Shown: piece by piece, positions 1 to 64,000 of the stretch | Layout of the letters: each line of letters opens with the position of its first letter | Position numbering within the stretch: position 1 is the first letter of the stretch | Assembly (NCBI GenBank): GCA_965207735.1 | Contig: OZ242296.1 | Location: 1,408,001-1,472,000 of the forward strand | Direction of reading: 5' to 3' | Source of the DNA: Candidatus Versatilivorator sp. | GTDB lineage: Bacteria > Acidobacteriota > Terriglobia > Versatilivoradales > Versatilivoraceae | DNA length: 64,000 bases | Program-made: the position numbers and the translations under genes | The notes under the pieces: model-generated | Database searches by the model: none | Told to the model about the DNA's origin: nothing | The model's input: only the letters and a program-made list of their open reading frames with translations

Positions 1-336
1 TTCCCGTGTTGCTGCCTTCTTCCCCTTCCATGCGTGCCAGCGTCACTACCCCGACGGAAGCGGATCGGTGCCCGCGTCGCTCTCTTCCCCATCCGCCAAC
101 GGCCTTCCCCTAAAGACAGGAGGGTCGGCTTCCGTATTGTCCGTTTCGAGGCCTGCTCGACGTTCACTCGCGTTCCGGCCCGCATGCTCGCTGAGCCGCC
201 CTTGGCGGCCCTTGACCCCAGAGTGCTTCAGACCATTTCGTTACCTCCATGATCCGCCCTGGCTGCTACCAACCGGAGCGACAGTTGTTGGGCGGGGTTC
301 GCACCCGCCAGAAGAAGGCGCCTTTCCACGGCGCAC
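1..336 (-). ncRNA. Group II intron, 5' part (domain I), truncated by the window edge; diverged relative of the 6031-6899 intron
   Basis: Minus strand starts GTGCGCCGTGGAAAGGCGCC at 336 and aligns by eye with 6563-6899, with substitutions that include compensatory stem changes. EBS1 loop is TGTCTTT (112-118) and EBS2 is TACGGA (131-136). Whether it has an ORF cannot be seen. Confidence 0.9.
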
Positions 337-353
337 TGCCCCTTCGTGGATAA

Positions 354-377
354 GTCTTTTGTCTTTTGTCTTTTGTC
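354..377. repeat. Heptamer tandem repeat (GTCTTTT)x3 + GTC
   Basis: Directly visible between the intron 5' end and the rhodanese stop codon. Confidence 0.95.
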
Positions 378-384
378 GGTTGTT

Positions 385-762
385 TCAGGCAAGCCCACCG
401 CTGACCGGATTCCCCGACGCCACCCACTCCTTGTAGCCTCCCGCCATGGAGAACACGTTTCGGTAACCCATTCGCTGCAAGGCGTCGGCGGACAGCGCCG
501 ACCGGTACCCCCCGCCGCAATAGAGAACAATCTCGGCGTCAGGGTCGGGCACCAGCGCCTCGATATCCCTTTCGATGATTCCCTTCCCCAGGTGGACGGC
601 GCCCTCCGCATGCCCGCGAGACCATTCATGATCCTCGCGGATATCGACGAAGTGAAGGGACTGCCCCTTTTTCAGCTTTTCCCGCACCGCAGTTACCGAA
701 ACCTCTCGAATTCGGGACTTGGCATCGTCGACCACCCGCAAAAAAGCCGCTGAGTGCTGCAT
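385..762 (-). CDS. Rhodanese-like sulfurtransferase
   Basis: DIREDHEW..GHAEGA and active-site LYCGGGYRS motifs; start taken at MQHSAAF. Confidence 0.9.
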   Translation of the reverse strand: MQHSAAFLRVVDDAKSRIREVSVTAVREKLKKGQSLHFVDIREDHEWSRGHAEGAVHLGKGIIERDIEALVPDPDAEIVLYCGGGYRSALSADALQRMGYRNVFSMAGGYKEWVASGNPVSGGLA

Positions 763-850
763 TCCCCTACTCCTCGATCCCGACCACCCCCGGTTGCCGG
801 CAGTGGAAGCCTCCCTCAAAATCGGAACAGCGATCCGCCTTCATCGAAAC

Positions 851-1738
851 TTATCGCGACACTACCTCCAACCCCGCTTCCACCGAAGCGGAAGCCGGGG
901 CAAGGCGTTGGAAATCAAACAGCCCGGCATCCATCAGGTGCGAAGGGATCACATGCTTGAGAGCGGCCAGCATGGAGTCCCCGACTCTGGGATTCTCCGC
1001 CTGCAGCCGGGCGATCAACTCCTTGACCTCCTGACGCTTGAGATCCGGCTGAGAGCCGCAGAGGTCGCAGGGAATGATGGGATAGCCCATGTGGGAGGCG
1101 AAGCGGGCCAGATCGACCTCGCGGCAAAAGGTCAGCGGCCGGATGACGGTGTTGCGACCATCGTCGCTTCTCAAAACGGGAGGCATGGACTTCAACACCC
1201 CCCCATAAAACAGGTTCAGAAGCAGTGTCTCCAGAATGTCGTCGGCGTGATGACCCAGGGCGATCTTGTTGCACTCCATCTCGACGGCGGCATTGTAGAG
1301 GATGCCCCGACGCAGGCGTGAACAGAGCGAGCAGGCGGTGCCACCCTCCGGAATGTGAGACTGAACGATGGAATAGGTGTCCTTGGCCAGAATGCGGTAC
1401 TCCTGTCCCAGGTGTTGTAGATATTCGGGCAGCACCTCGGCGGGAAACCCCGGCTGCCTCTGGTCCAGATTGACGGCCACCATCGAGAAGGTGACCGGAG
1501 CCCGCTTCCGCAGGTCTCTCAGCAGCGTCAACAGGGCGTAGCTGTCCTTGCCTCCGCTCAGGCAGACCATGATCCGATCGCCCTCCGAGATCATGGAAAA
1601 GTCGGCGATCGCCTGCCCCACCTTTCTCAGAAGCCGCCGCCTCAGGCGTGGCAGATCCCCGCTGGAGGGTCTGCAAGCGGACGGCCCGGGCGCCGCGCCC
1701 GCCGTCCTCTGCTTGGGAAGCGTGTCATAGAGTCTCAA
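851..1738 (-). CDS. ttcA: tRNA 2-thiocytidine(32) synthetase
   Basis: PP-loop [22 protein letters not shown] and PCDLCGSQ motifs. Confidence 0.95.
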
Positions 1739-2822
1739 CCGTTTCCTCCAAGCGCACGTAGTCCGCCTTTCGCTTTACCGGCTGGAACCCTTCGGACAGG
1801 ATGGCCTCGCGCAAAATATCTTCCGTGGCCCGGTGGTGAGCGCCGGCCGGCGTGATCACGTTTTCCTCGATCATGATGCTGCCCATGTCGTTGGCTCCAT
1901 GATGGAGTCCCTGCCTTCCCACCTCGACGCCCTGGGTCAGCCAGGATACCTGGATGTTGGGGATGTTGGGCAGGCAAATTCTGGCGAGTGCCAACCAGCG
2001 CAGATACTCTTCGCTCGTCTCTCGATCGGGGACCTTGCGACTGATCTTGGTGTTGTCGGGCTGCAGCGTCCAGGGGATGAAGGCCACAAAGCCGCCCGTC
2101 CGCCGCTGCAGCTCGTAGATGCGCTCCAGGTGCCGGATGCGGTGCTCCGGAGTTTCACCCATCCCGAACATCATGGTGGCCGTGCTGGGCAATCCCAGGC
2201 CGTGGGCGACCTCCATGACCTCCAGCCACTCGGCGGTGTTGCACTTGTTGGTGTTCTTTCTCCTGACCTCATCCACCAGAATCTCGGCCCCGCCTCCCGG
2301 AATCGAGTCAAGCCCCGCTGCCTTCAGCCTGAGCAGAACTTCCCGGGTGTCCATTGCGAAGATCCGGGTAAAGGCGTGGATCTCCGGCGGAGAGAAGCAG
2401 TGGAGGTGGATTCGGTACCGCCGCTTCAGCTCGCTCAGGAGCCGCTCGTACCATTCCAGCGGAAGGTCGGGGTGGAGCCCGCCCTGCATGAGAATGCCGC
2501 TGCCGCCAAGCTCCAGGGTCTCCTCGACTTTTTCAAAAATCTGCTGGTGGCTCAGGACATAACCTTCGCTGGAGCCGGGCGGCCGGTAAAAGGCGCAAAA
2601 GGTGCAGACGGCCGAACAGATATTGCTGTAGTTGATGTTGCGGTCCACCACGTAGGTGACCACGTCGTCGGGATGAAGGCGGCGCCGGATGCGGTCGGCC
2701 GTCTCCTGCAATCGGGCCAGTGGAGCCCCCCTGGCCAGAAGGCCGTATGCCTGCGGACTCAGGTGCTCCTCCTCGGCACGGGTGAGGCAATCCTGCACGT
2801 TCATGGCCGCAAATGGGTCCAC
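1725..2822 (-). CDS. mqnC: Cyclic dehypoxanthine futalosine synthase (CofH/MqnC radical SAM)
   Basis: [10 protein letters not shown]-x3-C-x2-[31 protein letters not shown]. Confidence 0.85.
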
Positions 2823-2830
2823 TTCCGCAG

Positions 2831-4696
2831 TTACCGTCCTTCCAGAGTGGCCGTGAAACTCATTTCCCTGCCGTCACGCACCACTGAAATCTCTACCTCA
2901 TCCCCCGGTCGATGCTCCTGCAGGAGGTAAGTCAGGTCGTATATGTTGGTGATCTTTTTCCCCGACCACCCCACGATGAGATCGCCGGACCGCAATCCGC
3001 ACTTGGACGCCGGACTTCCCTCTCGTACACCGGTAAGCCGGACCCCCTCGACCTCCTCGCCGTAGTCGGGAATAATCCCCAGCGTCACCCTGAATCCGGT
3101 TCTGCCCGATTCCCGGGGCTCACCGGCCGTTTTCCGGAAGGCAGGCCGCTGCTCCATCGAACGGATGGACCTGGCAGTCTGAAAGATGAACTCCACGACG
3201 CGGGCGATCGAATCCGGCTCAATCTTATCATAGTCATCACTGGGCTTATGGTAGTCCCCGTGGACCCCGGTGAAGAAAAAGAGCACCGGAATATCGCGGC
3301 CGTAGAACGAGGAATGATCGCTGGGGCCGAACCCTCCCTCGCGATATTTGAGCTCCAGGTCCGCATCCTCGTTCAGTTGAGTCAGCAGGTCCCTCCAGCC
3401 CGGCGAGCTGCCCGTACCGCCGACGATCAATCGCGTGCCTTGCATGCGCCCGATCATGTCCATGTTGATCATGGCCACGGTCTTCTCCAGGGGCACCACC
3501 GGATGGTTGACGTAATGCCGAGAACCCAGCAGGCCCTGCTCTTCGCCGCTGAAGGCCAGAAAGAGGACGCCGCGGCCCGGTTGATCCTTCCGGGATGCCA
3601 GCGTCCCGGCCAGCTCCAGCAGTCCGGCCGTGCCCGAGGCATTGTCGTCGGCGCCGTTGTGGACCTCACTCCCGGGCTTGGCTGCCAGCGAACTCACCTC
3701 ACCCATTCCGAGATGGTCGAAGTGAGCCCCGATTGCCAGGACCTCCTCGGCCAGGTCGCCTTTGCCTTTCAGAAACCCCACCACGTTCCGAGCTGAACGG
3801 GTCTCCTTGACCAGGTCCGCGCGGAATTTCAGGCGAACGCCCGGCATATCGGCGGCACTGCCCTTGCGGCTTCGGGCAGTCTCCTCCAGGTCATCCAGGT
3901 TCAAGCCGGCTTTGGCCAGGATCCGGCGGGCAGAGGGACGACTGATGGCCAGAGCGGCAATGCCCGAATCGGCGAAAGAGCGGTCGAATCTGAGCTTGGA
4001 GAGCGAACTCCCGGAAAAATCTTCCGAGTCGTTCACGAAGACAATGCCGGTGGCGCCCCGGTCCCGAGCCGTTTGGGCCTTATAGCGCAGGGCATGGTAG
4101 CGTCCGAATTGCCCGTGGGGATCGTCTCCCTCGGGGCCGTAGCGCAGGGCGAAGACGAATTTCCCCTTCACATCCCTATTCCGATAATCGTCGTACTGGA
4201 GCGACGGCGCGGAAATGCCGTATCCCACAAACTGTGCCGCGCCCTCGAACTGCCCGCTCAACGAGAAGGAAACCGGTGTGAAGTCGCTGCCCGGCTCCAG
4301 ATCTCTCCCTCCACCCTCCTGGCTTGAGGAGCCACCCTTCCCCCAGGCCACCTCCAGGGTATTGGCGGAACCCAACCGCACCCCGGAGACGAAGGAGAAT
4401 TCCTGAAAGTAGCTGCCTTCGTCACCCAACGGCAGCAGATTCCGCCGGGCGAACTGTTCCGCGATGTAGCGGGCCGCCTTCTCCGCCCCCGGGCTTCCGG
4501 CAAGCCGTCCTTCCAACTCGTCGGAGGCCAGATACCGGATGTGCGGCATCAGTCTTTCAGCCGAAACGGCCCCCGTGGCCGGTGCCGGAATGGTAGAACG
4601 GAAATGCCAATTGCCGATCGGCACCAGGGCGGCCGGCAGCAGTAGAGTGGCCCACAAGATCCAATTTTTTCGGTTCAATGCAATCCTCATCGTCAA
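2831..4696 (-). CDS. M28 family aminopeptidase with PA and C-terminal PDZ domains
   Basis: [37 protein letters not shown]; C-terminal PDZ (LGIIPD..GSPA..GLRSGD); N-terminal signal/anchor. Confidence 0.9.
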
Positions 4697-4765
4697 TATC
4701 GCGGATCAATCTCACCGCCTAAGACGGCAGCCTGGAAATGCTCTTGGACGACCCTGAATCCAGGT

Positions 4766-5800
4766 TCAGTGGGAGGACCCGGCCCCCGCGACGGGGAGAA
4801 CAGACAGCATTTCCCAGCCTTTCTCCTCTCGAGGCACAAAATAGTAGGCCTGCACCTGGGGAAATCGCTTCAGATAGCTTCGGGCCTTTTCGGGCCCCAT
4901 CACAAAAAGCGCATTGTCCAGGGCATCGCCCTCCGTTCCGGACCCGGCCACCACGGCGACGCTGAGAAGACCCTGGACCGGGCGGCCTGTTCTGGGGTCC
5001 ATGATATGGGAATAGGTCACGCCCTCGCGGACGAACGAATTCTCATAGCTGCCGGAAATGGACAAGCACTGATTCTCCAGCGAGACGGTGAGAGCGCTCC
5101 TTTGGGGGTTGCGCGGAGAAACCGGGTCTCGAACCTTGACCTTCCAGGCGGTCTTCCCGGGCGGAGTTCCCAGCCCGAAGACCGTGCTGCTGCCAGCGCT
5201 GACCAGGGCGCTTTCGATTCGGTATTCTCTCAGCAGGCTCACCACCCGGTCCACCGCATACCCCTTGGCTATGCCTCCCAGGTCCAGAGCCATGCCCTCC
5301 CGAAGGAACCGGACGGTGCGACGGCCGGGATCGAGGCTCAGCTTGCGGTAACCCACCGTCTGAAGGGCGTTGCGAAGCTCCCTCTCCGGCGGCAGCCGAC
5401 CCGGGCCGCCGAAGAATCCCCAAGCCTTCATCAAGGGCTGAACGGTCACGTCGAAGGCGCCTTGGGACTGCCGGCTGAAGGCCAGGCATCGTTGCAGAAA
5501 GTCGAACAGCTCCGGCTCCACCAGGACCGCTTCCCGACCTGCTCGACGGTTGATGAAGGAGACAGAGCTGTTTCGCTTGTAGACGCTCATCAGGCGGTCG
5601 ATGCGATCCACCTCATCGAAGGCGCTCTCCGCCACCAGGGGCAGGTCGTCCCGGCCGGCTCCGTAGAGCTGAATCCCGTAGGTGGTGCCCATGGAGACAT
5701 GGCTGCCGCGGTAGTGGGCCACCGCCGGACCCGAACCGAGCGCACCGAGGCTGCAAAAAAGGGTCGGCGCCCCCACCAGGAACACCAGAATCGGCGCCAG
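4766..5800 (-). CDS. apbE: FAD:protein FMN transferase ApbE, main body; native N-terminus separated by the MITE/intron insertion
   Basis: SMGTT, DLGGIAKGYAVD, SHIMDPRTG, DALDNA motifs. The native first codons (MAMRWL) appear to lie at 6914-6931. Confidence 0.85.
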   Translation of the reverse strand: MAPILVFLVGAPTLFCSLGALGSGPAVAHYRGSHVSMGTTYGIQLYGAGRDDLPLVAESAFDEVDRIDRLMSVYKRNSSVSFINRRAGREAVLVEPELFDFLQRCLAFSRQSQGAFDVTVQPLMKAWGFFGGPGRLPPERELRNALQTVGYRKLSLDPGRRTVRFLREGMALDLGGIAKGYAVDRVVSLLREYRIESALVSAGSSTVFGLGTPPGKTAWKVKVRDPVSPRNPQRSALTVSLENQCLSISGSYENSFVREGVTYSHIMDPRTGRPVQGLLSVAVVAGSGTEGDALDNALFVMGPEKARSYLKRFPQVQAYYFVPREEKGWEMLSVLPVAGAGSSH

Positions 5801-6912
5801 CCCGCATTTCTCACCAGGCCGCTGGTGCCATGACGAAAAGTAGTTTATCTTCAGTACTTTGATTGGCTCCATGGTAAGGGCTTGTGGGTAACAGACGGCG
5901 CTGGGCATGCCCTGGCTTGTCTTTTTCCCTTCAGCGCGCACATGCTCCCTCGCACGTAGTGACCGCTACGCTCTTCGGTCGCGAGCACGCCCTGAAGGGA
6001 AAAATCCTGCGCCATGTTCATGCCCCCTGGGTAGAGTCGAGGACTGGCGCGTTGACTATAGGGTCCGGTGGCTATTCCGTCGCTTTCGCTTCGTGCCTCA
6101 GTCCGGCTCCCTTATCACGTTTCCAGTCCCCGCTCTCCGAACCGGACGTGCGGTTTTCCCGCATCTCGGCTCTCCAGTGGGATCATGCGTCTCGCACACA
6201 GGTCCCCGCTCGCATCCGTGGACGACTCCTATGGGATTGGCACCCGTCCCCCACTCCATCCACTTCCGCTCCCGGGTTGCCGCCAGGCCTGTTGATGCCC
6301 TGACGACGCCGTCCTCCTCCGACGACCCTTTCACTTTTGCATGTGATGCTTCCGGAGTCTCCGGCCCTTTTTTGGTCGGGGTTTCAGGCTTTCGCCACTC
6401 CCGGGACCCTTCCCCCTTCGGTCACCGCTCCTCACCTGAGGCCCCTTCCCTCCACCGGTATTACCCGGCTTCTCCGGTACTACAGGCCTCTCCGCCACCC
6501 TGTCGGCCTAGACTGACTCTCGCGAGCTTCCGGTTCGGTGCGTGCCTCACCACCCACAGGGCTTCCCATGTTGCTGCCTTCTTCCCCTTCCATGCGTGCC
6601 AGCGCCACTACCCCGGCGGGTCCAAAGGGGTGCCCGCGTCGCTCGCTTCCCCCTCCGTCTTCGGCCTTCCCCATTTCTCAGGTGGGTCGGCCCCCGCATT
6701 GCCCGTTTCGAGGCCTGCTCGACGTTCACTCGCGTTCCGGCCCGCATGCTCGCTGAACCGCCTTAAGCGGCCCTTTGACACCAGAGGGCTTCAGACCATA
6801 TCGTTACCTCCATGATCCGCCCTGGCTGCTACCAACCGGAGCGACAGTTGTTGGACGGGTTTCGCACCCGTTGGAAGAAGGCGCCTTTCCATGGCGCACT
6901 GAGAAATGCGGG
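5801..6912. mobile_element. IS1380-type MITE (~243 bp without the intron) whose right IR is interrupted by a group II intron
   Basis: Left end CCCGCATTTCTCACCAG at 5801. The right end re-forms as CTGG(6027-6030)+TGAGAAATGCGGG(6900-6912) once the intron is removed. Flanks are CCAG/CTAG. Ends are identical to the IRs of the IS at 42853-44550. Internal 13-bp perfect IR at 5922-5934/5992-6004. Confidence 0.85.
6031..6899 (-). ncRNA. ORF-less group II intron (IIB-like), 869 nt
   Basis: 5' GTGCG at 6899; domain V GAGCCGAGATGCGGGAAAACCGCACGTCCGGTTC; long domain VI ending CTCGACTCTAC at 6031. EBS1 TGAGAAA (6674-6680) and EBS2 TGCGGG (6693-6698) match the 5' exon. No RT ORF. Confidence 0.95.
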
Positions 6913-6913
6913 C

Positions 6914-6931
6914 TAGCCACCGCATCGCCAT
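6914..6931 (-). pseudogene. apbE: Detached 5' codons of apbE (MAMRWL)
   Basis: Removing 5801-6912 and one 4-bp flank gives in-frame ATG GCG ATG CGG TGG CTR GCG CCG ATT = MAMRWLAPILVFLVG, a signal-peptide-like start. Confidence 0.7.
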
Positions 6932-7016
6932 CGCAGGATACTCTGTTCGCAAATCGATAGGGAGTTGGACCACTAAACGGGAGGGATAGGTCGGTGCGGT
7001 CGGCACCAGGAGTCGG

Positions 7017-8396
7017 CTACACTTTTTGGGTCATCAGCTCTTGTTCCGGCTCTCCGGACTGGCGTCCCGGCCAAACCACCCGTTCCTTCCCGTCCATGGC
7101 CCGATTGGCGTAGATCACCGCCCGGGAGTCGGCGGCACCCACGTCCAGATCCGCCAGCGGCTTCTTGCCCTGGCGAATGCACTCGAAGAAATGCTCGTCC
7201 TCGGCCTGAATGGGATTGCGCTCGCGCTCGACCTCGATCACACCCAGCTCAACCAGCCAGCGGCGGGCATGCTCGACTTCGCGAGCCACAAATCCCTCGG
7301 ACTCGGCAGGAGGCTCAGACTGAATGGGAACCCCTTTGGCCTTCTGAAGGATGGTGGCTCCCGCCATCCAGTCCAGCTCTTTGGGAATTGCGGAAGACTC
7401 TCCGGCGGCGGGGGCGCCCCGAGCCAGTTTCTGGGGATAGAAGGTGGCTCGGGGATCGTTGCGTCCCAGTGTGATTTCAAGGGTTCCCCGATCTCCCAGG
7501 ATGGTTTCCGAGAACTCCAGATGCCGGTTGTGTCCGATGGCGCTGAAGAGGAACTTCTGTCCCCGGGGATATTGGTAAATCACGGCCACGTTGTCGAAGA
7601 TCTCCCGGCCATCCTTCCAGTAGTCGTTGCCTCCGACTCCGGTGACGCTGACCGGTTCCGACTCAAAGGCCCAATTGGCCACGTCCGCCATGTGGGACCC
7701 GAGTTCGGCCATCAGGCCACCCGAGTATTTCCGGTACATCCTCCAGTTGATGCTTCGTTCCAGCCCGGGATCCGGTACCGGACGGCGCCAACTGGTATTG
7801 CGGTGCCACTGGGCCCGGATGGTCATCACACGACCCAACACTCCCGTGTGAATCATGCGCATGGCGTTGCGGTAAACCCCGCTGTAGCGCCGCTGAAGTC
7901 CCACCTGCAGAACCAGCTCGGGGTGGCGATCCTTGGCCTCGTAGACCATGGGGATCTCGGCTTCCTCCTTCATCAGGCACTTCTCGACAAAGACGTGCTT
8001 TCCGGCGCTCAGGGCCTCCAGCAGCATGGGAACGTGCAGGTGGTAGGGGGTAGTGATGAAAACCGCCTCGACGTCCTTGCGCTCCAGCACGCGCCGGTAG
8101 TCGCCCGACTCGGTATCCGGCCGACCGCCGATCTCCTGCACCCCCTTGGCCAGGTTGGGAGCATGGGTATCGCACAGCACGGCGCATCGTCCGGATTTCA
8201 GGGTGCTCAAGTTCCTCAAGTGGTTTCTCCCCTGGGAGCCCGTGCCGATCAGGGCGTACACCACGGGCGAGTCCAGGCTCCGGGCAGAAATGATGGCGGG
8301 AGCCGCCACCTGGGAGGCCGCGGCTGCCGCGGCTGTCACGGAATTCTTCAGAAAGCCGCGACGGTTCATGGACGAACCATGCCGGCGGTCAGACAT
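7017..8396 (-). CDS. Gfo/Idh/MocA family oxidoreductase, Tat-exported
   Basis: Tat motif NRRGFLK; GTGSQG Rossmann motif; KHVFVEK; VGLQRRY. Confidence 0.9.
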   Translation of the reverse strand: MSDRRHGSSMNRRGFLKNSVTAAAAAASQVAAPAIISARSLDSPVVYALIGTGSQGRNHLRNLSTLKSGRCAVLCDTHAPNLAKGVQEIGGRPDTESGDYRRVLERKDVEAVFITTPYHLHVPMLLEALSAGKHVFVEKCLMKEEAEIPMVYEAKDRHPELVLQVGLQRRYSGVYRNAMRMIHTGVLGRVMTIRAQWHRNTSWRRPVPDPGLERSINWRMYRKYSGGLMAELGSHMADVANWAFESEPVSVTGVGGNDYWKDGREIFDNVAVIYQYPRGQKFLFSAIGHNRHLEFSETILGDRGTLEITLGRNDPRATFYPQKLARGAPAAGESSAIPKELDWMAGATILQKAKGVPIQSEPPAESEGFVAREVEHARRWLVELGVIEVERERNPIQAEDEHFFECIRQGKKPLADLDVGAADSRAVIYANRAMDGKERVVWPGRQSGEPEQELMTQKV

Positions 8397-8522
8397 TCAA
8401 TTCCCCCTCTTGAATCCCAGCCCGGCGCGATCGAGCCGATCGATGAAACACAACCGTGACTCACCTGCAACACGAACTATCACAGTTTAGTCCCTTTCAC
8501 CCCCAAACCAAAGTCCAGGCTG

Positions 8523-8528
8523 TATAAT
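8523..8528 (+). promoter_or_regulatory. Consensus -10 box, probably producing a leaderless mRNA
   Basis: TATAAT lies 7 nt before the GTG at 8536; no SD sequence. Confidence 0.5.
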
Positions 8529-8535
8529 CCTCACA

Positions 8536-9711
8536 GTGACTTCACTGCAACAGACCTTCAATCGATCGCTGGAAATCCTCTTCGAACTGATCCGTATTGA
8601 ATCGGTGAACCCTACCCTGGTGTCCGGAGGGGCCGGAGAGCAAGCCATCGCCGAGTATCTGTCCGACTTCCTGAGAAGCGAGGGCATCCCGAGCCAACTG
8701 CAGGCGGTCGCCGCGGGACGTTTCAACCTGTTGGCCACGGTGAAAGGGTCCGGCCCCGGACCGAGAGTGCTTCTCAATGGACACCTGGACACGGTGAGTA
8801 TCGCCGGGATGAAAACGCCCCTGGTGCCGGTCCTCGAGGACGGCAGAGTCTATGGCAGGGGGGCGCAGGACATGAAGGGCGGGCTGGCGGCAGCGGTTTC
8901 GGCGCTGCTGGCGCTGTCCCGACACAGGGAGGACTGGAAGGGCGAGGTTGTGCTGGCGGCCGTGGCCGACGAGGAGGACTTGAGTCTGGGAACCATCTGG
9001 TTTCTGGAGAATTGGCCGCAGGACAGACCCTTCGATTTCGCCTTGGTGCTGGAACCGACCGATCTTCAGGTGGCCACGGCCCACAAGGGGTTTGCCTGGG
9101 TCGAAGTCACCACCTACGGAAAGGCTGCCCACGGGAGTCGGCCGGCCGACGGTGTGGATGCTATTCGCCGGATGGGCCTGGTCCTGGGCCATCTGGACCG
9201 GCTGGACCGAGACCTGCAGAGCCGTCCTCTCCACCGCCTCCTGGGATCGGGCTCGCTGCACGCCTCAATGATCCAGGGCGGCCGTCAATGGAGCAGCTAT
9301 CCCGACCGCTGCCACCTGAAATACGAGCGAAGGACTGTTCCTCCCGAAACACGGGCGACCGTCGAATCCGAATTTGGACGAATCCTTCGAGATTGCCGGC
9401 GGCAGGATGGCCGCTTCCGGGGGGAAGCTTCGCTCGTCTGCGCGCGAGAACCCTTTGAAGCGGACCCTGATCAGAATGCCTTGCAGCGTTTCTATCACAC
9501 TGCCCGGTCGCATCGCCCCCGCCACGTTCGCTGGGGCAGTGTCTCATTCTGGACCGACGCGGCCCTGTTGGCGGGCGCCTCCATCCCGACTCTGGTCTTC
9601 GGCCCGCGAGGAGCCGGACTCCATTCCCTGGAAGAATATGTGGTGGCCGAGGACCTGGGCGACTGCGCCGAGATCATCTATCGCTTCGTGACTCAAGCCC
9701 TATCCGACTAA
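8536..9711 (+). CDS. M20 ArgE/DapE family deacylase
   Basis: LNGHLDTV, GRGAQDMKGG, ADEE, GKAAHGS, HSLEE. Confidence 0.9.
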   Translation: MTSLQQTFNRSLEILFELIRIESVNPTLVSGGAGEQAIAEYLSDFLRSEGIPSQLQAVAAGRFNLLATVKGSGPGPRVLLNGHLDTVSIAGMKTPLVPVLEDGRVYGRGAQDMKGGLAAAVSALLALSRHREDWKGEVVLAAVADEEDLSLGTIWFLENWPQDRPFDFALVLEPTDLQVATAHKGFAWVEVTTYGKAAHGSRPADGVDAIRRMGLVLGHLDRLDRDLQSRPLHRLLGSGSLHASMIQGGRQWSSYPDRCHLKYERRTVPPETRATVESEFGRILRDCRRQDGRFRGEASLVCAREPFEADPDQNALQRFYHTARSHRPRHVRWGSVSFWTDAALLAGASIPTLVFGPRGAGLHSLEEYVVAEDLGDCAEIIYRFVTQALSD

Positions 9712-10682
9712 CGGTCTCGGTCCAGAATCATTCGTGGGATCGCCTGCAGCGCCTGCCGGTAGGGAGAGGGGGGGAAACAGTCCAGAGCCGCTTCAGCTCT
9801 GGCGGCGAACTCCTGGGCGCGTTTTCGGGCTTTCTCCAGGACACGGTATCGGGTGACGATGGAAAGGATCTCCTCCTTGGAGACAGAGCGAAAGGCTTTC
9901 TCCCGCAGGACCGTCTTGATCTTCCCGGCCTCCTGCCGGTTGCAGACCTGCAGGGCGTAAACCAGCGGCAAGGTCATCTTGCCCTCTTTGAGATCGCTCC
10001 CCACCGGCTTCCCCAGAACCCGTTGCGAAGAACTCAAGTCGAGGATGTCGTCAGTAACCTGGAAGACCAGGCCCACGCACAGACCATAGTCCCCCAGCGC
10101 CCTTTCCTGGTCATCGCTGACCCTTCCCAGCAACCCTCCGATCCTGGCGCATCCGGAAAACAGATAAGCTGTCTTTCGCCGGGCGATATCCAGGACCTCC
10201 TGCTCGCTGACTTCGGGTCTGCCGTCCAGGTCGAGCTGAATCAGTTCCCCTTCCACCATCCTTTGGGTCAAGTCGATCAGGATGTCCAGAATGCGAAAGT
10301 TGCGTTCCTGCAGCGCCAGGTAGAAGGACTGCATGTAGAGCCAATCGCCCACCAGCACCGTGATCTGATTGCCCCACTTGTGGTTGACGCTGGAGCGGCC
10401 CCGGCGAACACTGGCGCCATCGATGATGTCGTCATGAACGAGAGTGGCGGTATGGATGAACTCGACCACGGCAGCCAGCTTGATGGCCGACTCGTTGACC
10501 TGGCCGCGGAGCTTGGTGCAAAGCAGCAGCAGGCTGGGGCGAATCCGCTTGCCACCGCCTTCCTGCAGGTATTTGCCGATCTCTTCGATGGTGCGAACCG
10601 GCGAGCGGCGCTGGCGTGCAAACTCCCCCTCGACCTGTCGCAACTCGTCTTTGACCAGATGGAATATCTCTTGGGGCCGCAC
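9708..10682 (-). CDS. Long-chain polyprenyl diphosphate synthase (IspB/HepT-like)
   Basis: GGKRIRP, LVHDDIID..RRG, QVTDDILD, GKPVGSDLKEGK. Confidence 0.9.
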   Translation of the reverse strand: MRPQEIFHLVKDELRQVEGEFARQRRSPVRTIEEIGKYLQEGGGKRIRPSLLLLCTKLRGQVNESAIKLAAVVEFIHTATLVHDDIIDGASVRRGRSSVNHKWGNQITVLVGDWLYMQSFYLALQERNFRILDILIDLTQRMVEGELIQLDLDGRPEVSEQEVLDIARRKTAYLFSGCARIGGLLGRVSDDQERALGDYGLCVGLVFQVTDDILDLSSSQRVLGKPVGSDLKEGKMTLPLVYALQVCNRQEAGKIKTVLREKAFRSVSKEEILSIVTRYRVLEKARKRAQEFAARAEAALDCFPPSPYRQALQAIPRMILDRDR

Positions 10683-10747
10683 TCAAACCCTTCCAGTAAT
10701 TGACTTGGGCAAGACCTTGATTTGACCGGCGCCGGGACTTCCGGCGG

Positions 10748-11620
10748 TCATTGCGGCGTTTCGCGCCCACCGGATGCGGAACCACCGGACTCGAAGCCCG
10801 CCCCGAGGCCCAAGGCCGGCAAAGCCTCAGCAGGCCTGCTCGGATAAGCCGGGCGGAACAGCCGCTGATAGTTCTCGGTCGTACACTTGGCCACGGCCTC
10901 CAGGCTGACCTGCTTGACCTCTGCCAGGGCTCTGGCGGTCTCCACCACCCAGGCCGGCTCATTACGCCTTCCGCGGAAAGGCACCGGGGCCAGATAGGGG
11001 GCATCGGTCTCGATCAACAGCCGGTCCATGGGGACGGCCCCGGCAACCTGACGGATGTCGTGAGCCTTGGGGAAGGTCAGCATACCGGAGAACGAGATAT
11101 GAAATCCCATTTCCAGACAGCTCCGGGCCATGGCCAGGCTGCCGGTGAAGCAGTGCATCACACCCGCCGGACCGCCACTGCGGTAGTGCTTGCCCAGAAT
11201 TTCGAGTGTCCGGACCTCGGCTTCCCTGGTGTGAATCACCACCGGGAGCTCCACCTCACGAGCCAGAGCCAGTTGTCGAGTGAATACCTCCTCCTGCTCT
11301 TCGGGCGTGGAATGGCGGTAATGGTAATCCAATCCGATTTCTCCCCAGGCAACCAGGCTGCCCGAGCGAGCCAGCCGGACAAGGTTCTCCAGACTCGCCT
11401 CCGAGGCCAGACCCGCCTCGTGCGGATGAATCCCGGCGGCCACATCCAGGTCTTCCTCCCGTTCCGCCAGCAGAACCGCCCTCTCGGTTTTGGCCGCATC
11501 CGCCCCGTCCCCAATCACCAGCACCCGTTCCACCAGGGCCGAGCGGGCTCGATCCAGCACTGACGGCAGGTCCGATTCAAACTCGGCTTCCGCCAGATGG
11601 GAATGGGAATCAATAAACAT
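10748..11620 (-). CDS. tatD: TatD family hydrolase
   Basis: IDSHSHL, GIHPH, GEIGLDY, IHTRE, HCFTG, ETDAPY. Confidence 0.93.
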   Translation of the reverse strand: MFIDSHSHLAEAEFESDLPSVLDRARSALVERVLVIGDGADAAKTERAVLLAEREEDLDVAAGIHPHEAGLASEASLENLVRLARSGSLVAWGEIGLDYHYRHSTPEEQEEVFTRQLALAREVELPVVIHTREAEVRTLEILGKHYRSGGPAGVMHCFTGSLAMARSCLEMGFHISFSGMLTFPKAHDIRQVAGAVPMDRLLIETDAPYLAPVPFRGRRNEPAWVVETARALAEVKQVSLEAVAKCTTENYQRLFRPAYPSRPAEALPALGLGAGFESGGSASGGRETPQ

Positions 11621-11646
11621 CGGATCGGCGGCAGTCAACGCCCAGA

Positions 11647-12285
11647 CTACGCCCCCGGCCGACCTCCGAACCGGGTTCGCGCGACTTCATAGAGTATGGG
11701 AGTAATCGACAGGAACACGATCAGGAGGACCACCTTCTCCAGGTTGTCGCGAATCCAGGCCACCTGCCCCAGGTAATACCCGGTCAAGACCATCGACACC
11801 ACCCAAAAGATACCACCAAACACATTGAAGGCGGCAAAGCGAGGATAGGACATCTGGCCGATACCGGCCACAACCGGCGCAAAGGTTCGGGCGAAGGGCA
11901 CGAATCGGGCCAGCACAATCGCCTTTCCACCGTGCTTCTCGTAAAACTCCCGGGCGTAGAACAGGTGCTTCTTGCGAAACCAGAAGCTGTCGTCCCTCTT
12001 GTAGAGAGCCACACCCGCTCGGTAGCCAATGGCATAGCCCACGGCGTCACCGACGATGGCCATCACGCTCAGCAGCACCAACAGGACACTGACGTTGAAG
12101 AACCCCTTGGCAGCCACCAGGCCCGCCAGGAACAGCAATGAGTCTCCGGGCAGGAAAAAACCGATAAAAAGGCCTGTTTCGGCAAAGACGATAACCGCCA
12201 GCACCAGGTAACCGCCAGACCGAATCAGTTCGATCAGCTTGTCCGGATTGTAAAGACTTGAGAAAAATTCGAGAATCGCTTCCAA
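11647..12285 (-). CDS. dedA: DedA/VTT family membrane protein
   Basis: FAETGL..FLPGDSLL and ARFVPFART motifs. Confidence 0.9.
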   Translation of the reverse strand: MEAILEFFSSLYNPDKLIELIRSGGYLVLAVIVFAETGLFIGFFLPGDSLLFLAGLVAAKGFFNVSVLLVLLSVMAIVGDAVGYAIGYRAGVALYKRDDSFWFRKKHLFYAREFYEKHGGKAIVLARFVPFARTFAPVVAGIGQMSYPRFAAFNVFGGIFWVVSMVLTGYYLGQVAWIRDNLEKVVLLIVFLSITPILYEVARTRFGGRPGA

Positions 12286-12375
12286 GAAGCCTCTGGGGGG
12301 GCTCTATCCCACACTTCTCACCGGGCTGCCGGCGAAATCATGAAAGGGTGAGCCATTTGCAAAATTTGTCCTGCC

Positions 12376-14382
12376 CTATTTCAGGCGAGCCCCGTTGGGA
12401 ACTTCCTCCAGAAAGGTCGCCAGTACCGGTCTGTCTTCCTCTCCGACCGACGCCGCCAGCAGCATTCCGTTGGATTCCAGTCCCCGTAGCTTGCGTGGCT
12501 GCAGGTTGGCAACCACTATGATCTTCCTTCCGACCAGGCTCTCGGCGGCATAGGCCTGGGCGATTCCAGCCAGAATCTGACGGGTTTCCCGTCCCAGATC
12601 CACGGTCAGCCGCAAGAGACGGTCGGCGCCCTTGACCTTGTCGGCCTCGACCACCTGCCCCACCCGAAGATCGATTTTGGCAAAGTCCCCAATGGTAATG
12701 GTGCTTCCGTCGGCAGGCGCGGCCGCCGCCGTCTTGGCCGCCGCCTTTCCTGCCACTTCCCGGGGAACCGGGGACGCCTTCTTTTTTCGACTGTCAGCAG
12801 GCTTCTGCTGTCCCCCGCTGCCGGAATCGAAAAGAGTCTCCAAAAGCGCCTTTCTGTCCAGACGCGGGAAAACCGCCGTGACTTCACCCAGCCGATTTCC
12901 CGCCAGTTCCCGGCTCCATTGCAAGCGGTTCAGGCGCTGAAGATTCAATGCCTCTCGCTGCCCCAACTGTTTCCAGACCTTGGCGCAACTGACCGGCAGC
13001 ACCGGGGCCAACAGGACAGTGACGATACGGACCACTTCCGCGCAGGTGTGGAGGATGGTCGCCAGCCGGGGCCGTTGGGCCTCGTCGCCCGCCATGGTCC
13101 AGGGAGCACAGACATTGATGTATTTGTTGGTCCGGGAAAGCAGATTCCAGACCGTCTCCAGGGCTCTGCTGAAGGCCAACCGGTCCAAATGGCCTTGATA
13201 AGCCTCAATGGTTGCCAGGACATGGTCCTTCAGTTCATTTTCCAGGGAAGAGAGATCTGCGGCAGGGGGCGGAACGGTGTTCTCGAAATTCCTGGAAATC
13301 AGCGCCAAGGTGCGGGAGACCAGGTTGCCCAGATCGTTGGCAAGGTCGCTGTTGGTCCTTTGAATCATGGCCTGGTAGGAAAAATTTCCGTCGGCGCCAA
13401 AGGGAATCTCCCTCAGCAGAAAATATCGGACCGCATCCGAGCCGAAGTGATTGAGCAGCAGGTGGGGATTGATCACGTTGCCACGAGACTTGGACATCTT
13501 GGCTTCGTCCTTGAGCCACCAGCCGTGGGCGTGGACCCGTTCGTGAAGCGGGAGGCCGGCTGCCAACAAGAAGGCCGGCCAATAGACGGTGTGAAAGCGA
13601 ATGATGTCCTTCCCCACCAATTGAACCTGGGCCGGCCAGTACTTGCGGAACTGGTCCTGCTCCCGGCTGTTTCCGAATCCGATCCCCGAGAGGTAGCCCA
13701 CCAGGGCGTCGAACCAGACGTAGATGACGTGGTTGTCGGCGACGGGAACGGGAATGCCCCATTTGACCGAGGTCCGGCTGACGGACAGATCCTTGAGGCC
13801 ATCGCTGACGAAGCGAACCACTTCATTGCGACGAGAGGTCGGGTTGATGAACTCGGGGTGCTTTTCGAAGAGATCCAGAAGCGGCTTCTGAAAGGCAGAC
13901 AGCTTGAAGAAATAGCTCTCCTCGGTGACGCGCTCGGTGGGGCGCTGACAGACGTCGCAGTCGGGGGCCGCGTCAGCCTCCGGGGCAAACAGGTTGCAGG
14001 GAATGCAGTACCAGCCGGAATACTCGCCCTTGTAAATGAAACCGTTGTCGAAGGCGCGCTGGAACACCTCGGAGGCGGCGGCGTAGTGGCTCTTGCTGGT
14101 GGTGCGAATGAAACGGTCATACTCCACGCCGAAGCGCGACCACAACTTGCGGTAGGCTCCCGCGTTCCGATCCGCCAGCACCTCCGGCGCGACTCCCTGG
14201 GCGGCGGCAGCCCGCTCGATGTTCTGGCCGTGCTCGTCGGTGCCGGTGAGAAAGCACACGTCGTAGCCTTGCATTCGCTTGTAGCGGCTCAAGCAATCGG
14301 CCACCAGGGTAGTATAGGTGTGTCCCAGATGCGGCCGGGCATTGACGTAGTAGAGAGGGGTGGTGATGTAGAAGGTATCCAT
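12376..14382 (-). CDS. metG: Methionine--tRNA ligase with C-terminal tRNA-binding (Trbp111-like) domain
   Basis: HLGH and KMSKS signatures; Zn knuckle; C-terminal IDLRVG..ESNGMLL. Confidence 0.97.
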   Translation of the reverse strand: MDTFYITTPLYYVNARPHLGHTYTTLVADCLSRYKRMQGYDVCFLTGTDEHGQNIERAAAAQGVAPEVLADRNAGAYRKLWSRFGVEYDRFIRTTSKSHYAAASEVFQRAFDNGFIYKGEYSGWYCIPCNLFAPEADAAPDCDVCQRPTERVTEESYFFKLSAFQKPLLDLFEKHPEFINPTSRRNEVVRFVSDGLKDLSVSRTSVKWGIPVPVADNHVIYVWFDALVGYLSGIGFGNSREQDQFRKYWPAQVQLVGKDIIRFHTVYWPAFLLAAGLPLHERVHAHGWWLKDEAKMSKSRGNVINPHLLLNHFGSDAVRYFLLREIPFGADGNFSYQAMIQRTNSDLANDLGNLVSRTLALISRNFENTVPPPAADLSSLENELKDHVLATIEAYQGHLDRLAFSRALETVWNLLSRTNKYINVCAPWTMAGDEAQRPRLATILHTCAEVVRIVTVLLAPVLPVSCAKVWKQLGQREALNLQRLNRLQWSRELAGNRLGEVTAVFPRLDRKALLETLFDSGSGGQQKPADSRKKKASPVPREVAGKAAAKTAAAAPADGSTITIGDFAKIDLRVGQVVEADKVKGADRLLRLTVDLGRETRQILAGIAQAYAAESLVGRKIIVVANLQPRKLRGLESNGMLLAASVGEEDRPVLATFLEEVPNGARLK

Positions 14383-14416
14383 CGATCTCCGGGGGAGTGC
14401 TTCGCGGCCGCCGCTC

Positions 14417-15700
14417 CTAGCCCAAACCTGATCCGTGCCGCTTCAGGAACTCTTGCATCACCTGCCGATGCACCTGCTTGTAGGGCACCCGGCGGCGCTG
14501 GGCCAGATCCTTGCATTCCTCATACTCGGGAGAAAAGCTCACGATTCGGCCATCCAGCCGAGCCACTTTCACCGACACCGTACCCATTGGACTGTCCACC
14601 GCTTCGATGATTCGGTCCAACACCTTTCGACGGCATCGGTGGTAGCGAATGCCCAGGGTGGTGGTCTCCTCAAAAAGCACCTTGCAGACACCGTCCAGGA
14701 GTTCCAAGGGAAGAACCACGGTCAGAAGGATTCCCGGACGGTTCTTTTTCATCTGGACCGGGCAGGTAAACACATCGTGGACTCCCAGCTCGAACAACCT
14801 CCCCTGCACGTATCCGATAATCTGGGGGTTCATGTCATCGATGTTGGCCTCCAGAACCCACACCTCGGAATCCGATGAAGCCGAATCGGAATCGACCGGT
14901 TGGCCGCTCAACACTCGCAGCACATTGGGACCATCCTTGTGATCGCGGCTGCCGGCGCCGTACCCGATACTCTCCACCCGATAGCCCGGCAACTCTCCAA
15001 AACTCCGGCAAATGGTGGTCAGAATGGCTGCCCCGGTCGGCGTGACCAGTTCCCCTTCGATTCTGTTGGTGTAGATGGGCACTCCCTGGACCAGTTCCGC
15101 CGTGGCCGGGGCGGGAACGGGCATGGTCCCGTGGGCGCAGTCTACCGTTCCCCAACCCACGTTGAGCGCGGAGGCCAGGCATCCGGGGGAGCCCAGCCAG
15201 TGCAAGCCGACAAAGGCCCCGACAATATCGACGATGGCGTCGACGGCGCCGACTTCGTGGAAGTGGACTTTTTCCACGGTGGTTCCGTGAACCTTGGCCT
15301 CGGCTTTCGCAAGCCGGAGAAAGGATCGGCAGGCGTTGTCCTGCACCCAGGGATCCAAAGCACTGCCGCGGATGATTTTCTCAATGGTCGAATAGTGCCG
15401 GTGGTGGTGCTCTTCACCGGTCTCCACATCGAATTTGGTGGCCATCACCCCCGACTTGTCGACGCGGGAAGACTTGAGGCGGAAGTTCCTTACATTCAGC
15501 TTTTCCAATTCGCCGGCGAGATGCTCCATCGGGAGTCCCAGGTCCAGCAGCGCTCCCAGAATCATGTCTCCGCTGACTCCCGAGAAACAGTCAAAATACA
15601 AATTTTGCCCGCGTTGAGTACCCACCTGTCTTGTCTCCACGGAACTTTCCGGCGCCGTTGCGCTCCGAAATTCGGCAACCCTGCTTCCGAGACAGAACAC
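14417..15700 (-). CDS. larC: Nickel pincer cofactor nickel insertase LarC (start uncertain)
   Basis: YFDCFSGVSGDM, His-rich HHHRH, HFHEVGAVD, CAHG.MPVPAPAT, ANIDD, MKKNRPG. Confidence 0.92.
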   Translation of the reverse strand: MFCLGSRVAEFRSATAPESSVETRQVGTQRGQNLYFDCFSGVSGDMILGALLDLGLPMEHLAGELEKLNVRNFRLKSSRVDKSGVMATKFDVETGEEHHHRHYSTIEKIIRGSALDPWVQDNACRSFLRLAKAEAKVHGTTVEKVHFHEVGAVDAIVDIVGAFVGLHWLGSPGCLASALNVGWGTVDCAHGTMPVPAPATAELVQGVPIYTNRIEGELVTPTGAAILTTICRSFGELPGYRVESIGYGAGSRDHKDGPNVLRVLSGQPVDSDSASSDSEVWVLEANIDDMNPQIIGYVQGRLFELGVHDVFTCPVQMKKNRPGILLTVVLPLELLDGVCKVLFEETTTLGIRYHRCRRKVLDRIIEAVDSPMGTVSVKVARLDGRIVSFSPEYEECKDLAQRRRVPYKQVHRQVMQEFLKRHGSGLG

Positions 15701-15813
15701 TAGGCTCAGACTCAGCCGTTTGTCAAGGCGAACCCGAGCGGCTGAGCGTCACCGGTAAAGCCTTCGCCCCGGACCGATCCGGAAGGGCCATGCCTGGGAT
15801 GGAAGTCCTGTTC

Positions 15814-16983
15814 CTACTGCATGAATTGCACAAAGACTTCATTGGAAAAAAGCCGTCCCTTGCGGGTCAGCTTCATTCGGTCTCCTTCGATTTCTATCAA
15901 CTGCCCCTGGACCAGTTCGCTCAATTCCCGGCCGAATCGTTCCAGCGGATCAAACCCGAATTTTCGGCGACAGCGGGACAAATCCAGGCCGGCATTCAGC
16001 CGCAAACCCAGAAATATCAGCTCTTCCAGATGCTGCCTGGGAGTGATCTCGGATCGAAAGGTGGTGGCGGGCTCTCCACCCTCCAGCAGTTCGACGTAAC
16101 GGACGGGGTCACGCTCGTTGCCCCAGCGCACCCCCGACCAGTAGGAATGGGCGCCGCACCCGAAACCGATGAAGGGTTGATCCGTCCAGTACTTCAGGTT
16201 ATGACGCGACTGCCGCCCAGGCCTGCAGAAGTTCGAGATCTCATACTGCTCCCAGCCGGCCTCTACCAGCCAGTCCACCGATTCCTCGTACCAGACGGCA
16301 ACCAGGTCTTCATCGGGCAAGGAACCATCGGCCCTTCCCTCTATCCTCCCCAAATGAGCGTCTTCGTGGATCTCCAGGAGATAGAGTGAGAGGTGCTCCG
16401 GAGAGACGGCGGCCACCTGGCTCAGGTTTTCCCGCCAATCGTCTTCCGTCTGGCCCGGCAGACCGGCAATCAGGTCCAGATTCAAGTTGTCGATCCCTCC
16501 CCGTCTGCACATCTCGATGGTCGAGATCGAGTCCGCCACGCTATGAGAACGGCCGACCCCTTTTAGCAGGTGGTCCTGGAATGTCTGGACCCCAAGGCTG
16601 ATTCGATTGACACCGGCCTCGCGGTAACTGTCCAGCTTGTCACCCGTCAGGGTGCCGGGATTGACTTCCAGGGTGATTTCCGGAACGGGAGCGAGCCTAA
16701 AGGCGCTGCGAATCCACTCCAGGGTTTGACCGATCTCCTGCTCATCCACCAGGGACGGGGTGCCGCCACCCACAAAAATGGTGTCGACGACCCAATCGGA
16801 GGTGGAGTTCCCGTTTGCATTCAATTTCTGCAGGAGGTCCGGCAGCGTTTCCATTTCCCGCCGTAGCGCCCCGAAATAGGGCTCGATCAAACTCCCGGGA
16901 AACACCCCCGAAGCGAAATGGCAGTAGCTGCACTTGGAGAGACAGAAGGGAATGTGAATGTACAACCCCAGCTCATTCGACAT
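15814..16983 (-). CDS. hemW: Radical SAM heme chaperone HemW
   Basis: YIHIPFCxxxCxYC, GGGTPS, YEISNF, HNLKYW. Confidence 0.9.
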   Translation of the reverse strand: MSNELGLYIHIPFCLSKCSYCHFASGVFPGSLIEPYFGALRREMETLPDLLQKLNANGNSTSDWVVDTIFVGGGTPSLVDEQEIGQTLEWIRSAFRLAPVPEITLEVNPGTLTGDKLDSYREAGVNRISLGVQTFQDHLLKGVGRSHSVADSISTIEMCRRGGIDNLNLDLIAGLPGQTEDDWRENLSQVAAVSPEHLSLYLLEIHEDAHLGRIEGRADGSLPDEDLVAVWYEESVDWLVEAGWEQYEISNFCRPGRQSRHNLKYWTDQPFIGFGCGAHSYWSGVRWGNERDPVRYVELLEGGEPATTFRSEITPRQHLEELIFLGLRLNAGLDLSRCRRKFGFDPLERFGRELSELVQGQLIEIEGDRMKLTRKGRLFSNEVFVQFMQ

Positions 16984-16993
16984 CGGCCGACTC

Positions 16994-18619
16994 TTACAAG
17001 AGAAGCAATTGGTGGTCCGGGCTGGAAAGGTCGATGGTGTCGTAGAGCTCTTCCAGGAACTCGGGTCCGTAGCGCGACAGAAAGTAGAAAATGTTGATTT
17101 GACGTTCCTGAAGCCCTCTTGAGGGATAGAGCGTCCTCAACAGGCTGTCGACCTGTCGAGCGAGGATCTCCTGTTGGCGGGACTCGGCTCCCACAAACTT
17201 GGTCCGCAGGTGTTCCAGTTGATATTGGATTTTCTTGCGGGTGGTTCCCAAGGCTCCAACCAGGGTGGCATCCACCGCCTTCAGGGGCTCCTCCATCTCA
17301 GCCAGGCGATCGGCGAATTCTCTTTCCAGCCGGTCGAAGCCGGCGCCGACCGCCTGGTTGACGGTGCGCTCGACTATCTGTTTCAGCAGCGGCCGGCTGC
17401 CTTGAAATAAATCAGGAAATTCCAGGCGGTATTTGGCCAGCAACTTCTGGATTCTTCTTTCAACCACCGTGACGCTGGCGCGCGGCACTACCCGGGGCAT
17501 GGCTCTGCCCAGGGCATGGTAGAGCGGGGAGATCTGGGCATAATAGGCAATCTCGGAAGGACCGGCAACGTAGGCCAGCGTCGGAAGCAGAAAGTCCTGC
17601 ACCACCGGTCTGAAAAGCACGTTGGGGCTTATCTGCTCCGGTGCCTGATCGATGAGAACCTGAAGATCGAGCAACTCGCCGGTGCTCCCCTTCAGGGAAA
17701 AACCGTTGCGGGTACCCACAACTCCCCGGCGTTTCCCGTCCTGCTCCCAAAAGAGAAAGCTTGTCCCTCCTTCCCCACCGACTTGAGGGGTGTACCCGGA
17801 ACCGGCCAGTTGTCGGTTGCGGCCTCTCAGCAGCTCATCCAGTTGCCCCCAGGTTTCCGCGCCCTGCAGAAACACCGGCTTGGCCAGTTTCTTAAGTGTC
17901 GGCTCCCGCGGGTCCAGCAGAATGAGTCCGTATTCCGAAAGGAGAAAGGAAACGATTTCGGCGAACGCCTGCCCAAAGGTGTTCCCCGGCCGATAGGTCC
18001 GTTTCAATCGGGCTGCCAGCACCGGCTTGAATTCGGAGTCCGGCAAGCCCTGCAGAAACTGGTCCAGGTGGCCTGCGATCGAGGGATCAAGGGAAACGGG
18101 ACCGACCGGCAGTCGATTCTCCCCTGATTCTTGAGCATATTGGAGCGATTTCAGAGTCGAGTCAGCCGTCAGGATCCAGGTTCGGCCCACTTCCTCAAGA
18201 TCGTGGTCGTCGGTGGCCATCCAGAATACGGGGACCGCATCCACGCCCCGGCGCCGATAGCTCTCGGCCAACTTGACCGCGGTCAGCGCCTTGTAGATCG
18301 TATAGGCCGGACCGCTGAACAAGCCCACCTGCTGACCGGTAACCACCGCCAGGCAGTGGTCCCCGGCCATACGGTCCAGGTTCTCCATGGTCTTGGCGGA
18401 AGCGCCCCAAAGCCGATTCTGGCGCTTGAGGGTCTCCACCAGGGCCGCTCGATGGGGCAAGCGGGGCCAGGTTGCATCCGATTGGGGCCATCCGGAGGAC
18501 TCCAGGCCGGGTGGCCCGGGAAAGAAGGCCTGAACCCTCTCGGCGTGGTAGAGGTAATCCAGCAGCAGGGCCGGCGTTTTCGGAATCTTCTCGAAGCTCA
18601 AACCGACCGACTTGGCCAT
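16994..18619 (-). CDS. bshC: Bacillithiol biosynthesis cysteine-adding enzyme BshC
   Basis: VVTGQQ.GLF.GP.Y..YK, FWMATDDHD, SPNVLFRP, GPSEIAY, LQER. Confidence 0.9.
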   Translation of the reverse strand: MAKSVGLSFEKIPKTPALLLDYLYHAERVQAFFPGPPGLESSGWPQSDATWPRLPHRAALVETLKRQNRLWGASAKTMENLDRMAGDHCLAVVTGQQVGLFSGPAYTIYKALTAVKLAESYRRRGVDAVPVFWMATDDHDLEEVGRTWILTADSTLKSLQYAQESGENRLPVGPVSLDPSIAGHLDQFLQGLPDSEFKPVLAARLKRTYRPGNTFGQAFAEIVSFLLSEYGLILLDPREPTLKKLAKPVFLQGAETWGQLDELLRGRNRQLAGSGYTPQVGGEGGTSFLFWEQDGKRRGVVGTRNGFSLKGSTGELLDLQVLIDQAPEQISPNVLFRPVVQDFLLPTLAYVAGPSEIAYYAQISPLYHALGRAMPRVVPRASVTVVERRIQKLLAKYRLEFPDLFQGSRPLLKQIVERTVNQAVGAGFDRLEREFADRLAEMEEPLKAVDATLVGALGTTRKKIQYQLEHLRTKFVGAESRQQEILARQVDSLLRTLYPSRGLQERQINIFYFLSRYGPEFLEELYDTIDLSSPDHQLLLL

Positions 18620-18641
18620 CGTGTGTCCCGGGCAGTACAGG

Positions 18642-20357
<1,716 letters not shown>

Positions 20358-20372
20358 CTACTCCGCCCCGCC

Positions 20373-21134
20373 TCAGGGGAGCTTGCCTTGGACGGCAAGC
20401 TCATTGATTCGTACCAGGTCATCAGGCGTATCCACCGCTACTCCGCGATATTCGTACGGCACCACTTGAATCCGATACCCGTTGTCCAGGAAACGCAGTT
20501 GTTCGAGGTCCTCCACGGCTTCCAGCCAACAATCCGGCAGATCGGGGAGGATCTCCAGAAATGCCTTGCGGTAGGCATAGATTCCCACGTGCTTGAATAC
20601 GGCCGCATGTGCCACTTGACCTGGTCGCTGCCGCCTCAAGTGTGGAATGGAAGACCGAGAAAAGTAGAGGGCGTTCCCCTTGCGATCCGTAACCACCTTG
20701 ACAACGTTGGGATCTGAAATCTCCTCGGCCTCGGCGGGGCATTTCAGCGTCGAGATCATCAGGCTCGGATCGGACCGGAACGGTTCCACAACGGCTTCGA
20801 TGCACCCCGGATCCATCATTGGCTCGTCACCCTGAAGGTTGACCACCACCTCGACCTCCAGATCTCGCCCAACCTCCGCCACCCTTTCGGTACCCGATCG
20901 GTGTGTTCCGGAGGTCATACAGGCCCTGCCGCCAAAGCTCTCAACCGCACGAACTATTCGCTCGTCATCGGTGGCTACCATGACTTCGGCAATCCCCCGT
21001 GCGGCCGCTGCCCGCTCGAAGACGTGCTGAATCATGGGTTTACAAGCTATTATTGCGAGAGGTTTTCCAGGGAAACGTGTCGATTGAAAACGGGCGGGGA
21101 TGACGACGACAGCCTTCAGATCATTCTTGGTCAA
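20373..21134 (-). CDS. kdsB: 3-deoxy-manno-octulosonate cytidylyltransferase
   Basis: IPARFQSTRFPGKPL, SGTER, NLQGDEP, LEQLR, VDTPDDL. Confidence 0.95.
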   Translation of the reverse strand: MTKNDLKAVVVIPARFQSTRFPGKPLAIIACKPMIQHVFERAAAARGIAEVMVATDDERIVRAVESFGGRACMTSGTHRSGTERVAEVGRDLEVEVVVNLQGDEPMMDPGCIEAVVEPFRSDPSLMISTLKCPAEAEEISDPNVVKVVTDRKGNALYFSRSSIPHLRRQRPGQVAHAAVFKHVGIYAYRKAFLEILPDLPDCWLEAVEDLEQLRFLDNGYRIQVVPYEYRGVAVDTPDDLVRINELAVQGKLP

Positions 21135-21474
21135 AACCTGTTCAGAGTCTGACGATGAAGGGGGCCCAAATGAATCCGAGCCTCTGGAAGGGTCAGCGGT
21201 ATCTTTGTTGAAAATGGGGCGAAGATCAAGTCCTAAATTGGGCGGTTCCCGGCTCGAGCGGATCCCTACCCGCGGGCCGCATTGCGAGGCAAGGGTACTT
21301 CCGGGAACAATACCGCAAAATTCGACTCCAATCCGCGCTCGGATCCCCGCCCGTCAGGGATCTTCAGCTCTTTACTCGGCCTTTACTTTTCCGGGGGCTT
21401 CGGTCAAAATGTCGACGGGATTCTTGCAGAGACGATGACATACTGGAAGCTTTCATGAGCTGGAGCGGTGCTCT

Positions 21475-22452
21475 ATGAAAGGACGACGCTTTTCCATGGC
21501 TGCCTGCCGCCTCACCGCCGCCGCGATATTCGGTCTTGGGCTGTTTCTCGTCAGTCACCCCTTGTGCCTGGGTCAAGGCGGCTTGTCGGGAGACTCCTCT
21601 TCCGAGAACGGGTATTCCTCGCTGAAGATCGACGTGGATCTGGTTCTGGTCAGCGCCACCGTTACCGATCACAGCCGACGCTTCGTCACCGGATTGGAGA
21701 AACAGCACTTCCGCATCTTCGAGGACAAGATCGAGCAGGAGATCAAGCACTTCAGCAACGAGGATGTCCCCACCTCAATCGGTTTGCTTTTCGATGTCAG
21801 CAGCAGCATGGGGGACAAGATCGCCCGTGCCAGGGACGCGGCCGTTGCCTTCCTCAAAACCAGCAACCCGGCCGATGAGTACCTGTTGATCGCCTTCGCT
21901 GATCGGCCGTCAGTGGAGGAGGACTTTACCTCCGACATCAGCGAGATTCAAAACCGCCTGGTTCACAAGAGAGCCAAGGGATCGACAACGCTTTACGACG
22001 CCATCTATCTGGCGCTGGAAAAGATGAAGCAGGCCAATCACTCCAAGAAGGCTATCCTGCTCATCACCGATGGAGAGGACACCCGCAGCCGCTATTCCCT
22101 CATCAATGTGCGAAATGCCGTCAAGGAAGCCGACGTACAGATTTTCGCCATCGGCATTGTCAATTCCTACTATTCCGACCTGGCGCGCGGGCGCTCCGGA
22201 CGGGGAATTCTGGAACAGATTACCGAGATTACAGGGGGGCGGGCCTACTTCCCCAACTCCGTGTACGAGCTCGAGGACATCTGCACCAAGATCGCCATCG
22301 AGCTCAAGAACCAATATATCCTGGGCTACTCCTCCAGCAACCGGGCCAAGGATGGCCGCTGGCGCAAAATCAAAGTCAAAATGAAAACGCCCAAAGGGCT
22401 CCATTCTCTATCGGTCCGGACCAAGACCGGTTACTACGGACCTCAGGGATGA
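21475..22452 (+). CDS. Secreted VWA-domain protein (Acidobacterial VWFA-related type)
   Basis: MIDAS DVSSSM, TTLYDAI, ITDGED, ELKNQYILGY..DGRWRKI..GYY. Confidence 0.88.
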   Translation: MKGRRFSMAACRLTAAAIFGLGLFLVSHPLCLGQGGLSGDSSSENGYSSLKIDVDLVLVSATVTDHSRRFVTGLEKQHFRIFEDKIEQEIKHFSNEDVPTSIGLLFDVSSSMGDKIARARDAAVAFLKTSNPADEYLLIAFADRPSVEEDFTSDISEIQNRLVHKRAKGSTTLYDAIYLALEKMKQANHSKKAILLITDGEDTRSRYSLINVRNAVKEADVQIFAIGIVNSYYSDLARGRSGRGILEQITEITGGRAYFPNSVYELEDICTKIAIELKNQYILGYSSSNRAKDGRWRKIKVKMKTPKGLHSLSVRTKTGYYGPQG

Positions 22453-22456
22453 TCGA

Positions 22457-23398
22457 ATGAATTCGGCGTTCGGAAGAATCCTTCTGGCGGCGCTGCTGCT
22501 CGTTGTGGTCACCCAGGCGATGGCCCAGCAGCAGAACCGCAAGGCCAGGGGCGACTTTACGCTCAAGGTGGACGTGGATCTGAGATTGCTCCATGTCACC
22601 GTCTTCGATTGGAAGGAGCAGTTGGTAAAAGGGTTGAAGCAGAACCATTTTGAAGTCTACGAAGACAAGATTCAGCAGGAGATCACCCTCTTCAAGGTAG
22701 AGGATATCCCCGTATCGCTTGGCTTGGTGATCGACAACAGCGGTAGCATGCGATTCAAACGCAACCGGGTCAATCAGGCCGCCATCACCTTTGCCAAGAC
22801 CAGCAATCCCGAAGACGAAGTCTTCCTGATCAACTTCAACGACCAGGTCTTCCTGGACCAGGATTACACCCGGAACCTCGACGATCTTACCGACGCCCTG
22901 GACCACATCGACGCCCGGGGCGGTACGGCCCTCTACGACGCGATCTACCTGGCTCTGGAGCACATTCGGGAGGGACAGGAAGAAAAGAAGGCCATATTGG
23001 TCATTACCGACGGGCAGGACACCGAAAGTCGCTACCGGTTCGACACGGTTCTGGAATTTGCTCGGGAGTCCTACGCCAGCATTTACCTCATCGGACTGTT
23101 CGACAAGCTGTCGGAACTCACCCGGAAGGAAAGAAAAGCCGCCAAGCTCTTGCAGCAACTCTCAGAGGAAACCGGGGGGAAGTACTTCTTTCCCGAATCG
23201 GTGGACGAGGTGCATGCCATCTGCACCGAGGTGGCGCACGAAATCCGCAATCAGTACACTCTGGGGTACAAGCCCACCAACCTGAGCCGGGACGGGACCT
23301 GGAGGGACGTCACAGTCAGAGTGCTGGGGGCTCCCAAGGGCAAGCGGAAGTGGATCGCCAGAACCAAACGCGGCTACTATGCCCCAACCGAAAGCTAG
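22457..23398 (+). CDS. Secreted VWA-domain protein (paralog)
   Basis: Signal peptide; DNSGSM, GTALYDAI, ITDGQD, C-terminal GYYA. Confidence 0.88.
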   Translation: MNSAFGRILLAALLLVVVTQAMAQQQNRKARGDFTLKVDVDLRLLHVTVFDWKEQLVKGLKQNHFEVYEDKIQQEITLFKVEDIPVSLGLVIDNSGSMRFKRNRVNQAAITFAKTSNPEDEVFLINFNDQVFLDQDYTRNLDDLTDALDHIDARGGTALYDAIYLALEHIREGQEEKKAILVITDGQDTESRYRFDTVLEFARESYASIYLIGLFDKLSELTRKERKAAKLLQQLSEETGGKYFFPESVDEVHAICTEVAHEIRNQYTLGYKPTNLSRDGTWRDVTVRVLGAPKGKRKWIARTKRGYYAPTES

Positions 23399-23844
23399 AA
23401 ACTCTTGGCGCTGTCCAGCAGGAACGTCACCGGGCCGTCGTTGGTGGAGCGAACACTCATGGTTTCCCTGAAAACACCCGTTTGGACCCTGATGCGTTGC
23501 TGCCGGCAGCTATCGACGAAGGATCGGTAGAGACGATTGGCTGCTTCCGGGGAAGCCGCCATTGAGAACGAAGGTCGGCGCCCCCTCCGGCAATCGCCGT
23601 AGAGCGTGAACTGCGAGACGATCAACAGAGACCCACCTGCTTCTTTCAGCGAGCGGTTCATTTTGCCGCTTTCATCCTCGAAAATTCTCAACCCCACGAT
23701 CTTGTCCACCAGGTAATCGGTGTCGGCCGGTCCGTCTCCGTCCTTGACGGCGAGGTAGAGGAGCAATCCCCGTCCGATTTGCCCGACCACCTCCCCACCG
23801 ACCGTCACCGAGGCTTCGAGAACTCGCTGGACCACCACACGCAT
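23395..23844 (-). CDS. dtd: D-aminoacyl-tRNA deacylase
   Basis: [21 protein letters not shown]. Confidence 0.95.
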
Positions 23845-23948
23845 GGATTTCTCCTTCACTGGAATGGAGCCCCGGCGAAACCGTTGACACCTCCGGGGGG
23901 CTCTTTTACTATCACGCAAGCTCGTTCCTAGGCAAACGGGGCAACGTC

Positions 23949-25628
23949 ATGGGCAGGACATCCACCGGGCAGACCAGGCTCAAGCAATCGAGGCGCCGCT
24001 GGGAAGAGCAGACCCTCGCTCCGTCCCGGAAACGGTTTTCCCCGAGGCTGCCCGAGTTCACCAGCATCTCGGGCCACCCCATCCAGGCTCTTTACGGTCC
24101 CGAGGACCTGGAAGACTTCGACCTCGAACAAGAGGTGGGATTCCCCGGAGAACCACCCTATACCCGGGGAATTCACCCCAGCATGTATCGCGGCCGCCTC
24201 TGGACCATGCGGCAATTCAGCGGCTTCGGCACAGCCCAGGACACCAATCAACGCTTTCTCTACCTGCTCGAGCAAGGACAAACCGGCCTTTCGGTCGCTT
24301 TTGACCTGCCTACTCTCATGGGGCTGGACTCGGATCACCCGACGGCTTCGGGCGAGATCGGCAAATGCGGCGTCGCCGTGGACACCCTGGCGGACATGGA
24401 AGTTCTCTTCAGGAACATCGACCTGGAGTCCATAAGCACCTCCATGACCATCAATTGCCCGGCAGCCGTCATCTGGGCCATGTTTCTGGCTCACGCCGAG
24501 AAAAGCGGCTTTAGCTGGGCCAGGTTGCGGGGCACCCTTCAGAACGACATCCTCAAGGAATACATTGCTCAGAAGGAGTGGATCTATCCGCCTCATCCCT
24601 CCATGCGGCTGGTTACCGACACCATTGCCTTCGCAGCTCAACACGTCCCCCAATGGAACAGCGTCTCGATCAGTGGCTATCACATCAGAGAAGCCGGTTC
24701 CACGGCCCTGCAGGAATTGGCCTTCACCCTGCGCGACGGCATCGAGTACGTGGAGGCGGCCGTTCGGGCCGGACTGGAGGTCGACGATTTCGCTCCCCGG
24801 CTTTCCTTTTTTTTCAATGCCCACAACGATTTCTTCGAAGAAATCGCCAAGTATCGAGCGGCTCGCAAGGTCTGGTACCGGGTAATGAAGGAACGCTTTC
24901 ACTGTCGAGACCCGCGATCCTGCGTGCTCCGATTCCATGCCCAGACCGCCGGGTGCTCCCTGACGGCCCAACAACCCCACAACAACATTGTTCGCACCAC
25001 CGTCCAGGCCCTGGCAGCCATTTTGGGCGGAACCCAGTCCCTGCACACAAACTCCATGGACGAAACCTACGCCTTGCCCACCGAGCAGGCCGCCACCATC
25101 GCTCTCAGAAGTCAGCAGATCCTTGCCACCGAAAGCGAAGTGGCCAACACGGTCGACCCCCTGGCCGGATCCTACTTCGTCGAGAAGCTGACCCTCGAAT
25201 TGGAAAAGGGCTGCTGGGACTATTTCGAAAAAATCGACGCCATGGGAGGCATGGTGGCCGCTATTGAGCGCTGCTATCCTCAGAAAGAAATTCTGGACGC
25301 CGCCTACCGCTACCAACAGGCCGTGGAACGGGGAGAGAAGGTCATTGTGGGTGTGAACCGGTTCGTGGTCGATGAGGAACAGCCGATCGACACCCTGGCC
25401 ATCGAGTCCGGCGTGGCTGACAAACAACTGGACAGTCTCGAGCGTATCAAGGCCAGCCGCGACCCGATGGCCGTGCAACGGTCACTGGCGGAGCTGCGCC
25501 GGGCTGCGGCCACCGATCGGAACCTCATGCCTTTTCTCCTGTCTTGTGTCAAGGCTTACGCGACCGTGGGAGAGGTCTGCGAGGAACTGAAACAGGTATT
25601 CGGCATTTATGAGGAGCCTGTCTTCTAG
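23949..25628 (+). CDS. icmA: B12-dependent acyl-CoA mutase large subunit, isobutyryl-CoA mutase type
   Basis: MCM-family fold ([28 protein letters not shown]). Specificity residues are Phe (RQFSG) and Gln (YIAQKE) rather than the MCM Tyr/Arg. Confidence 0.75.
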
Positions 25629-25690
25629 GTCGAAAGGGTAGCCGCCGGCGCCGGAGACGTAGATTTTCGAGCACCGGCATCAATTCAATC

Positions 25691-26098
25691 ATGAGTGAGA
25701 ATCCCATCCGAGTGTTGGTGGCCAAACCCGGCCTGGACGGCCACGATCGCGGCGCCAAGATTATAGCCCGGGCGCTTCGAGACGCCGGGATGGAAGTGAT
25801 TTACAGCGGTCTTCGCCAATCTCCCGTGCAGATCGTCAATGCCGCCCTGCAGGAGGACGTGCACTGCATCGGACTCTCCATACTCTCCGGAGCCCACAAT
25901 GTGATTCTTCCGCGCATCACCGAACTGTTGCGGGAAAGGAAGCTGGATGATGTCCTGGTGGTTGCCGGGGGCATTATTCCCGATCAGGACATCCCCACCC
26001 TGAAGGCATGCGGTATCTCCGAAATATTCTTGCCCGGAACTTCTACTCGGACCATCATCGAGTACATCCGGGAACACTGCGAGGCAACCTCGCGTTAG
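25691..26098 (+). CDS. icmB: Cobalamin-binding small subunit of acyl-CoA mutase
   Basis: [24 protein letters not shown]. Confidence 0.8.
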
Positions 26099-26158
26099 CA
26101 GCCCATATCCCGGAAGATCAGCAACCTTTTTGCAATCTCGGTCATCGCAGCCCAAGGG

Positions 26159-26187
26159 TTGACCCCCGGAATGCGGCTCTGTAGAAT
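26159..26187 (+). promoter_or_regulatory. sigma70-type promoter
   Basis: TTGACC-N17-TAGAAT upstream of AGGAGG and ATG at 26222. Confidence 0.6.
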
Positions 26188-26221
26188 CCTGGCAAAAGCG
26201 TCCGACAGGAGGTATTCAGCG

Positions 26222-27205
26222 ATGAAGATGGATAGGAATGCGCGCAAGTTCCTGTTTTGCGTGGGGGTGCTTCTTCTGGGCACATCGGTCGCCGCGGATC
26301 GGATCGGCGCTCAGAATTCCCCGGTCAATCCGACGCTCAAGAAGAAGATCAGGGCCGACATCGACAACCTGGTGGTCAACGTCGAACTCGTCAATGTCCT
26401 GTTCACAGTCACCGATCGCAAGGGACGCCTGGTCACCGATCTGCAGCAACCCAACTTCAAGTTGTACGAAGACAACAAACTGCAGGAAATTACCAATTTT
26501 TCTCGCGAAACCGATCTTCCGCTGACCATTGCCGTGCTCATCGACACCAGCACCAGCATTACCGACCGCTTCAAGTTCGAGCAGGAGGCGGCAATCGAGT
26601 TTCTTTACCAGACCCTGAGGCCGCGCAAGGACAAGGCTCTGCTGATCACATTCGACTCGGCCATTGAGCTGGTGCAGGACTTCACCAACGATCCCCAGGT
26701 GCTGGCGACATCGATCCGACGCATCCGACCCGGCGGAGGAACCAAGCTGCTGGACAGCGTTTACCTCACCTGCCAGGAAAAGCTGAAAGCCGAACCGGGA
26801 AGCACCAGAAAAATCATCATTCTCATCAGCGATGGAGATGACAACCTCAGCGTACAAAACCTGGCCTCCACGCTGGAGATGGTTCACCGGTCGGATGTCT
26901 CGATCTATGCCGTCAGTACCAATTCCAGCGGTTTCTTCAGCATCAAGGCGCCCAAGTCCGACAAGCTCCTGCGGCGCCTCGCCCGGGAAACGGGAGGGCG
27001 TGCCTTCTTCCCGTTCAAATCAGAGGAGTTGAGCCAGAGCTTCGCCAATATCGCCAGCGAACTTCGAAGCCAGTACTCCCTGGCCTATCGATCCTCGAAT
27101 GCCGCACGGGACGGCTCCTTTCGCTCCATCAAGATCACCACCGATCGCAAGAGGCTGCGGGTGAAATCCCGCAAGGGATATTACGCCTCCCGGAGTCCCA
27201 GCTAG
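26222..27205 (+). CDS. Secreted VWA-domain protein (third paralog)
   Basis: Signal peptide; DTSTSI, GGGTKLLD, ISDGDD, ELRSQYSLAY, GYYA. Confidence 0.88.
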   Translation: MKMDRNARKFLFCVGVLLLGTSVAADRIGAQNSPVNPTLKKKIRADIDNLVVNVELVNVLFTVTDRKGRLVTDLQQPNFKLYEDNKLQEITNFSRETDLPLTIAVLIDTSTSITDRFKFEQEAAIEFLYQTLRPRKDKALLITFDSAIELVQDFTNDPQVLATSIRRIRPGGGTKLLDSVYLTCQEKLKAEPGSTRKIIILISDGDDNLSVQNLASTLEMVHRSDVSIYAVSTNSSGFFSIKAPKSDKLLRRLARETGGRAFFPFKSEELSQSFANIASELRSQYSLAYRSSNAARDGSFRSIKITTDRKRLRVKSRKGYYASRSPS

Positions 27206-27296
27206 ACTGCAGTCCCCTGTCGACACATTCTGCTTCCCCAGGTCAGCGTTCCGGATTGTGTGCCGGTTTCGCGCTCACTCAAGACAATAAAGCCCC

Positions 27297-28802
27297 ATGA
27301 TCAGTTTCAGCCTGGTGGATTGGAGCATCATCATTGCCTACCTGATCGCCACCATGGCTGCCGGTCTGGCCATGCGCCGCTATGTCGGCCGGGTCGAGGA
27401 CTTCATCCTGGCCGGGCGCGGCATGGACGTCTATCTGGGTGTGGCTTCCCTGGCGGCAACCGAGTTCGGCATCATCACCGCCATGTATACGGCCGAGCTG
27501 GGATACAAGAACGGCTTCGCGGGCGCCACTCCCGGGATCCTGATGGCGGCCGCAATGCTGGTGGTCGGGCTCACCGGTTTCGTCATCAAGCCTCTGCGAG
27601 ACTCGGGGGCATACACCATTCCGGAGTTGCTGGACCGACGTTTCGGCCCCCGGGTTCGCTGGCTGGCGGGCCTGGTGATCGTCCTGGGGGGAGTTCTCAA
27701 CATGGGGGTCTTCTTTCGGGCCGGAGGCGAGTTTCTGGTGATCATGACCGGAATCCCTCCAGGTTATCTGGAAGTCACCATGACAGTGCTGGTCATCCTG
27801 GTGCTGATCTACACGGTTCTGGGGGGAATGATCTCGGTCCTGGTCACCGACTACCTCCAGTTTCTGGTGATGGGAATCGGCCTGGTCGCCGTTTCCCTCC
27901 TGGTGGCGGCCCAGGTGGGATGGGAGCAGGTGGTGTCGACCGTTGAAAGAGAACACGGACCGGGAGGGTTCAACCCCTTGATCAGCGAGGGAATGGGACC
28001 CGCCTACGTTGCCTGGCAGGCTCTCAATCAATTGGCCGTAGTGGTTACCTGGCAAACCGTCATTCAGCGAGTTCTCGCGGCCCGTGACAGTCGGACCGCC
28101 CGACGGGTGTATACCCGAACCAGCTTCTATTTCGTGGGGCGCTTCCTGATCCCTGCCTTTTGGGGTATGGCCGCCCTGGCCGTCCTGGGAGCCGAGCACC
28201 CCCCGGCGGCCTCGCTGCAAGCCATGCCCACCTTCCTGGCCTCCCTGCTCCCCTCGGGACTGGTGGGACTGGTGATCGCCGCCATGCTGGCTGCCGAGAT
28301 GTCGACCGATTCCAGTTACCTGTTGACCTGGAGCAGCATCCTCTACAATGACCTGATCTGCTCCGTCCGCAAGGAGCCATTCAGCGAGAAAGCGGGACTT
28401 CGCCTGAACCGGCTCATCGTCCTGGGCATCGCCGGATTCCTGCTGCTCTATGGACTCTGGTATCAACCTCCCGGAAGAGTCTGGGACTACCTGTCCATTA
28501 CGGCCAACATTTACCTGTCCAGTATCTTTATCCTGTTGGTGGCCTGCTGCTACTGGAAAGACGCCCGCGCCGCCGGGGGAATCGGAGCCATCGTCGGAGG
28601 AGCACTGCCTCCGCTGGCGTTCCTGCTGCTCAGCCAGGTCCAGTTTCCGACGGTTGAAGGCAGCCACTCCTTCGACATTTGGTCAGCGGCCGCGCGGTGG
28701 CTGAGCCGAAGCGAGGTGAGCGGATTGCTCTCCTTCGCCTTTGCCGCCAGCGGCATGATTCTGGGGTCGTGGATGGCCCGCAGAAGGGAGCGAATCGGCT
28801 AG
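27297..28802 (+). CDS. Sodium:solute symporter (SSS) family protein
   Basis: DFILAGR, TIPELL..RF, LGGMISVLVTD, AAEMST; about 13 TM segments. Confidence 0.9.
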   Translation: MISFSLVDWSIIIAYLIATMAAGLAMRRYVGRVEDFILAGRGMDVYLGVASLAATEFGIITAMYTAELGYKNGFAGATPGILMAAAMLVVGLTGFVIKPLRDSGAYTIPELLDRRFGPRVRWLAGLVIVLGGVLNMGVFFRAGGEFLVIMTGIPPGYLEVTMTVLVILVLIYTVLGGMISVLVTDYLQFLVMGIGLVAVSLLVAAQVGWEQVVSTVEREHGPGGFNPLISEGMGPAYVAWQALNQLAVVVTWQTVIQRVLAARDSRTARRVYTRTSFYFVGRFLIPAFWGMAALAVLGAEHPPAASLQAMPTFLASLLPSGLVGLVIAAMLAAEMSTDSSYLLTWSSILYNDLICSVRKEPFSEKAGLRLNRLIVLGIAGFLLLYGLWYQPPGRVWDYLSITANIYLSSIFILLVACCYWKDARAAGGIGAIVGGALPPLAFLLLSQVQFPTVEGSHSFDIWSAAARWLSRSEVSGLLSFAFAASGMILGSWMARRRERIG

Positions 28803-28806
28803 GCAA

Positions 28807-28947
28807 ATGCTTCCCTCTCATCCAATTTGGTTTTGTCTGACCTGGATCTGTATCCTGTGGTATGGATTTCTGGTGCTTTACGTCGGTTGGAAGGGCTTGG
28901 GCGATATCCGCCGGCTGATTGCCAATCTGAAGGAGAGGAACCAGTAG
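28807..28947 (+). CDS. Small single-TM protein (46 aa), likely an SSS accessory; not in the ORF track
   Basis: MLPSHPIWFCLTWICILWYGFLVLYVGWKGLGDIRRLIANLKERNQ fills the gap between the SSS stop (28802) and the next start (28949). Confidence 0.7.
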   Translation: MLPSHPIWFCLTWICILWYGFLVLYVGWKGLGDIRRLIANLKERNQ

Positions 28948-28948
28948 C

Positions 28949-29350
28949 GTGGCAATTCGGTTGGGCTGGCTGTGCGGCATCGGACTCGGCCTGTCCTGTT
29001 TGATGGTCTCGGAAAACTGCCGGTGGCGTGTCCACCAACCCAGGGACGAGCCGGAACCACTCCTCCGACAGGAGCGGCCGCCGTCACCCTCCAACCCGAT
29101 TGAACTCGGCGAGCGATTGGACATCAACGCCGCCGGGCGCGAAGATCTGGAATCGCTGCCGGGAATCGGACCCGTGCTGGCCGGCCGAATTGTGGAGTTC
29201 CGAACCAAGAACCCTCCTTTCCGGCGAGTAGAGGAAATTCTGATCATCCGGGGAATCGGCCGGCGCAAGTTCCAGGCCCTGCGCAATCGGATCCGAGTGG
29301 GGACCTCCACCGGCCCGCCCGGCTCCGCCTCGGCGGAATGTTCGAAATGA
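28949..29350 (+). CDS. comEA: ComEA-like helix-hairpin-helix DNA-binding protein
   Basis: LDINAA..EDLESLPGIGPVLA.RIVEFR...F..VEE...RGIG; N-terminal anchor. Confidence 0.8.
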   Translation: MAIRLGWLCGIGLGLSCLMVSENCRWRVHQPRDEPEPLLRQERPPSPSNPIELGERLDINAAGREDLESLPGIGPVLAGRIVEFRTKNPPFRRVEEILIIRGIGRRKFQALRNRIRVGTSTGPPGSASAECSK

Positions 29351-32300
29351 AGACCGTCATCCCGACTCACAGTCCCCTGCCTCGGGGGTTTCACCCCTAC
29401 CTGGCTCAGTGGTTCCGCCAACGCTTCGCCGTCCCCTCCCCTGCCCAGAAAGCGGGTTGGCCCCCGGTAATGGCCGGCCGAGATACGCTGGTCGCCGCGC
29501 CCACCGGATCGGGCAAGACCCTGGCGGCATTTCTGTGGTCCCTGAACCGGCTGGTGGGGTTGACCTTGAAGGGCCGGCTCGAAGACCGCACCTATGTGGT
29601 TTACGTGTCGCCCCTGAAGGCGCTGGGAAACGACATTCACAAGAACCTGCAGGTCCCGATGGAGGAAATCGGCCGCATCTCCCAAGAGGCGGGCGAGGCC
29701 CCGTTGGGAATTCGTGTGGCGGTGCGCTCGGGAGACACTCCCAACAGCGAACGGCAGGCCATGCTCCGCCGCCCACCCCATATCCTGATCACGACTCCCG
29801 AGTCGCTCTATATTCTGCTCACGGCCAAAGGGAGTCGCGGCTACCTGGCCGGGGCCGAAACGGTGATCGTGGACGAAATCCATGCCGTGGCCGGAGACAA
29901 GCGCGGTTCTCACCTGGCCCTGTCCCTGGAACGACTGGACCATCTGGCCGGCCGGCGCCTGCAGAGGATCGGACTCAGCGCCACTCAGAAGCCCGTATCC
30001 GCCATTGCCCGTCTGCTGGTCGGGACCTCGGGGCTCACGCCCAAGGGCCGGGTCAATTGCTCCATCGTGGATATAGGCCACCAGCGGGATCTTGAGTTAT
30101 CCATTGCCATTCCCGACCTGGAGTTCGGCCCCATTGCCAGTCTGGAGCTCTGGGAAGCCGTCTATGAGCGCATTGCCGCCGAATCGCGGGCTCACCGATC
30201 GACCCTGGTCTTTGTACACACCCGCCGCCTGGCGGAACGAGTCGCCCACAAGCTGAGTCAGCGCCTGGGAGAAGATCAGGTCGCCACCCACCACGGCAGC
30301 CTGTCCAAGGAGAGCCGTCTGGCGGCGGAACAGCAACTCAAGTCCGGCGTCATTGCGGTGGTGGTGGCCACGGCTTCGCTGGAACTGGGCATCGACATCG
30401 GCCACGTCGACCTCGTTTGCCATGTCGGGGCGCCCCGCTCCATCGCCAGCCTGCTGCAGAGAATCGGCCGCTCAGGGCACGGCCTGGACACGACTCCCAA
30501 GGGTCTCCTCTTCCCTCTCACCAGGGACGAGCTGTTGCAAACCGCCGCGGCCGTGCGGGCCGTCCGCGACGGAGAGCTGGATCGGGTCCACATCCCCGAG
30601 AAGCCACTGGACATCCTGGCTCAGCAGATAGTCGCCACCGTCGCCAGCGGAGAGATCGACGAGGGGGAACTTTGGGAACAGTGCCGGAAGGCCTATCCCT
30701 ATCGCGACCTGACTCCCGCAGAGTTTGCAGAGGTGGTGGAGATTCTCTCCGAAGGGATTTCGACCCGCCGAGGCCGAGGCTCGGCCTACCTTCACCACGA
30801 TGGAGTCCACCGTCGCCTGCGTCCTCGCAGAAACGCGGCCCTGGCGGCCATCACCGGCGGGGGAGCCATTCCCGATACGGCCGATTACGACGTCATCCAG
30901 GAACCGGAGGGTATTGTCGTAGGCCGGGTCAACGAGGACTTCGCCATCGAGAGCATGGCCGGAGACATCTTCCTCCTCGGGAACCAGTCCTGGCGCATCC
31001 GTCGGGTCGAATCAGGCAAGCTGCGCGTGGAAGACGCGCAGGGGGCGGCTCCCACCATTCCCTTCTGGGTGGGAGAGGCTCCGGCGCGCACGGCGGAGTT
31101 GTCGGCAGCAGTCTCGGAGCTCCGCCGCGAGTTGGCCGAGAAACTGGACAGTGAACCGGACTCGGCCTGCGACTGGTTGTCCCGAGAGTGCGGTTTGCAT
31201 CGGTCGGGGGCCGAACAACTGGTCGCCTATCTGACCCAGACCCGGGCAGTCCTGGGAGAGGTTCCCACACAACAAACCGTAGTCGCCGAGCGCTTCTTCG
31301 ACGAATCGGGGGGCATGCAACTGGTGCTGCACACTCCGTTTGGAGGCCGCATCAATCGAGCCTGGGGCCTGGCCCTGAGGAAGCGGTTCTGCGTCTCCTT
31401 CAATTTCGAGCTTCAGGCGGCAGCCACCGATGACGGAGTGGTGATTTCCCTGGGAGAACAGCACAGCTTCCCGCTGCAGAGCGTCTCCTCCATGGTGAGA
31501 ACCGAACGAACCGAACGAGACCTGATCCAGGGAGTGCTGGCCTCTCCCATGTTCGGAAATCGCTGGCGCTGGAACGCCACCCGTTTTCTGGCCCTGCTGC
31601 GGTTCCAGCATGGCCGCCGGGTGCCCATGCCGATTCAGCGGATGCGGGCGGAAGATCTGCTGGCCGCCGTATTCCCGGCCCAGTTGGCCTGTCAGGACAA
31701 CGCTCCCGGTCCGGTGGAGCCGGTGGACCACCCGCTGGTAAACCAGACATTGCACGATTGCCTGCACGAACCGCTGGACCTGGAGGGGTTTCTGGAAGTT
31801 CTGGGCCGGCTGGAGGCAGGAGAGATTCGCTTCCTGGGGCGCGACACGCCCGCTCCCTCCCCCATGTCGCATGAGATCCTCAACGCCAACCCCTATGCCT
31901 TCCTGGATGACGCTCCCCTGGAGGAGCGACGGGCGCGGGCGGTGTCACTCAGACGGATGGAGACCGACGCCATCCAGGCCGATTCCATCCTGGATCCCGA
32001 GGTGGTGGAGCGGGTGATCGCGGAATTGTGGCCGGATATCAGGGACCGCGAAGAACTGCACGATCTGCTCCTCAACCTGGTCGTTCTTCCCTCCCAAGCG
32101 GTTGGCCGCTGGCGGGAATTCATGAACGAGCTGATCGAATTCAGTCGCGCCGCGCCGGTTTCCTGGATCAATCCGTCAGGGTCCCGCCAGGAAGCCTATG
32201 TCGCCGCCGAGCGGCTGTCATGGCTGAAGCGCGTGGTTCCCGAAGTCCATGTGGACCGGTGTTTCCAGCCTCGAGCCCCGGATTCCGAAACCGCTTCGCC

Positions 32301-33930
32301 TTTCCAGCCGGCGCCTTCGCCGACCACCGGCAGACTCCCCGGAACTCCCGAGGAGATCGCCGCCTTCCTGGTACGCGAGTGGCTGGAATGCCTGGGACCG
32401 TCCACTGCGGCAGAGCTGGCCGACCGGCTCGGCCTGCCCCGCACCATGGTCCAACTGGCCCTGGTGACCCTGGAGGCCGGCGGGGCCATTCTGCGGGGCC
32501 GATTCCGTGCCGGGCCCGGCCTGCCCGCGCCGGCAGGATCCCCTTCCCCCATGGACACTTCCACTTCAGCCGCATCCGGTGGGAAGGGCCCGAACTCCCC
32601 GGACCAGCCGGGTCCCGACACGGAGTGGTGCGAGCGCAGGATACTGGCAAGGATCCACCGCTTGACGATCGGCCGGCTGCGCCGGGAGATCGAGCCGGCC
32701 AGCACCACCGAATTCATCCGCTTCCTGCTGCATTGGCAGCACCTGGAGGCCGGCACCCAGCTCCACGGCCGGGAGGGCCTGCTAAAGATTCTGCAACAGC
32801 TACAGGGACTGGAGCTTCCGGCGACGGCCTGGGAGCGCGACATTCTGCCCAAGCGGATTGCCGGCTATCGACCCGAGGACCTGGAAGCCTTGTGTCTCTC
32901 CGGCACGGTGGCCTGGGGGCGGCTGCGGTTCTCTCCTCCTCCCTCATTGGATGGGCAGGATCCTTCGGCCGGAACCAAAAACGCTCGATCCAAGCCCGGC
33001 CGCTCGGCGCCACTGGCCTTTTTCACGCGGCAGGACTCCTCCTGGCTACTGGAGCCGAGACCCCTCTCCATGGAAGACATTCCCGGGTTGTCTCCTGTGG
33101 CCGTAGAGGTCGCCAATGCACTACGGCAATGGGGAGCCTGTTTCCTGTCGGACATTTCCGGGAGCACCGGGCGGCTGGCCGCCGAGGTAGAGGATGGGCT
33201 GTGGGAATTGGTGACCCGCGGCCTGGCCACCGGAGACGGGATGGCCGGGTTGAGGGTCTTGTTGCTTCCGAATCAGAAGCGGCGCCGACCGGAGCACCGT
33301 TTACGAGTCATACGTGGAGGGAACGCTCCCGGTCGACTGCTGCCACTGGGCCGATGGTCGCTCTTGCAGCCGCAGCGTCCCCATCTTGCGGACAATGCGC
33401 CCACCGACCCGCCTCAACCGGACGAGTCCCACGGCCGGATGACGGCTCCCCGTCAGGATTCCGAAGAATTCGCCATTCGGATGGCCAACCAGCTTCTTCA
33501 CCGCTACGGCATCGTCATCCGGGAGCTCATAGCCCGAGAGCCTCACGCACCCCGATGGAGAACCCTGCTGAACGTGTTCCGGAGAATGGAGGCTCGGGGT
33601 GAAATTCGCGGAGGGCGATTCGTGAGCGGTTTTGTGGGCGAGCAGTTTGCCCTACCGGAGGCCGTAGACACCCTGCGGGCGCTGCGGCGCGGCCGGGGGC
33701 CAGGGGGCGACACGGTCCTGGTTCCCGCCGCGGACCCGTTGAACCTGGTGGGCATCCTCACTCCCGGCGCTCGAGTGTCTCCCTTCTCCCATCAGTGGAT
33801 CGCCATCCGGGAGGGTCTACCGATTGAAGTGGGAGAACTGGGAGAGGTGCTGAGCCGATTGCAGCCCAAGCGGTCTTCCGGCACCGAGCAGGCGCCGCCT
33901 CGCTCAGGCGGCGACAGACATCGGCCATGA
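29338..33930 (+). CDS. lhr: Lhr-family large DEAH-box helicase
   Basis: APTGSGKT, ITTPESL, DEIH, SAT, LELGID, QRIGRSGH; C-terminal LLHRYG..GEIRGGRFV..GEQFALP..AADPLNL domain. Confidence 0.9.
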   Translation: MFEMKTVIPTHSPLPRGFHPYLAQWFRQRFAVPSPAQKAGWPPVMAGRDTLVAAPTGSGKTLAAFLWSLNRLVGLTLKGRLEDRTYVVYVSPLKALGNDIHKNLQVPMEEIGRISQEAGEAPLGIRVAVRSGDTPNSERQAMLRRPPHILITTPESLYILLTAKGSRGYLAGAETVIVDEIHAVAGDKRGSHLALSLERLDHLAGRRLQRIGLSATQKPVSAIARLLVGTSGLTPKGRVNCSIVDIGHQRDLELSIAIPDLEFGPIASLELWEAVYERIAAESRAHRSTLVFVHTRRLAERVAHKLSQRLGEDQVATHHGSLSKESRLAAEQQLKSGVIAVVVATASLELGIDIGHVDLVCHVGAPRSIASLLQRIGRSGHGLDTTPKGLLFPLTRDELLQTAAAVRAVRDGELDRVHIPEKPLDILAQQIVATVASGEIDEGELWEQCRKAYPYRDLTPAEFAEVVEILSEGISTRRGRGSAYLHHDGVHRRLRPRRNAALAAITGGGAIPDTADYDVIQEPEGIVVGRVNEDFAIESMAGDIFLLGNQSWRIRRVESGKLRVEDAQGAAPTIPFWVGEAPARTAELSAAVSELRRELAEKLDSEPDSACDWLSRECGLHRSGAEQLVAYLTQTRAVLGEVPTQQTVVAERFFDESGGMQLVLHTPFGGRINRAWGLALRKRFCVSFNFELQAAATDDGVVISLGEQHSFPLQSVSSMVRTERTERDLIQGVLASPMFGNRWRWNATRFLALLRFQHGRRVPMPIQRMRAEDLLAAVFPAQLACQDNAPGPVEPVDHPLVNQTLHDCLHEPLDLEGFLEVLGRLEAGEIRFLGRDTPAPSPMSHEILNANPYAFLDDAPLEERRARAVSLRRMETDAIQADSILDPEVVERVIAELWPDIRDREELHDLLLNLVVLPSQAVGRWREFMNELIEFSRAAPVSWINPSGSRQEAYVAAERLSWLKRVVPEVHVDRCFQPRAPDSETASPFQPAPSPTTGRLPGTPEEIAAFLVREWLECLGPSTAAELADRLGLPRTMVQLALVTLEAGGAILRGRFRAGPGLPAPAGSPSPMDTSTSAASGGKGPNSPDQPGPDTEWCERRILARIHRLTIGRLRREIEPASTTEFIRFLLHWQHLEAGTQLHGREGLLKILQQLQGLELPATAWERDILPKRIAGYRPEDLEALCLSGTVAWGRLRFSPPPSLDGQDPSAGTKNARSKPGRSAPLAFFTRQDSSWLLEPRPLSMEDIPGLSPVAVEVANALRQWGACFLSDISGSTGRLAAEVEDGLWELVTRGLATGDGMAGLRVLLLPNQKRRRPEHRLRVIRGGNAPGRLLPLGRWSLLQPQRPHLADNAPTDPPQPDESHGRMTAPRQDSEEFAIRMANQLLHRYGIVIRELIAREPHAPRWRTLLNVFRRMEARGEIRGGRFVSGFVGEQFALPEAVDTLRALRRGRGPGGDTVLVPAADPLNLVGILTPGARVSPFSHQWIAIREGLPIEVGELGEVLSRLQPKRSSGTEQAPPRSGGDRHRP

Positions 33931-34067
33931 TGCTTTTTGAAACCAGCGCCCTTCAGGCCGTACCGGCACTGCATCAATCGGATAAAAATGTTGAAACCGG
34001 CCGCCGGAGGCCAGCGTTTCTAGGGTTGACCCTGAAGCGGTGAAGCATCCTGGAAAGGTAGAGGTTC

Positions 34068-35855
34068 ATGAAACTGCAACGTAATCTGGTTCTCCCCATC
34101 GTCGGACTGGCAGCCCTGGTCGCCGTGGTCTATCTGGTCTGGGGTGGCGGGGATGCCGGTCAGGATGAGAGGTATTTGAGAGTGGAGGTGCAGCGCGGGG
34201 ACGTCCGCAGGACCGTCACCTCAACCGGAACCCTGCAGGCGGTGGTCACCGTGCAGGTGGGCAGTCAGGTCTCCGGCCGCATCCAGGAATTGCACGCCGA
34301 TTTCAACAGCGTGGTCAAGAAAGGACAGACCCTGGCCATCATCGATCCCGCCAACTTCGAAGCTCAGCGGGACCGCGCCGCCGCTTCCCTGGCCACGGCG
34401 GAAGCCTCGGTCAAGAACGCGGATGCCAATCTGGTCAATCGTCAGGCCGAGCTCCAGAGCGCCGAGGCCAATCTTCAGGTGTCGCGAGTGGACCAGCAGG
34501 AAGCCGGCCGGCAGCTACGAAGAGCCAAAGGACTGTTCGAGGACGGTCTCATTCCCGAGCGGGACCTGGAAACGGCCCAGGCCGGCCGGGATCAATCGGC
34601 CGCGCGGCTGCTGCAGGCCGAAGCCCAGATCAGCCAGATCAAGGCCTCCATTCGATCGGCCGGAGCCCAAAGGGAACAGGCCCTGGCCAACGTCAAGCAG
34701 GCCAAGGCCGAACTGAAGATGGCTCAGGTCAACCTTTATTATACGAATATCACCTCTCCCATTGACGGGGTGGTGATCGAACGCAACGTGGATATCGGCC
34801 AGACGGTGGCCGCCAGCTTCCAAGCCCCCATTCTGTTCATGATCGCCAACGATCTGGCCAAAATGCAGGTCATCGCTCAAATCGACGAGGCCGACATCGG
34901 AGCCATTTCCGAACAGGCCGGGGTCGATTTCACGGTCGATGCCTTCCCCGGCCAGACCTTCCAGGGGAATATTTCCGAGATTCGGCTCAGTTCCAAGCTT
35001 CCGGGCTCCAGCAGCACCGATGCCCAGCAGGCGGCCGGGTCTACCAACGTGGTTGTTTACAACGTCATGATCGACGTCGACAACCCCCAGTTGAAGCTGC
35101 GGCCCGCCATGACCGCCACCGTCAACTTCACCGTGGCCAGCGCGGAGGATGTCTTGAAAGTGGCTAACATCGCTCTGCGCTTTCGACCGTCGGACAAGAG
35201 TCCCGAGGAGATTCAAGCGATGCTTGGGGGCGGACCGCCCGGGTCGGGAGACGGTTCGGCGGCAGCCGGCCCCTCCGAAGGCCGTGAGAACCCGGCGGAT
35301 TCCGGCGGCCGGCCGGGCATGGATCCGGAGCGGATGCGCGCCATGAGAGCACGGATGGCTCAGGGCGGAGGAGGCCGCGGCTCCGGCGGGCGCGGGATGG
35401 ATCCGGAGCGGATGCGGGCCATGAGGGCCAGGATGGCTCAGGGGGGCAGAGGCGGACCTTTTGGAGGCGGCGGGCCCGGCATGCGCCGGAGCAGATCCGC
35501 CGGCACCGGCGCCAAGACCGTCATTGCGCCTTCCAACACGACCCAGTACGGCATTAGCCCCGGCTTGAAGATTCGGTTTCCTCAGGCAGAGAAGACCCGA
35601 TCTCGAAGGGGCCTGTTGTGGGTACTCGACTCGGAGGGTCATCCGGAACCTCGTCGAGTCCGCTTCGGTATCACGGACGGACGGGAGACGGCAATTCTTA
35701 ACGGGAACCTGGAAGAAGGAGAACAAGTCGTTAGCGGCGAACTGGCCACCGAGGCCAGAGCCAGTACCACATCCTCTCCCTTCGGCGGCCTGTTCGGTAG
35801 GCGGCGTCCGCCTCAACGAAGTCAGCAGCGAGGTCAGAGAAGCGGGAGCCGATAG
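34068..35855 (+). CDS. Efflux periplasmic adaptor (MacA-like)
   Basis: VGSQVSGRI, SPIDGVVI..VDIGQTVAAS, IDEADIG; coiled coil; Gly/Met/Arg-rich insert. Confidence 0.9.
   Translation: MKLQRNLVLPIVGLAALVAVVYLVWGGGDAGQDERYLRVEVQRGDVRRTVTSTGTLQAVVTVQVGSQVSGRIQELHADFNSVVKKGQTLAIIDPANFEAQRDRAAASLATAEASVKNADANLVNRQAELQSAEANLQVSRVDQQEAGRQLRRAKGLFEDGLIPERDLETAQAGRDQSAARLLQAEAQISQIKASIRSAGAQREQALANVKQAKAELKMAQVNLYYTNITSPIDGVVIERNVDIGQTVAASFQAPILFMIANDLAKMQVIAQIDEADIGAISEQAGVDFTVDAFPGQTFQGNISEIRLSSKLPGSSSTDAQQAAGSTNVVVYNVMIDVDNPQLKLRPAMTATVNFTVASAEDVLKVANIALRFRPSDKSPEEIQAMLGGGPPGSGDGSAAAGPSEGRENPADSGGRPGMDPERMRAMRARMAQGGGGRGSGGRGMDPERMRAMRARMAQGGRGGPFGGGGPGMRRSRSAGTGAKTVIAPSNTTQYGISPGLKIRFPQAEKTRSRRGLLWVLDSEGHPEPRRVRFGITDGRETAILNGNLEEGEQVVSGELATEARASTTSSPFGGLFGRRRPPQRSQQRGQRSGSR
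35319..35447 (+). repeat. Intragenic duplication encoding (G)MDPERMRAMRARMAQGG x2
   Basis: ATGGATCCGGAGCGGATGCG at 35319 and 35397 (78-nt period). Confidence 0.9.
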
Positions 35856-35858
35856 TCC

Positions 35859-36599
35859 ATGCAAAATCTCATCAACCCTGTCGCCGAAGGAACGTCTTCG
35901 CCGGACCTAGATCCGGCTGCCGTGATCGCATTGCAGGATGTGTGGAAGATTTACGATACGGGAGAGATTCGGGTGGAGGCGCTGCGAGGGGTTTCCCTCG
36001 AGATTGCCCGCGGGGAATTCGTGGCCATCATGGGCGCCTCGGGGTCGGGGAAATCCACCATGCTGAATATACTGGGCTGCCTGGATCATCCGACCCGCGG
36101 CGTCTATCGGCTGGACGGCGTGGATGTCTCCACCTTTTCCCACGCCCAAAGAGCCGACATTCGCAATCAAAAGATCGGCTTCATCTTCCAGACCTTCAAC
36201 CTGTTGAGCCGGACCTCGGTCTGGGAAAACGTGGAAGCCCCCATGCTCTATTCCGGGACCTCGAAGGCCGAGCGTACCCGGCGCATCGAGGAGGCCCTGC
36301 AAGTGGTTGGAATTCCCGAGAAAGCCAAGGCGCTACCCAACCAACTCTCGGGAGGACAGCAACAAAGAGTGGCTGCAGCCCGGGCCCTGGTCAACCAACC
36401 CGCCATCCTTCTGGCCGACGAACCCACGGGCAATTTGGACTCGGCCACTTCGGAAGAGATCATGACCTTTCTCCAGAGTCTGAACTCCGAAAAATGGATC
36501 ACCTTGGTCATGGTCACTCACGAACAGGAGATCGCCGCCTACGCATCGAGGCAGATTCACATGAGGGACGGTCGGATCTTACGCGACGAGAGGACCTGA
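35859..36599 (+). CDS. ABC transporter ATP-binding protein (MacB/LolD type)
   Basis: [31 protein letters not shown]. Confidence 0.93.
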
Positions 36600-36657
36600 T
36601 GCCACGCTCCAAGGGAGTCGGCTCAAGTCAAATACAGTCCAAATCCGGAGTACTGCA

Positions 36658-37878
36658 ATGAACTACTGGATGATCATGAAGATTTCGCTCAAGGCCCTGA
36701 GCCGGAACAAGATTCGCTCAGCTCTGACCATGCTGGGCATTATCATCGGTATCGCAGCAGTGATCGCCATGGTGAGTCTCGGCCAGGGCGCACAGCGCCA
36801 GGTTCAGGAAGAAATCGCCAGCCTGGGAGACAACACGGTCTGGGTGAGAGCCGGCAGCCGTCGTTCCTGGGGGGTCCGGAGTGCCTCCGGAACGAAGAAC
36901 TCTCTGAAAGCCACCGACTTCGCGGCCATGTTGAACGAGTGTTCTGCGGTCAAGGCCGTCAGTCCCAGCTCCAGGTCGATGGCCCAGGTGGTGTTTGGAA
37001 ACCAGAACTGGAATACCCGAATCGAGGGTTATAACGAACAGTACCCTGATATGCGAAACTGGACCATTGCCCAGGGCAGCTTCTTCGACGATAGCCACGT
37101 CAAGGCAGCCGCCCGGGTGGCCGTGCTGGGCAACACCGTCTGGACGGAACTGTTTGCCGGCAGCGACCCCGTCGGGCAAACCATTCGGGTCAAGAACCTG
37201 TCATTTCAGGTGGTCGGCGTGTTCAAGGCGAAGGGGTTCAACTCATGGGGCCGCGATCAGGACGACGTCATCATTGTTCCCTTCACCACCGTGCAGAAGA
37301 AGTTTCTGGGGGGCGCTCTCCACGTCGAGTCCGGATTGGTCCAGGCTGTCAGTGCCCGAGCAACCTATGCCGCCGAAGAACAGATCAGGGCGCTGCTACG
37401 CCAGCGGCACCGCCTGGGGCCTTTCCAGGACGACGATTTCATGATTCGCAACCTCAGCGAAATCGGAGAAGCCGCGGAATCAACCAACCGCATGATGAGT
37501 CTGTTGTTGTCCGGCATTGCCGCCATTTCGCTGCTGGTGGGCGGTATCGGCATCATGAACATCATGCTGGTGGCGGTCTCGGAGCGAACACGAGAGATCG
37601 GAATCCGGATGGCGATCGGCGCCCGACCGAATCATGTGCGCGTTCAGTTCCTCTCGGAATCGATCGTCCTCTGCCTGGTGGGCGGCATCCTGGGTCTACT
37701 GGTAGGAGTGGGTATTTCCTGGGGAATCGCACAATTGCTCGGCTGGCCCACGATAGTCTCGCTCGATTCCATCGCCATCTCCATGCTTTTCTCCGCGGCC
37801 ATCGGGATCTTCTTCGGCTACTATCCCGCCCACAAAGCGGCAGCCCTGGATCCCATCGAAGCCCTGCGCTACGAATAG
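36658..37878 (+). CDS. MacB-type ABC permease
   Basis: RSALTMLGIIIG, GGIGIMNIMLV..ERTREIGIR, YPA.KAA.LDPIEALRYE. Confidence 0.93.
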   Translation: MNYWMIMKISLKALSRNKIRSALTMLGIIIGIAAVIAMVSLGQGAQRQVQEEIASLGDNTVWVRAGSRRSWGVRSASGTKNSLKATDFAAMLNECSAVKAVSPSSRSMAQVVFGNQNWNTRIEGYNEQYPDMRNWTIAQGSFFDDSHVKAAARVAVLGNTVWTELFAGSDPVGQTIRVKNLSFQVVGVFKAKGFNSWGRDQDDVIIVPFTTVQKKFLGGALHVESGLVQAVSARATYAAEEQIRALLRQRHRLGPFQDDDFMIRNLSEIGEAAESTNRMMSLLLSGIAAISLLVGGIGIMNIMLVAVSERTREIGIRMAIGARPNHVRVQFLSESIVLCLVGGILGLLVGVGISWGIAQLLGWPTIVSLDSIAISMLFSAAIGIFFGYYPAHKAAALDPIEALRYE

Positions 37879-37978
37879 ACACAGTAAGCCGAACCCGGAT
37901 ACCGGCGGACGCACCCGCCGTCCGGATCTCCCGGACTATCTTGCCTCCTGACTCAGCGGAGATCTGCTTACTCGAAAG

Positions 37979-38287
37979 CTAGAGATTCTCGAAAAAACGG
38001 TGGTCGGTTACGAAGGAAAACCCGTTGGGGATCTCCCGTATGTAGAGTTCGGCCCTGAGCACCTGGATGCATCCCTCGACCAGGACCCGGTCCAGGGGCC
38101 ATTGGTTGTCCTTGGCTACTTGGTTGACTTTCTCCAAGGCAAGCTGGGTTAATTTGAAATGACCCTTGCAGGTGGCTCGTCCATTGTGGACCTTCCCCGC
38201 AAACTTGTGAAATTTCCCATCCACCTCGCCCCAGTTCTCCATGGATAGGGTGTAGTGCTTCTCCAGAAATTGAAATTTCTTGTTCAT
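37979..38287 (-). CDS. Hypothetical protein (~102 aa)
   Basis: Plausible globular, lower-GC ORF (MNKKFQF...DHRFFENL) filling the intergenic gap; no recognised motif. Confidence 0.6.
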   Translation of the reverse strand: MNKKFQFLEKHYTLSMENWGEVDGKFHKFAGKVHNGRATCKGHFKLTQLALEKVNQVAKDNQWPLDRVLVEGCIQVLRAELYIREIPNGFSFVTDHRFFENL

Positions 38288-38543
38288 CGGTACCTCGGGC
38301 TGCTGCTGCGCCCTGAAATCAGTGGCTTGCCGGTGGAAGTGTAGCCCAGATTCCCCGCCCGGCAAATTCCTTTTTCCGTGGGGTACTCGATCGTCTTTCA
38401 AGGATGAACAGGATGGACAGGATTATTGTTGTTTGCTTATCCTGTGCATCCATGTTTCTTTTCCCCATTGCGCCGGCAGGCAAGGGATTCGAGAATCCGA
38501 CCCTGCCCCATCCAGTGAAGCAACCGCCAAAGGAGCGACGTTC

Positions 38544-39911
38544 ATGGAATCCGTCCTGCAATACATCCACCGGAACCGGGATCGCTACATAGCGGAGCTG
38601 AAAGAATTCCTGACCATTCCCAGTATCAGCAACAATGCCGAGAACCGCGCCGACATGGAGCGCTGCGCTGAATTCCTGAGAGACCAACTCGATACCATCG
38701 GAATGCAGAGGGCGGCCCTGTTTCCAACCCAGGGCCACCCCATTGTCTACGGGGAGTGGCTGGGAGCGCCCGGCAGACCCACCGTGCTCTTCTATGGGCA
38801 CTACGACGTTCAACCGGTCGATCCCCTGGATCTTTGGATCTCGGGACCCTTCGAGCCGACCATCCGGGACGGCGAGCTTTACGCCCGGGGAGCCATTGAT
38901 GACAAGGGCCAGGTATGGATGAATTTGAAGGCCGCCGAGGCTCACCTGCAGGATCAAGGAAGCCTGCCGATCAACCTCAAGCTCTTGATCGAGGGAGAGG
39001 AGGAAGTCGGCAGCGCCAATCTGGACACCTTTATCCAAACCCACCAGGAACTGCTGAAAGCGGATGTCGCCCTCATTTCAGACACTCCCATGTTCGATCG
39101 GGGGATTCCTTCCATCTGCTACGGACTCAGGGGACTGGCCTACTTCCAACTGGACTTGAAGGGATCGAGCCAGGACCTGCACTCCGGTTCCTTTGGCGGA
39201 ACGGTGATCAATCCCAACTTTGCGCTGGCGCAGATCATAAGCTCGCTCAAGGATTCCGAGGGACGCATCCTGATCCCCGGCTTCTATGACGACGTGGCTC
39301 CCATGAGCGACCGGGAAAAAGAAGAACTGTCCCGGCTGCCTTTCGACCAGGAACGATTCCGGGCTGAGGTGGGCGCACCCGAACTCTTCGGTGAAAAAGG
39401 ATACGGGACGCTGGAAAGAATCTGGTCCAGACCGACTCTGGAGGTCAACGGCCTGTGCGGGGGCTTTACCGGCGAGGGAGCCAAGACGGTCATCCCGGCA
39501 ACCGCCATGGCAAAAATCAGTATGCGCCTGGCTCCCAATCAGGACCCGGATCGGATAGCCCACCTCTTCGAACGACACTTGAAGACCATCACCCCCGACT
39601 CGGTAGAACTTACGCTCACTCGCATGCACGGCGGAAAACCCTGGCTGACTCCCATCGACCATCCAGCCATCCGAGCGGCCTCCCGGGCCTTCGAGAAGGG
39701 GTTCGGCGCTTCGCCGGTCTTTGTGCGGGAAGGAGGAACGATTCCGGTGGTGACCACCCTGGCTGAGACCCTGGGGCTGTCCACGGTGCTGATGGGGGTC
39801 GGCCTCCCCGATGAGAATGCCCACGCCCCCAACGAAAGAATGGACCTCGGCAACTATCAAAACGGCATCGTGAGCGTAGCCCACTTCTTCGATCAGTTTT
39901 CAGGACGCTGA
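38544..39911 (+). CDS. M20 family dipeptidase
   Basis: YGHYDVQP, ARGAIDDKGQ, EGEEEVGS, DLHSG, AHAPNE; SD AGGAG before the ATG. Confidence 0.92.
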   Translation: MESVLQYIHRNRDRYIAELKEFLTIPSISNNAENRADMERCAEFLRDQLDTIGMQRAALFPTQGHPIVYGEWLGAPGRPTVLFYGHYDVQPVDPLDLWISGPFEPTIRDGELYARGAIDDKGQVWMNLKAAEAHLQDQGSLPINLKLLIEGEEEVGSANLDTFIQTHQELLKADVALISDTPMFDRGIPSICYGLRGLAYFQLDLKGSSQDLHSGSFGGTVINPNFALAQIISSLKDSEGRILIPGFYDDVAPMSDREKEELSRLPFDQERFRAEVGAPELFGEKGYGTLERIWSRPTLEVNGLCGGFTGEGAKTVIPATAMAKISMRLAPNQDPDRIAHLFERHLKTITPDSVELTLTRMHGGKPWLTPIDHPAIRAASRAFEKGFGASPVFVREGGTIPVVTTLAETLGLSTVLMGVGLPDENAHAPNERMDLGNYQNGIVSVAHFFDQFSGR

Positions 39912-39932
39912 ATCCGCCACCGAGTCCGAGGC

Positions 39933-42626
39933 TCAGCCGGGGCGATCCGGGACCGGGACCCGACCGAAATGCGGGGCCTGCAGCTTCACCTCCAGGCGCA
40001 GGCGTTCCAGGATCCGAGTCATCCTGAAGCCATCCACGATTTTCTCTCCATCGCCGGTCTGGACGTAAAACACGTCAAAGGCATAGTCCCTCTCGGTGGC
40101 CAGTTTGGCGGAGATGATATTGAGACCCAGGTCCGCCAGAATTCCGGCAATTCGGTAACTCAAACCCCAGCTATCCCGGGCCTGCACTTCAATGACCGTG
40201 CTGTGGGCGGAGATGTCGTTGTCGATGCGCACTCGGGGAGCCACGGCCAGGCCGGCGCCGCCCCGCTCTTCACGAGACTTGAAGCGCTGCCCGCGCAGCA
40301 GGTCGTCCAGGCGAGTCGTTCCCAGGATGATTTCGGCGAGCACCTGGTCCACCCGGCGGCGCCCCGCCTCGTCGATCAGCAGATGGCTGCCCAGATCGCT
40401 TACGTGGAAGGTATCGATCACGATGCCGTCCTCTCGGGTATTGAGTTGGGCGCTCAACGACCGGATGCCCAAGGCCGTCAGGGTTCCGGTTATCTGGGCA
40501 AAACGCCCGGGCAGATCGCGGGTGGAGAGGTGGAGTTCGTAGTAACCGGCATCCGGGTTGGCAACCCACTCACTCGCCAAGGGCTCTTCCTTGAGATTTT
40601 CGCAGAGACGAATGTGGGTCACGATTTGGGGAAGGGGCGTGTAGAGCGCATATTTCTCGGGCAGGAGAGAAAAATGGTGCAGCACCGAGTCTACCGACAG
40701 ATCGCCCGCCAGTTGCTCCAGGACGCCGCGCTGAATCTCGGCGACCCGGGCGTGTTCGGCCCCGCTGAGATCCTGACCGAACATGAGACGGTCCATGACT
40801 CTGAAATACAAGGACCACAACAGGAAGCGGTTTCTTTCCGACCAGGCAGTCTCATCCACCGAGGTCAAGTCCGCAAAGGTATGCAGCAACAGCATGTTCA
40901 GATTGTCGGTGGTCTCCACGGCCGCGCTGACCTCCTGGACGATCTGGGGATCATCCAGGTCTCTCCGTTGCGATACATGGGCCAGTAGGGTCTGCTCTCC
41001 CACCAGCATCAGGACTTTGTCCCGGTCTTCGGGCGACACACCGAGGCGCTGCAAGGCGCGAACCGCCATGGGCTGGCCGTTACCGGAGGGTCGATCCGGC
41101 CCGCTCGAGCCGGTCTCATGCAAGAGCAGACCCAGGTAGAGGATCGAAGGGTCCTCCACCTGCTCCAGCAAGCCTCGATAATCCTTGAGGCCGGGGTCGG
41201 TCGAGTTGGCCACCTGGTCCAGGCGATCCACGGCCCGCAGCGTGTGCTCATCGACCGAATACCTGCGGCCTCGGGCAATGCCGGGAAGACAGTCCAGGCG
41301 ACCGTACTCCGGCAGGTAGCGGGCCAGGAATCCGAGGTCACGCATTCGTCGCAGCGTCGATCCCACCTTTCCGCTGTTCTTGAGGATGCCCCGGAAGTCG
41401 GCGTGCATGGCAGGAATCCGCCAATGGCGAGCCTGCCAAAGGTGGAGCCGGGACTGCAGCCGTGAAACCATCCGGGGCTGGATGATCTCGGGCTCCATTT
41501 GACTCAGGCGAAAAATCTTCATCCAGCGTTGAGGCGTTTCCTCGTCGCTTCCCTGTTCCGGTTGATCAACCAACCGGAGATATTGGGACCTGAAGACTTC
41601 GCTTCCCTTCAAAAGGGTCGCCTTGTTGCGCTCCAGGCACTCCTCAAAGACAGCCAGCAGCTTCCTTTTCCGCCTCAGGGTGTCTCTCACCAGCAATTCC
41701 AGCGCCGGAAGACGACGAGAATCGTGAAATCCCAGGAAACGGGCCGTTCGAACACCGGACTCGCCCAACAGATCCGACTGAGGTTCCCCCGCCAGAAAAT
41801 GCAGATGGGTCTGAATCTGCAGCAGACGTTCCCGAATTGCCAGAAGCTGCGTCCACTCCCTGGGCGTAATCCCTCCCTTTTTCAGGATCCGGAGAGGGTC
41901 GTCGGTTCCGGCAAGCAGTCTCAGGGACTGCAACAGCGCTCGGCAGCACCACAAACCGCCCGGCCCCGATTCCAGCCCGCCGTTCAGGGCATAGACACTC
42001 CCTACCCCGCCTCCCACCATCTGCCGGTAGTATCCCTCGAGGTCGGAAAGGAAGACCACCGGCTTCTTGACCAGAGTCGACCGGAGCCGCTGGTGCAAAT
42101 CGGATCCCACCGACCCGGTCCCACCCACCCAACGAGAGGACAACAGCTCCAGGCAGAAGCCCATGTCCGACTGAGATCGGCGCAGGCACTCGCGGGAGCT
42201 GAGATGAACGATTTCGCCGTGGATCCCCATGTCCGCCATCCGGGACCGCGTTGCCTCCACGATCCGGCTTGTCTCTCCATCCCGGACCGATCCGGTCATC
42301 AACAACCGGGCCGGGGAAAATGGAGTCAATTCCAGACTGCCGTAAGCGCCCAGAGCCAGCCAACAGGACCTCGCGGTCTGGTCGGGTCGGCCGGGAACCC
42401 TGAGAGAGCTCGGCATCAGCAGGGACTGCAAGCTCAGGTCAATCAAGCGGCAGTGTTCGGCTGCCAGATCCGGAGCCGGCAATCCGCTGAAGTGGCGCCA
42501 TCGCAGCCGCGCCATTCCCCGCCGATAGAAGCGGTCCGGTCGGGTTGGCAGCCGTTCACTGCCCGAGTTGTCCGGTTTCGGCAGATTCATCCAAGCCCCC
42601 GAAACGCCTGAATTGGATTCGTTCAT
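39933..42626 (-). CDS. GlnD-like protein (NT-HD-ACT-ACT architecture) with degenerate catalytic motifs
   Basis: GFLARYLPEY, YSVDEHTL and two ACT domains (TRDLPGRFAQI; RIDNDIS..STVIEV..DVFYV) mark it as GlnD family. NT motif reads GAYGSLELTPFSPARLL and HD reads LLHET. Start uncertain. Confidence 0.75.
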   Translation of the reverse strand: MNESNSGVSGAWMNLPKPDNSGSERLPTRPDRFYRRGMARLRWRHFSGLPAPDLAAEHCRLIDLSLQSLLMPSSLRVPGRPDQTARSCWLALGAYGSLELTPFSPARLLMTGSVRDGETSRIVEATRSRMADMGIHGEIVHLSSRECLRRSQSDMGFCLELLSSRWVGGTGSVGSDLHQRLRSTLVKKPVVFLSDLEGYYRQMVGGGVGSVYALNGGLESGPGGLWCCRALLQSLRLLAGTDDPLRILKKGGITPREWTQLLAIRERLLQIQTHLHFLAGEPQSDLLGESGVRTARFLGFHDSRRLPALELLVRDTLRRKRKLLAVFEECLERNKATLLKGSEVFRSQYLRLVDQPEQGSDEETPQRWMKIFRLSQMEPEIIQPRMVSRLQSRLHLWQARHWRIPAMHADFRGILKNSGKVGSTLRRMRDLGFLARYLPEYGRLDCLPGIARGRRYSVDEHTLRAVDRLDQVANSTDPGLKDYRGLLEQVEDPSILYLGLLLHETGSSGPDRPSGNGQPMAVRALQRLGVSPEDRDKVLMLVGEQTLLAHVSQRRDLDDPQIVQEVSAAVETTDNLNMLLLHTFADLTSVDETAWSERNRFLLWSLYFRVMDRLMFGQDLSGAEHARVAEIQRGVLEQLAGDLSVDSVLHHFSLLPEKYALYTPLPQIVTHIRLCENLKEEPLASEWVANPDAGYYELHLSTRDLPGRFAQITGTLTALGIRSLSAQLNTREDGIVIDTFHVSDLGSHLLIDEAGRRRVDQVLAEIILGTTRLDDLLRGQRFKSREERGGAGLAVAPRVRIDNDISAHSTVIEVQARDSWGLSYRIAGILADLGLNIISAKLATERDYAFDVFYVQTGDGEKIVDGFRMTRILERLRLEVKLQAPHFGRVPVPDRPG

Positions 42627-43087
42627 CTTGGTGATTGAGCAAAAATAAACCAGTCGGACGGTAAGGTAAACCGAAAACAGGCCCGGGGCGGGGTGTTTGT
42701 CCCCCACCAGCTCGACTGCGGGCTCCGCTAACGGGACGCCGCGTTGGCCCTTCTCCGGATCGACTGCTGGCTGCGCCCTCCCTCCGGAGAACGCCCTCTC
42801 ATTGCCCATCGACCCCCTTGGAGACATGCTAAGCCCCACACAAGAAGACTAGCCCGCATTTCTCACCAGAGTTCGCACAGGAGCGGTAAAAGGGGCCATG
42901 GAGGCATTTGAGGCCGAGTTTAACAACGTTGGTGGCTGGATCGGTAGGCAAAGGCCAACAGCGGAGGCTTCTGAGGCTCTCCGAGGAACCTCAGGCGGCA
43001 TTTTCCCTCGAAAACAGCGACACCTCTGCCATCGGGCCTGGTGGCCGCGTCTTCAAGGGCCAGGAGTGACGGTCGGGTCAGGGCACC

Positions 43088-44455
43088 TCAGGGCGGCAGG
43101 TGAGCCCAAGCGATGCGGAACTCCCTCTGGTAAGGACATCCGGAAGCCATGGCGACCTTGATGCGACGGACCGAGATGGTGACCTGAGCGCCGATCTTGA
43201 GCAGTTTGAGTCTGATGGAACCGACGGTGGCCCGGGCCAGGCAGGTGGATTGCAGCGCCCGCCGGCGCAAGCCCTCCACCAGCACATAGGCGAAAGAGGT
43301 CATCAGGAGCCGGAGCTGATTCGCCCGGAAGGAGTGGGTGGAGGTGCGATCGGCAAACAGGTCGAGTTGCTGCTCCTTGATGCGGTTTTCCATCTCACCG
43401 CGGGCACAGTAGATCTTCTCATAGAGGAACTGGGCGGGGTAGTCCTGGACCGACAGAGAGGTGACGACGAAGCGGGGGTTGGGGCCGCGGGGCAGGACCT
43501 CGGCTTTGGCGACCAGGCGGCGCTCGTGGGACCAGCTCTTGTGAGTGCGGTAGGAGAGGTCGGTGAAGATCCGGGCGGGCTGCTGTTGCTGGTCTGAGAG
43601 GGCCTGGGCCTGAGCCAACTCGGGGGCGATGGCGTCTTGGAGGCGGGAGTTGCGGGCCAGGCCGAAGAGATAGTCGACCTGATGCTGCTCACACCACCCC
43701 ATCAGCTCCTCACGGGCAAAGCCGGAGTCGGCCCGCAGCAGGATCTTGACCTGAGGCCAGACACGCCGTAGGCGGGAGACGATGCGCTGGACCTGCTCCA
43801 GAGCGCCGGCGGAGGCATCGATGTTGGCGGGTCTGAGCAGGGCCGAGAGCAGATGGCGGCCCGAGAAGATGTAGAGGGGCAGGTAGCAGTAGCCTCGGTA
43901 GTAGCCGTGGAAGAAGCGGTCCTCTTGTTCCCCGTGGAGGGGATCGTCAGTGGCGTCGAGGTCGAGGATGATCTCATCGGGGGGTTGGGGATGGGCTTGC
44001 AGAAACAGTTTCACCAGGAGGGCTTGCAAGGCCTCGGGGTCGTGGTCAATCTTGTGGTAGCGGGTGGGGCCTTGGGTGGGGGCGTGTTCGAGTCGGTTGA
44101 GGGTGCTCTTGCCTGCCAGGGGAGGCGAGTCGCCACGACGGCCTTTCTCTGAAAACAAGGCCATGAGGGGATCGTGACGGAGTTGGTCGTGGTCGATGAG
44201 ATCCTCGTAGCCGAGGGCGATGCCACGGATGCGCTGAGCGATGAGGGTGCGCAGGCTGTATTGGGTCCGCTTGGGGTCGCGGTGATCGGTGAAACAGTCG
44301 GCCACCTGGTCGGAGAGAGATAAGCCCCGATCCACCCGGCGCAACAGCAGGGAGCCGGCATCGGAAGTGATGGGACCGCCGTCGAAATCAGCCACCACGC
44401 GGCGGCGGCCGTGGGGTTCAAACTCCAGGGGTTTGGTGTTACACTGTGTCGGCAT
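43088..44455 (-). CDS. IS1380-family DDE transposase
   Basis: FDGGPITSDAG, GYED..DH, LDLDATDD, HGYY, LRADSGF, YCARGEMENRIKEQ, ANQLRL, LLKIGA. Confidence 0.95.
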   Translation of the reverse strand: MPTQCNTKPLEFEPHGRRRVVADFDGGPITSDAGSLLLRRVDRGLSLSDQVADCFTDHRDPKRTQYSLRTLIAQRIRGIALGYEDLIDHDQLRHDPLMALFSEKGRRGDSPPLAGKSTLNRLEHAPTQGPTRYHKIDHDPEALQALLVKLFLQAHPQPPDEIILDLDATDDPLHGEQEDRFFHGYYRGYCYLPLYIFSGRHLLSALLRPANIDASAGALEQVQRIVSRLRRVWPQVKILLRADSGFAREELMGWCEQHQVDYLFGLARNSRLQDAIAPELAQAQALSDQQQQPARIFTDLSYRTHKSWSHERRLVAKAEVLPRGPNPRFVVTSLSVQDYPAQFLYEKIYCARGEMENRIKEQQLDLFADRTSTHSFRANQLRLLMTSFAYVLVEGLRRRALQSTCLARATVGSIRLKLLKIGAQVTISVRRIKVAMASGCPYQREFRIAWAHLPP

Positions 44456-44524
44456 CGGTTCTCCTTTAAGAATCTGGTTAACTCCTTAGACAAGAGTATT
44501 TTACCAGATTCCGAGAACCGATGC
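44452..44524 (-). promoter_or_regulatory. Fold-back hairpin sequestering the transposase RBS and start codon
   Basis: GCATCGGTTCTC (44452-44463) pairs with GAGAACCGATGC (44513-44524); inner GAATCTGGT pairs with ACCAGATTC. Confidence 0.65.
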
Positions 44525-44556
44525 TTCCTACCTCTGGTGAGAAATGCGGGCTAGCC

Positions 44557-44606
44557 GTGTAAACCATGTTCCCGGTTTACTGTGTAAACCATGTTCGGCT
44601 TGCACA
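44557..44606. mobile_element. Orphan transposon end (IS481-like)
   Basis: GTGTAAACCATGTTC direct repeat at 44557 and 44582 (25-bp period), followed by a terminal ..ACA. Confidence 0.5.
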
Positions 44607-44746
44607 CAGAAGCCGAGCCGAATGGCGAAGGCTGATGCGGTGGGGGGCCGACGCCGAGGCCCCAGCCAGGGGTCGCCCCCAGCCCAAGGCCGTCAGGAGT
44701 CGCAGAAGCCGAGCCGAATGGCGACAGCTGATGCAGTTGGGGGGAC
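44607..44746. repeat. Imperfect ~96-bp-period direct repeat (CAGAAGCCGAGCCGAATGGCGA..GCTGATGC..GGGGGG)
   Basis: 22-bp identical core at 44607 and 44703. Confidence 0.8.
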
Positions 44747-44798
44747 TGGCGGCCGACATCTCAAAGAGCCGACGTGCACTCTCCGGGGAGACCCCGTT

Positions 44799-44827
44799 TT
44801 GACCCGCTCAAGGCCGTTCTGTATAAT
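44799..44827 (+). promoter_or_regulatory. sigma70-type promoter of aroA
   Basis: TTGACC-N17-TATAAT. Confidence 0.65.
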
Positions 44828-44882
44828 TCCCCACTTTCCGTCTCACCCCTTCCCACAATCCGGACCCCTCTGCTGACCACTG

Positions 44883-46169
44883 ATGAAAATCACCATCAGA
44901 CCCTCAAGCCGGATCCGGGGCCGAGTGGAGCTTCCCGGCGACAAATCGATCTCCCACCGGCTGGCCATGCTGGGCGCAATCGCCAAAGGGAAAACGGTCA
45001 TCCGGGGTTTTTCCGGCAGCGCCGACTGTACCAGCACCTTGAGCTGCCTCCGGCAACTAGGGGTCGGCATTGAATCGCCGCGGCCGGGCCATGTGGTGAT
45101 CAGGGGGCGCGGGCTTCGCGGCCTGGAAGCTTCCGAGCACTTCCTGGACGCCGGCAATTCCGGATCGACCCTCCGAATGCTGTCGGGCATATTGGCGGGT
45201 CAGCACTTCTCGACAACCATTTCAGGAGACCCTTCCCTGAGGCGGCGCCCCATGCGGCGCATCATCGATCCCCTGTCCCAAATGGGGGCCGAAATACAGG
45301 CAGGCCCGGACAACACGCCTCCCCTCTCCATCAGGGGCGGAGACCTCCAGGCCATCGATTACCCCATGCCCGTGGCCAGCGCCCAGGTGAAGTCGGCCAT
45401 CCTGCTGGCCGGACTCTACGCCTCCGGAACGACCCGCGTGGTCGAACCGCTGGCCAGCCGCGATCATACCGAAATAGCCCTTCGACAATTCGGCGTCGGC
45501 CTGCAGGTATCGGGGAAAGCATTGCAGATTCGAGGGGGTCAGCAGCCCCTGGCGCAGGCGGCTGCCGTTCCCGGAGACCTCTCCTCGGCCGCCTTCCTCA
45601 TCGCAGCCACTCTGCTGCTGCCGAACTCGGAAACACTCATCCCGGGGGTGGGGTTGAACCAGAGGCGCCGGGCCTTGGTGGACGTTCTGATCGGGATGGG
45701 CGCCGCCATCGACGTCATCGAGGAATACCCGCTCCACGGAGAGCTGGCCGGCGACCTTCGAATCCGCTCTTCCTATCTGCGCGGCGGGAGCTTGTCCGGA
45801 GCACTGATCCCGCAGTTGATCGATGAGATTCCCATTCTGGCCGTGCTGGCGCCCCGCACTCAAGAGGGCATCCACATCAGGGACGCCGCCGAGCTGCGGG
45901 TCAAGGAGAGCGACCGGATTCAAAGCATTGTGGAGAACCTGCGCGCGATGGGGGTGGCGGTAGAGGAGTACCCGGACGGGATGTCGATTCCGGGCCGCCA
46001 ATCGTTGCGGGGAGGCCTGGTTGACTCTCACGACGACCATCGCATCGCCATGGCTTTCAGCATCGCCGGCCTGGTGGCCGACGGACCCACGGTGATTGGG
46101 AATGCCGACTGTGTGTCCATCTCCTTTCCCGGGTTTTACGACCTCCTGGCCCGATTGACCCAAGCCTGA
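44883..46169 (+). CDS. aroA: EPSP synthase (class II)
   Basis: PGDKSISHR, GNSGSTLR, SAQVKSA, IDEIP, ELRVKESDR, DHRIAM. Confidence 0.97.
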   Translation: MKITIRPSSRIRGRVELPGDKSISHRLAMLGAIAKGKTVIRGFSGSADCTSTLSCLRQLGVGIESPRPGHVVIRGRGLRGLEASEHFLDAGNSGSTLRMLSGILAGQHFSTTISGDPSLRRRPMRRIIDPLSQMGAEIQAGPDNTPPLSIRGGDLQAIDYPMPVASAQVKSAILLAGLYASGTTRVVEPLASRDHTEIALRQFGVGLQVSGKALQIRGGQQPLAQAAAVPGDLSSAAFLIAATLLLPNSETLIPGVGLNQRRRALVDVLIGMGAAIDVIEEYPLHGELAGDLRIRSSYLRGGSLSGALIPQLIDEIPILAVLAPRTQEGIHIRDAAELRVKESDRIQSIVENLRAMGVAVEEYPDGMSIPGRQSLRGGLVDSHDDHRIAMAFSIAGLVADGPTVIGNADCVSISFPGFYDLLARLTQA

Positions 46170-46183
46170 CAACCAGATAACCC

Positions 46184-46226
46184 TTGACATGCAGACATTT
46201 GTCTGCTAAATATTCTCTTTTTGTTC
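46184..46226 (+). promoter_or_regulatory. imuA promoter with putative LexA box and a spacer palindrome
   Basis: TTGACA at 46184; GCAGACAtTTGTCTGC palindrome at 46191-46206; ATTC-N7-GTTC at 46212-46226. Confidence 0.6.
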
Positions 46227-46276
46227 CCTTTTTACGACTGCCTCTGAAGTACAGAGGGGTAGCCCCAGGAGAATAC

Positions 46277-46912
46277 ATGTCGGCTTTGCAGGCCAGTATC
46301 GCAAGGGACTTGCGGTCTCGACTCAAGGGAGCGGCAACGGAACCCCGAGGGGAAACACCGCTCTGGTCGCGAATGCAGTTGGCCGGACGCCTGTGCGAAC
46401 TTTCCTCCATTCCCGGATCCGCCCTGCTGACGGCTGCCTTCCGCCTGGTGCTGGACGCGCAGACGGAGGGTGAACCGGTGGCCTGGATTGCAGCGACGCC
46501 GGACACCTTCTTTCCCCCGGATGCCGCTGACAACGGTGTGGACCTGAACGCCCTGGTGGTGATTCGCGTGCCTGGCGCCCAGGCAGCGGCGCGCTCGGCA
46601 GACCGGCTCTTGCGGTCGGGCGCCTTCGGCCTGATCGTGATGGATCTGAACGCCAACCCCACCATTTCCATCCCCCTGCAGGCACGCCTGGTCCAGCAGG
46701 CGCGGACTCACGACACCGCCCTTCTCTGCCTGACTTCCAAAGCCCGGAACGCTCCTTCGCTGGGATCGCTGGTCTCTCTGAGAGGGCAAACCTCCTGCCG
46801 GCGCCTGGGAGCCGATCGCTTCCGGTACGACATCGAATTCCTGAAGGACAGACGCCATGGACCGGGTTGGCGCCACACCGAGATCTGCCGTGGACCGGAC
46901 GGCCTGCATTAA
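46277..46912 (+). CDS. imuA: ImuA-like RecA-fold mutasome accessory protein
   Basis: GRLCELS, FFPPDAA..GVDL, ADRLLRSGAFGLIVMD; first gene of the cassette; SD AGGAG. Confidence 0.8.
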   Translation: MSALQASIARDLRSRLKGAATEPRGETPLWSRMQLAGRLCELSSIPGSALLTAAFRLVLDAQTEGEPVAWIAATPDTFFPPDAADNGVDLNALVVIRVPGAQAAARSADRLLRSGAFGLIVMDLNANPTISIPLQARLVQQARTHDTALLCLTSKARNAPSLGSLVSLRGQTSCRRLGADRFRYDIEFLKDRRHGPGWRHTEICRGPDGLH

Positions 46913-48332
46913 CATCCGGGCGCTGCCGCTGCAACTCCTGCTGAGGAGACATCCGGAGTGGAAGCAGCGGCCGGTGGCCGTGGTAGAGCAAGAAAAGCCT
47001 CAAAGCCCCCTCCTGTGGGTGAACGCCCCAGCCGGTCGGGCCGGCATCCGGTCGGGGATGCGCTACGCCTCCGCCCTTTCGCTGGACCGGGACCTGTGCG
47101 CCGGGACCGTTTCGGAGCAGGAAATCCGGGAGGCCGTCCGGCAGGTCCATCAACTGCTGGACCGCTTCAGTCCCCGGGTTGAGCCCTGTGAGGATGAGCC
47201 CGGCATCTTCTGGGCCGACGCCGGCGGACTCGACAAGCTCTACAGGACTCTCCAGGACTGGGCCCGGCAGATTGAACTCCACCTCTCCCGGCTGGAGTTT
47301 TCGGCCGGCATCGTCATCGGCTTCAGTCGTTTCGGCAGCTATGCCCTGGCCAAGGCAGAGAGGCTGGTGACGGTACTTCCCTCCCCCGAGGCGGAGCAGG
47401 CCCAAAGCCGCCAGGTAAGCCTGCTGCATCTGCAACTCGATCCCAGGCTGCGCGACCGGCTGGAGAAGCTGGCGATTCACACCCTGGAAGACCTGCTGCG
47501 GCTTCCCGAAGCCGGCATCCAACGCCACCTTGGCGAGCAGGCCCGCAACCTCCGTCGTCTGGCCTCGGGTGAGCTGTCGCGGCCGCTCCAGCCCCGAAGC
47601 ATCCCCCAGCCTCTCCACGCCCGCATGGACCTGAACGAGCCCGACCCTAATGCCCAGAGGCTGCTTTTCCGGATCAAGCAGTTGCTGGACCCCCTGTTGC
47701 GGGCGGCAGCGGAACGATACCAGGCGGCGGCAGCCCTCCAGTTGCAGCTTCGGCTGGAGAACGGAACCCGTCACCGTCAGCGCATCCAGCCGGCCCGGCC
47801 GACCCTGGAAGTTTCGGTCCTGCTGGACCTGGTCCGGTTGCGCCTGGAGAGGGTCTCCTTGTGCGCTCCTCTGCTGGAACTGTGCCTGGAGGTGGAAGCC
47901 GTCTGCGTCTCCGCCGAGACGCGGAATCTGCTGCAGCGCACCCCCCGCCGCAATGCCGAAGCGGCCCTGCAAGCCCTGGCCCGGGTGCGGGCCGAGTTCG
48001 GGCCCGATTCGGTGCTTTCGGCCCGGCTCAAACCGGGACATCTGCCCGAAGCCCGCTGGGAGTGGCAACCCCTCCACGGACTCACTCCAGCCACTCCCCG
48101 GCCGGGCCCCATCCGCCCCCTGGTACGCCGGGCCCATGCCCGTCCCAAGCTTCTCGACTGGAAGAGACCTCCGGGCCTGGAGCCTCTGCTCGGGTATCTG
48201 ATCAGTGGAGGATGGTGGAATCGGGAGGTTCGAAGAGACTATCGGTTCGTCAACACCAACCGGAGAGAGGTGCTCTGGGTCTATTACGATCCACAAGGAC
48301 GTCGCTGGTACTCCCAGGGCCGCGTGGAGTGA
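46857..48332 (+). CDS. imuB: ImuB inactive Y-family polymerase
   Basis: VNAPA..AGIRSGM, FSPRVE..EPG, C-terminal GGWW..RDY; lies between imuA and dnaE2. Confidence 0.85.
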   Translation: MDRVGATPRSAVDRTACINIRALPLQLLLRRHPEWKQRPVAVVEQEKPQSPLLWVNAPAGRAGIRSGMRYASALSLDRDLCAGTVSEQEIREAVRQVHQLLDRFSPRVEPCEDEPGIFWADAGGLDKLYRTLQDWARQIELHLSRLEFSAGIVIGFSRFGSYALAKAERLVTVLPSPEAEQAQSRQVSLLHLQLDPRLRDRLEKLAIHTLEDLLRLPEAGIQRHLGEQARNLRRLASGELSRPLQPRSIPQPLHARMDLNEPDPNAQRLLFRIKQLLDPLLRAAAERYQAAAALQLQLRLENGTRHRQRIQPARPTLEVSVLLDLVRLRLERVSLCAPLLELCLEVEAVCVSAETRNLLQRTPRRNAEAALQALARVRAEFGPDSVLSARLKPGHLPEARWEWQPLHGLTPATPRPGPIRPLVRRAHARPKLLDWKRPPGLEPLLGYLISGGWWNREVRRDYRFVNTNRREVLWVYYDPQGRRWYSQGRVE

Positions 48333-48341
48333 ACGCAAACC

Positions 48342-51300
48342 ATGACCGGACCGGCCCCTTCCTACGTTCCCCTCTGGTGCAAGAGCAACTACTCCTTTCT
48401 GGAAGGAGCCAGCCATCCCGAAGAGTTGGTCGATGCCTGCCGGCAGAAGGGCATTCCCGCCCTGGCCCTCACCGACCGCCACGGGGTGTACGGGATGGTC
48501 AGGGCCCATGTCCGCGCCCGCCGGCAGCGCATCCACCTGATCGCGGGGTCGCAGATCAGCCTGGGGGAGGGAGCCGAGATCCTGCTGCTGGTTGAGAACG
48601 AGGAAGGTTACCGCAACCTCTGCCGACTGCTGACCGACGGGCACCTGCGTTCCTCCAAGGGGAAGTGCAGCCTGGACGGGCAGGCGGTGTGCGGTTGCAA
48701 CCGCGGCTTGCTTGCCCTGTGGATCGGCCCTCCCGACCCCAGGGCTTCTCCGGAAGCTGCCTTCGAACCCCTCCTGGGGCAGTTCAAAGCGGCATTCGAA
48801 GACCGTCTCTACATCCTGCTGGCCCGACACCGCCGGGCGGAGGAGATCCTGCCGGAGATTCAGTTGCGAAAGCTGGCGCGCCGGTTCAGCCTCCCTACCG
48901 TGGCAGCCGTGGAGATCCTCTATCACGTTCCTGAACGGCGGCGCCTGCAGGACGTTCTGACCTGCATCCGGGAAGGAGTCACCCTGACCACGGCCGGCCG
49001 GCTCATCCGTCCCAACGACCAGCACGCCCTCAAGAGCCCCGAGGAGCTGGCCCGCCTCTTCAGCGACGATCCGGAGTCGGTCCGGCGGACCCTGGAGGTG
49101 GCCGCCCGCTGTTCCTTTTCGCTGCAGGAACTGCGTTACCGCTATCCACTGGAGCCTCTGCCGGAAGGAAAGACCTCCAGCCAGCACCTGCGGGACCGGA
49201 CCTTCGAGGGAGCCGCCCGCCGCCTGGGCAAAAAGTTCCACGGCCTGATTCCACAACTGCGAAAGGAGCTCGATCTCATCCGGGAGCTGGAGTACGAAGG
49301 CTATTTCCTGACCATGCACGAGATCGTCGAGTACTGCCACCGCCGGCACATCCTCTGCCAGGGCCGAGGATCGGCCGCCAACTCGGCGGTCTGTTTTGCC
49401 TTGGGGATCACCAGCGTGGACCCGACCCAGGTGGATCTCCTCTTCGAGCGCTTTCTGTCCAGGGAGAGGGCCGAGCCTCCGGATATCGACCTGGACATCG
49501 AGCACGACCGCCGGGAAGAGGTGATCCAGCATGTCTACGAAAAGTACGGGCGCGATCGTGCTGCCATGGTGGCCAACGTGGTCCGTTACCGGCGTCGGTC
49601 CGCCATCCGGGAAGTGGGCAAGGTGCTGGGGGTTGCGGCCACCAGCCTGGACCGCCTGGCCAAGCTGGTGTCCCACGATCACTGCAACGCCGAGTTCATC
49701 CGGCAGGCCGGACTCGATCCCGGCAACCCTGCCCTGCTCCACCTGGCCTCTCTGGTGGAAGAGATTCAGGATTTTCCCCGTCACCTCTCCATTCATCCCG
49801 GGGGCTTTCTGCTGGGTCATCGCCCCGTCCACGACCTGGTGCCGATCGAGAACGCCTCCATGCCGGGCAGGACGGTCATTCAGTGGGACAAGGAAGACGT
49901 GGACCAGGCCGGCCTGTTCAAGGTAGACCTGCTGGGGCTGGGCGCCCTCACCCACCTGCACCTCTGCTTCGATCTCCTGCGGCGGCACCGGCAACGGGAG
50001 CTTTCCCTGGCTACCATGCCCAAGGGGGACCCCTCGACCTTTGAAATGATCTGCCGCAGCGACACGGTGGGAGTGTTTCAGATCGAGAGCCGCGCCCAGA
50101 TGGCCATGTTGGGGCGCCTGAAGCCGCGCAGCTACTACGACCTGGTGATCGAGATCAGCATCGTGCGCCCCGGACCCATCACCGGCGGCATGGTCCATCC
50201 CTATCTGCGGCGGCGCAATGGCCAGGAGGAAGTCCAGTACCCTCACCCCAGCCTCATTCCCGTCCTGAAGAAGACCCTGGGCATCCCCCTGTTCCAGGAA
50301 CAGGTGATGCAGCTGGCCATGGTGGCGGCCGACTACTCTCCCGGAGAGGCCGACCAGTTGCGGCGGGACATGGCGGCCTGGCGGCGTTCAGGGCGGATCG
50401 AGCGGCACCGGCAGCGGCTGGTCACCCGCATGGTGGCCAAGGGGATTCAGCCCGAGTTTGCCGAGCGTGTCTTCCAGCAGATCCGCGGATTCGGCGAATA
50501 CGGCTTCCCCGAGAGCCATGCCGCCAGCTTTGCCCATATCGCCTATGCCACCGCCTACCTCAAATGCCACTACCCGGCCGAGTTTGTCTGCGCCCTGCTG
50601 AATGCCCAGCCGATGGGGTTCTACTCGGCTGCCACCATCGTCAACGACGCCCGCATTCATGGAATCGAGGTGCGTCCGGTCAGCATTCTCGACAGCCACT
50701 GGGACTGCAGCCTGGTCGAAATTGAGGGAGCTACTGGAGAATCCGCCCAGTTCGCGGTCCGCATGGGGCTGCGCTACGTCAAGGGGCTGGGGCGGGAAGA
50801 CTGGCACAGGCTGGCGGAAGCGGCCCGGCAGGCTCCCTTCCGCAACCTTCCGGACCTGGCCCGGCGGAGCCGGCTCCACCAGGACAAGCTGGAAGCTCTG
50901 GCCGAGGCCGGGGCCCTCGAGTGTCTCGGTCTGGACCGTCGAGGGGCTCTTTGGCAGATTCAGGGACTGACCACCGAACCCCGGCCCCTGCTGCCCCTGG
51001 CCGGCCGCGATCCCTCGCCCCGGTTCCCCTCCCTGAGCGGGCTGGAAACCATCCTCTGGGACCATCGGGCCAGCAGCCACAGCTCCCGGGCCCACCTCCT
51101 GAAACCGCTGCGCCCCACTCTGGAAGTCCAGGGGCTGCCCACCGCGCGCCAACTCAACCGGATGCCGAACGGCCGCCTGGTCCGCTATGCCGGCATGGTC
51201 ATCTGCCGCCAGCGGCCGGGGACCGCGGGCGGAGTCACCTTCATGACCCTGGAAGACGAGACCGGCTTCGTCAACCTGGTCATCTGGAAGCAGACCTTCG

Positions 51301-51455
51301 AGCGCTATTCCCTGCTGGCCAAGACGCTTTCCTGCATGGGGGTCACCGGGAATCTGCAGGTGGCGGAAGGAGTCACCCACCTGGTGGTCCGAAAAATCTG
51401 GAAGCCGGAGCTGGAGAAGGAATCCCTCCACCTGAAGAGCCGGGACTTCCACTGA
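48342..51455 (+). CDS. dnaE2: Error-prone DNA polymerase DnaE2
   Basis: [43 protein letters not shown]-terminal SRDFH. Confidence 0.97.
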
Positions 51456-51560
51456 CAATCGATGGGCCTGAGGCTCACTCACAACCCCACCTCCGGCGAA
51501 CCCGAATTTCATCTCAGAAGGCACCGCAGTTCCACCCGGAAAATGACCACGCACCAACCC

Positions 51561-51604
51561 TTGACGGCAAGTCGTCCCTGAGATTAGACTAGATTCCAAC
51601 TAGT
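51561..51604 (+). promoter_or_regulatory. TA operon promoter/operator
   Basis: TTGACG-N18-TAGACT overlapping ACTAG..ACTAGT repeats. Confidence 0.45.
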
Positions 51605-51630
51605 TTATTTCTTGTTCAGGGAGGCTAAAC

Positions 51631-51873
51631 ATGCCTGAAGTAGGCGCGTTCGAGGCCAAGACCCATCTTCCCAGGTTGCTGGAACGGGTCCGGAAGGGCG
51701 AGCGCTTTGTGATTACCAAACACGGAAACCCCGTGGCCGAACTCATTCCATTCAGGAAACGCGATACGGCAAAAATTCGCGCAGCAATTGACGACCTCAA
51801 GGCATTTCAGGAAGCCCATAGCCTGGGTGGATTGTCGGTCAGGGAGTTGATCGAGGAAGGGCGCAAAAGCTGA
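51631..51873 (+). CDS. Phd/YefM family antitoxin
   Basis: VGAFEAKTHL..LLERV..GE...ITKHG.PVA.L motif. Confidence 0.9.
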   Translation: MPEVGAFEAKTHLPRLLERVRKGERFVITKHGNPVAELIPFRKRDTAKIRAAIDDLKAFQEAHSLGGLSVRELIEEGRKS

Positions 51874-52279
51874 TGCCGTTTGTATTGGACTGCTCGGTAA
51901 CCATGGCCTGGCTGTTTCTCGATGAGGGTAACGATTCTACCGATGCGCTACGGGAGGAGTTGGTGATGGAGCACGCGGTTGTACCCGCGCTATGGCCCAT
52001 CGAGGTCGGCAATGCACTACTGGCTGCTACGCGGCGCGCAGGCTTTCCGAGGAGGATTGGCCGCGAATCCGCAATGACCTCGCGCAATTGCCTATTGAAA
52101 TCGACACGGATTCCTGTGCCAGGGTCTTGGACAGGGTACTGCCCGTAGCCAGGGATCATAGGCTGTCCGTATACGATGCAACCTACCTGGAACTTGCAAT
52201 GAGGCTTTCCCTGCCACTTGCCACACTGGACCGCCAACTAGCCGCAGCCGCCAGAGGGGCCGGCCTCGAGATTCTCTGA
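51873..52279 (+). pseudogene. vapC: VapC/PIN toxin, frameshifted near 52038
   Basis: The N-half (FVLDCSV..W..DE..LWPIEVGN) and the C-half (LSVYDATYLELA..LATLD) are in different frames; one missing base would restore ATRRGRLSEEDW. Confidence 0.85.
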
Positions 52280-52336
52280 AGGATTCCTACACGGTCGTAT
52301 CCTAATGCCAGGGGTCGGCTGGGCAACACCGGTCTT

Positions 52337-53239
52337 TCAGGACTCCCGTTCCAGCACGTAGTCGGCGATCTCGAGCAGCGGCCAGGCAGCGTCTCCCAGG
52401 AATTCAAGGCTGGACTTGGCCTGGGCAATCCGGCGCCGCGCTTCCTCTCTGGCCGCCTCCACACCCAACAGGCTGGCAAAGGTCACCATGTCCCGCTCCT
52501 GATCGCTGTGGGCGGCTTTGCCCATCTGCCTTGGGTCTCCCGTCACATTGAGAACGTCGTCAACGATCTGGAAGCCCAGGCCCAGCCCTTTGCCGTAGCG
52601 CCGCAACGCCCCCAGAACCCTGGAGTCGGCCCCCGCCAGCAGGCCCCCGCATTCCAATGAGGTCTCGATCAGCGCCCCGGTCTTGCGCCCGCAAGTCTCT
52701 TCCAGGGTTTCCTTTCGTCCATCCCGGGCGTCATTGGAGATATCCATGACCTGGCCGCCCACCAGGCCCACTGTACCGATGGCCCGGGCCACGGCGCGGG
52801 CTGCTGACAGCTGCGCGCCTTCGGGAAAACAGCCCTTTCGGTCTTCGGTCAGCAGGCACTCGAAGGCCAGCGCGGTCATGGCGTCTCCCGCCAGGACGGC
52901 CATGGCTTCTCCGAAGACCTTGTGGTTGGTGGGACGCCCGCGACGATAGTCGTCATCGTCCATGCAGGGCAGGTCGTCGTGGATCAGCGAGTAGGTGTGG
53001 ATCAGCTCCAGACCGCAGGCAGGCACCAGGATGGCGTCCTGGCTGCCGCCGGCGATCCGGTAGGCGGCGATGGCCAGGATGGGGCGAAGGCGCTTCCCAC
53101 CGGCAAAGACGCTGTAACGCATGGCCCGGTGGATGAGGCGGGGCTCCCGATCCTCCGGAGGCAGTACCTGCTCCAAGGTCCGGTCAACCTGAACCCTTTT
53201 TTCGCGCAGATACTTTTCTAATCGAGGGGACACGAACAC
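52337..53239 (-). CDS. ispA: Short-chain prenyl diphosphate synthase (FPP/GGPP)
   Basis: GGKRLRP, YSLIHDDLPCMDDDDYRRG, KTGALI, FQIVDD. Confidence 0.9.
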   Translation of the reverse strand: MFVSPRLEKYLREKRVQVDRTLEQVLPPEDREPRLIHRAMRYSVFAGGKRLRPILAIAAYRIAGGSQDAILVPACGLELIHTYSLIHDDLPCMDDDDYRRGRPTNHKVFGEAMAVLAGDAMTALAFECLLTEDRKGCFPEGAQLSAARAVARAIGTVGLVGGQVMDISNDARDGRKETLEETCGRKTGALIETSLECGGLLAGADSRVLGALRRYGKGLGLGFQIVDDVLNVTGDPRQMGKAAHSDQERDMVTFASLLGVEAAREEARRRIAQAKSSLEFLGDAAWPLLEIADYVLERES

Positions 53240-53254
53240 ACCCTGGACTCTCGG

Positions 53255-53455
53255 TTACTCAGCCAGCTCCCGGTCACGCTCGGATCGAGCTGTCGCACCA
53301 AGCGCGAGCTGCCTTCGAAGGTCCGCTCTCCCCTGTTCCTTGACGAAGCGTGTCACGGCTTCGTCAATCAACTTCGAACGCTGGCCTCGAGGTGCAGCAC
53401 GATCGAGCATCCTGACCGTTTGTTCCGGCAGGGTGATGTTGAGCCGTCGGTTCAT
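53255..53455 (-). CDS. Ribbon-helix-helix (CopG-like) antitoxin-type protein, no adjacent toxin
   Basis: RRLNITLPE...LD.......RS..IDEAV RHH pattern; SD GAGG. Confidence 0.65.
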   Translation of the reverse strand: MNRRLNITLPEQTVRMLDRAAPRGQRSKLIDEAVTRFVKEQGRADLRRQLALGATARSERDRELAE

Positions 53456-53514
53456 TGGGACCTCACGTTATCTTCGAGGGGACACGGCCACACCCGCACG
53501 GTGGTCTGTAAATG

Positions 53515-53985
53515 TTAAATCCCGCAATGAGCCAGGCCACGCTTTTCCAGGTACTGCTGGTGGTACTCCTCGGCTCGGTAGTAGGTGGAGGCCGCCGTGA
53601 TCTCGGTGACGATCGGGCGCGGATAGCGGCCGGAGGCGTTCCGCCTCTCCCTGGACTCCCGGGCTGCCGTTTCCTGGCGAGCGTCGTGAAAGAAGACGGC
53701 CGAACGATACTGGCTGCCGAAATCGGGCCCCTGGCGATTCAAGGTGGTGGGATCGTGATTGTCCCAAAAGATGTCCAGCAACTGCTCAAAGGTGACTTTG
53801 GAGGGATCGTATTCGATGTCGACCGCCTCGGCATGACCGGTGGTGCCGGTACACACCGCCCGGTAATCAGGATTTTCCAGGGTTCCTCCCGTGTAGCCCA
53901 CGGAAGTGGACAAGACCCCTTCGACCTGCCGAAAGGTGGCCTCGACGCCCCAGAAACAGCCGGCTGCAAACGTGGCCATGGCCAT
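53515..53985 (-). CDS. msrA: Peptide methionine sulfoxide reductase A
   Basis: GCFWG, GHAEAV, DPT..NRQG.D.G.QYRS, AEEYHQ.Y. Confidence 0.96.
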
Positions 53986-54168
53986 GGATGCTCTCCTTTC
54001 TCCCCGCCCGTTCAGATATGGGGGCCAAGCCAGTATAGCGGATTTCCTGCCCAAGGAAGCGCCGGAGGACGAGATTCGCCAACCGATGATCCACATCCTG
54101 GATAATCAACCGTCATTCCCTGTGAATTGTTGTATGATCGGTGGCCGTATCCGATCCAGGGGGGAGCG

Positions 54169-55818
54169 ATGGACGCGATTTGGGCCGCGGCCGGCTGCTT
54201 GGTCACCTACGTCCTCTTCTACCGATTCTATGCCAGGTACCTGGGCCGATGGGTCTTCCGCCTGGACCCGGACAGACCGACTCCGGCCCACCAGTTGCGG
54301 GACAACGTCGACTACGTTCCCTGCCGGCGCAGTGTCCTGTTCGGACACCACTACGCCTCCATCGCCGGGCTCTCACCCATGCTGGGGCCTGCCATCGCGG
54401 TGATCTGGGGATGGCTTCCCGGCATGCTCTGGGTGGTGTTCGGCACCCTCCTCATCGGGGCCGTCCACGACTTCGGAGCCCTGGTCCTTTCCATGCGCAA
54501 CCGGGGCCTGAGCATCGGCAAGGTGGCCGAGGAAATCATCGGGCCGCGAGCCAAGTCCCTCTTCCACGTTCTTATCTTTTTCCTGGTCTGCCTGGCCATG
54601 GGCGTCTTTGTCCACGTGGTGGCCGGGCTGTTTACGGCCTCCTTCTACCCCGAGGCGGTCTTCCCGACATTCTCCCTGATCGCCATCGCTCTGGTGGTGG
54701 GCTGGGCCGCCTTCAGAAAGTCGATCTCGGTCTGGAAGCTCACCGTCGGGGGCTTCGTTTTAATGCTCTTCACCATCTGGCTGGGCCTGCAGTTCGATAA
54801 GCCCGATCTGACGGCCGGTGTATGGGGAGTGCTGATCCTGATCTATGCTTTCTGCGCCTCCACCCTTCCCGTCTGGGCCCTGCTTCAGCCGCGGGACTAT
54901 CTGAACTCCTTCCTCCTCTATCTGGGCCTGGGGCTCGCCTACGTCGGTTTCTTTGTCCTGCGACCCAACTTCGCGGCTCCGGTGCTGGACGCCAGTCCCG
55001 CCGGCGCTCCGCCCATCTTTCCCTTCGTCTTCATCGTCATCGCCTGCGGCGCCGTTTCCGGGTTCCACGGACTGGTCTCTTCAGGAACCACCTCCAAACA
55101 GATCTCGCGGGAAACCGATGCCGTCTCCATCGGCTACGGCGGCATGATCGGGGAGTCGCTGCTGGGCCTGCTGGCGGTGCTGGCCTGCACGGCCGGATTC
55201 CGAACCATCGAGGCCTGGAACACCCACTACCAGAGCTGGTCGACCGCCGGCACGCTCTCCGAAAAGATGCGGGCCTTCATCGATGGGGCGGCCCTGTTCA
55301 TCAGCCAACTGGGAGTACCCTTTTCCTGGGCCCAGGCCTTCATCGCCCTGGTGGCCGTGTCCTTTGCACTGACCTCTCTGGACTCCGGCACCAGGCTCCT
55401 ACGCTACAACATCACCGAGATCGCGAGCGGCCTGCGACTGCCGCTTCTGACCAACCGCCACCTCTCCTCCCTGCTGGCGGCGGTTTCCATCGGCTTCTTC
55501 GCCTTTTATGAAGTGGACGGCAAACCGGCCGGGCTCCTCCTGTGGAAGCTCTTCGGCAGCACCAACCAGGTCCTGGCGGCACTGACGTTGCTGACCATCG
55601 CCATCTACCTCCGGCAACGCGGCAGAAACCACTGGTTCGCCAGCCTGCCCATGCTCTTCATGATCACCGTAACCGTGATCGCCATGGTCATGGAGATAAA
55701 GGGCTACTGGATCTCCAGCCAATACCTCCTGCTCTCGGTAGGCGGCGCCATCCTCCTGCTGAGCCTCTGGGTCATGCTGGAGGCCTCCATTCGCTTTCGA
55801 AAAGACAGCCTCTCCTGA
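54169..55818 (+). CDS. cstA: Carbon starvation protein A family transporter
   Basis: TPA....D..DY, LFGHHY.SIAG, LLQPRDY, IACGAVSGFH, GYGGM..E, FGSTNQ. Confidence 0.93.
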   Translation: MDAIWAAAGCLVTYVLFYRFYARYLGRWVFRLDPDRPTPAHQLRDNVDYVPCRRSVLFGHHYASIAGLSPMLGPAIAVIWGWLPGMLWVVFGTLLIGAVHDFGALVLSMRNRGLSIGKVAEEIIGPRAKSLFHVLIFFLVCLAMGVFVHVVAGLFTASFYPEAVFPTFSLIAIALVVGWAAFRKSISVWKLTVGGFVLMLFTIWLGLQFDKPDLTAGVWGVLILIYAFCASTLPVWALLQPRDYLNSFLLYLGLGLAYVGFFVLRPNFAAPVLDASPAGAPPIFPFVFIVIACGAVSGFHGLVSSGTTSKQISRETDAVSIGYGGMIGESLLGLLAVLACTAGFRTIEAWNTHYQSWSTAGTLSEKMRAFIDGAALFISQLGVPFSWAQAFIALVAVSFALTSLDSGTRLLRYNITEIASGLRLPLLTNRHLSSLLAAVSIGFFAFYEVDGKPAGLLLWKLFGSTNQVLAALTLLTIAIYLRQRGRNHWFASLPMLFMITVTVIAMVMEIKGYWISSQYLLLSVGGAILLLSLWVMLEASIRFRKDSLS

Positions 55819-55880
55819 ACCGCACATCTCACCGGTTGCTGGATACATTCTGTAAATTCGGGTCAAACAGGGAGATGGGG

Positions 55881-56309
55881 TCAAATTACGTAGAAGGACT
55901 GATGGTCAGCTCCGGGAACCACGCTTGGCGAGATGCGGGCATCGAATGTAACGAAGCGCCCTTGCTGCTCAACGGCGAGCGCCAACAGATAAACATCGCT
56001 GATCTGTTTGGAGCCAACTACCCGATGCCAATCTGCAACGCCCGGCTGCAGAAGACTGATTTGATCGGGCCAGAATTGATGGTGGCTGGTGGCCGTTGCC
56101 TCAAAGAGGCGTTGGGCAACGAGGGACGCTGCCAGGCTATTGGGATAGGCCGGGTGGGCCATGACCCGCAAACACCCATTCTGGGTGATTGGGCAGGTCG
56201 CCCAACCGTGTTGGATGTTGTCTCTCAACCACCGCCTGGCGGACTCGTGATGCAGGTGTTCGGCATCCAGCAAGGCGATCAGGACGTTCACATCCAGTAG
56301 CGCTCGCAT
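55881..56309 (-). CDS. vapC: VapC PIN-domain toxin
   Basis: LLDVNVLIAL....H.HH, WATCPITQNG, QISDVYLLALA, VTFD. Confidence 0.9.
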   Translation of the reverse strand: MRALLDVNVLIALLDAEHLHHESARRWLRDNIQHGWATCPITQNGCLRVMAHPAYPNSLAASLVAQRLFEATATSHHQFWPDQISLLQPGVADWHRVVGSKQISDVYLLALAVEQQGRFVTFDARISPSVVPGADHQSFYVI

Positions 56310-56560
56310 CAGTCGCCCATCTCTTCGCGCAGCCGTCCGATCAGTTCGTTGGTGACGACACCGCCGCGTTTGGGAAACGGACGAAAGCCAAACTCGGCGC
56401 CGGGCTCTTCCGTTTGGCTATCCGGGTCCTCCGGTCCGGCCGGAGCCAGCGATTGCCGAAGCATGTCCGATATCACCGCGCTGGCCGATTTCGACTTGCG
56501 TTTTGCGAGTTCCTTGACGGCAATCAGCAAGTCATCGTCGATATTCAGAGTCGTTCGCAT
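56309..56560 (-). CDS. vapB: VapB (RHH) antitoxin
   Basis: MRTTLNIDDDLL..VTNELI..LRE; translationally coupled to vapC. Confidence 0.88.
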   Translation of the reverse strand: MRTTLNIDDDLLIAVKELAKRKSKSASAVISDMLRQSLAPAGPEDPDSQTEEPGAEFGFRPFPKRGGVVTNELIGRLREEMGD

Positions 56561-56590
56561 GGCTGAATCCCAACCGGAAGATCACAAGGA

Positions 56591-56622
56591 TTGATGCTAC
56601 CGCACTATGCATCACGCATCAA
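56591..56622. promoter_or_regulatory. Putative VapB operator
   Basis: TTGATGC...GCATCAA inverted repeat upstream of vapB. Confidence 0.5.
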
Positions 56623-56698
56623 TGTTCTTCGGCGGAAAAAATCCCCCGGCTTTCGAGGCCTTCACTCGTGAGCCGAATGCAGCCGGCGAAGCTGGAGG

Positions 56699-57567
56699 GT
56701 AGAGTCGAGGACTGGCGCGTTGACTATAGGGTCCGGTGGCTATTCCGTCGCTTTCGCTTCGGGCCTCAGTCCGGCTCCCTTATCACGTTTCCAGTCCCCG
56801 CTCTCCGAACCGGACGTGCGGTTTTCCCGCATCTCGGCTCTCCAGTGGGATCATGCGTCTCGCACACAGGTCCCCGCTCGCATCCGTGGACGACTCCTAT
56901 GGGATTGGCACCCGTCCCCCACTCCATCCACTTCCGCTCCCGGGTTGCCGCCAGGCCTGTTGATGCCCTGACGACGCCGTCCTCCTCCGACGACCCTTTC
57001 ACTTTTGCATGTGATGCTTCCGGAGTCTCCGGCCCTTTTTTGGTCGGGGTTTCAGGCTTTCGCCACTCCCGGGACCCTTCCCCCTTCGGTCACCGCTCCT
57101 CACCTGAGGCCCCTTCCCTCCACCGGTATTACCCGGCTTCTCCGGTACTACAGGCCTCTCCGCCACCCTGTCGGCCTAGACTGACTCTCGCGAGCTTCCG
57201 GTTCGGTGCGTGCCTCACCACCCACAGGGCTTCCCATGTTGCTGCCTTCTTCCCCTTCCATGCGTGCCAGCGCCACTACCCCGGCGGGTCCAAAGGGGTG
57301 CCCGCGTCGCTCGCTTCCCCCTCCGTCTTCGGCCTTCCCCATTTCTCAGGTGGGTCGGCCCCCGCATTGCCCGTTTCGAGGCCTGCTCGACGTTCACTCG
57401 CGTTCCGGCCCGCATGCTCGCTGAACCGCCTTAAGCGGCCCTTTGACACCAGAGGGCTTCAGACCATATCGTTACCTCCATGATCCGCCCTGGCTGCTAC
57501 CAACCGGAGCGACAGTTGTTGGACGGGTTTCGCACCCGTTGGAAGAAGGCGCCTTTCCATGGCGCAC
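56699..57567 (-). ncRNA. ORF-less group II intron, second near-identical copy (869 nt)
   Basis: Same sequence as 6031-6899 except one substitution noticed in domain VI (TTCGGGCC vs TTCGTGCC); inserted in the same IR at the same position. Confidence 0.95.
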
Positions 57568-57580
57568 TGAGAAATGCGGG
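57568..57580. mobile_element. IS1380-type IR (outer part), the intron's 5' exon
   Basis: TGAGAAATGCGGG followed by CTAA; joined to GG at 56697-56698 it restores CCCGCATTTCTCACC on the minus strand. Confidence 0.85.
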
Positions 57581-57677
57581 CTAACGTGGTTTTCTCCGGC
57601 AGTCGTCGGAGTGAGCCCATGGAATTCGGGTTGGTCAAGGCGTGGGATGGTACAGAGGGTTGTACGGCCCGAAGCGA

Positions 57678-58514
57678 CTACTGACCGGACGGGGGCTCGG
57701 GGGCGGCCGGTTCGGTTTGCGTCTTGGCCTGAGCCTCACGGGCCTGGCCGGCCATCTCGGCCAGATCTTCGATGGTGCGCAGGATGGGCAGAATCAATCG
57801 ATTGCCGCTGAGACGGGAACCGCCGAAGGCCATGCCGGCCGGGTTTTGCTTGGTCACCAGAATGCCCAGCGGCGCTCCCTGGGAGTCGTATACGATACAG
57901 CCCAGGTTGGTGGAGAGAGAGGCGTCGCACACATAGAAGGGGCGGGGGCCCTTTACCTTGGCTTCCACACGGCCCAGGTGCAACCGGATGGCTCGATTGC
58001 CGATCTTGCCCAGACGACCCACCGCAAAGACCTGATCCAGAACCTGAGGCTCCTGCCCGGCGGCGTCCAATGCCACCGCCTTGAAGGGATCCTCGGCTTC
58101 ACGGGGCTTGATGAAGATCATGTCCAGGTCGCTGTCCTTCAGGATCACTTCGGCGTCCACCTCGGTTCCGTCATCCAGAATGAGCGTGGTCTCCTTGAAC
58201 TCCGATTTGATATCGGCTCGGGTGGTGGCCCGCATCATGATGGTTGGGTCGAGCGCCGCGGCCGAAGCAACCGTCAACCCCGATCCGTCAATGACGGTTC
58301 CGTTGGCTTCTATCTTTCGTTCCTGGTCCCGGCTCTGGCCGCGGATGGAAAATTTGATTCCCATGACGACCCGCACCGTGACCAGCGCGCCCTTCGATTG
58401 CTCTGCCACGGATCGGGCCGTTTCCCGGATATCGCCGGCCTGGGCGACGGATGCCAGGAGCAATGCGATGACCGGATACAAGCAGCACTTTAGCGGACGG
58501 GCAAGGTTGATCAT
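57678..58514 (-). CDS. Secreted trypsin-fold protein lacking the catalytic His/Ser motifs
   Basis: Signal peptide; NGTVID.SGL.V, D..EVDAEVILKD.DLD resemble HtrA, but there is no TNxH or GNSGG. Start overlaps the upstream stop (ATGA). Confidence 0.7.
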   Translation of the reverse strand: MINLARPLKCCLYPVIALLLASVAQAGDIRETARSVAEQSKGALVTVRVVMGIKFSIRGQSRDQERKIEANGTVIDGSGLTVASAAALDPTIMMRATTRADIKSEFKETTLILDDGTEVDAEVILKDSDLDMIFIKPREAEDPFKAVALDAAGQEPQVLDQVFAVGRLGKIGNRAIRLHLGRVEAKVKGPRPFYVCDASLSTNLGCIVYDSQGAPLGILVTKQNPAGMAFGGSRLSGNRLILPILRTIEDLAEMAGQAREAQAKTQTEPAAPEPPSGQ

Positions 58515-60610
58515 GGCTCCACTCCATCCAACGGAGCGGCGCCATTGCCCTGGCTCCAGTTGGGCTGCAACTCCAGAAAAAGAGTGTAAATGCCCCGCTT
58601 CACAAACAGCGGGATGTTGGCTGGTTTCCGGTTGCCGGCGGCCTCCAGGTGAGCCTCCAGATCCTGCACTCCCCTGACTTCTTGGCGATCCACGGCCTTG
58701 ATGAGGTCTCGAGCCTTCAATCCGGCCACTGCAGCCCATCCTCCCGCATCCACCTGCGAGACCAGGGCACCGCTTTCCTCCTCCGACCAGCGATTGGCGA
58801 CGCGGTCCAGGTAGGAGATATCCCGGGCCTTGAATTCGAAGCGGAGGTCCTCGTAGACCGGCAACTCTCCTTCCGAGGTGGGCATGGCGACCAGCTCGGC
58901 ACTCAGGGCGCTGGTCTCTCCCGACCGTATCAGGGTGAATTCGGCCTGGCTGCCGACCCGGTAGGCCCGAATCATGGTCTTGAATACCTCGGCGTCCTGG
59001 GGTTCGGAAGCCTCGATGACCTGGGAATCGACATGAGTCAGGATATCCCCCACCTTGAAGCCGGCGGCTTCGGCGGAACTGCCGGGATAGACCTGGGTAA
59101 TTCTCACCCCCTTCTTGCCCGGAAGGTCGAGGGCCTTGGCCAGCTTGCGCGACAGCACCTGCGTCGCGACCGGCAGCCAGGCCTTTCTGGCTTCGGCCGG
59201 GGGCCTCTGCGGGCGCCTCAGACCCACTTCCACCAGGGTCAGCAGGCGCTCGGAACGGCGATCGAACGCGACCACCACCGGGACGGGGCCTTGCCGGCCG
59301 CGGCAGATCTCGGTGGTCAATCGATCGAAGGAGCGCACTCCCTCCACCGCCTTTCCGTCGATCTCCACGATGACGTCGCCCGGCCGCAGGCGGGGCACGG
59401 CCTTGTCGGCCGCCCCCCCGGGTCGAATGCTGCTGACCAGCACGCCCTCCAGACTCGGGCGGTGCAGTTGCTTGGATTCCAGCCGGGTCAAACGCCTGAG
59501 GGTTATTCCCCATTCCCTGGCCTCGGCCTCCCTGCCCCTGGCGTCATCGCGCAACTCGGGAGTGATGCTCAAGGATTGCTCGACCTCTCCCCGCTTCACC
59601 TTCACCTGCATGGGGACGCCCACGGTCTTGGAGAGCAGTCGCCGAATCAAGCCCGGCATCTCTTCCTCGAATTTGACCCGGACCGGCTCACCGTCAATGC
59701 TCAAAAGGATGTCGCCCGGCCGGAGCCCGGCCCGGTCCGACGGAGAGCCCGGCAGTACTCCCGACACCAGCGCCCCCTGGTCCGCCGTGGCTGTCGCACC
59801 GTTTTTCAACAGCGGCTGAAAGCCGGCGCCCACCCAGGACCGGCGCACCCGGCCATGCTCGATCAATTTCTGGGAGACCGGTTGAGCCAATTCGCTGGGG
59901 ATGGCGCCCCCCAGACCGAGCCCGATCTCGTTGATGCCCACGATCTCACCCCGCAGGTTCACCAGCGGGCCGCCGGAGTTCCCCGGGAAAATGCCGGCGT
60001 CGTGTCCGATCCACTTGACCACGGATCCGACGTTTTCCCCATCCAGCCGCAGGGGAGCGCTCATGCGCTTGGGAATCATCATGTCCTTGTTGGAGACCAC
60101 TCCGCGGGTCACCGACTGCGAGATGGCCAGGGGACATCCCATGGCCAGGACGGGCTCTCCCACCGCAAGGGCCTCCGAGCTGCCGAATCGGGCGATCGGC
60201 AGGGGTCCGCCGGCGGGGTCCCGGGAGGACATGTCCAGCTTGATCACGGCAATATCGGCCAGGGCGTCGGTCCCCACCAGCTCGGCTTCCAACTCTTCCC
60301 GAGTGGAGAGGACGCAGCGAATCGAGGTCGCCTTGCCGGCCACGTGGTGGTTGGTGATGACATAGCCCTCAGGGGATATGATGACCCCGCTCCCGGTGGA
60401 TTCGAACTTGCGCCCTCTGCCTCCCCCGTGCCGCAGAGACAACACATAGATTTGAACCAGGGCCGGATAGACGGCATCGATGGCCCGCTGGACCTGCTGC
60501 TCGGTCCCCGGCCTCCTGCTCGCCTCCGCCGCTGCCGCGGGGGAAGCCAAAAGGGAGGACACCACCAACGCCACCAACCCCGAGACTCCCATTTTCCTTC
60601 GATGAACCAT
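58511..60610 (-). CDS. HtrA/DegP-like serine protease with multiple PDZ domains
   Basis: GSGVII, TNHHV, DIAVI, GNSGGPL; several GSxA..AG.rpGD PDZ repeats; start uncertain. Confidence 0.9.
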   Translation of the reverse strand: MVHRRKMGVSGLVALVVSSLLASPAAAAEASRRPGTEQQVQRAIDAVYPALVQIYVLSLRHGGGRGRKFESTGSGVIISPEGYVITNHHVAGKATSIRCVLSTREELEAELVGTDALADIAVIKLDMSSRDPAGGPLPIARFGSSEALAVGEPVLAMGCPLAISQSVTRGVVSNKDMMIPKRMSAPLRLDGENVGSVVKWIGHDAGIFPGNSGGPLVNLRGEIVGINEIGLGLGGAIPSELAQPVSQKLIEHGRVRRSWVGAGFQPLLKNGATATADQGALVSGVLPGSPSDRAGLRPGDILLSIDGEPVRVKFEEEMPGLIRRLLSKTVGVPMQVKVKRGEVEQSLSITPELRDDARGREAEAREWGITLRRLTRLESKQLHRPSLEGVLVSSIRPGGAADKAVPRLRPGDVIVEIDGKAVEGVRSFDRLTTEICRGRQGPVPVVVAFDRRSERLLTLVEVGLRRPQRPPAEARKAWLPVATQVLSRKLAKALDLPGKKGVRITQVYPGSSAEAAGFKVGDILTHVDSQVIEASEPQDAEVFKTMIRAYRVGSQAEFTLIRSGETSALSAELVAMPTSEGELPVYEDLRFEFKARDISYLDRVANRWSEEESGALVSQVDAGGWAAVAGLKARDLIKAVDRQEVRGVQDLEAHLEAAGNRKPANIPLFVKRGIYTLFLELQPNWSQGNGAAPLDGVEP

Positions 60611-60669
60611 GCAGACCCTCCCGGGCTTGCGCCAACCGCTTCCTTGACCGCCGTTCATGGCGCCCCGGA

Positions 60670-62127
60670 TCAGTACCTGGGCACTGAGGGATCCACCTCT
60701 TGAGACCAGCGGTCGATGCCTCCGGTGAGATTCTTCACATTGGTAAAGCCGGCCTTCTGCATCTGTTCCACCGCCCTGGCGCTGCGCCCGCCCAGCTTGC
60801 AATGGACCACGATCTCGTCATCGGAATTCAACTCGCCCATGCGTTGGCCCAGTTGTCCCAGCGGGATCAGAATGGAGCCGGGCAGGCAGCAGATGTCATA
60901 CTCGTGGGATTCCCGCACATCCAGGATCACGGGAGTTTCTCCGTTATCCAGCATGGTTTTGAGTTCCTTGGGTGTCATTTCGTCGGACTCCTCGGGCGCA
61001 TCCGCCCCGGCCGCAGCCTGAGGCGAAATACCGCAAAATTGTTGGTAGTCGATCAAGGCCTTGATGGTGGGCTGTTCTCCGCAGAGAGGGCATTTCGGAT
61101 TCTTTCGCAGCTTCAGCTCCCGAAACTTCATCTGCAACGCATCGTAAAGAATCAGACGCCCCACCAGGGATCGGCCGCTTCCCAGAATCAACTTGACGGC
61201 TTCGGTGGCCTGAACCAGTCCGATGATTCCGGGAAGGATCCCCAAAACGCCCCCCTCGGCGCAACTGGGCACCAGTCCCGGAGGGGGTGGCTCGGGATAG
61301 AGGCAGCGGTAGCAGGGACCCTGCCTGGCGTCGAACACGGATGCCTGACCCTCGAACCGAAAGATGCTCCCGTAGACGTTGGGCTTGTTCAGAAGAACAC
61401 AGGCGTCGTTCACCAGGTAACGCGTGGGGAAGTTGTCGGTTCCGTCAATTACGATGTCGTATCCGACAATGATGTCCAAAGCGTTGTCGGAAGTCAGCAT
61501 GGCTTCGTAGGTCTCCACCCGGACGTTGGGATTGATATCCAGAATCTTCTCCCGGGCCGAGTCCAGCTTGGGGCGACCCACATCCTTGGTGCCGTGAATG
61601 ACCTGCCGCTGCAGGTTGCTGAAATCGACGATGTCGAAGTCTACCAATCCCAGCTTTCCGATGCCGGCGGCCGAAAGATAGAGGCCCAGCGGAGCCCCGA
61701 GCCCCCCGGTCCCGACGAGCAGGACCCTGGCGGCCTTCAGCTTCTTTTGGCCCTCCATGCCGACTTCCGGCATGATGAGGTGCCGGCTGTACCTCTGGAT
61801 CTCATCCTGGCTGAGGTCCATGCTTTCCGAAGCCACCTCGACGGCAGGAAGGCTTCCGCCGGCGATGGATGGCACGATGCTCAAGACGTCCCCTTCCTTC
61901 ACGGGCGTCCGGTCTTCCTGCAGATACCGCACATCCTCGTCGTTGATGTACAGGTTGACAAAGTTGCGGACCTGCCCCTCGTCATTCAGCAGGTGGGGCT
62001 TGAGCTCAGGAAAACGCCGGACCAGTCCGTCGATCACCTCACCCACGGATTCGCCGCTCAGTTCCACCTCGTCCCGATTGCCCGTGAGATGTCGCAACGC
62101 AACCGGCAGGAGCACCTTCAAAGCCAT
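60670..62127 (-). CDS. moeB: MoaD/CysO-like ubiquitin domain fused to MoeB E1 and rhodanese (MoeZ-like)
   Basis: N-terminal Ubl ending SIAGG; RYSRH, GTGGLG, SNLQRQ, CYRC..SCAEGG, C.LC; C-terminal rhodanese HCKLGGRS. Confidence 0.9.
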   Translation of the reverse strand: MALKVLLPVALRHLTGNRDEVELSGESVGEVIDGLVRRFPELKPHLLNDEGQVRNFVNLYINDEDVRYLQEDRTPVKEGDVLSIVPSIAGGSLPAVEVASESMDLSQDEIQRYSRHLIMPEVGMEGQKKLKAARVLLVGTGGLGAPLGLYLSAAGIGKLGLVDFDIVDFSNLQRQVIHGTKDVGRPKLDSAREKILDINPNVRVETYEAMLTSDNALDIIVGYDIVIDGTDNFPTRYLVNDACVLLNKPNVYGSIFRFEGQASVFDARQGPCYRCLYPEPPPPGLVPSCAEGGVLGILPGIIGLVQATEAVKLILGSGRSLVGRLILYDALQMKFRELKLRKNPKCPLCGEQPTIKALIDYQQFCGISPQAAAGADAPEESDEMTPKELKTMLDNGETPVILDVRESHEYDICCLPGSILIPLGQLGQRMGELNSDDEIVVHCKLGGRSARAVEQMQKAGFTNVKNLTGGIDRWSQEVDPSVPRY

Positions 62128-62253
62128 TTCTCCTCCTCAAGGATCATCCCCACGCTCGCTGGACATAGTATAGCCCGCATTTCCTGCCGGGTCGCCGCGC
62201 AGGGGATGAAATATTGCATCGGGCCAGCACCCGGTAGGCAATGTGGGGCCGGC

Positions 62254-62679
62254 TCACCCGGCTTCGAATTCCTCGGGGCTGAAACGGGACCGGTCGTCGG
62301 TCAGCCTCCAGCAGGTCATGGCTCCGGCCCTTCCCAGGGAAACCGAGACAATGAGGTATGAGTAGAAGGGCCAGGCATGATCCAGATCGAACTGAGAGGG
62401 CCGGGCCTCGGCGTTGGGATGGGAGTGGTAGAAGCCCAGCACATCCATGCCCTTTTCCCGCGCCCGTTTCTCGGCTTCGAACATGGTCCCGGGTGAGATC
62501 AGAAATCGGTTGTGCCGGTCGCTCTCCTTGCGTGCATTCTCGGCCGGAAGCAACTCAAGGATGTGCTTGTCTCCCTGAACCAGCCGCCCCAGCATCAAGC
62601 CACAGCACTCGTTGGGATAAGTGGCCTCCCCGTGAGCTTGAATGGCCCGGGGATGCTCCCGTTTCAATTTAACCACCAC
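62254..62679 (-). CDS. JAB/M67 metallopeptidase (Mec-like)
   Basis: YPNECCG and YHSHP.....PS.FD JAMM motif. Confidence 0.9.
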   Translation of the reverse strand: MVVKLKREHPRAIQAHGEATYPNECCGLMLGRLVQGDKHILELLPAENARKESDRHNRFLISPGTMFEAEKRAREKGMDVLGFYHSHPNAEARPSQFDLDHAWPFYSYLIVSVSLGRAGAMTCWRLTDDRSRFSPEEFEAG

Positions 62680-63610
62680 CCTTGCCGACTCCCCAGAACC
62701 GCTCGTTCAGGTATTTCATGCCTCCGTCGCACAGCACCGTCACCACCACCCCGGCCTCCAGGCCCTTGGCGATCTCGACAGCCGCCACCACGTTGGCCCC
62801 GGCCGAGATCCCGACCAGAAGGCCTTCTTCACGGGCCAGCCGGCGAACCATCTCCTGAGCCGCTTCCGTGGACACCTCCAACTGCCGGTCGGCCAAGCGG
62901 CTGTCGTAGATCGGCGGGACGATGGAGGAAGGCATGTGCTTCATCCCTTCCAGGCCGTGCAGAGGCGAGTCCGGCTGCATGGCGATACACTCGATGCCCG
63001 CATCGAACTCCTTCAGCCTCCGGGTGGTCCCCACAAAGGTGCCGCTGGTACCGAGTCCGGCCACGAAATGGGTCACCCGCCCGCCGGTTTGCCGGTAGAC
63101 TTCGACCGCCGTGCTCCGGTAGTGAGCTTGCCAATTGGCCGGATTCCCGTACTGATCCGGGTAGAAGTAAAGGTCCGGGTTTTCCGAGTAGAGTCTTTTG
63201 GCTGCCCGAATGGCTCCGTCGGATCCCTCTCTGCCGCTGGTCAATACCAGTTCCGCGCCGTAAGCCTGCAAGATCTTGAGTCTTTCCGGGGTCACGTTTT
63301 CCGGCATGGCCAAACGCACCGGAATCCCCCGCACCGCCCCGATCATGGCATAGGCAATCCCGGTATTCCCGGAGGTGGCATCCAGCAGGATCTTTCCCGG
63401 CTTGAGCTTGCCTGATCTCTCCCCCTGCTCGATCATCTCCAGCGCGGGACGGTCCTTGATCGAGCCCCCGGGATTGAACCATTCCGCCTTGGCATAGACG
63501 GCGACGCCGGGTGCCCCTTGCCAGACCCGCTCGAGGGGAATCAGGGGGGTGTTGCCGATCGTATCCAGAACGGCTGTTGCTCCACCGGCTTCCAGGGTCT
63601 GGGACTTCAT
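62669..63610 (-). CDS. cysM: PLP-dependent cysteine synthase (CysM-like)
   Basis: IGNTPL, NPGGSIKDR, ATSGNTG, GLGTSGT, LCDGG.KY. Confidence 0.88.
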   Translation of the reverse strand: MKSQTLEAGGATAVLDTIGNTPLIPLERVWQGAPGVAVYAKAEWFNPGGSIKDRPALEMIEQGERSGKLKPGKILLDATSGNTGIAYAMIGAVRGIPVRLAMPENVTPERLKILQAYGAELVLTSGREGSDGAIRAAKRLYSENPDLYFYPDQYGNPANWQAHYRSTAVEVYRQTGGRVTHFVAGLGTSGTFVGTTRRLKEFDAGIECIAMQPDSPLHGLEGMKHMPSSIVPPIYDSRLADRQLEVSTEAAQEMVRRLAREEGLLVGISAGANVVAAVEIAKGLEAGVVVTVLCDGGMKYLNERFWGVGKGGG

Positions 63611-63679
63611 GGGCTTTACCTGATTTACCGCCGACTTCCGCAGCCCCGTAGACTAACATGATCGCCACCGCTTCACAAT

Positions 63680-63715
63680 CTCCCCCCGAGGCTCCCCCCG
63701 AGGCTCCCCCCGAGG
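63680..63715. repeat. 12-bp tandem repeat (CTCCCCCCGAGG)x3 in a divergent promoter region
   Basis: Directly visible. Confidence 0.9.
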
Positions 63716-63867
63716 CAGGGTCCTCTGATATACTGTGGTCGGTTCGACTCCCTCCACGTCGGTAAATATCCCTGGAAAAATTGTTGTTTTTCTCTGCCGG
63801 CGGCAAGCTGCGCAGGTCTCTGTCTCTCAGATCGAGATCGCCATAGAATCCCTGAAGGATCGAGCCC

Positions 63868-64000
63868 GTGGACGAAGACATTCTCTCCTGCCTGATGCTG
63901 ACCTCGGTGAAGGGGCTCGGCTGCCGGGGCGCCCATCGGCTGATGGCTGCCCTGGGATCACCGCGGGAGGTGGTCCAGGCAAGCCCGGGCGCCCTCACCC
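63868..64000 (+). CDS. dprA: Probable DprA N-terminus (partial, runs off the window)
   Basis: VDEDILSCLMLTSVKGLGCRGAHRLMAALGSPREVVQAS resembles the DprA N-terminal SAM/HhH-like segment. Confidence 0.55.
   Translation, partial: MDEDILSCLMLTSVKGLGCRGAHRLMAALGSPREVVQASPGALT

Follow-up and report, generated by a model that had tools for sequence, protein, structure and literature searches.

We found a complete group II intron, hereafter intron B, whose 5' part lies at the left edge of the window, a 64,000-nt stretch of Candidatus Versatilivorator sp. (contig OZ242296.1, positions 1,408,001 to 1,472,000). Sequence comparisons within and between genomes indicate, with good confidence, that intron B has multiplied recently and likely retrohomes to one site of a dispersed repeat of about 182 nt, with guide and domain I steps that we propose below. 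Its EBS2 is a 4-nt bulge upstream of the hexamer UACGGA, predicted to pair near exon positions -14 to -11. Sister introns without an ORF likely acquire whole guide regions via recombination.

Intron B and its family in one genome

The genome sequence of the host (G000) completes the portion of intron B in the window (Table 1), and the termini are GTGCGCC...CTCGACTCTAC. A sequence-only reading of the window had suggested retrieving the remainder to look for a reverse transcriptase (RT); the intron is full at 1,995 nt and the RT is intact. DIV encodes this 452-aa RT/maturase, which carries RVT_1 with a YADD motif and GIIM and scores 328.7 bits against TIGR04416 (cutoff 300). A domain search of the 452 aa returned RVT_1 and GIIM only, and the endonuclease (D/En) domain was absent. 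DV carries the AGC triad and closes with a loop of 5 nt, the long DVI contains a bulged A (DV/DVI fold z -3.9), and the match to RF00029 is 40.1 bits (cutoff 40). The GUGYG...AY ends, DV triad, DVI bulged A and RT ORF are those of a mobile group II intron.

Table 1 Features of intron B, its target and its sisters (window coordinates unless a genome position is given).
Feature	Position	Strand	Remark
Intron B, whole	G000:C1:1408336-1406342		1,995 nt; extends 1,659 nt past the window's left edge
Intron B, domain I (5' part)	1..336	-	RF02003, 81.4 bits
EBS3 (G)	46..46	-	pairs with +1 C of the 3' exon
ID3 stem-loop CCCU-CC-EBS1-AGGG	108..124	-	CCCA..UGGG in sister
EBS1 UGUCUUU, ID3 loop	112..118	-	from sequence and covariation
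UACGGA, 5' strand of domain I helix	131..136	-	partner UCCGU at 54-58
EBS2 core GGAC in 11-nt bulge AAACGGACAAU (136-146)	139..142	-	from covariation; pairing predicted
Upstream half of ~182-nt dispersed repeat	337..395	-	repeat split by intron B
IBS1 AGGGGCA	337..343	-	4 Watson-Crick and 3 G-U pairs with EBS1
IBS2 ATCC at -15..-12	348..351	-	3/4 pairs with GGAC; 4/4 in GGAU relatives
(GACAAAA)n run	353..377	-	variable segment of target repeat, not target
MITE (~243 bp) of IS1380-type element	5801..6912	.	terminal repeat interrupted by sister A
Sister A, ORF-less, 869 nt	6031..6899	-	EBS1 UGAGAAA, EBS2 core GGGC; one of 28
Second ORF-less A copy	56699..57567	-	

Class C (IIC) introns lack EBS2, have an EBS1 of 3-4 bp and insert after a hairpin. 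Membership of intron B in this class was ruled out by its EBS1 of 6-7 bp and its covarying EBS2. Recognition is of IIB type (EBS1-IBS1, EBS2-IBS2, EBS3-IBS3), and intron B has the 5-nt DV loop, extra DId3 bulge and long DVI that are described as RNA traits of IIE/IIF introns (PMC3753933); its lack of a D/En domain agrees with bacterial class F. Its protein is 47% identical to that of Ni.ha.I1 (g3) over 429 aa, and 33% identical to those of B.th.I3 (g2) and Rh.js.I1 (g1), by pairwise comparison. Judged from these features, intron B would work like a IIB intron of class F type, a putative g3 affinity being drawn from pairwise identity to g1-g3 references; class and g-group definitions, with Ni.ha.I1 as class F g3 in Table S2, follow PMC3552965. 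The nearest relatives, 85-98% identical, belong to Terriglobia/Candidatus Versatilivorator, and neither of two candidates on viral contigs proved to be a relative. In one relative, the gene following the intron (L001:177-380, minus strand), which its motifs suggest to be peroxiredoxin-like, contains a TGA in frame within 'GG*TAEC', where selenocysteine would fit.

A copy search of G000 with the first 340 nt of the intron as query revealed a family of 45 members with three guide types. Type B comprises 13 copies, all full length and with an intact ORF in 12. In the copy at G000:C1:1749506 (minus strand), a 1-nt deletion breaks the RT frame. Type A comprises 28 ORF-less copies of 868-870 nt plus one full-length copy. 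Type C (EBS1 UGUAAUU) has one full-length copy, one ORF-less copy of 866 nt and one remnant of 117 nt (G000:C1:4261108, minus strand), which keeps the first 84 and last ~33 nt, flanked by exons that are still intact, and whose 3' end is of the kind found in ORF-less members. The common scaffold noticed in the sequence-only reading is confirmed by 88% identity between intron B and the sister at 6031-6899 across the first 340 nt, and its idea of guides diversifying on that scaffold agrees with the three types and with the EBS1-exon covariation given below. Among the other 12 B copies, eight are identical to the window copy and the remainder differ at 1-9 bases, while the flanks of all 12 differ from those in the window. 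We interpret near-identical introns in differing flanks as recent, separate insertions into pre-existing repeat copies.

The sisters have repeats of their own. Type A insertions lie 13 bp into the terminal repeats of an IS1380-type element of 1,698 bp (L227; DDE_Tnp_1_4, E 8e-150) and of its ~240-bp MITE, and fill 27 of 157 perfect sites in G000. This genome holds about 21 full copies of the element and 26 MITEs, with YTAR duplications. The EBS2 core of A pairs with the last base of the YTAR duplication, and relatives with GGGU (L117, L170) lie at TAACCC ends. One MITE, whose end lies near 568,170 in the G000 sequence after intron removal (~573 kb in the genome), has GTGCGCC instead of CCAGGCC after its terminal repeat, which looks like a scar of imprecise intron loss. 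Type C targets a palindromic repeat, CCCAATGTATTACA|TTGGG, with 3 of 15 sites filled (G000:C1:1135573, 4261108 and 4589468). Three sister introns thus share out one genome's repeats among themselves. A fourth guide type (EBS1 UGUUAAU), seen in relatives L007-L023 and L052, occupies YTAR-CCCATCTTTAACA, which is probably an end of a further IS.

Guide positions and exon covariation

Much of the sequence-only guide map holds. EBS1 differs between B and A as it had described, the ID3 stem carries the compensatory change from CCCU..AGGG to CCCA..UGGG, and the 5' exon (..CCACGAAGGGGCA) pairs with the EBS1 of B through four Watson-Crick and three G-U pairs. Its assignment of EBS2 to the hexamer UACGGA (UGCGGG in the sister) does not hold. 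We scored each guide against its own exon and against shuffled exons. Over 52 variants, EBS1 covaried with exon -6..-1 (z 18), and the hexamer formed 3.95 pairs versus 3.91 with shuffled exons (z 0.5). The four nucleotides that follow GCCUCG-AAAN, in a bulge 6 nt upstream of the hexamer, formed 3.33 of 4 Watson-Crick pairs versus 2.14 (z 11.2, the best of three registers, with the peak at exon -14..-11). This core had been picked by eye in the first set, so we repeated the test on 56 variants of a new scan, with z 8.5 for the bulge core, -0.5 for the hexamer and 20 for EBS1. As the variants are related, all these z values are overstated. The set of relatives excluded 17 of 163 hits (no start or truncated). 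The first covariation set left 3 of 162 unparsed and omitted tandem second copies and two mis-started loci; in the second, 76 of 120 loci were parsed, 38 had no start found and 6 had no pattern.

The cores AUUU, CCGC, GUAU, AUUC, GUGU, GUCC, GACC and ACGC each face their complement in the exon. Among 90 variants the register is -11 in 66, -10 in 12 and -12 in 12, and B (core GGAC) uses -12. Types A and C share the core GGGC. The hexamer is nearly invariant over 108 variants (TGCGGA 33, TGCGGG 13, TGTGGA 10, TACGGA 8). Rejected as EBS2, it pairs instead with the 3' strand of domain I that precedes CGGGGU. Of 65 distinct combinations of strand and partner, 54 keep the first four pairs of this helix (3.43 versus 2.64 by shuffle), with compensatory G-C/A-U and C-G/U-A swaps; the pairing is ACGGA/UCCGU in B and GCGGG/CCCGC in A. 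The hexamer difference between the sisters is therefore a compensatory stem change. TCCGTA was considered as the ideal IBS2 and rejected, with 0 of 5 such sites filled. Minimum free energy folding of isolated domain I did not recover the true structure.

EBS3 is G with +1 C in types A and B, and A with +1 T in type C; this pair is Watson-Crick in 53 of 62 variant/site combinations, many of them from G000. IIB1 and IIB2 introns are described as having an additional Watson-Crick pair, EBS2a, in which the base two before EBS2 contacts the base upstream of IBS2 (PMC8643678). In the clade studied here, A is invariant at loop positions 1-3, and no exon position is paired by position 4 at more than 0.31, so that these 90 variants give no sign of EBS2a. 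Irrespective of the guide, T-16 (47 of 90 variants) and A-15 (45 of 90) are enriched clade-wide, a candidate protein contact.

Site choice within the target repeat

We counted occupancy in G000 after in-silico removal of the introns. The motif ATCCACGAAG occurs at 303 sites and marks the ~182-nt repeat, which is dispersed and partly arranged in tandem arrays; at 134 of these sites a variable GACAAAA run lies upstream within the repeat. Eleven of the 13 B insertions follow ATCCACGAAG and two lie outside the repeat. Twelve conform to RRRGRCA, all of whose forms can pair with a U-rich EBS1 when G-U is allowed; two sites end in perfect AAGACA, and three different IBS1 variants are filled. At TTATCCACGAAG[AG]G[AG]CA|C, B fills 9 of 105 sites. 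The repeat's second unit, with the same IBS1 and other upstream bases, is filled at 0 of 117 sites versus 9 of 192 (p 0.015), and the mismatched GGGCCA variant at 0 of 52, which is non-significant (p 0.21). All nine main-site insertions have TTA at -17..-15 (0 of 87 other site-1 variants are filled), which suggests protein contacts. None of 170 sites with a perfect GTCC complement to the GGAC core is filled, and sister A is indifferent to a paired -14 G (23/123 versus 5/21, p 0.56), so pairing alone is insufficient for site choice.

The same lineage has 11 copies elsewhere in the genus, spread over 5 of 13 further genomes, all 11 at the same repeat site (Table 2). EBS1 is UGUGUW at GACACA (6/6) and UGUUUU at GGAACA. 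Among the empty sites, GACACA predominates in G004 and G012 and G[AG]G[AG]CA in G000, while the two are about equal in G008. Three of the 11 copies (L357, L358, L363) have imperfect EBS1 or EBS2 pairing in the usual register, and by exact pattern no B-lineage copy was found in G009 and G011, which have many repeats. These sequences suggest that EBS1 in the B lineage follows the locally common repeat variant; because the genomes are kin, this may amount to one or two switches.

Table 2 Empty sites of each repeat variant and EBS1 of B-lineage copies, by genome.
Genome	GACACA	G[AG]G[AG]CA	GGGCCA	EBS1
G000	14	140	50	UGUCUUU x13
G002	25	89	117	UGUCUUU, UGUUUUU
G005	1	164	208	UGUCUUU; UGACUUU at GGGCCA site, one mismatch
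G004	45	22	11	UGUGUWU x4
G012	79	17	4	UGUGUUU
G008	15	16	9	one of each

Filled sites are biased towards the lagging-strand template, in type B (7/9 filled versus 29/96 empty, p 0.007) and in type A (23/28 versus 46/119, p 4e-5). This test assumes one global origin and terminus from a GC-skew curve that is irregular. By local GC skew (+-100 kb), the G-rich strand holds 6 of 13 B and 23 of 29 A copies, so that this version shows no bias for B.

From established group II biology we propose that B RNA would be transcribed from a host promoter, spliced with help of the RT, and reverse-spliced as an RNP into TTATCC-ACGA-RRRGRCA|C, with priming at the replication fork. Reverse splicing would probably use the lagging-strand template, a step we propose because the B protein lacks an endonuclease. 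The U-rich EBS1 would tolerate any purine through G-U wobble, aided by the bulge EBS2 and by EBS3, and protein or unpaired contacts at -17..-15 would add specificity. Sisters A and C would apply the same scaffold with other guides to IS1380 ends and to the palindromic repeat, and EBS1 point changes would track whichever repeat variant is common locally. Recombination near domain III would supply an old ORF-less lineage, which would borrow RT in trans, with domain I and all its guides together from full-length introns.

The sequence-only reading had offered another target, in which B is aimed at (GACAAAA)n or uses the heptamers as alternative 5' splice sites. There are indeed two perfect EBS1 complements (AAAGACA) upstream, ending at distances of 24 and 31 nt (window 360-366 and 367-373), AAAGACA lies within 45 nt at 5 of 13 B copies, and the class F intron Ge.ur.I1 is described as using, in vitro, alternative 5' sites that follow IBS1 variants (PMC3753933). 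Insertion at heptamers is nevertheless refuted in G000, where none of the 541 AAAGACA sites and none of the 121 sites in heptamer runs is filled by B. AAAGACA lies at most 40 nt upstream of 5 of 9 filled sites versus 98 of 192 pairable sites, so that proximity to heptamers is no more than chance within the repeat, and it is found upstream of none of the 11 copies in other genomes. Other copies thus lack the association with heptamers on which the sequence-only reading had staked this idea. The base after the heptamer is A, whereas the G of EBS3 reads C. In the RNA examined, which consists of contigs of relatives (best share of the window's words 0.38, none reaching half), none of the joints listed touches the heptamers. 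We regard the heptamer reading as very improbable overall; the refutation concerns insertion, and the heptamers may act as cryptic 5' splice sites. Among these contigs, the joint 542-2541 (X1-X3) was rejected as splicing, since the letters at its break differ and it corresponds to the empty GGGCCA variant. The back-joint 2537-543 in X2 may reflect a circle or else a head-to-tail dimer, a form present as DNA in relatives L014 and L078. A further head-to-tail intron dimer was seen in L152.

Specificity could also be mostly protein- or structure-based, with the RT reading T-17/T-16/A-15, an A-rich tract or DNA shape, EBS1 being loose and the EBS2 bulge vestigial in this copy. The TTA preference and the unused perfect GTCC sites speak for this, as does the reported dispensability of EBS2-IBS2 for IIE/IIF splicing in vitro (PMC3753933), although the bulge EBS2 described here may differ from the EBS2 of those tests. 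Against it stand the bulge-exon covariation over 108 variants, the CC retained in every B site and able to pair with GG at -10 to -13, and the complete pairing in GGAU relatives. We consider this explanation rather unlikely, and it is partly compatible with the guide-based one. A single insertion followed by passive spread, as repeat cargo or by gene conversion, would suit a target that is itself a multiplying repeat, and gene conversion between intron copies has been reported (PMC3522654). It is extremely improbable, since the flanks differ at all 12 other copies although the introns are identical or nearly so, two insertions lie outside the repeat and three IBS1 variants are filled. Guide-directed retrohoming, with additional contacts upstream, is the reading that we prefer.

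Domain I exchange and known systems

Phylogenetic analyses covered 33 complete introns (28 related loci and 5 from G000), 9 ORF-less and 24 full-length. In the last 175 nt (DV-DVI), the nine ORF-less introns form one clade on a long branch (100/100), which includes one intron from another family. In the domain I tree they are dispersed among full-length introns, and their monophyly was rejected (8 rows versus 24, p-AU 2e-5; the group was set by length, the test was run after the first tree had been seen, and L094 was omitted for its long branch). Up to column 399 the ORF-less C copy agrees with type C at 54 of 58 informative sites, and from column 412 onwards it agrees with type A at 37 of 41; we read this as one clean crossover between these columns. 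Every ORF-less intron has a domain I that matches some full-length intron at 95-98% identity, and that of L084, an 864-nt ORF-less intron in G005, is 98.2% identical to intron B, which suggests that B-type introns serve as donors. An old 3' half held in common, joined to domain I from differing full-length introns, indicates that guides also move by recombination.

Group II introns without an ORF have been called rare in bacteria (PMC4424553). Repeated independent ORF deletions, without domain I swaps, would account for the close match of each domain I to a full-length intron, and ORF deletion is a known route (PMC2882425). [quoted passage not shown] Their single long-branch clade extends to an intron of another family, and none of the 24 full-length rows has DIV-DVI of the ORF-less type. 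Repeated deletion is thus improbable, and acquisition of domain I by recombination is favored. We tentatively suggest, as a reading slightly less likely than not, that the guide domain of this clade is an exchangeable cassette. The ORF-less lineage would recapture domain I from whichever full-length intron newly guides an abundant repeat, full-length introns would retune EBS1 as the repeat variant of each host drifts, and EBS2 would act as a 4-nt bulge that pairs at -14..-11 over a 3-4 nt linker.

Swapping domain I onto a protein-less lineage would be a second route to new targets beside point mutation. If true, the -14..-11 bulge rule would make the widespread introns of this clade reprogrammable. 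About 2,700 sequence stretches match the domain I pattern, as estimated from 3 of 64 parts. The guide map of this large endonuclease-less clade is corrected and yields a directly testable rule, and published drawings may already place EBS2 there. A narrow search of open-licence literature returned no account of homing into REP-like repeats, of domain I swapping or of the host genus. Specialists would expect the overall biology; what stands out is the domain swap, together with the long-linker EBS2.

Guide divergence and repeat homing are already published for Thermosynechococcus elongatus and for RmInt2. The T. elongatus introns TeI3/TeI4 likewise have many related copies per genome in EBS-defined families, and their ORF-less copies, more numerous than the full-length ones, are believed to depend on a driver RT (Mohr, Ghanem and Lambowitz 2010, PMC2882425). 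As described there, they are CL/IIB1 introns with an endonuclease, and their ORF-less forms arose from one deletion and then diverged. The family in G000 differs in having no endonuclease, guide types in abundant repeats and domain I from different donors. In Hamiltonella, c-Ha.de.I1 forms two subgroups within one genome, and gene conversion over ~700 bp has taken place between the two, a single event that the account concerned does not describe as a guide swap onto an ORF-less lineage (PMC3522654).

RmInt2 of Sinorhizobium meliloti GR4 is also endonuclease-less with a lagging-strand bias, and, like sister A, homes into inverted repeats of IS elements (PMC4615759). The same source describes its IBS2 as shifted upstream, with -14..-10 selected, a 2-nt linker and tolerance of EBS2 mismatches. 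RmInt2 belongs to class D, whereas the clade of B has a linker of 3-4 nt and a covarying core of 4 nt, and the target of B is a dispersed repeat rather than an IS. The head-to-tail dimers of the relatives resemble those described for RmInt2. Similar in RNA features is Ni.ha.I1 of Nitrobacter hamburgensis (L230; class F/g3), which shares the RF02003 match, the 5-nt DV loop and the long DVI. Its protein is only 47% identical to that of B. It has the same bulge (AAAG-AGUC-GAU), facing TGAC at positions -14..-11 of its own exon.

Follow-up and report, generated by a model that had tools for sequence, protein, structure and literature searches.

How does a group II intron that encodes no protein come to interrupt the end repeats of a DNA transposon again and again at the same bond? 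The question is raised by a 64,000-nucleotide stretch of Candidatus Versatilivorator sp. (contig OZ242296.1, positions 1,408,001 to 1,472,000; hereafter the window), in which two 869-nt introns without an open reading frame (ORF) lie in IS1380-type ends. We put at about 85% the reading that this class E/F-like intron, with 28 copies 13 nt inside IS1380-type ends, likely spreads by retrohoming with a reverse transcriptase (RT) borrowed from co-resident full-length relatives. The introns and their hosts in the window are as follows.

6031..6899, minus strand: ORF-less group II intron copy 1, 869 nt, read 6899-6031
56699..57567, minus strand: copy 2 of the ORF-less group II intron, likewise 869 nt, with 1 nt different from copy 1; the majority haplotype, common to 22 of the 28 copies
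5801..6912: MITE of 243 bp with IS1380-type ends, its right end repeat split by intron copy 1; flanks CCAG/CTAG
5801..5815, plus strand: empty left end repeat of the MITE
6900..6912, minus strand: outer 13 bp of the split MITE end repeat, the 5' exon; IBS1 6900-6905, IBS2 6910-6913
6913..6916, minus strand: CTAG target-site duplication, whose last base 6913 (exon -14) partners the fourth EBS2 base
57568..57580, minus strand: outer 13 bp of the solo end repeat holding copy 2, preceded by TTAG
42853..44550: IS1380 of 1698 bp, intact and without an intron, bounded by perfect 19-bp inverted repeats and a CTAG duplication
43088..44455, minus strand: IS1380-family transposase, 455 aa (NF033539, 410.6 bits, cut-off 180)

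Both introns score above the gathering thresholds of Rfam RF02003 and RF00029, begin with GUGYG and end with AY, and carry the AGC triad and AC bulge of domain V and the bulged A of domain VI that define group II introns, while the longest stop-free run is 107 aa. In both, the 5' exon ends TAGCCCGCATTTCTCA and the 3' exon begins CC, and cutting out either intron restores the end repeat of the 1698-bp IS1380 (42853-44550), as the original prediction had stated. The 3' exons differ beyond CC, which, together with the identical introns found in diverged MITEs, bears out its claim of independent insertions. The IS1380 assignment follows from the transposase above cut-off, the 19-bp repeats and the short target duplication, and across the genome the 4-bp duplication matches in 44/58 typed elements. 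The hosts had been taken to be the IS and its MITEs; this holds for copy 1 and fails for copy 2, whose solo repeat has no partner repeat within 6 kb and belongs to no recognisable IS or MITE. No empty orthologous site was found for copy 2, as the repeat is absent at 7/7 congener loci examined and the spot is hypervariable. The MITE has only its 17-20 bp ends in common with IS1380, which rules it out as an internal deletion of this IS1380.

The structure of the intron and the pairings that guide it to the repeat were examined in copy 1, with the corresponding positions in copy 2.

6139..6172, minus strand: domain V (AGC triad, AC bulge, loop of 5 nt), with one additional bulged A typical of the ORF-less lineage
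6638..6644, minus strand: predicted alpha-prime, placed on a stem-loop tip and able to pair with alpha at 6845-6839, a class E/F feature (PMC3753933, available part)
6675..6680, minus strand: EBS1 (UGAGAA) in the Id3 loop, by fold and covariation, with a predicted delta C before it at 6681; copy 2 at 57343-57348
6701..6704, minus strand: EBS2 (GGGC), by covariation; copy 2 at 57369-57372
6693..6697, minus strand: 5' side of a helix within domain I whose other side is 6620-6616 (CCCGC); formerly called EBS2

The alpha-prime on a stem-loop tip and the 5-nt domain V loop make the intron class E/F-like (IIE/IIF), a term that rests here on structural features and protein domains. The ORF-less form also has a long domain VI, and its additional bulged A in domain V could harm catalysis. 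As predicted, EBS1 is complementary to the repeat and lies in the Id3 loop, and it forms 137/168 Watson-Crick pairs with IBS1 over 28 aligned variants (shuffle mean 72.8; 0/10000 shuffles as high, in a test that kinship among the sequences inflates). The proposed EBS2, UGCGGG at 6693-6698, was misplaced by about 7 nt. Its letters are complementary to the end repeat, but its exon pairing reaches only 70/168 against 68.1 in shuffles (3156/10000 as high), and it lies in an internal helix in which 124/125 cells pair, compensatory changes included. Covariation instead supports an IIB-like EBS2-IBS2 pairing at GGGC (6704-6701), with 68/112 Watson-Crick pairs against a shuffle value of 42.5 and 0/10000 as high. 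By these alignments, this covarying EBS2 pairs with the transposon tip and one base of the target duplication. As to EBS3-IBS3, position +1 is C in 28/28 copies and an invariant-looking G is the candidate partner; relatives with +1 A exist.

The site specificity that had been proposed from two copies extends to the whole genome. All 28 near-identical copies (identity at least 99.5%) lie at one bond, 13 nt inside an IS1380-type end repeat, in 6 full IS1380 elements, 19 MITEs and 3 solo repeats; both ends are used, which is the strategy of targeting terminal inverted repeats known from RmInt2. Once the introns are excised, the genome contains the 13-mer 157 times, where base composition predicts 0.14, and the tally of sites, which agrees with the expectation that most copies lie in inverted repeats, gives 27/143 exact repeats filled, 2/70 with one mismatch and 0/78 with two. 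With the origin placed at dnaA and the terminus taken from GC skew or the antipode, 24/28 copies are co-oriented with the fork (P=1.8e-4) and four run against it, a bias towards the lagging-strand template. In two-ended elements the figure is 19/21, compared with 40/116 for empty exact sites (Fisher 1e-6). The supply of targets had been predicted to be self-replenishing, and it is probably renewed by active IS1380, since 19/21 full copies match the common allele or depart from it by 1 nt.

The IS/target junction was considered as a selective filter and is ruled out in this genome, as neither G-14 (22/27 filled versus 98/116 empty exact sites) nor T-16/A-15 (P=0.11, not significant) is enriched. 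In congener G011 the result is mixed: a U-variant EBS2 occurs at TAA in 5/5 sites versus 7/28 empty ones (P=0.003), and the C-variant ORF-less copies are also at A in 4/6. The genomes compared are probably metagenome assemblies. Among the congeners, filled junctions number 16 in G005, 13 in G011 and 8 in G009, with none in G004 or G008, where the ORF-less chassis targets unrelated repeats.

Three other explanations of this pattern have to be weighed. Every insertion divides the 19-bp repeat into 13 and 6, and it is conceivable that insertions are kept by host selection since they disable IS1380 and MITE ends and limit transposition, which would make the intron a domesticated brake and not only a parasite. 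A similar role has been argued for RmInt1 and its IS in the available part of PMC5894124, and the ORF-less lineage is maintained in five congeners and one other family. However, full IS copies are filled in only 7/21 cases and never at both ends, the majority of insertions lie in non-coding MITEs, and the same chassis targets the unrelated repeats of G004 and G008, so that we consider host-selected control doubtful.

The intron might instead have hitch-hiked, one or a few insertions having been multiplied by the IS1380 transposase moving filled elements as DNA, which the original prediction had raised as an option and which has found little support. The 13 outer bases of the 19 remain at the tip, the matching 4-bp duplication is kept in 19/22 filled typed elements, the only two of the 31 MITEs to be identical (C1:5027596 and 5213340) carry the intron at the same end, and so do four full IS copies. 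Against this, the occupied sites span six end types as well as solo repeats, filled MITEs are about 7-10 nt apart with near-identical introns in them, and the filled MITE at 152897 has an empty nearest relative 1 nt away. Overall, 22/28 introns are identical, whereas the 31 host-type MITEs represent 30 alleles. The fork bias of the introns in two-ended elements, moreover, is absent in full IS copies (10/21). Hitch-hiking is thus unlikely as the main route, and since fork-linked orientation goes together with identical introns in diverged MITEs, the data point to independent retrohoming in trans. That the introns are immobile relics, kept identical by gene conversion or collapsed together when the assembly was polished, is highly improbable: conversion between intron subgroups has been reported (PMC3522654), the domain I mosaics described below show recombination acting on these introns and the additional A in domain V is atypical, yet conversion should have evened out the MITEs too, which are about 4% diverged, substitutions, private or shared, occur in six copies, each of three congeners holds a version of its own, 94-95% identical, at sites of its own, and the helices show compensatory changes.

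Retrohoming in trans calls for a helper, and the search for RT-bearing relatives that had been proposed yields 15 in this genome, 14 with RT/maturase ORFs above the TIGR04416 cut-off and one frameshifted, so that candidates for a trans-acting protein exist. The intron thus shows the combination expected of trans-mobilised introns, lacking an ORF itself and sharing its genome with RT-bearing kin. One of them enters the window:

1..336, minus strand: 5' end of an RT-bearing relative and candidate helper, 1995 nt, one of 13 'D' copies, with a different target; it extends past the window start

The RT copy at C1:5004992 is located in an IS1380 end and has the same EBS1 as the ORF-less intron. Pfam gives only RVT_1 and GIIM for its 456-aa protein, and an RT and maturase with the endonuclease domain absent is what class E/F introns encode. 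The resident RT proteins are of three kinds, 82-90% identical to one another. There is just one cognate RT copy, and its identity over domain I is only 92.5%; towards the 3' end of the ORF-less form, identity falls to about 66% for every RT intron. The RT copies of the IR type fetched from G009 and G011 match over the first 1445 and 1410 nt only. The clade as a whole is not an IS1380 specialist, as many RT relatives target other repeats. Among 72 RT-relative loci, 56 of which were parsed and 16 not, only two (L123 and L129) have an IS1380 transposase in the fetched flank, and a few further ones have IR-like exons. The putative remnant of the RT ORF ends in domain IV is weak: patchy similarity is visible and scores 54 against 56.5 for the best of 500 shuffles, and tblastn gives no match.

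The two halves of the intron give different trees. The ORF-less 3' halves form one clade (support 100/100), a single lineage across six genomes that is present in five congeners and one other family, whereas a single clade for domain I is rejected (AU p=0.0012; 1.5e-6 after removal of the EBS region). The ORF-less domain I segments are 96-98.5% identical to different RT introns, and breakpoints fall at about nt 320-410 in three chimeras (0/2000 permutations each); a chimeric junction lies at C1:1135573. Since the 3' half is one lineage while domain I is mosaic, comparison of these sequences suggests that ORF-less introns swapped targeting modules with RT-bearing relatives by recombination. Here we speculate, with the balance of evidence about even, that a long-lived, cross-species, non-autonomous lineage acts as a reprogrammable chassis, which would keep domains III-VI and take the whole of domain I from a co-resident RT intron, a step that would also bring that intron's target and, probably, its protein. 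Equipped with the IS1380-tip module, the lineage would outnumber its single cognate RT copy 28:1 and colonise MITEs. If true, the intron would parasitise a retroelement while itself living in transposon parasites.

We propose that read-through transcription and maturase-assisted splicing would generate an intron-protein particle, in which EBS1 would pair with TTCTCA and EBS2 with the transposon tip and the last base of the target duplication. The intron RNA would then reverse-splice into the lagging-strand template at the fork, where a nascent strand would prime its copying. Because the two ends of an IS or MITE point in opposite directions, the favoured strand always holds one of them. Fresh sites would keep arising as long as IS1380 remains active, and homologous recombination with RT-bearing relatives would let the ORF-less 3' chassis exchange domain I along with target choice.

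Homing into IS inverted repeats and trans-mobilisation of ORF-less introns have each been published. In Sinorhizobium meliloti GR4, RmInt2 inserts into the inverted repeats at either end of ISRm17, with fork bias shown experimentally (PMC4615759, available part), and the available parts of PMC4615759 and PMC5894124 describe the same features as here: every copy in a terminal inverted repeat of an IS, a pair of targets on each element, an absent endonuclease and a lagging-strand-template bias. RmInt2, however, is a class D intron with its own protein and 7 copies in ISRm17, while the spreading form here is ORF-less, class E/F-like, present in 28 copies and found in IS1380 ends, mostly of MITEs. 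ORF-less introns driven in trans have been described in Thermosynechococcus elongatus, where, according to the accessible text of PMC2882425, ORF-less TeI3 copies outnumber ORF-bearing ones, families differ in EBS, as here, and one family targets an IS (ISEL1). In that system mobilisation by 'driver' proteins was shown, whereas it is inferred here. The TeI3 forms arose by a single deletion within the same local intron family, with EBS divergence within shared ancestry and with proteins that have an endonuclease domain, and that text describes none in inverted repeats; here, by contrast, the 3' half is common to several species and about 66% identical to resident RT introns, and domain I segments match different RT introns.

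The alpha-prime at a stem-loop tip, the 5-nt domain V loop and an RT/maturase without endonuclease domain are shared with class E/F introns (PMC3753933 and PMC3552965, in the parts available), unlike the additional bulged A in domain V and the long domain VI of the ORF-less form. IStrons also combine a ribozyme, a group I intron, with a DNA transposon at one locus, the transposase moving the fused element and splicing hiding it (PMC4227781, available part); here, the intron disrupts the end of the transposon, and the data speak for an RNA-based mobility of its own. Searches of the literature, subscription papers excepted, listed no description of this system or of exchange of domain I.

The two separately published strategies are thus joined in one complete genome, in which filled and empty targets can be counted and target rules, strand bias and restraint of the host IS by the intron become directly testable. 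According to the part available of a review (PMC4424553), bacteria seldom carry ORF-less introns, and derivatives that have lost mobility are short-lived. The lineage described here, maintained across a genus and also outside it, runs counter to this and deserves to be checked. Natural exchange of domain I would, if it is functional, retarget ribozymes in a modular way and pair a small RNA with a foreign RT, and could bear on targetron design in the little-studied class E/F.

Transcripts were sought in metatranscriptome contigs, and no exon-exon joint across 6030-6900 was seen among the RNA contig matches listed (15 of 27). In the contigs of 4 runs, summed depth was about 50 to 130,000 on the intron and 0-50 on flanking genes, where depths come from contigs, summed over organisms and repeats, and are counted as evidence of neither splicing nor expression level. 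The RNA contigs include pieces with one difference over 113-179 nt.

The burst of a non-autonomous group II intron into the ends of IS1380 elements and MITEs in the source genome (G000; single contig C1, 5.26 Mb, GC 61.9%) is real and well supported, and it is probably recent. The window holds two copies of this ORF-less intron, a MITE and an intact IS1380:

6899-6031, minus strand: ORF-less group II intron copy 1, 869 nt
57567-56699, minus strand: ORF-less group II intron copy 2, 869 nt
42853-44550: intact IS1380, 1698 bp, transposase NF033539 (410.6 bits)
5801-6912: MITE of 243 bp, right end split by intron copy 1

The two copies differ by a single base, match the Rfam models for domain I and domain V-VI with scores above the gathering threshold, and contain no stop-free stretch longer than 107 aa. 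As the original prediction held, excising either copy restores CCCGCATTTCTCACC, the end of the IS1380. The 243-bp MITE has only its ends in common with IS1380, and the host of copy 2 is a solo repeat with no partner repeat found within 6 kb. Two 41-nt direct repeats spaced 96 nt apart (44607-44743) adjoin the IS1380 left end. Without its intron, the MITE has a predicted fold in the form of one long closed hairpin, at -112.5 kcal/mol (a single value without shuffle control). Just downstream of copy 2, on the same strand, lies a VapC-type toxin gene (55881-56309), with a short frame upstream that may encode an antitoxin (stretch 55881-56566); the spot upstream of the toxin gene differs in all seven congener loci examined.

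Insertion into IS1380-type ends, as predicted from the window, holds across the genome: BLAST returned 29 full-length matches, and the 28 with at least 99.5% identity all share one insertion bond of the end repeat (IR), while the 29th (90.5% identity) lies in a different target. Insertion divides the 19-bp repeat into 13+6, and the IR 13-mer occurs 157 times in G000 against 0.14 expected. When introns were excised in silico and up to two mismatches allowed, 291 repeat sites were obtained, of which 27/143 exact, 2/70 one-mismatch (one holding an ORF-less copy, the other an RT-bearing intron) and 0/78 two-mismatch sites were filled; no element in this census had both ends filled. The hosts of the 28 copies comprise six full IS1380 (two left and four right ends), 19 MITE ends, meaning ends of 130-243 bp elements or typed fragments thereof, and three solo repeats. 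Matching 4-bp target duplications, mostly CTAG, TTAG or CTAA, flank 44 of the 58 typed elements and 19 of the 22 filled ones.

Since 22 of the 28 introns share one sequence but the 31 MITEs of 243-bp type represent 30 alleles about 10 nt apart, the intron entered pre-existing, already diverged MITEs singly, which bears out the independent insertions proposed from the window. Alternatively, the intron may be carried along as part of a transposing MITE or IS; the sole identical MITE pair, with the same end filled in both members, fits such hitch-hiking, which would be occasional. The insertions show a strand preference. With the replication origin set at dnaA (C1:3.54 Mb), 24/28 ORF-less introns point in the direction of fork movement (P=1.8e-4; 23/28 using the antipodal terminus), as do 19 of 21 introns in elements with two ends, which offer either orientation; the figure is 40/116 for empty exact sites (Fisher 1e-6 vs filled) and 10/21 for full IS1380 copies. 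This co-orientation is the bias towards the lagging-strand template described in PMC4615759 for introns without an endonuclease. Cumulative GC skew reverses at C1:4.0-4.5 Mb, which suggests an inversion; among the four introns opposing the fork, the one at 4364745 is in line with the skew of its surroundings. An IS1182-family element is present in 13 copies above cut-off (e.g. 3946199-3947251 and 1212914-1213966), and in nine of them the CTAG beside its left end adjoins an IS1380-type end in constant orientation. Such ends, when fork-co-oriented, are filled in 7/7 cases vs 17/57 other co-oriented exact sites (Fisher 5.6e-4), and homing there might be helped by a short hairpin at the IS1182 tip or by a promoter facing outward.

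The guides were assessed by covariation across 28 aligned intron variants, hand-picked from fetched loci and related by descent, so that shuffle counts overstate significance; slid controls gave 32-49% paired vs 84.7%. EBS1 was assigned correctly from the window, as it pairs with exon positions -1 to -6 in 137/168 cells (shuffle mean 72.8; 0/10000 as high). UGCGGG (6693-6698), originally named as EBS2, was rejected, since its exon pairing (70/168) does not exceed shuffles (68.1; 3156/10000 as high) and its partner is the intron-internal CCCGC, with 124/125 cells paired in the 25 rows of sufficient length, compensatory changes at 4/5 pairs, and the helix also present in the predicted fold. The corrected, predicted EBS2 is GGGC (6704-6701) in the variable loop directly upstream, where 68/112 cells pair with exon -11 to -14 (shuffled 42.5; 0/10000), or 93/112 with free register against 61.4 for shuffles given the same freedom. 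Position -14 falls in the target duplication, beyond the IS boundary; its pair is non-selective in G000 (G in 22/27 filled vs 98/116 empty exact sites) and gives a mixed signal in the congener G011. By features, the intron resembles class E/F introns as outlined in PMC3753933: alpha-prime sits at the tip of a stem-loop, and the loop of domain V has 5 nt. In the ORF-less lineage the lower stem of domain V (6139-6172) carries one additional bulged A, which none of the three RT-bearing types has. Six RT introns elsewhere (L061-L065, L073) have EBS1 UGUUAA and are inserted in TAACCCATCTTTAACA; the 3' exon of L073 is similar to the IS1380 left end, which suggests that a variant IS end was followed by an altered EBS1.

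RT-bearing relatives are present in the same genome, as anticipated: 14 RT/maturase ORFs exceed the TIGR04416 cut-off, and one further copy is frameshifted. They form three types of candidate helpers whose proteins are 82-90% identical:

C1:5004992: type B RT intron, single copy, EBS1 of the ORF-less intron, inserted in a diverged IS1380 (left end)
Type C RT intron: single copy in G000, other target
Type D RT intron: 13 copies in G000, mostly in a different repeat, one beginning at window position 336

The type B protein lacks an endonuclease domain. The D introns, near-identical and 1995 nt in length, lie at window 1-336 and at 12 further places in G000; 11 of the 13 run with the fork. They mostly target a purine-rich repeat with a 5' exon ending ATCCACGAAGGGGCA, pairing largely through G-U or G-T wobble. 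Inserted in a third target repeat (C1:1135573, 4589468, 4261108) are an ORF-less chimera, a complete RT intron and a remnant of 117 nt, the last with its two intron ends preserved.

The two ends of the ORF-less introns differ in descent. Over the last 175 nt, identity among the copies of five congeners and G000 is 96.6-98.9%, against ~66% to RT-bearing introns; in the tree these copies group as a single clade (100/100), which also takes in a copy from another family (G048, 87-89%). Over the first 400 nt they are not one clade: the ORF-less label has to change six times, and strong branches force three of these changes. In this part, the ORF-less copies of C-type, G004 and G008 match RT-bearing introns that have similar targets at 98.5, 95.7 and 96.5% identity. 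For domain I, a single ORF-less clade was rejected by an AU test (19 rows, G048 omitted as a long branch; p=0.0012, and 1.5e-6 after removal of nt 186-240). In three chimeras, the switch in informative sites falls at nt 399-412, 321-324 and 397-410 (0/2000 permutations each). Thus, recombination in domain I is well supported, and we infer that domain I exchange may be a working retargeting route.

Some match was found in 32/61 genomes searched and full-length ORF-less copies in 5/13 congeners among the matches listed. Filled IR junctions number 16 in G005, 13 in G011 and 8 in G009, with none in G004 and G008, though empty repeats are present in all five; the intron of the latter two has another EBS1 and another repeat as host. 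An IR-type domain I also occurs in RT-bearing introns, which are complete in G005 and matched partially in G009 and G011. The closest named RT relative is L075 (94% identity). Two RT relatives from Gemmatimonadota (L123, L129) are likewise inserted in IS1380 ends, but most of the 56 loci parsed, out of 72, use other targets. In four metatranscriptome runs the intron is deeply covered by contigs, a coverage pooled across organisms and repeat copies. Among these contigs are pieces that differ by one base from the ORF-less sequence in domains V-VI and in the EBS region; no exon-exon joint across the intron was among the RNA contigs listed, and we do not treat the coverage as proof. The MITE interior (5801-6030) is very deeply covered by contigs of RNA runs.

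The targeting mode is similar to that of RmInt2, for which PMC4615759 and PMC5894124 place 7/7 copies in ISRm17 inverted repeats and note that inverted repeats double the targets and guarantee a lagging-strand site. The probable dependence on the protein of other introns resembles TeI3; in T. elongatus, 17 ORF-less introns are mobilised by driver proteins, one family lying within an IS (PMC2882425). Other papers call ORF-less introns rare in bacteria (PMC4424553) and note gene conversion between intron subgroups (PMC3522654). A literature search of main texts listed no account of an ORF-less intron targeting IS1380 or MITEs, or of domain I swapping. To these known strategies the present analysis contributes a corrected EBS2 and a mosaic domain I. 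Head-to-tail arrays, described for RmInt2, have similar counterparts at L086, L118, L119, L122 and L131, where RT-bearing introns are combined with ~720-nt ORF-less relatives (at least five units at L122). IR-inserted introns of congeners are often interrupted or internally deleted (L147, L151, L155, L156, L158, L160-L162, L054).
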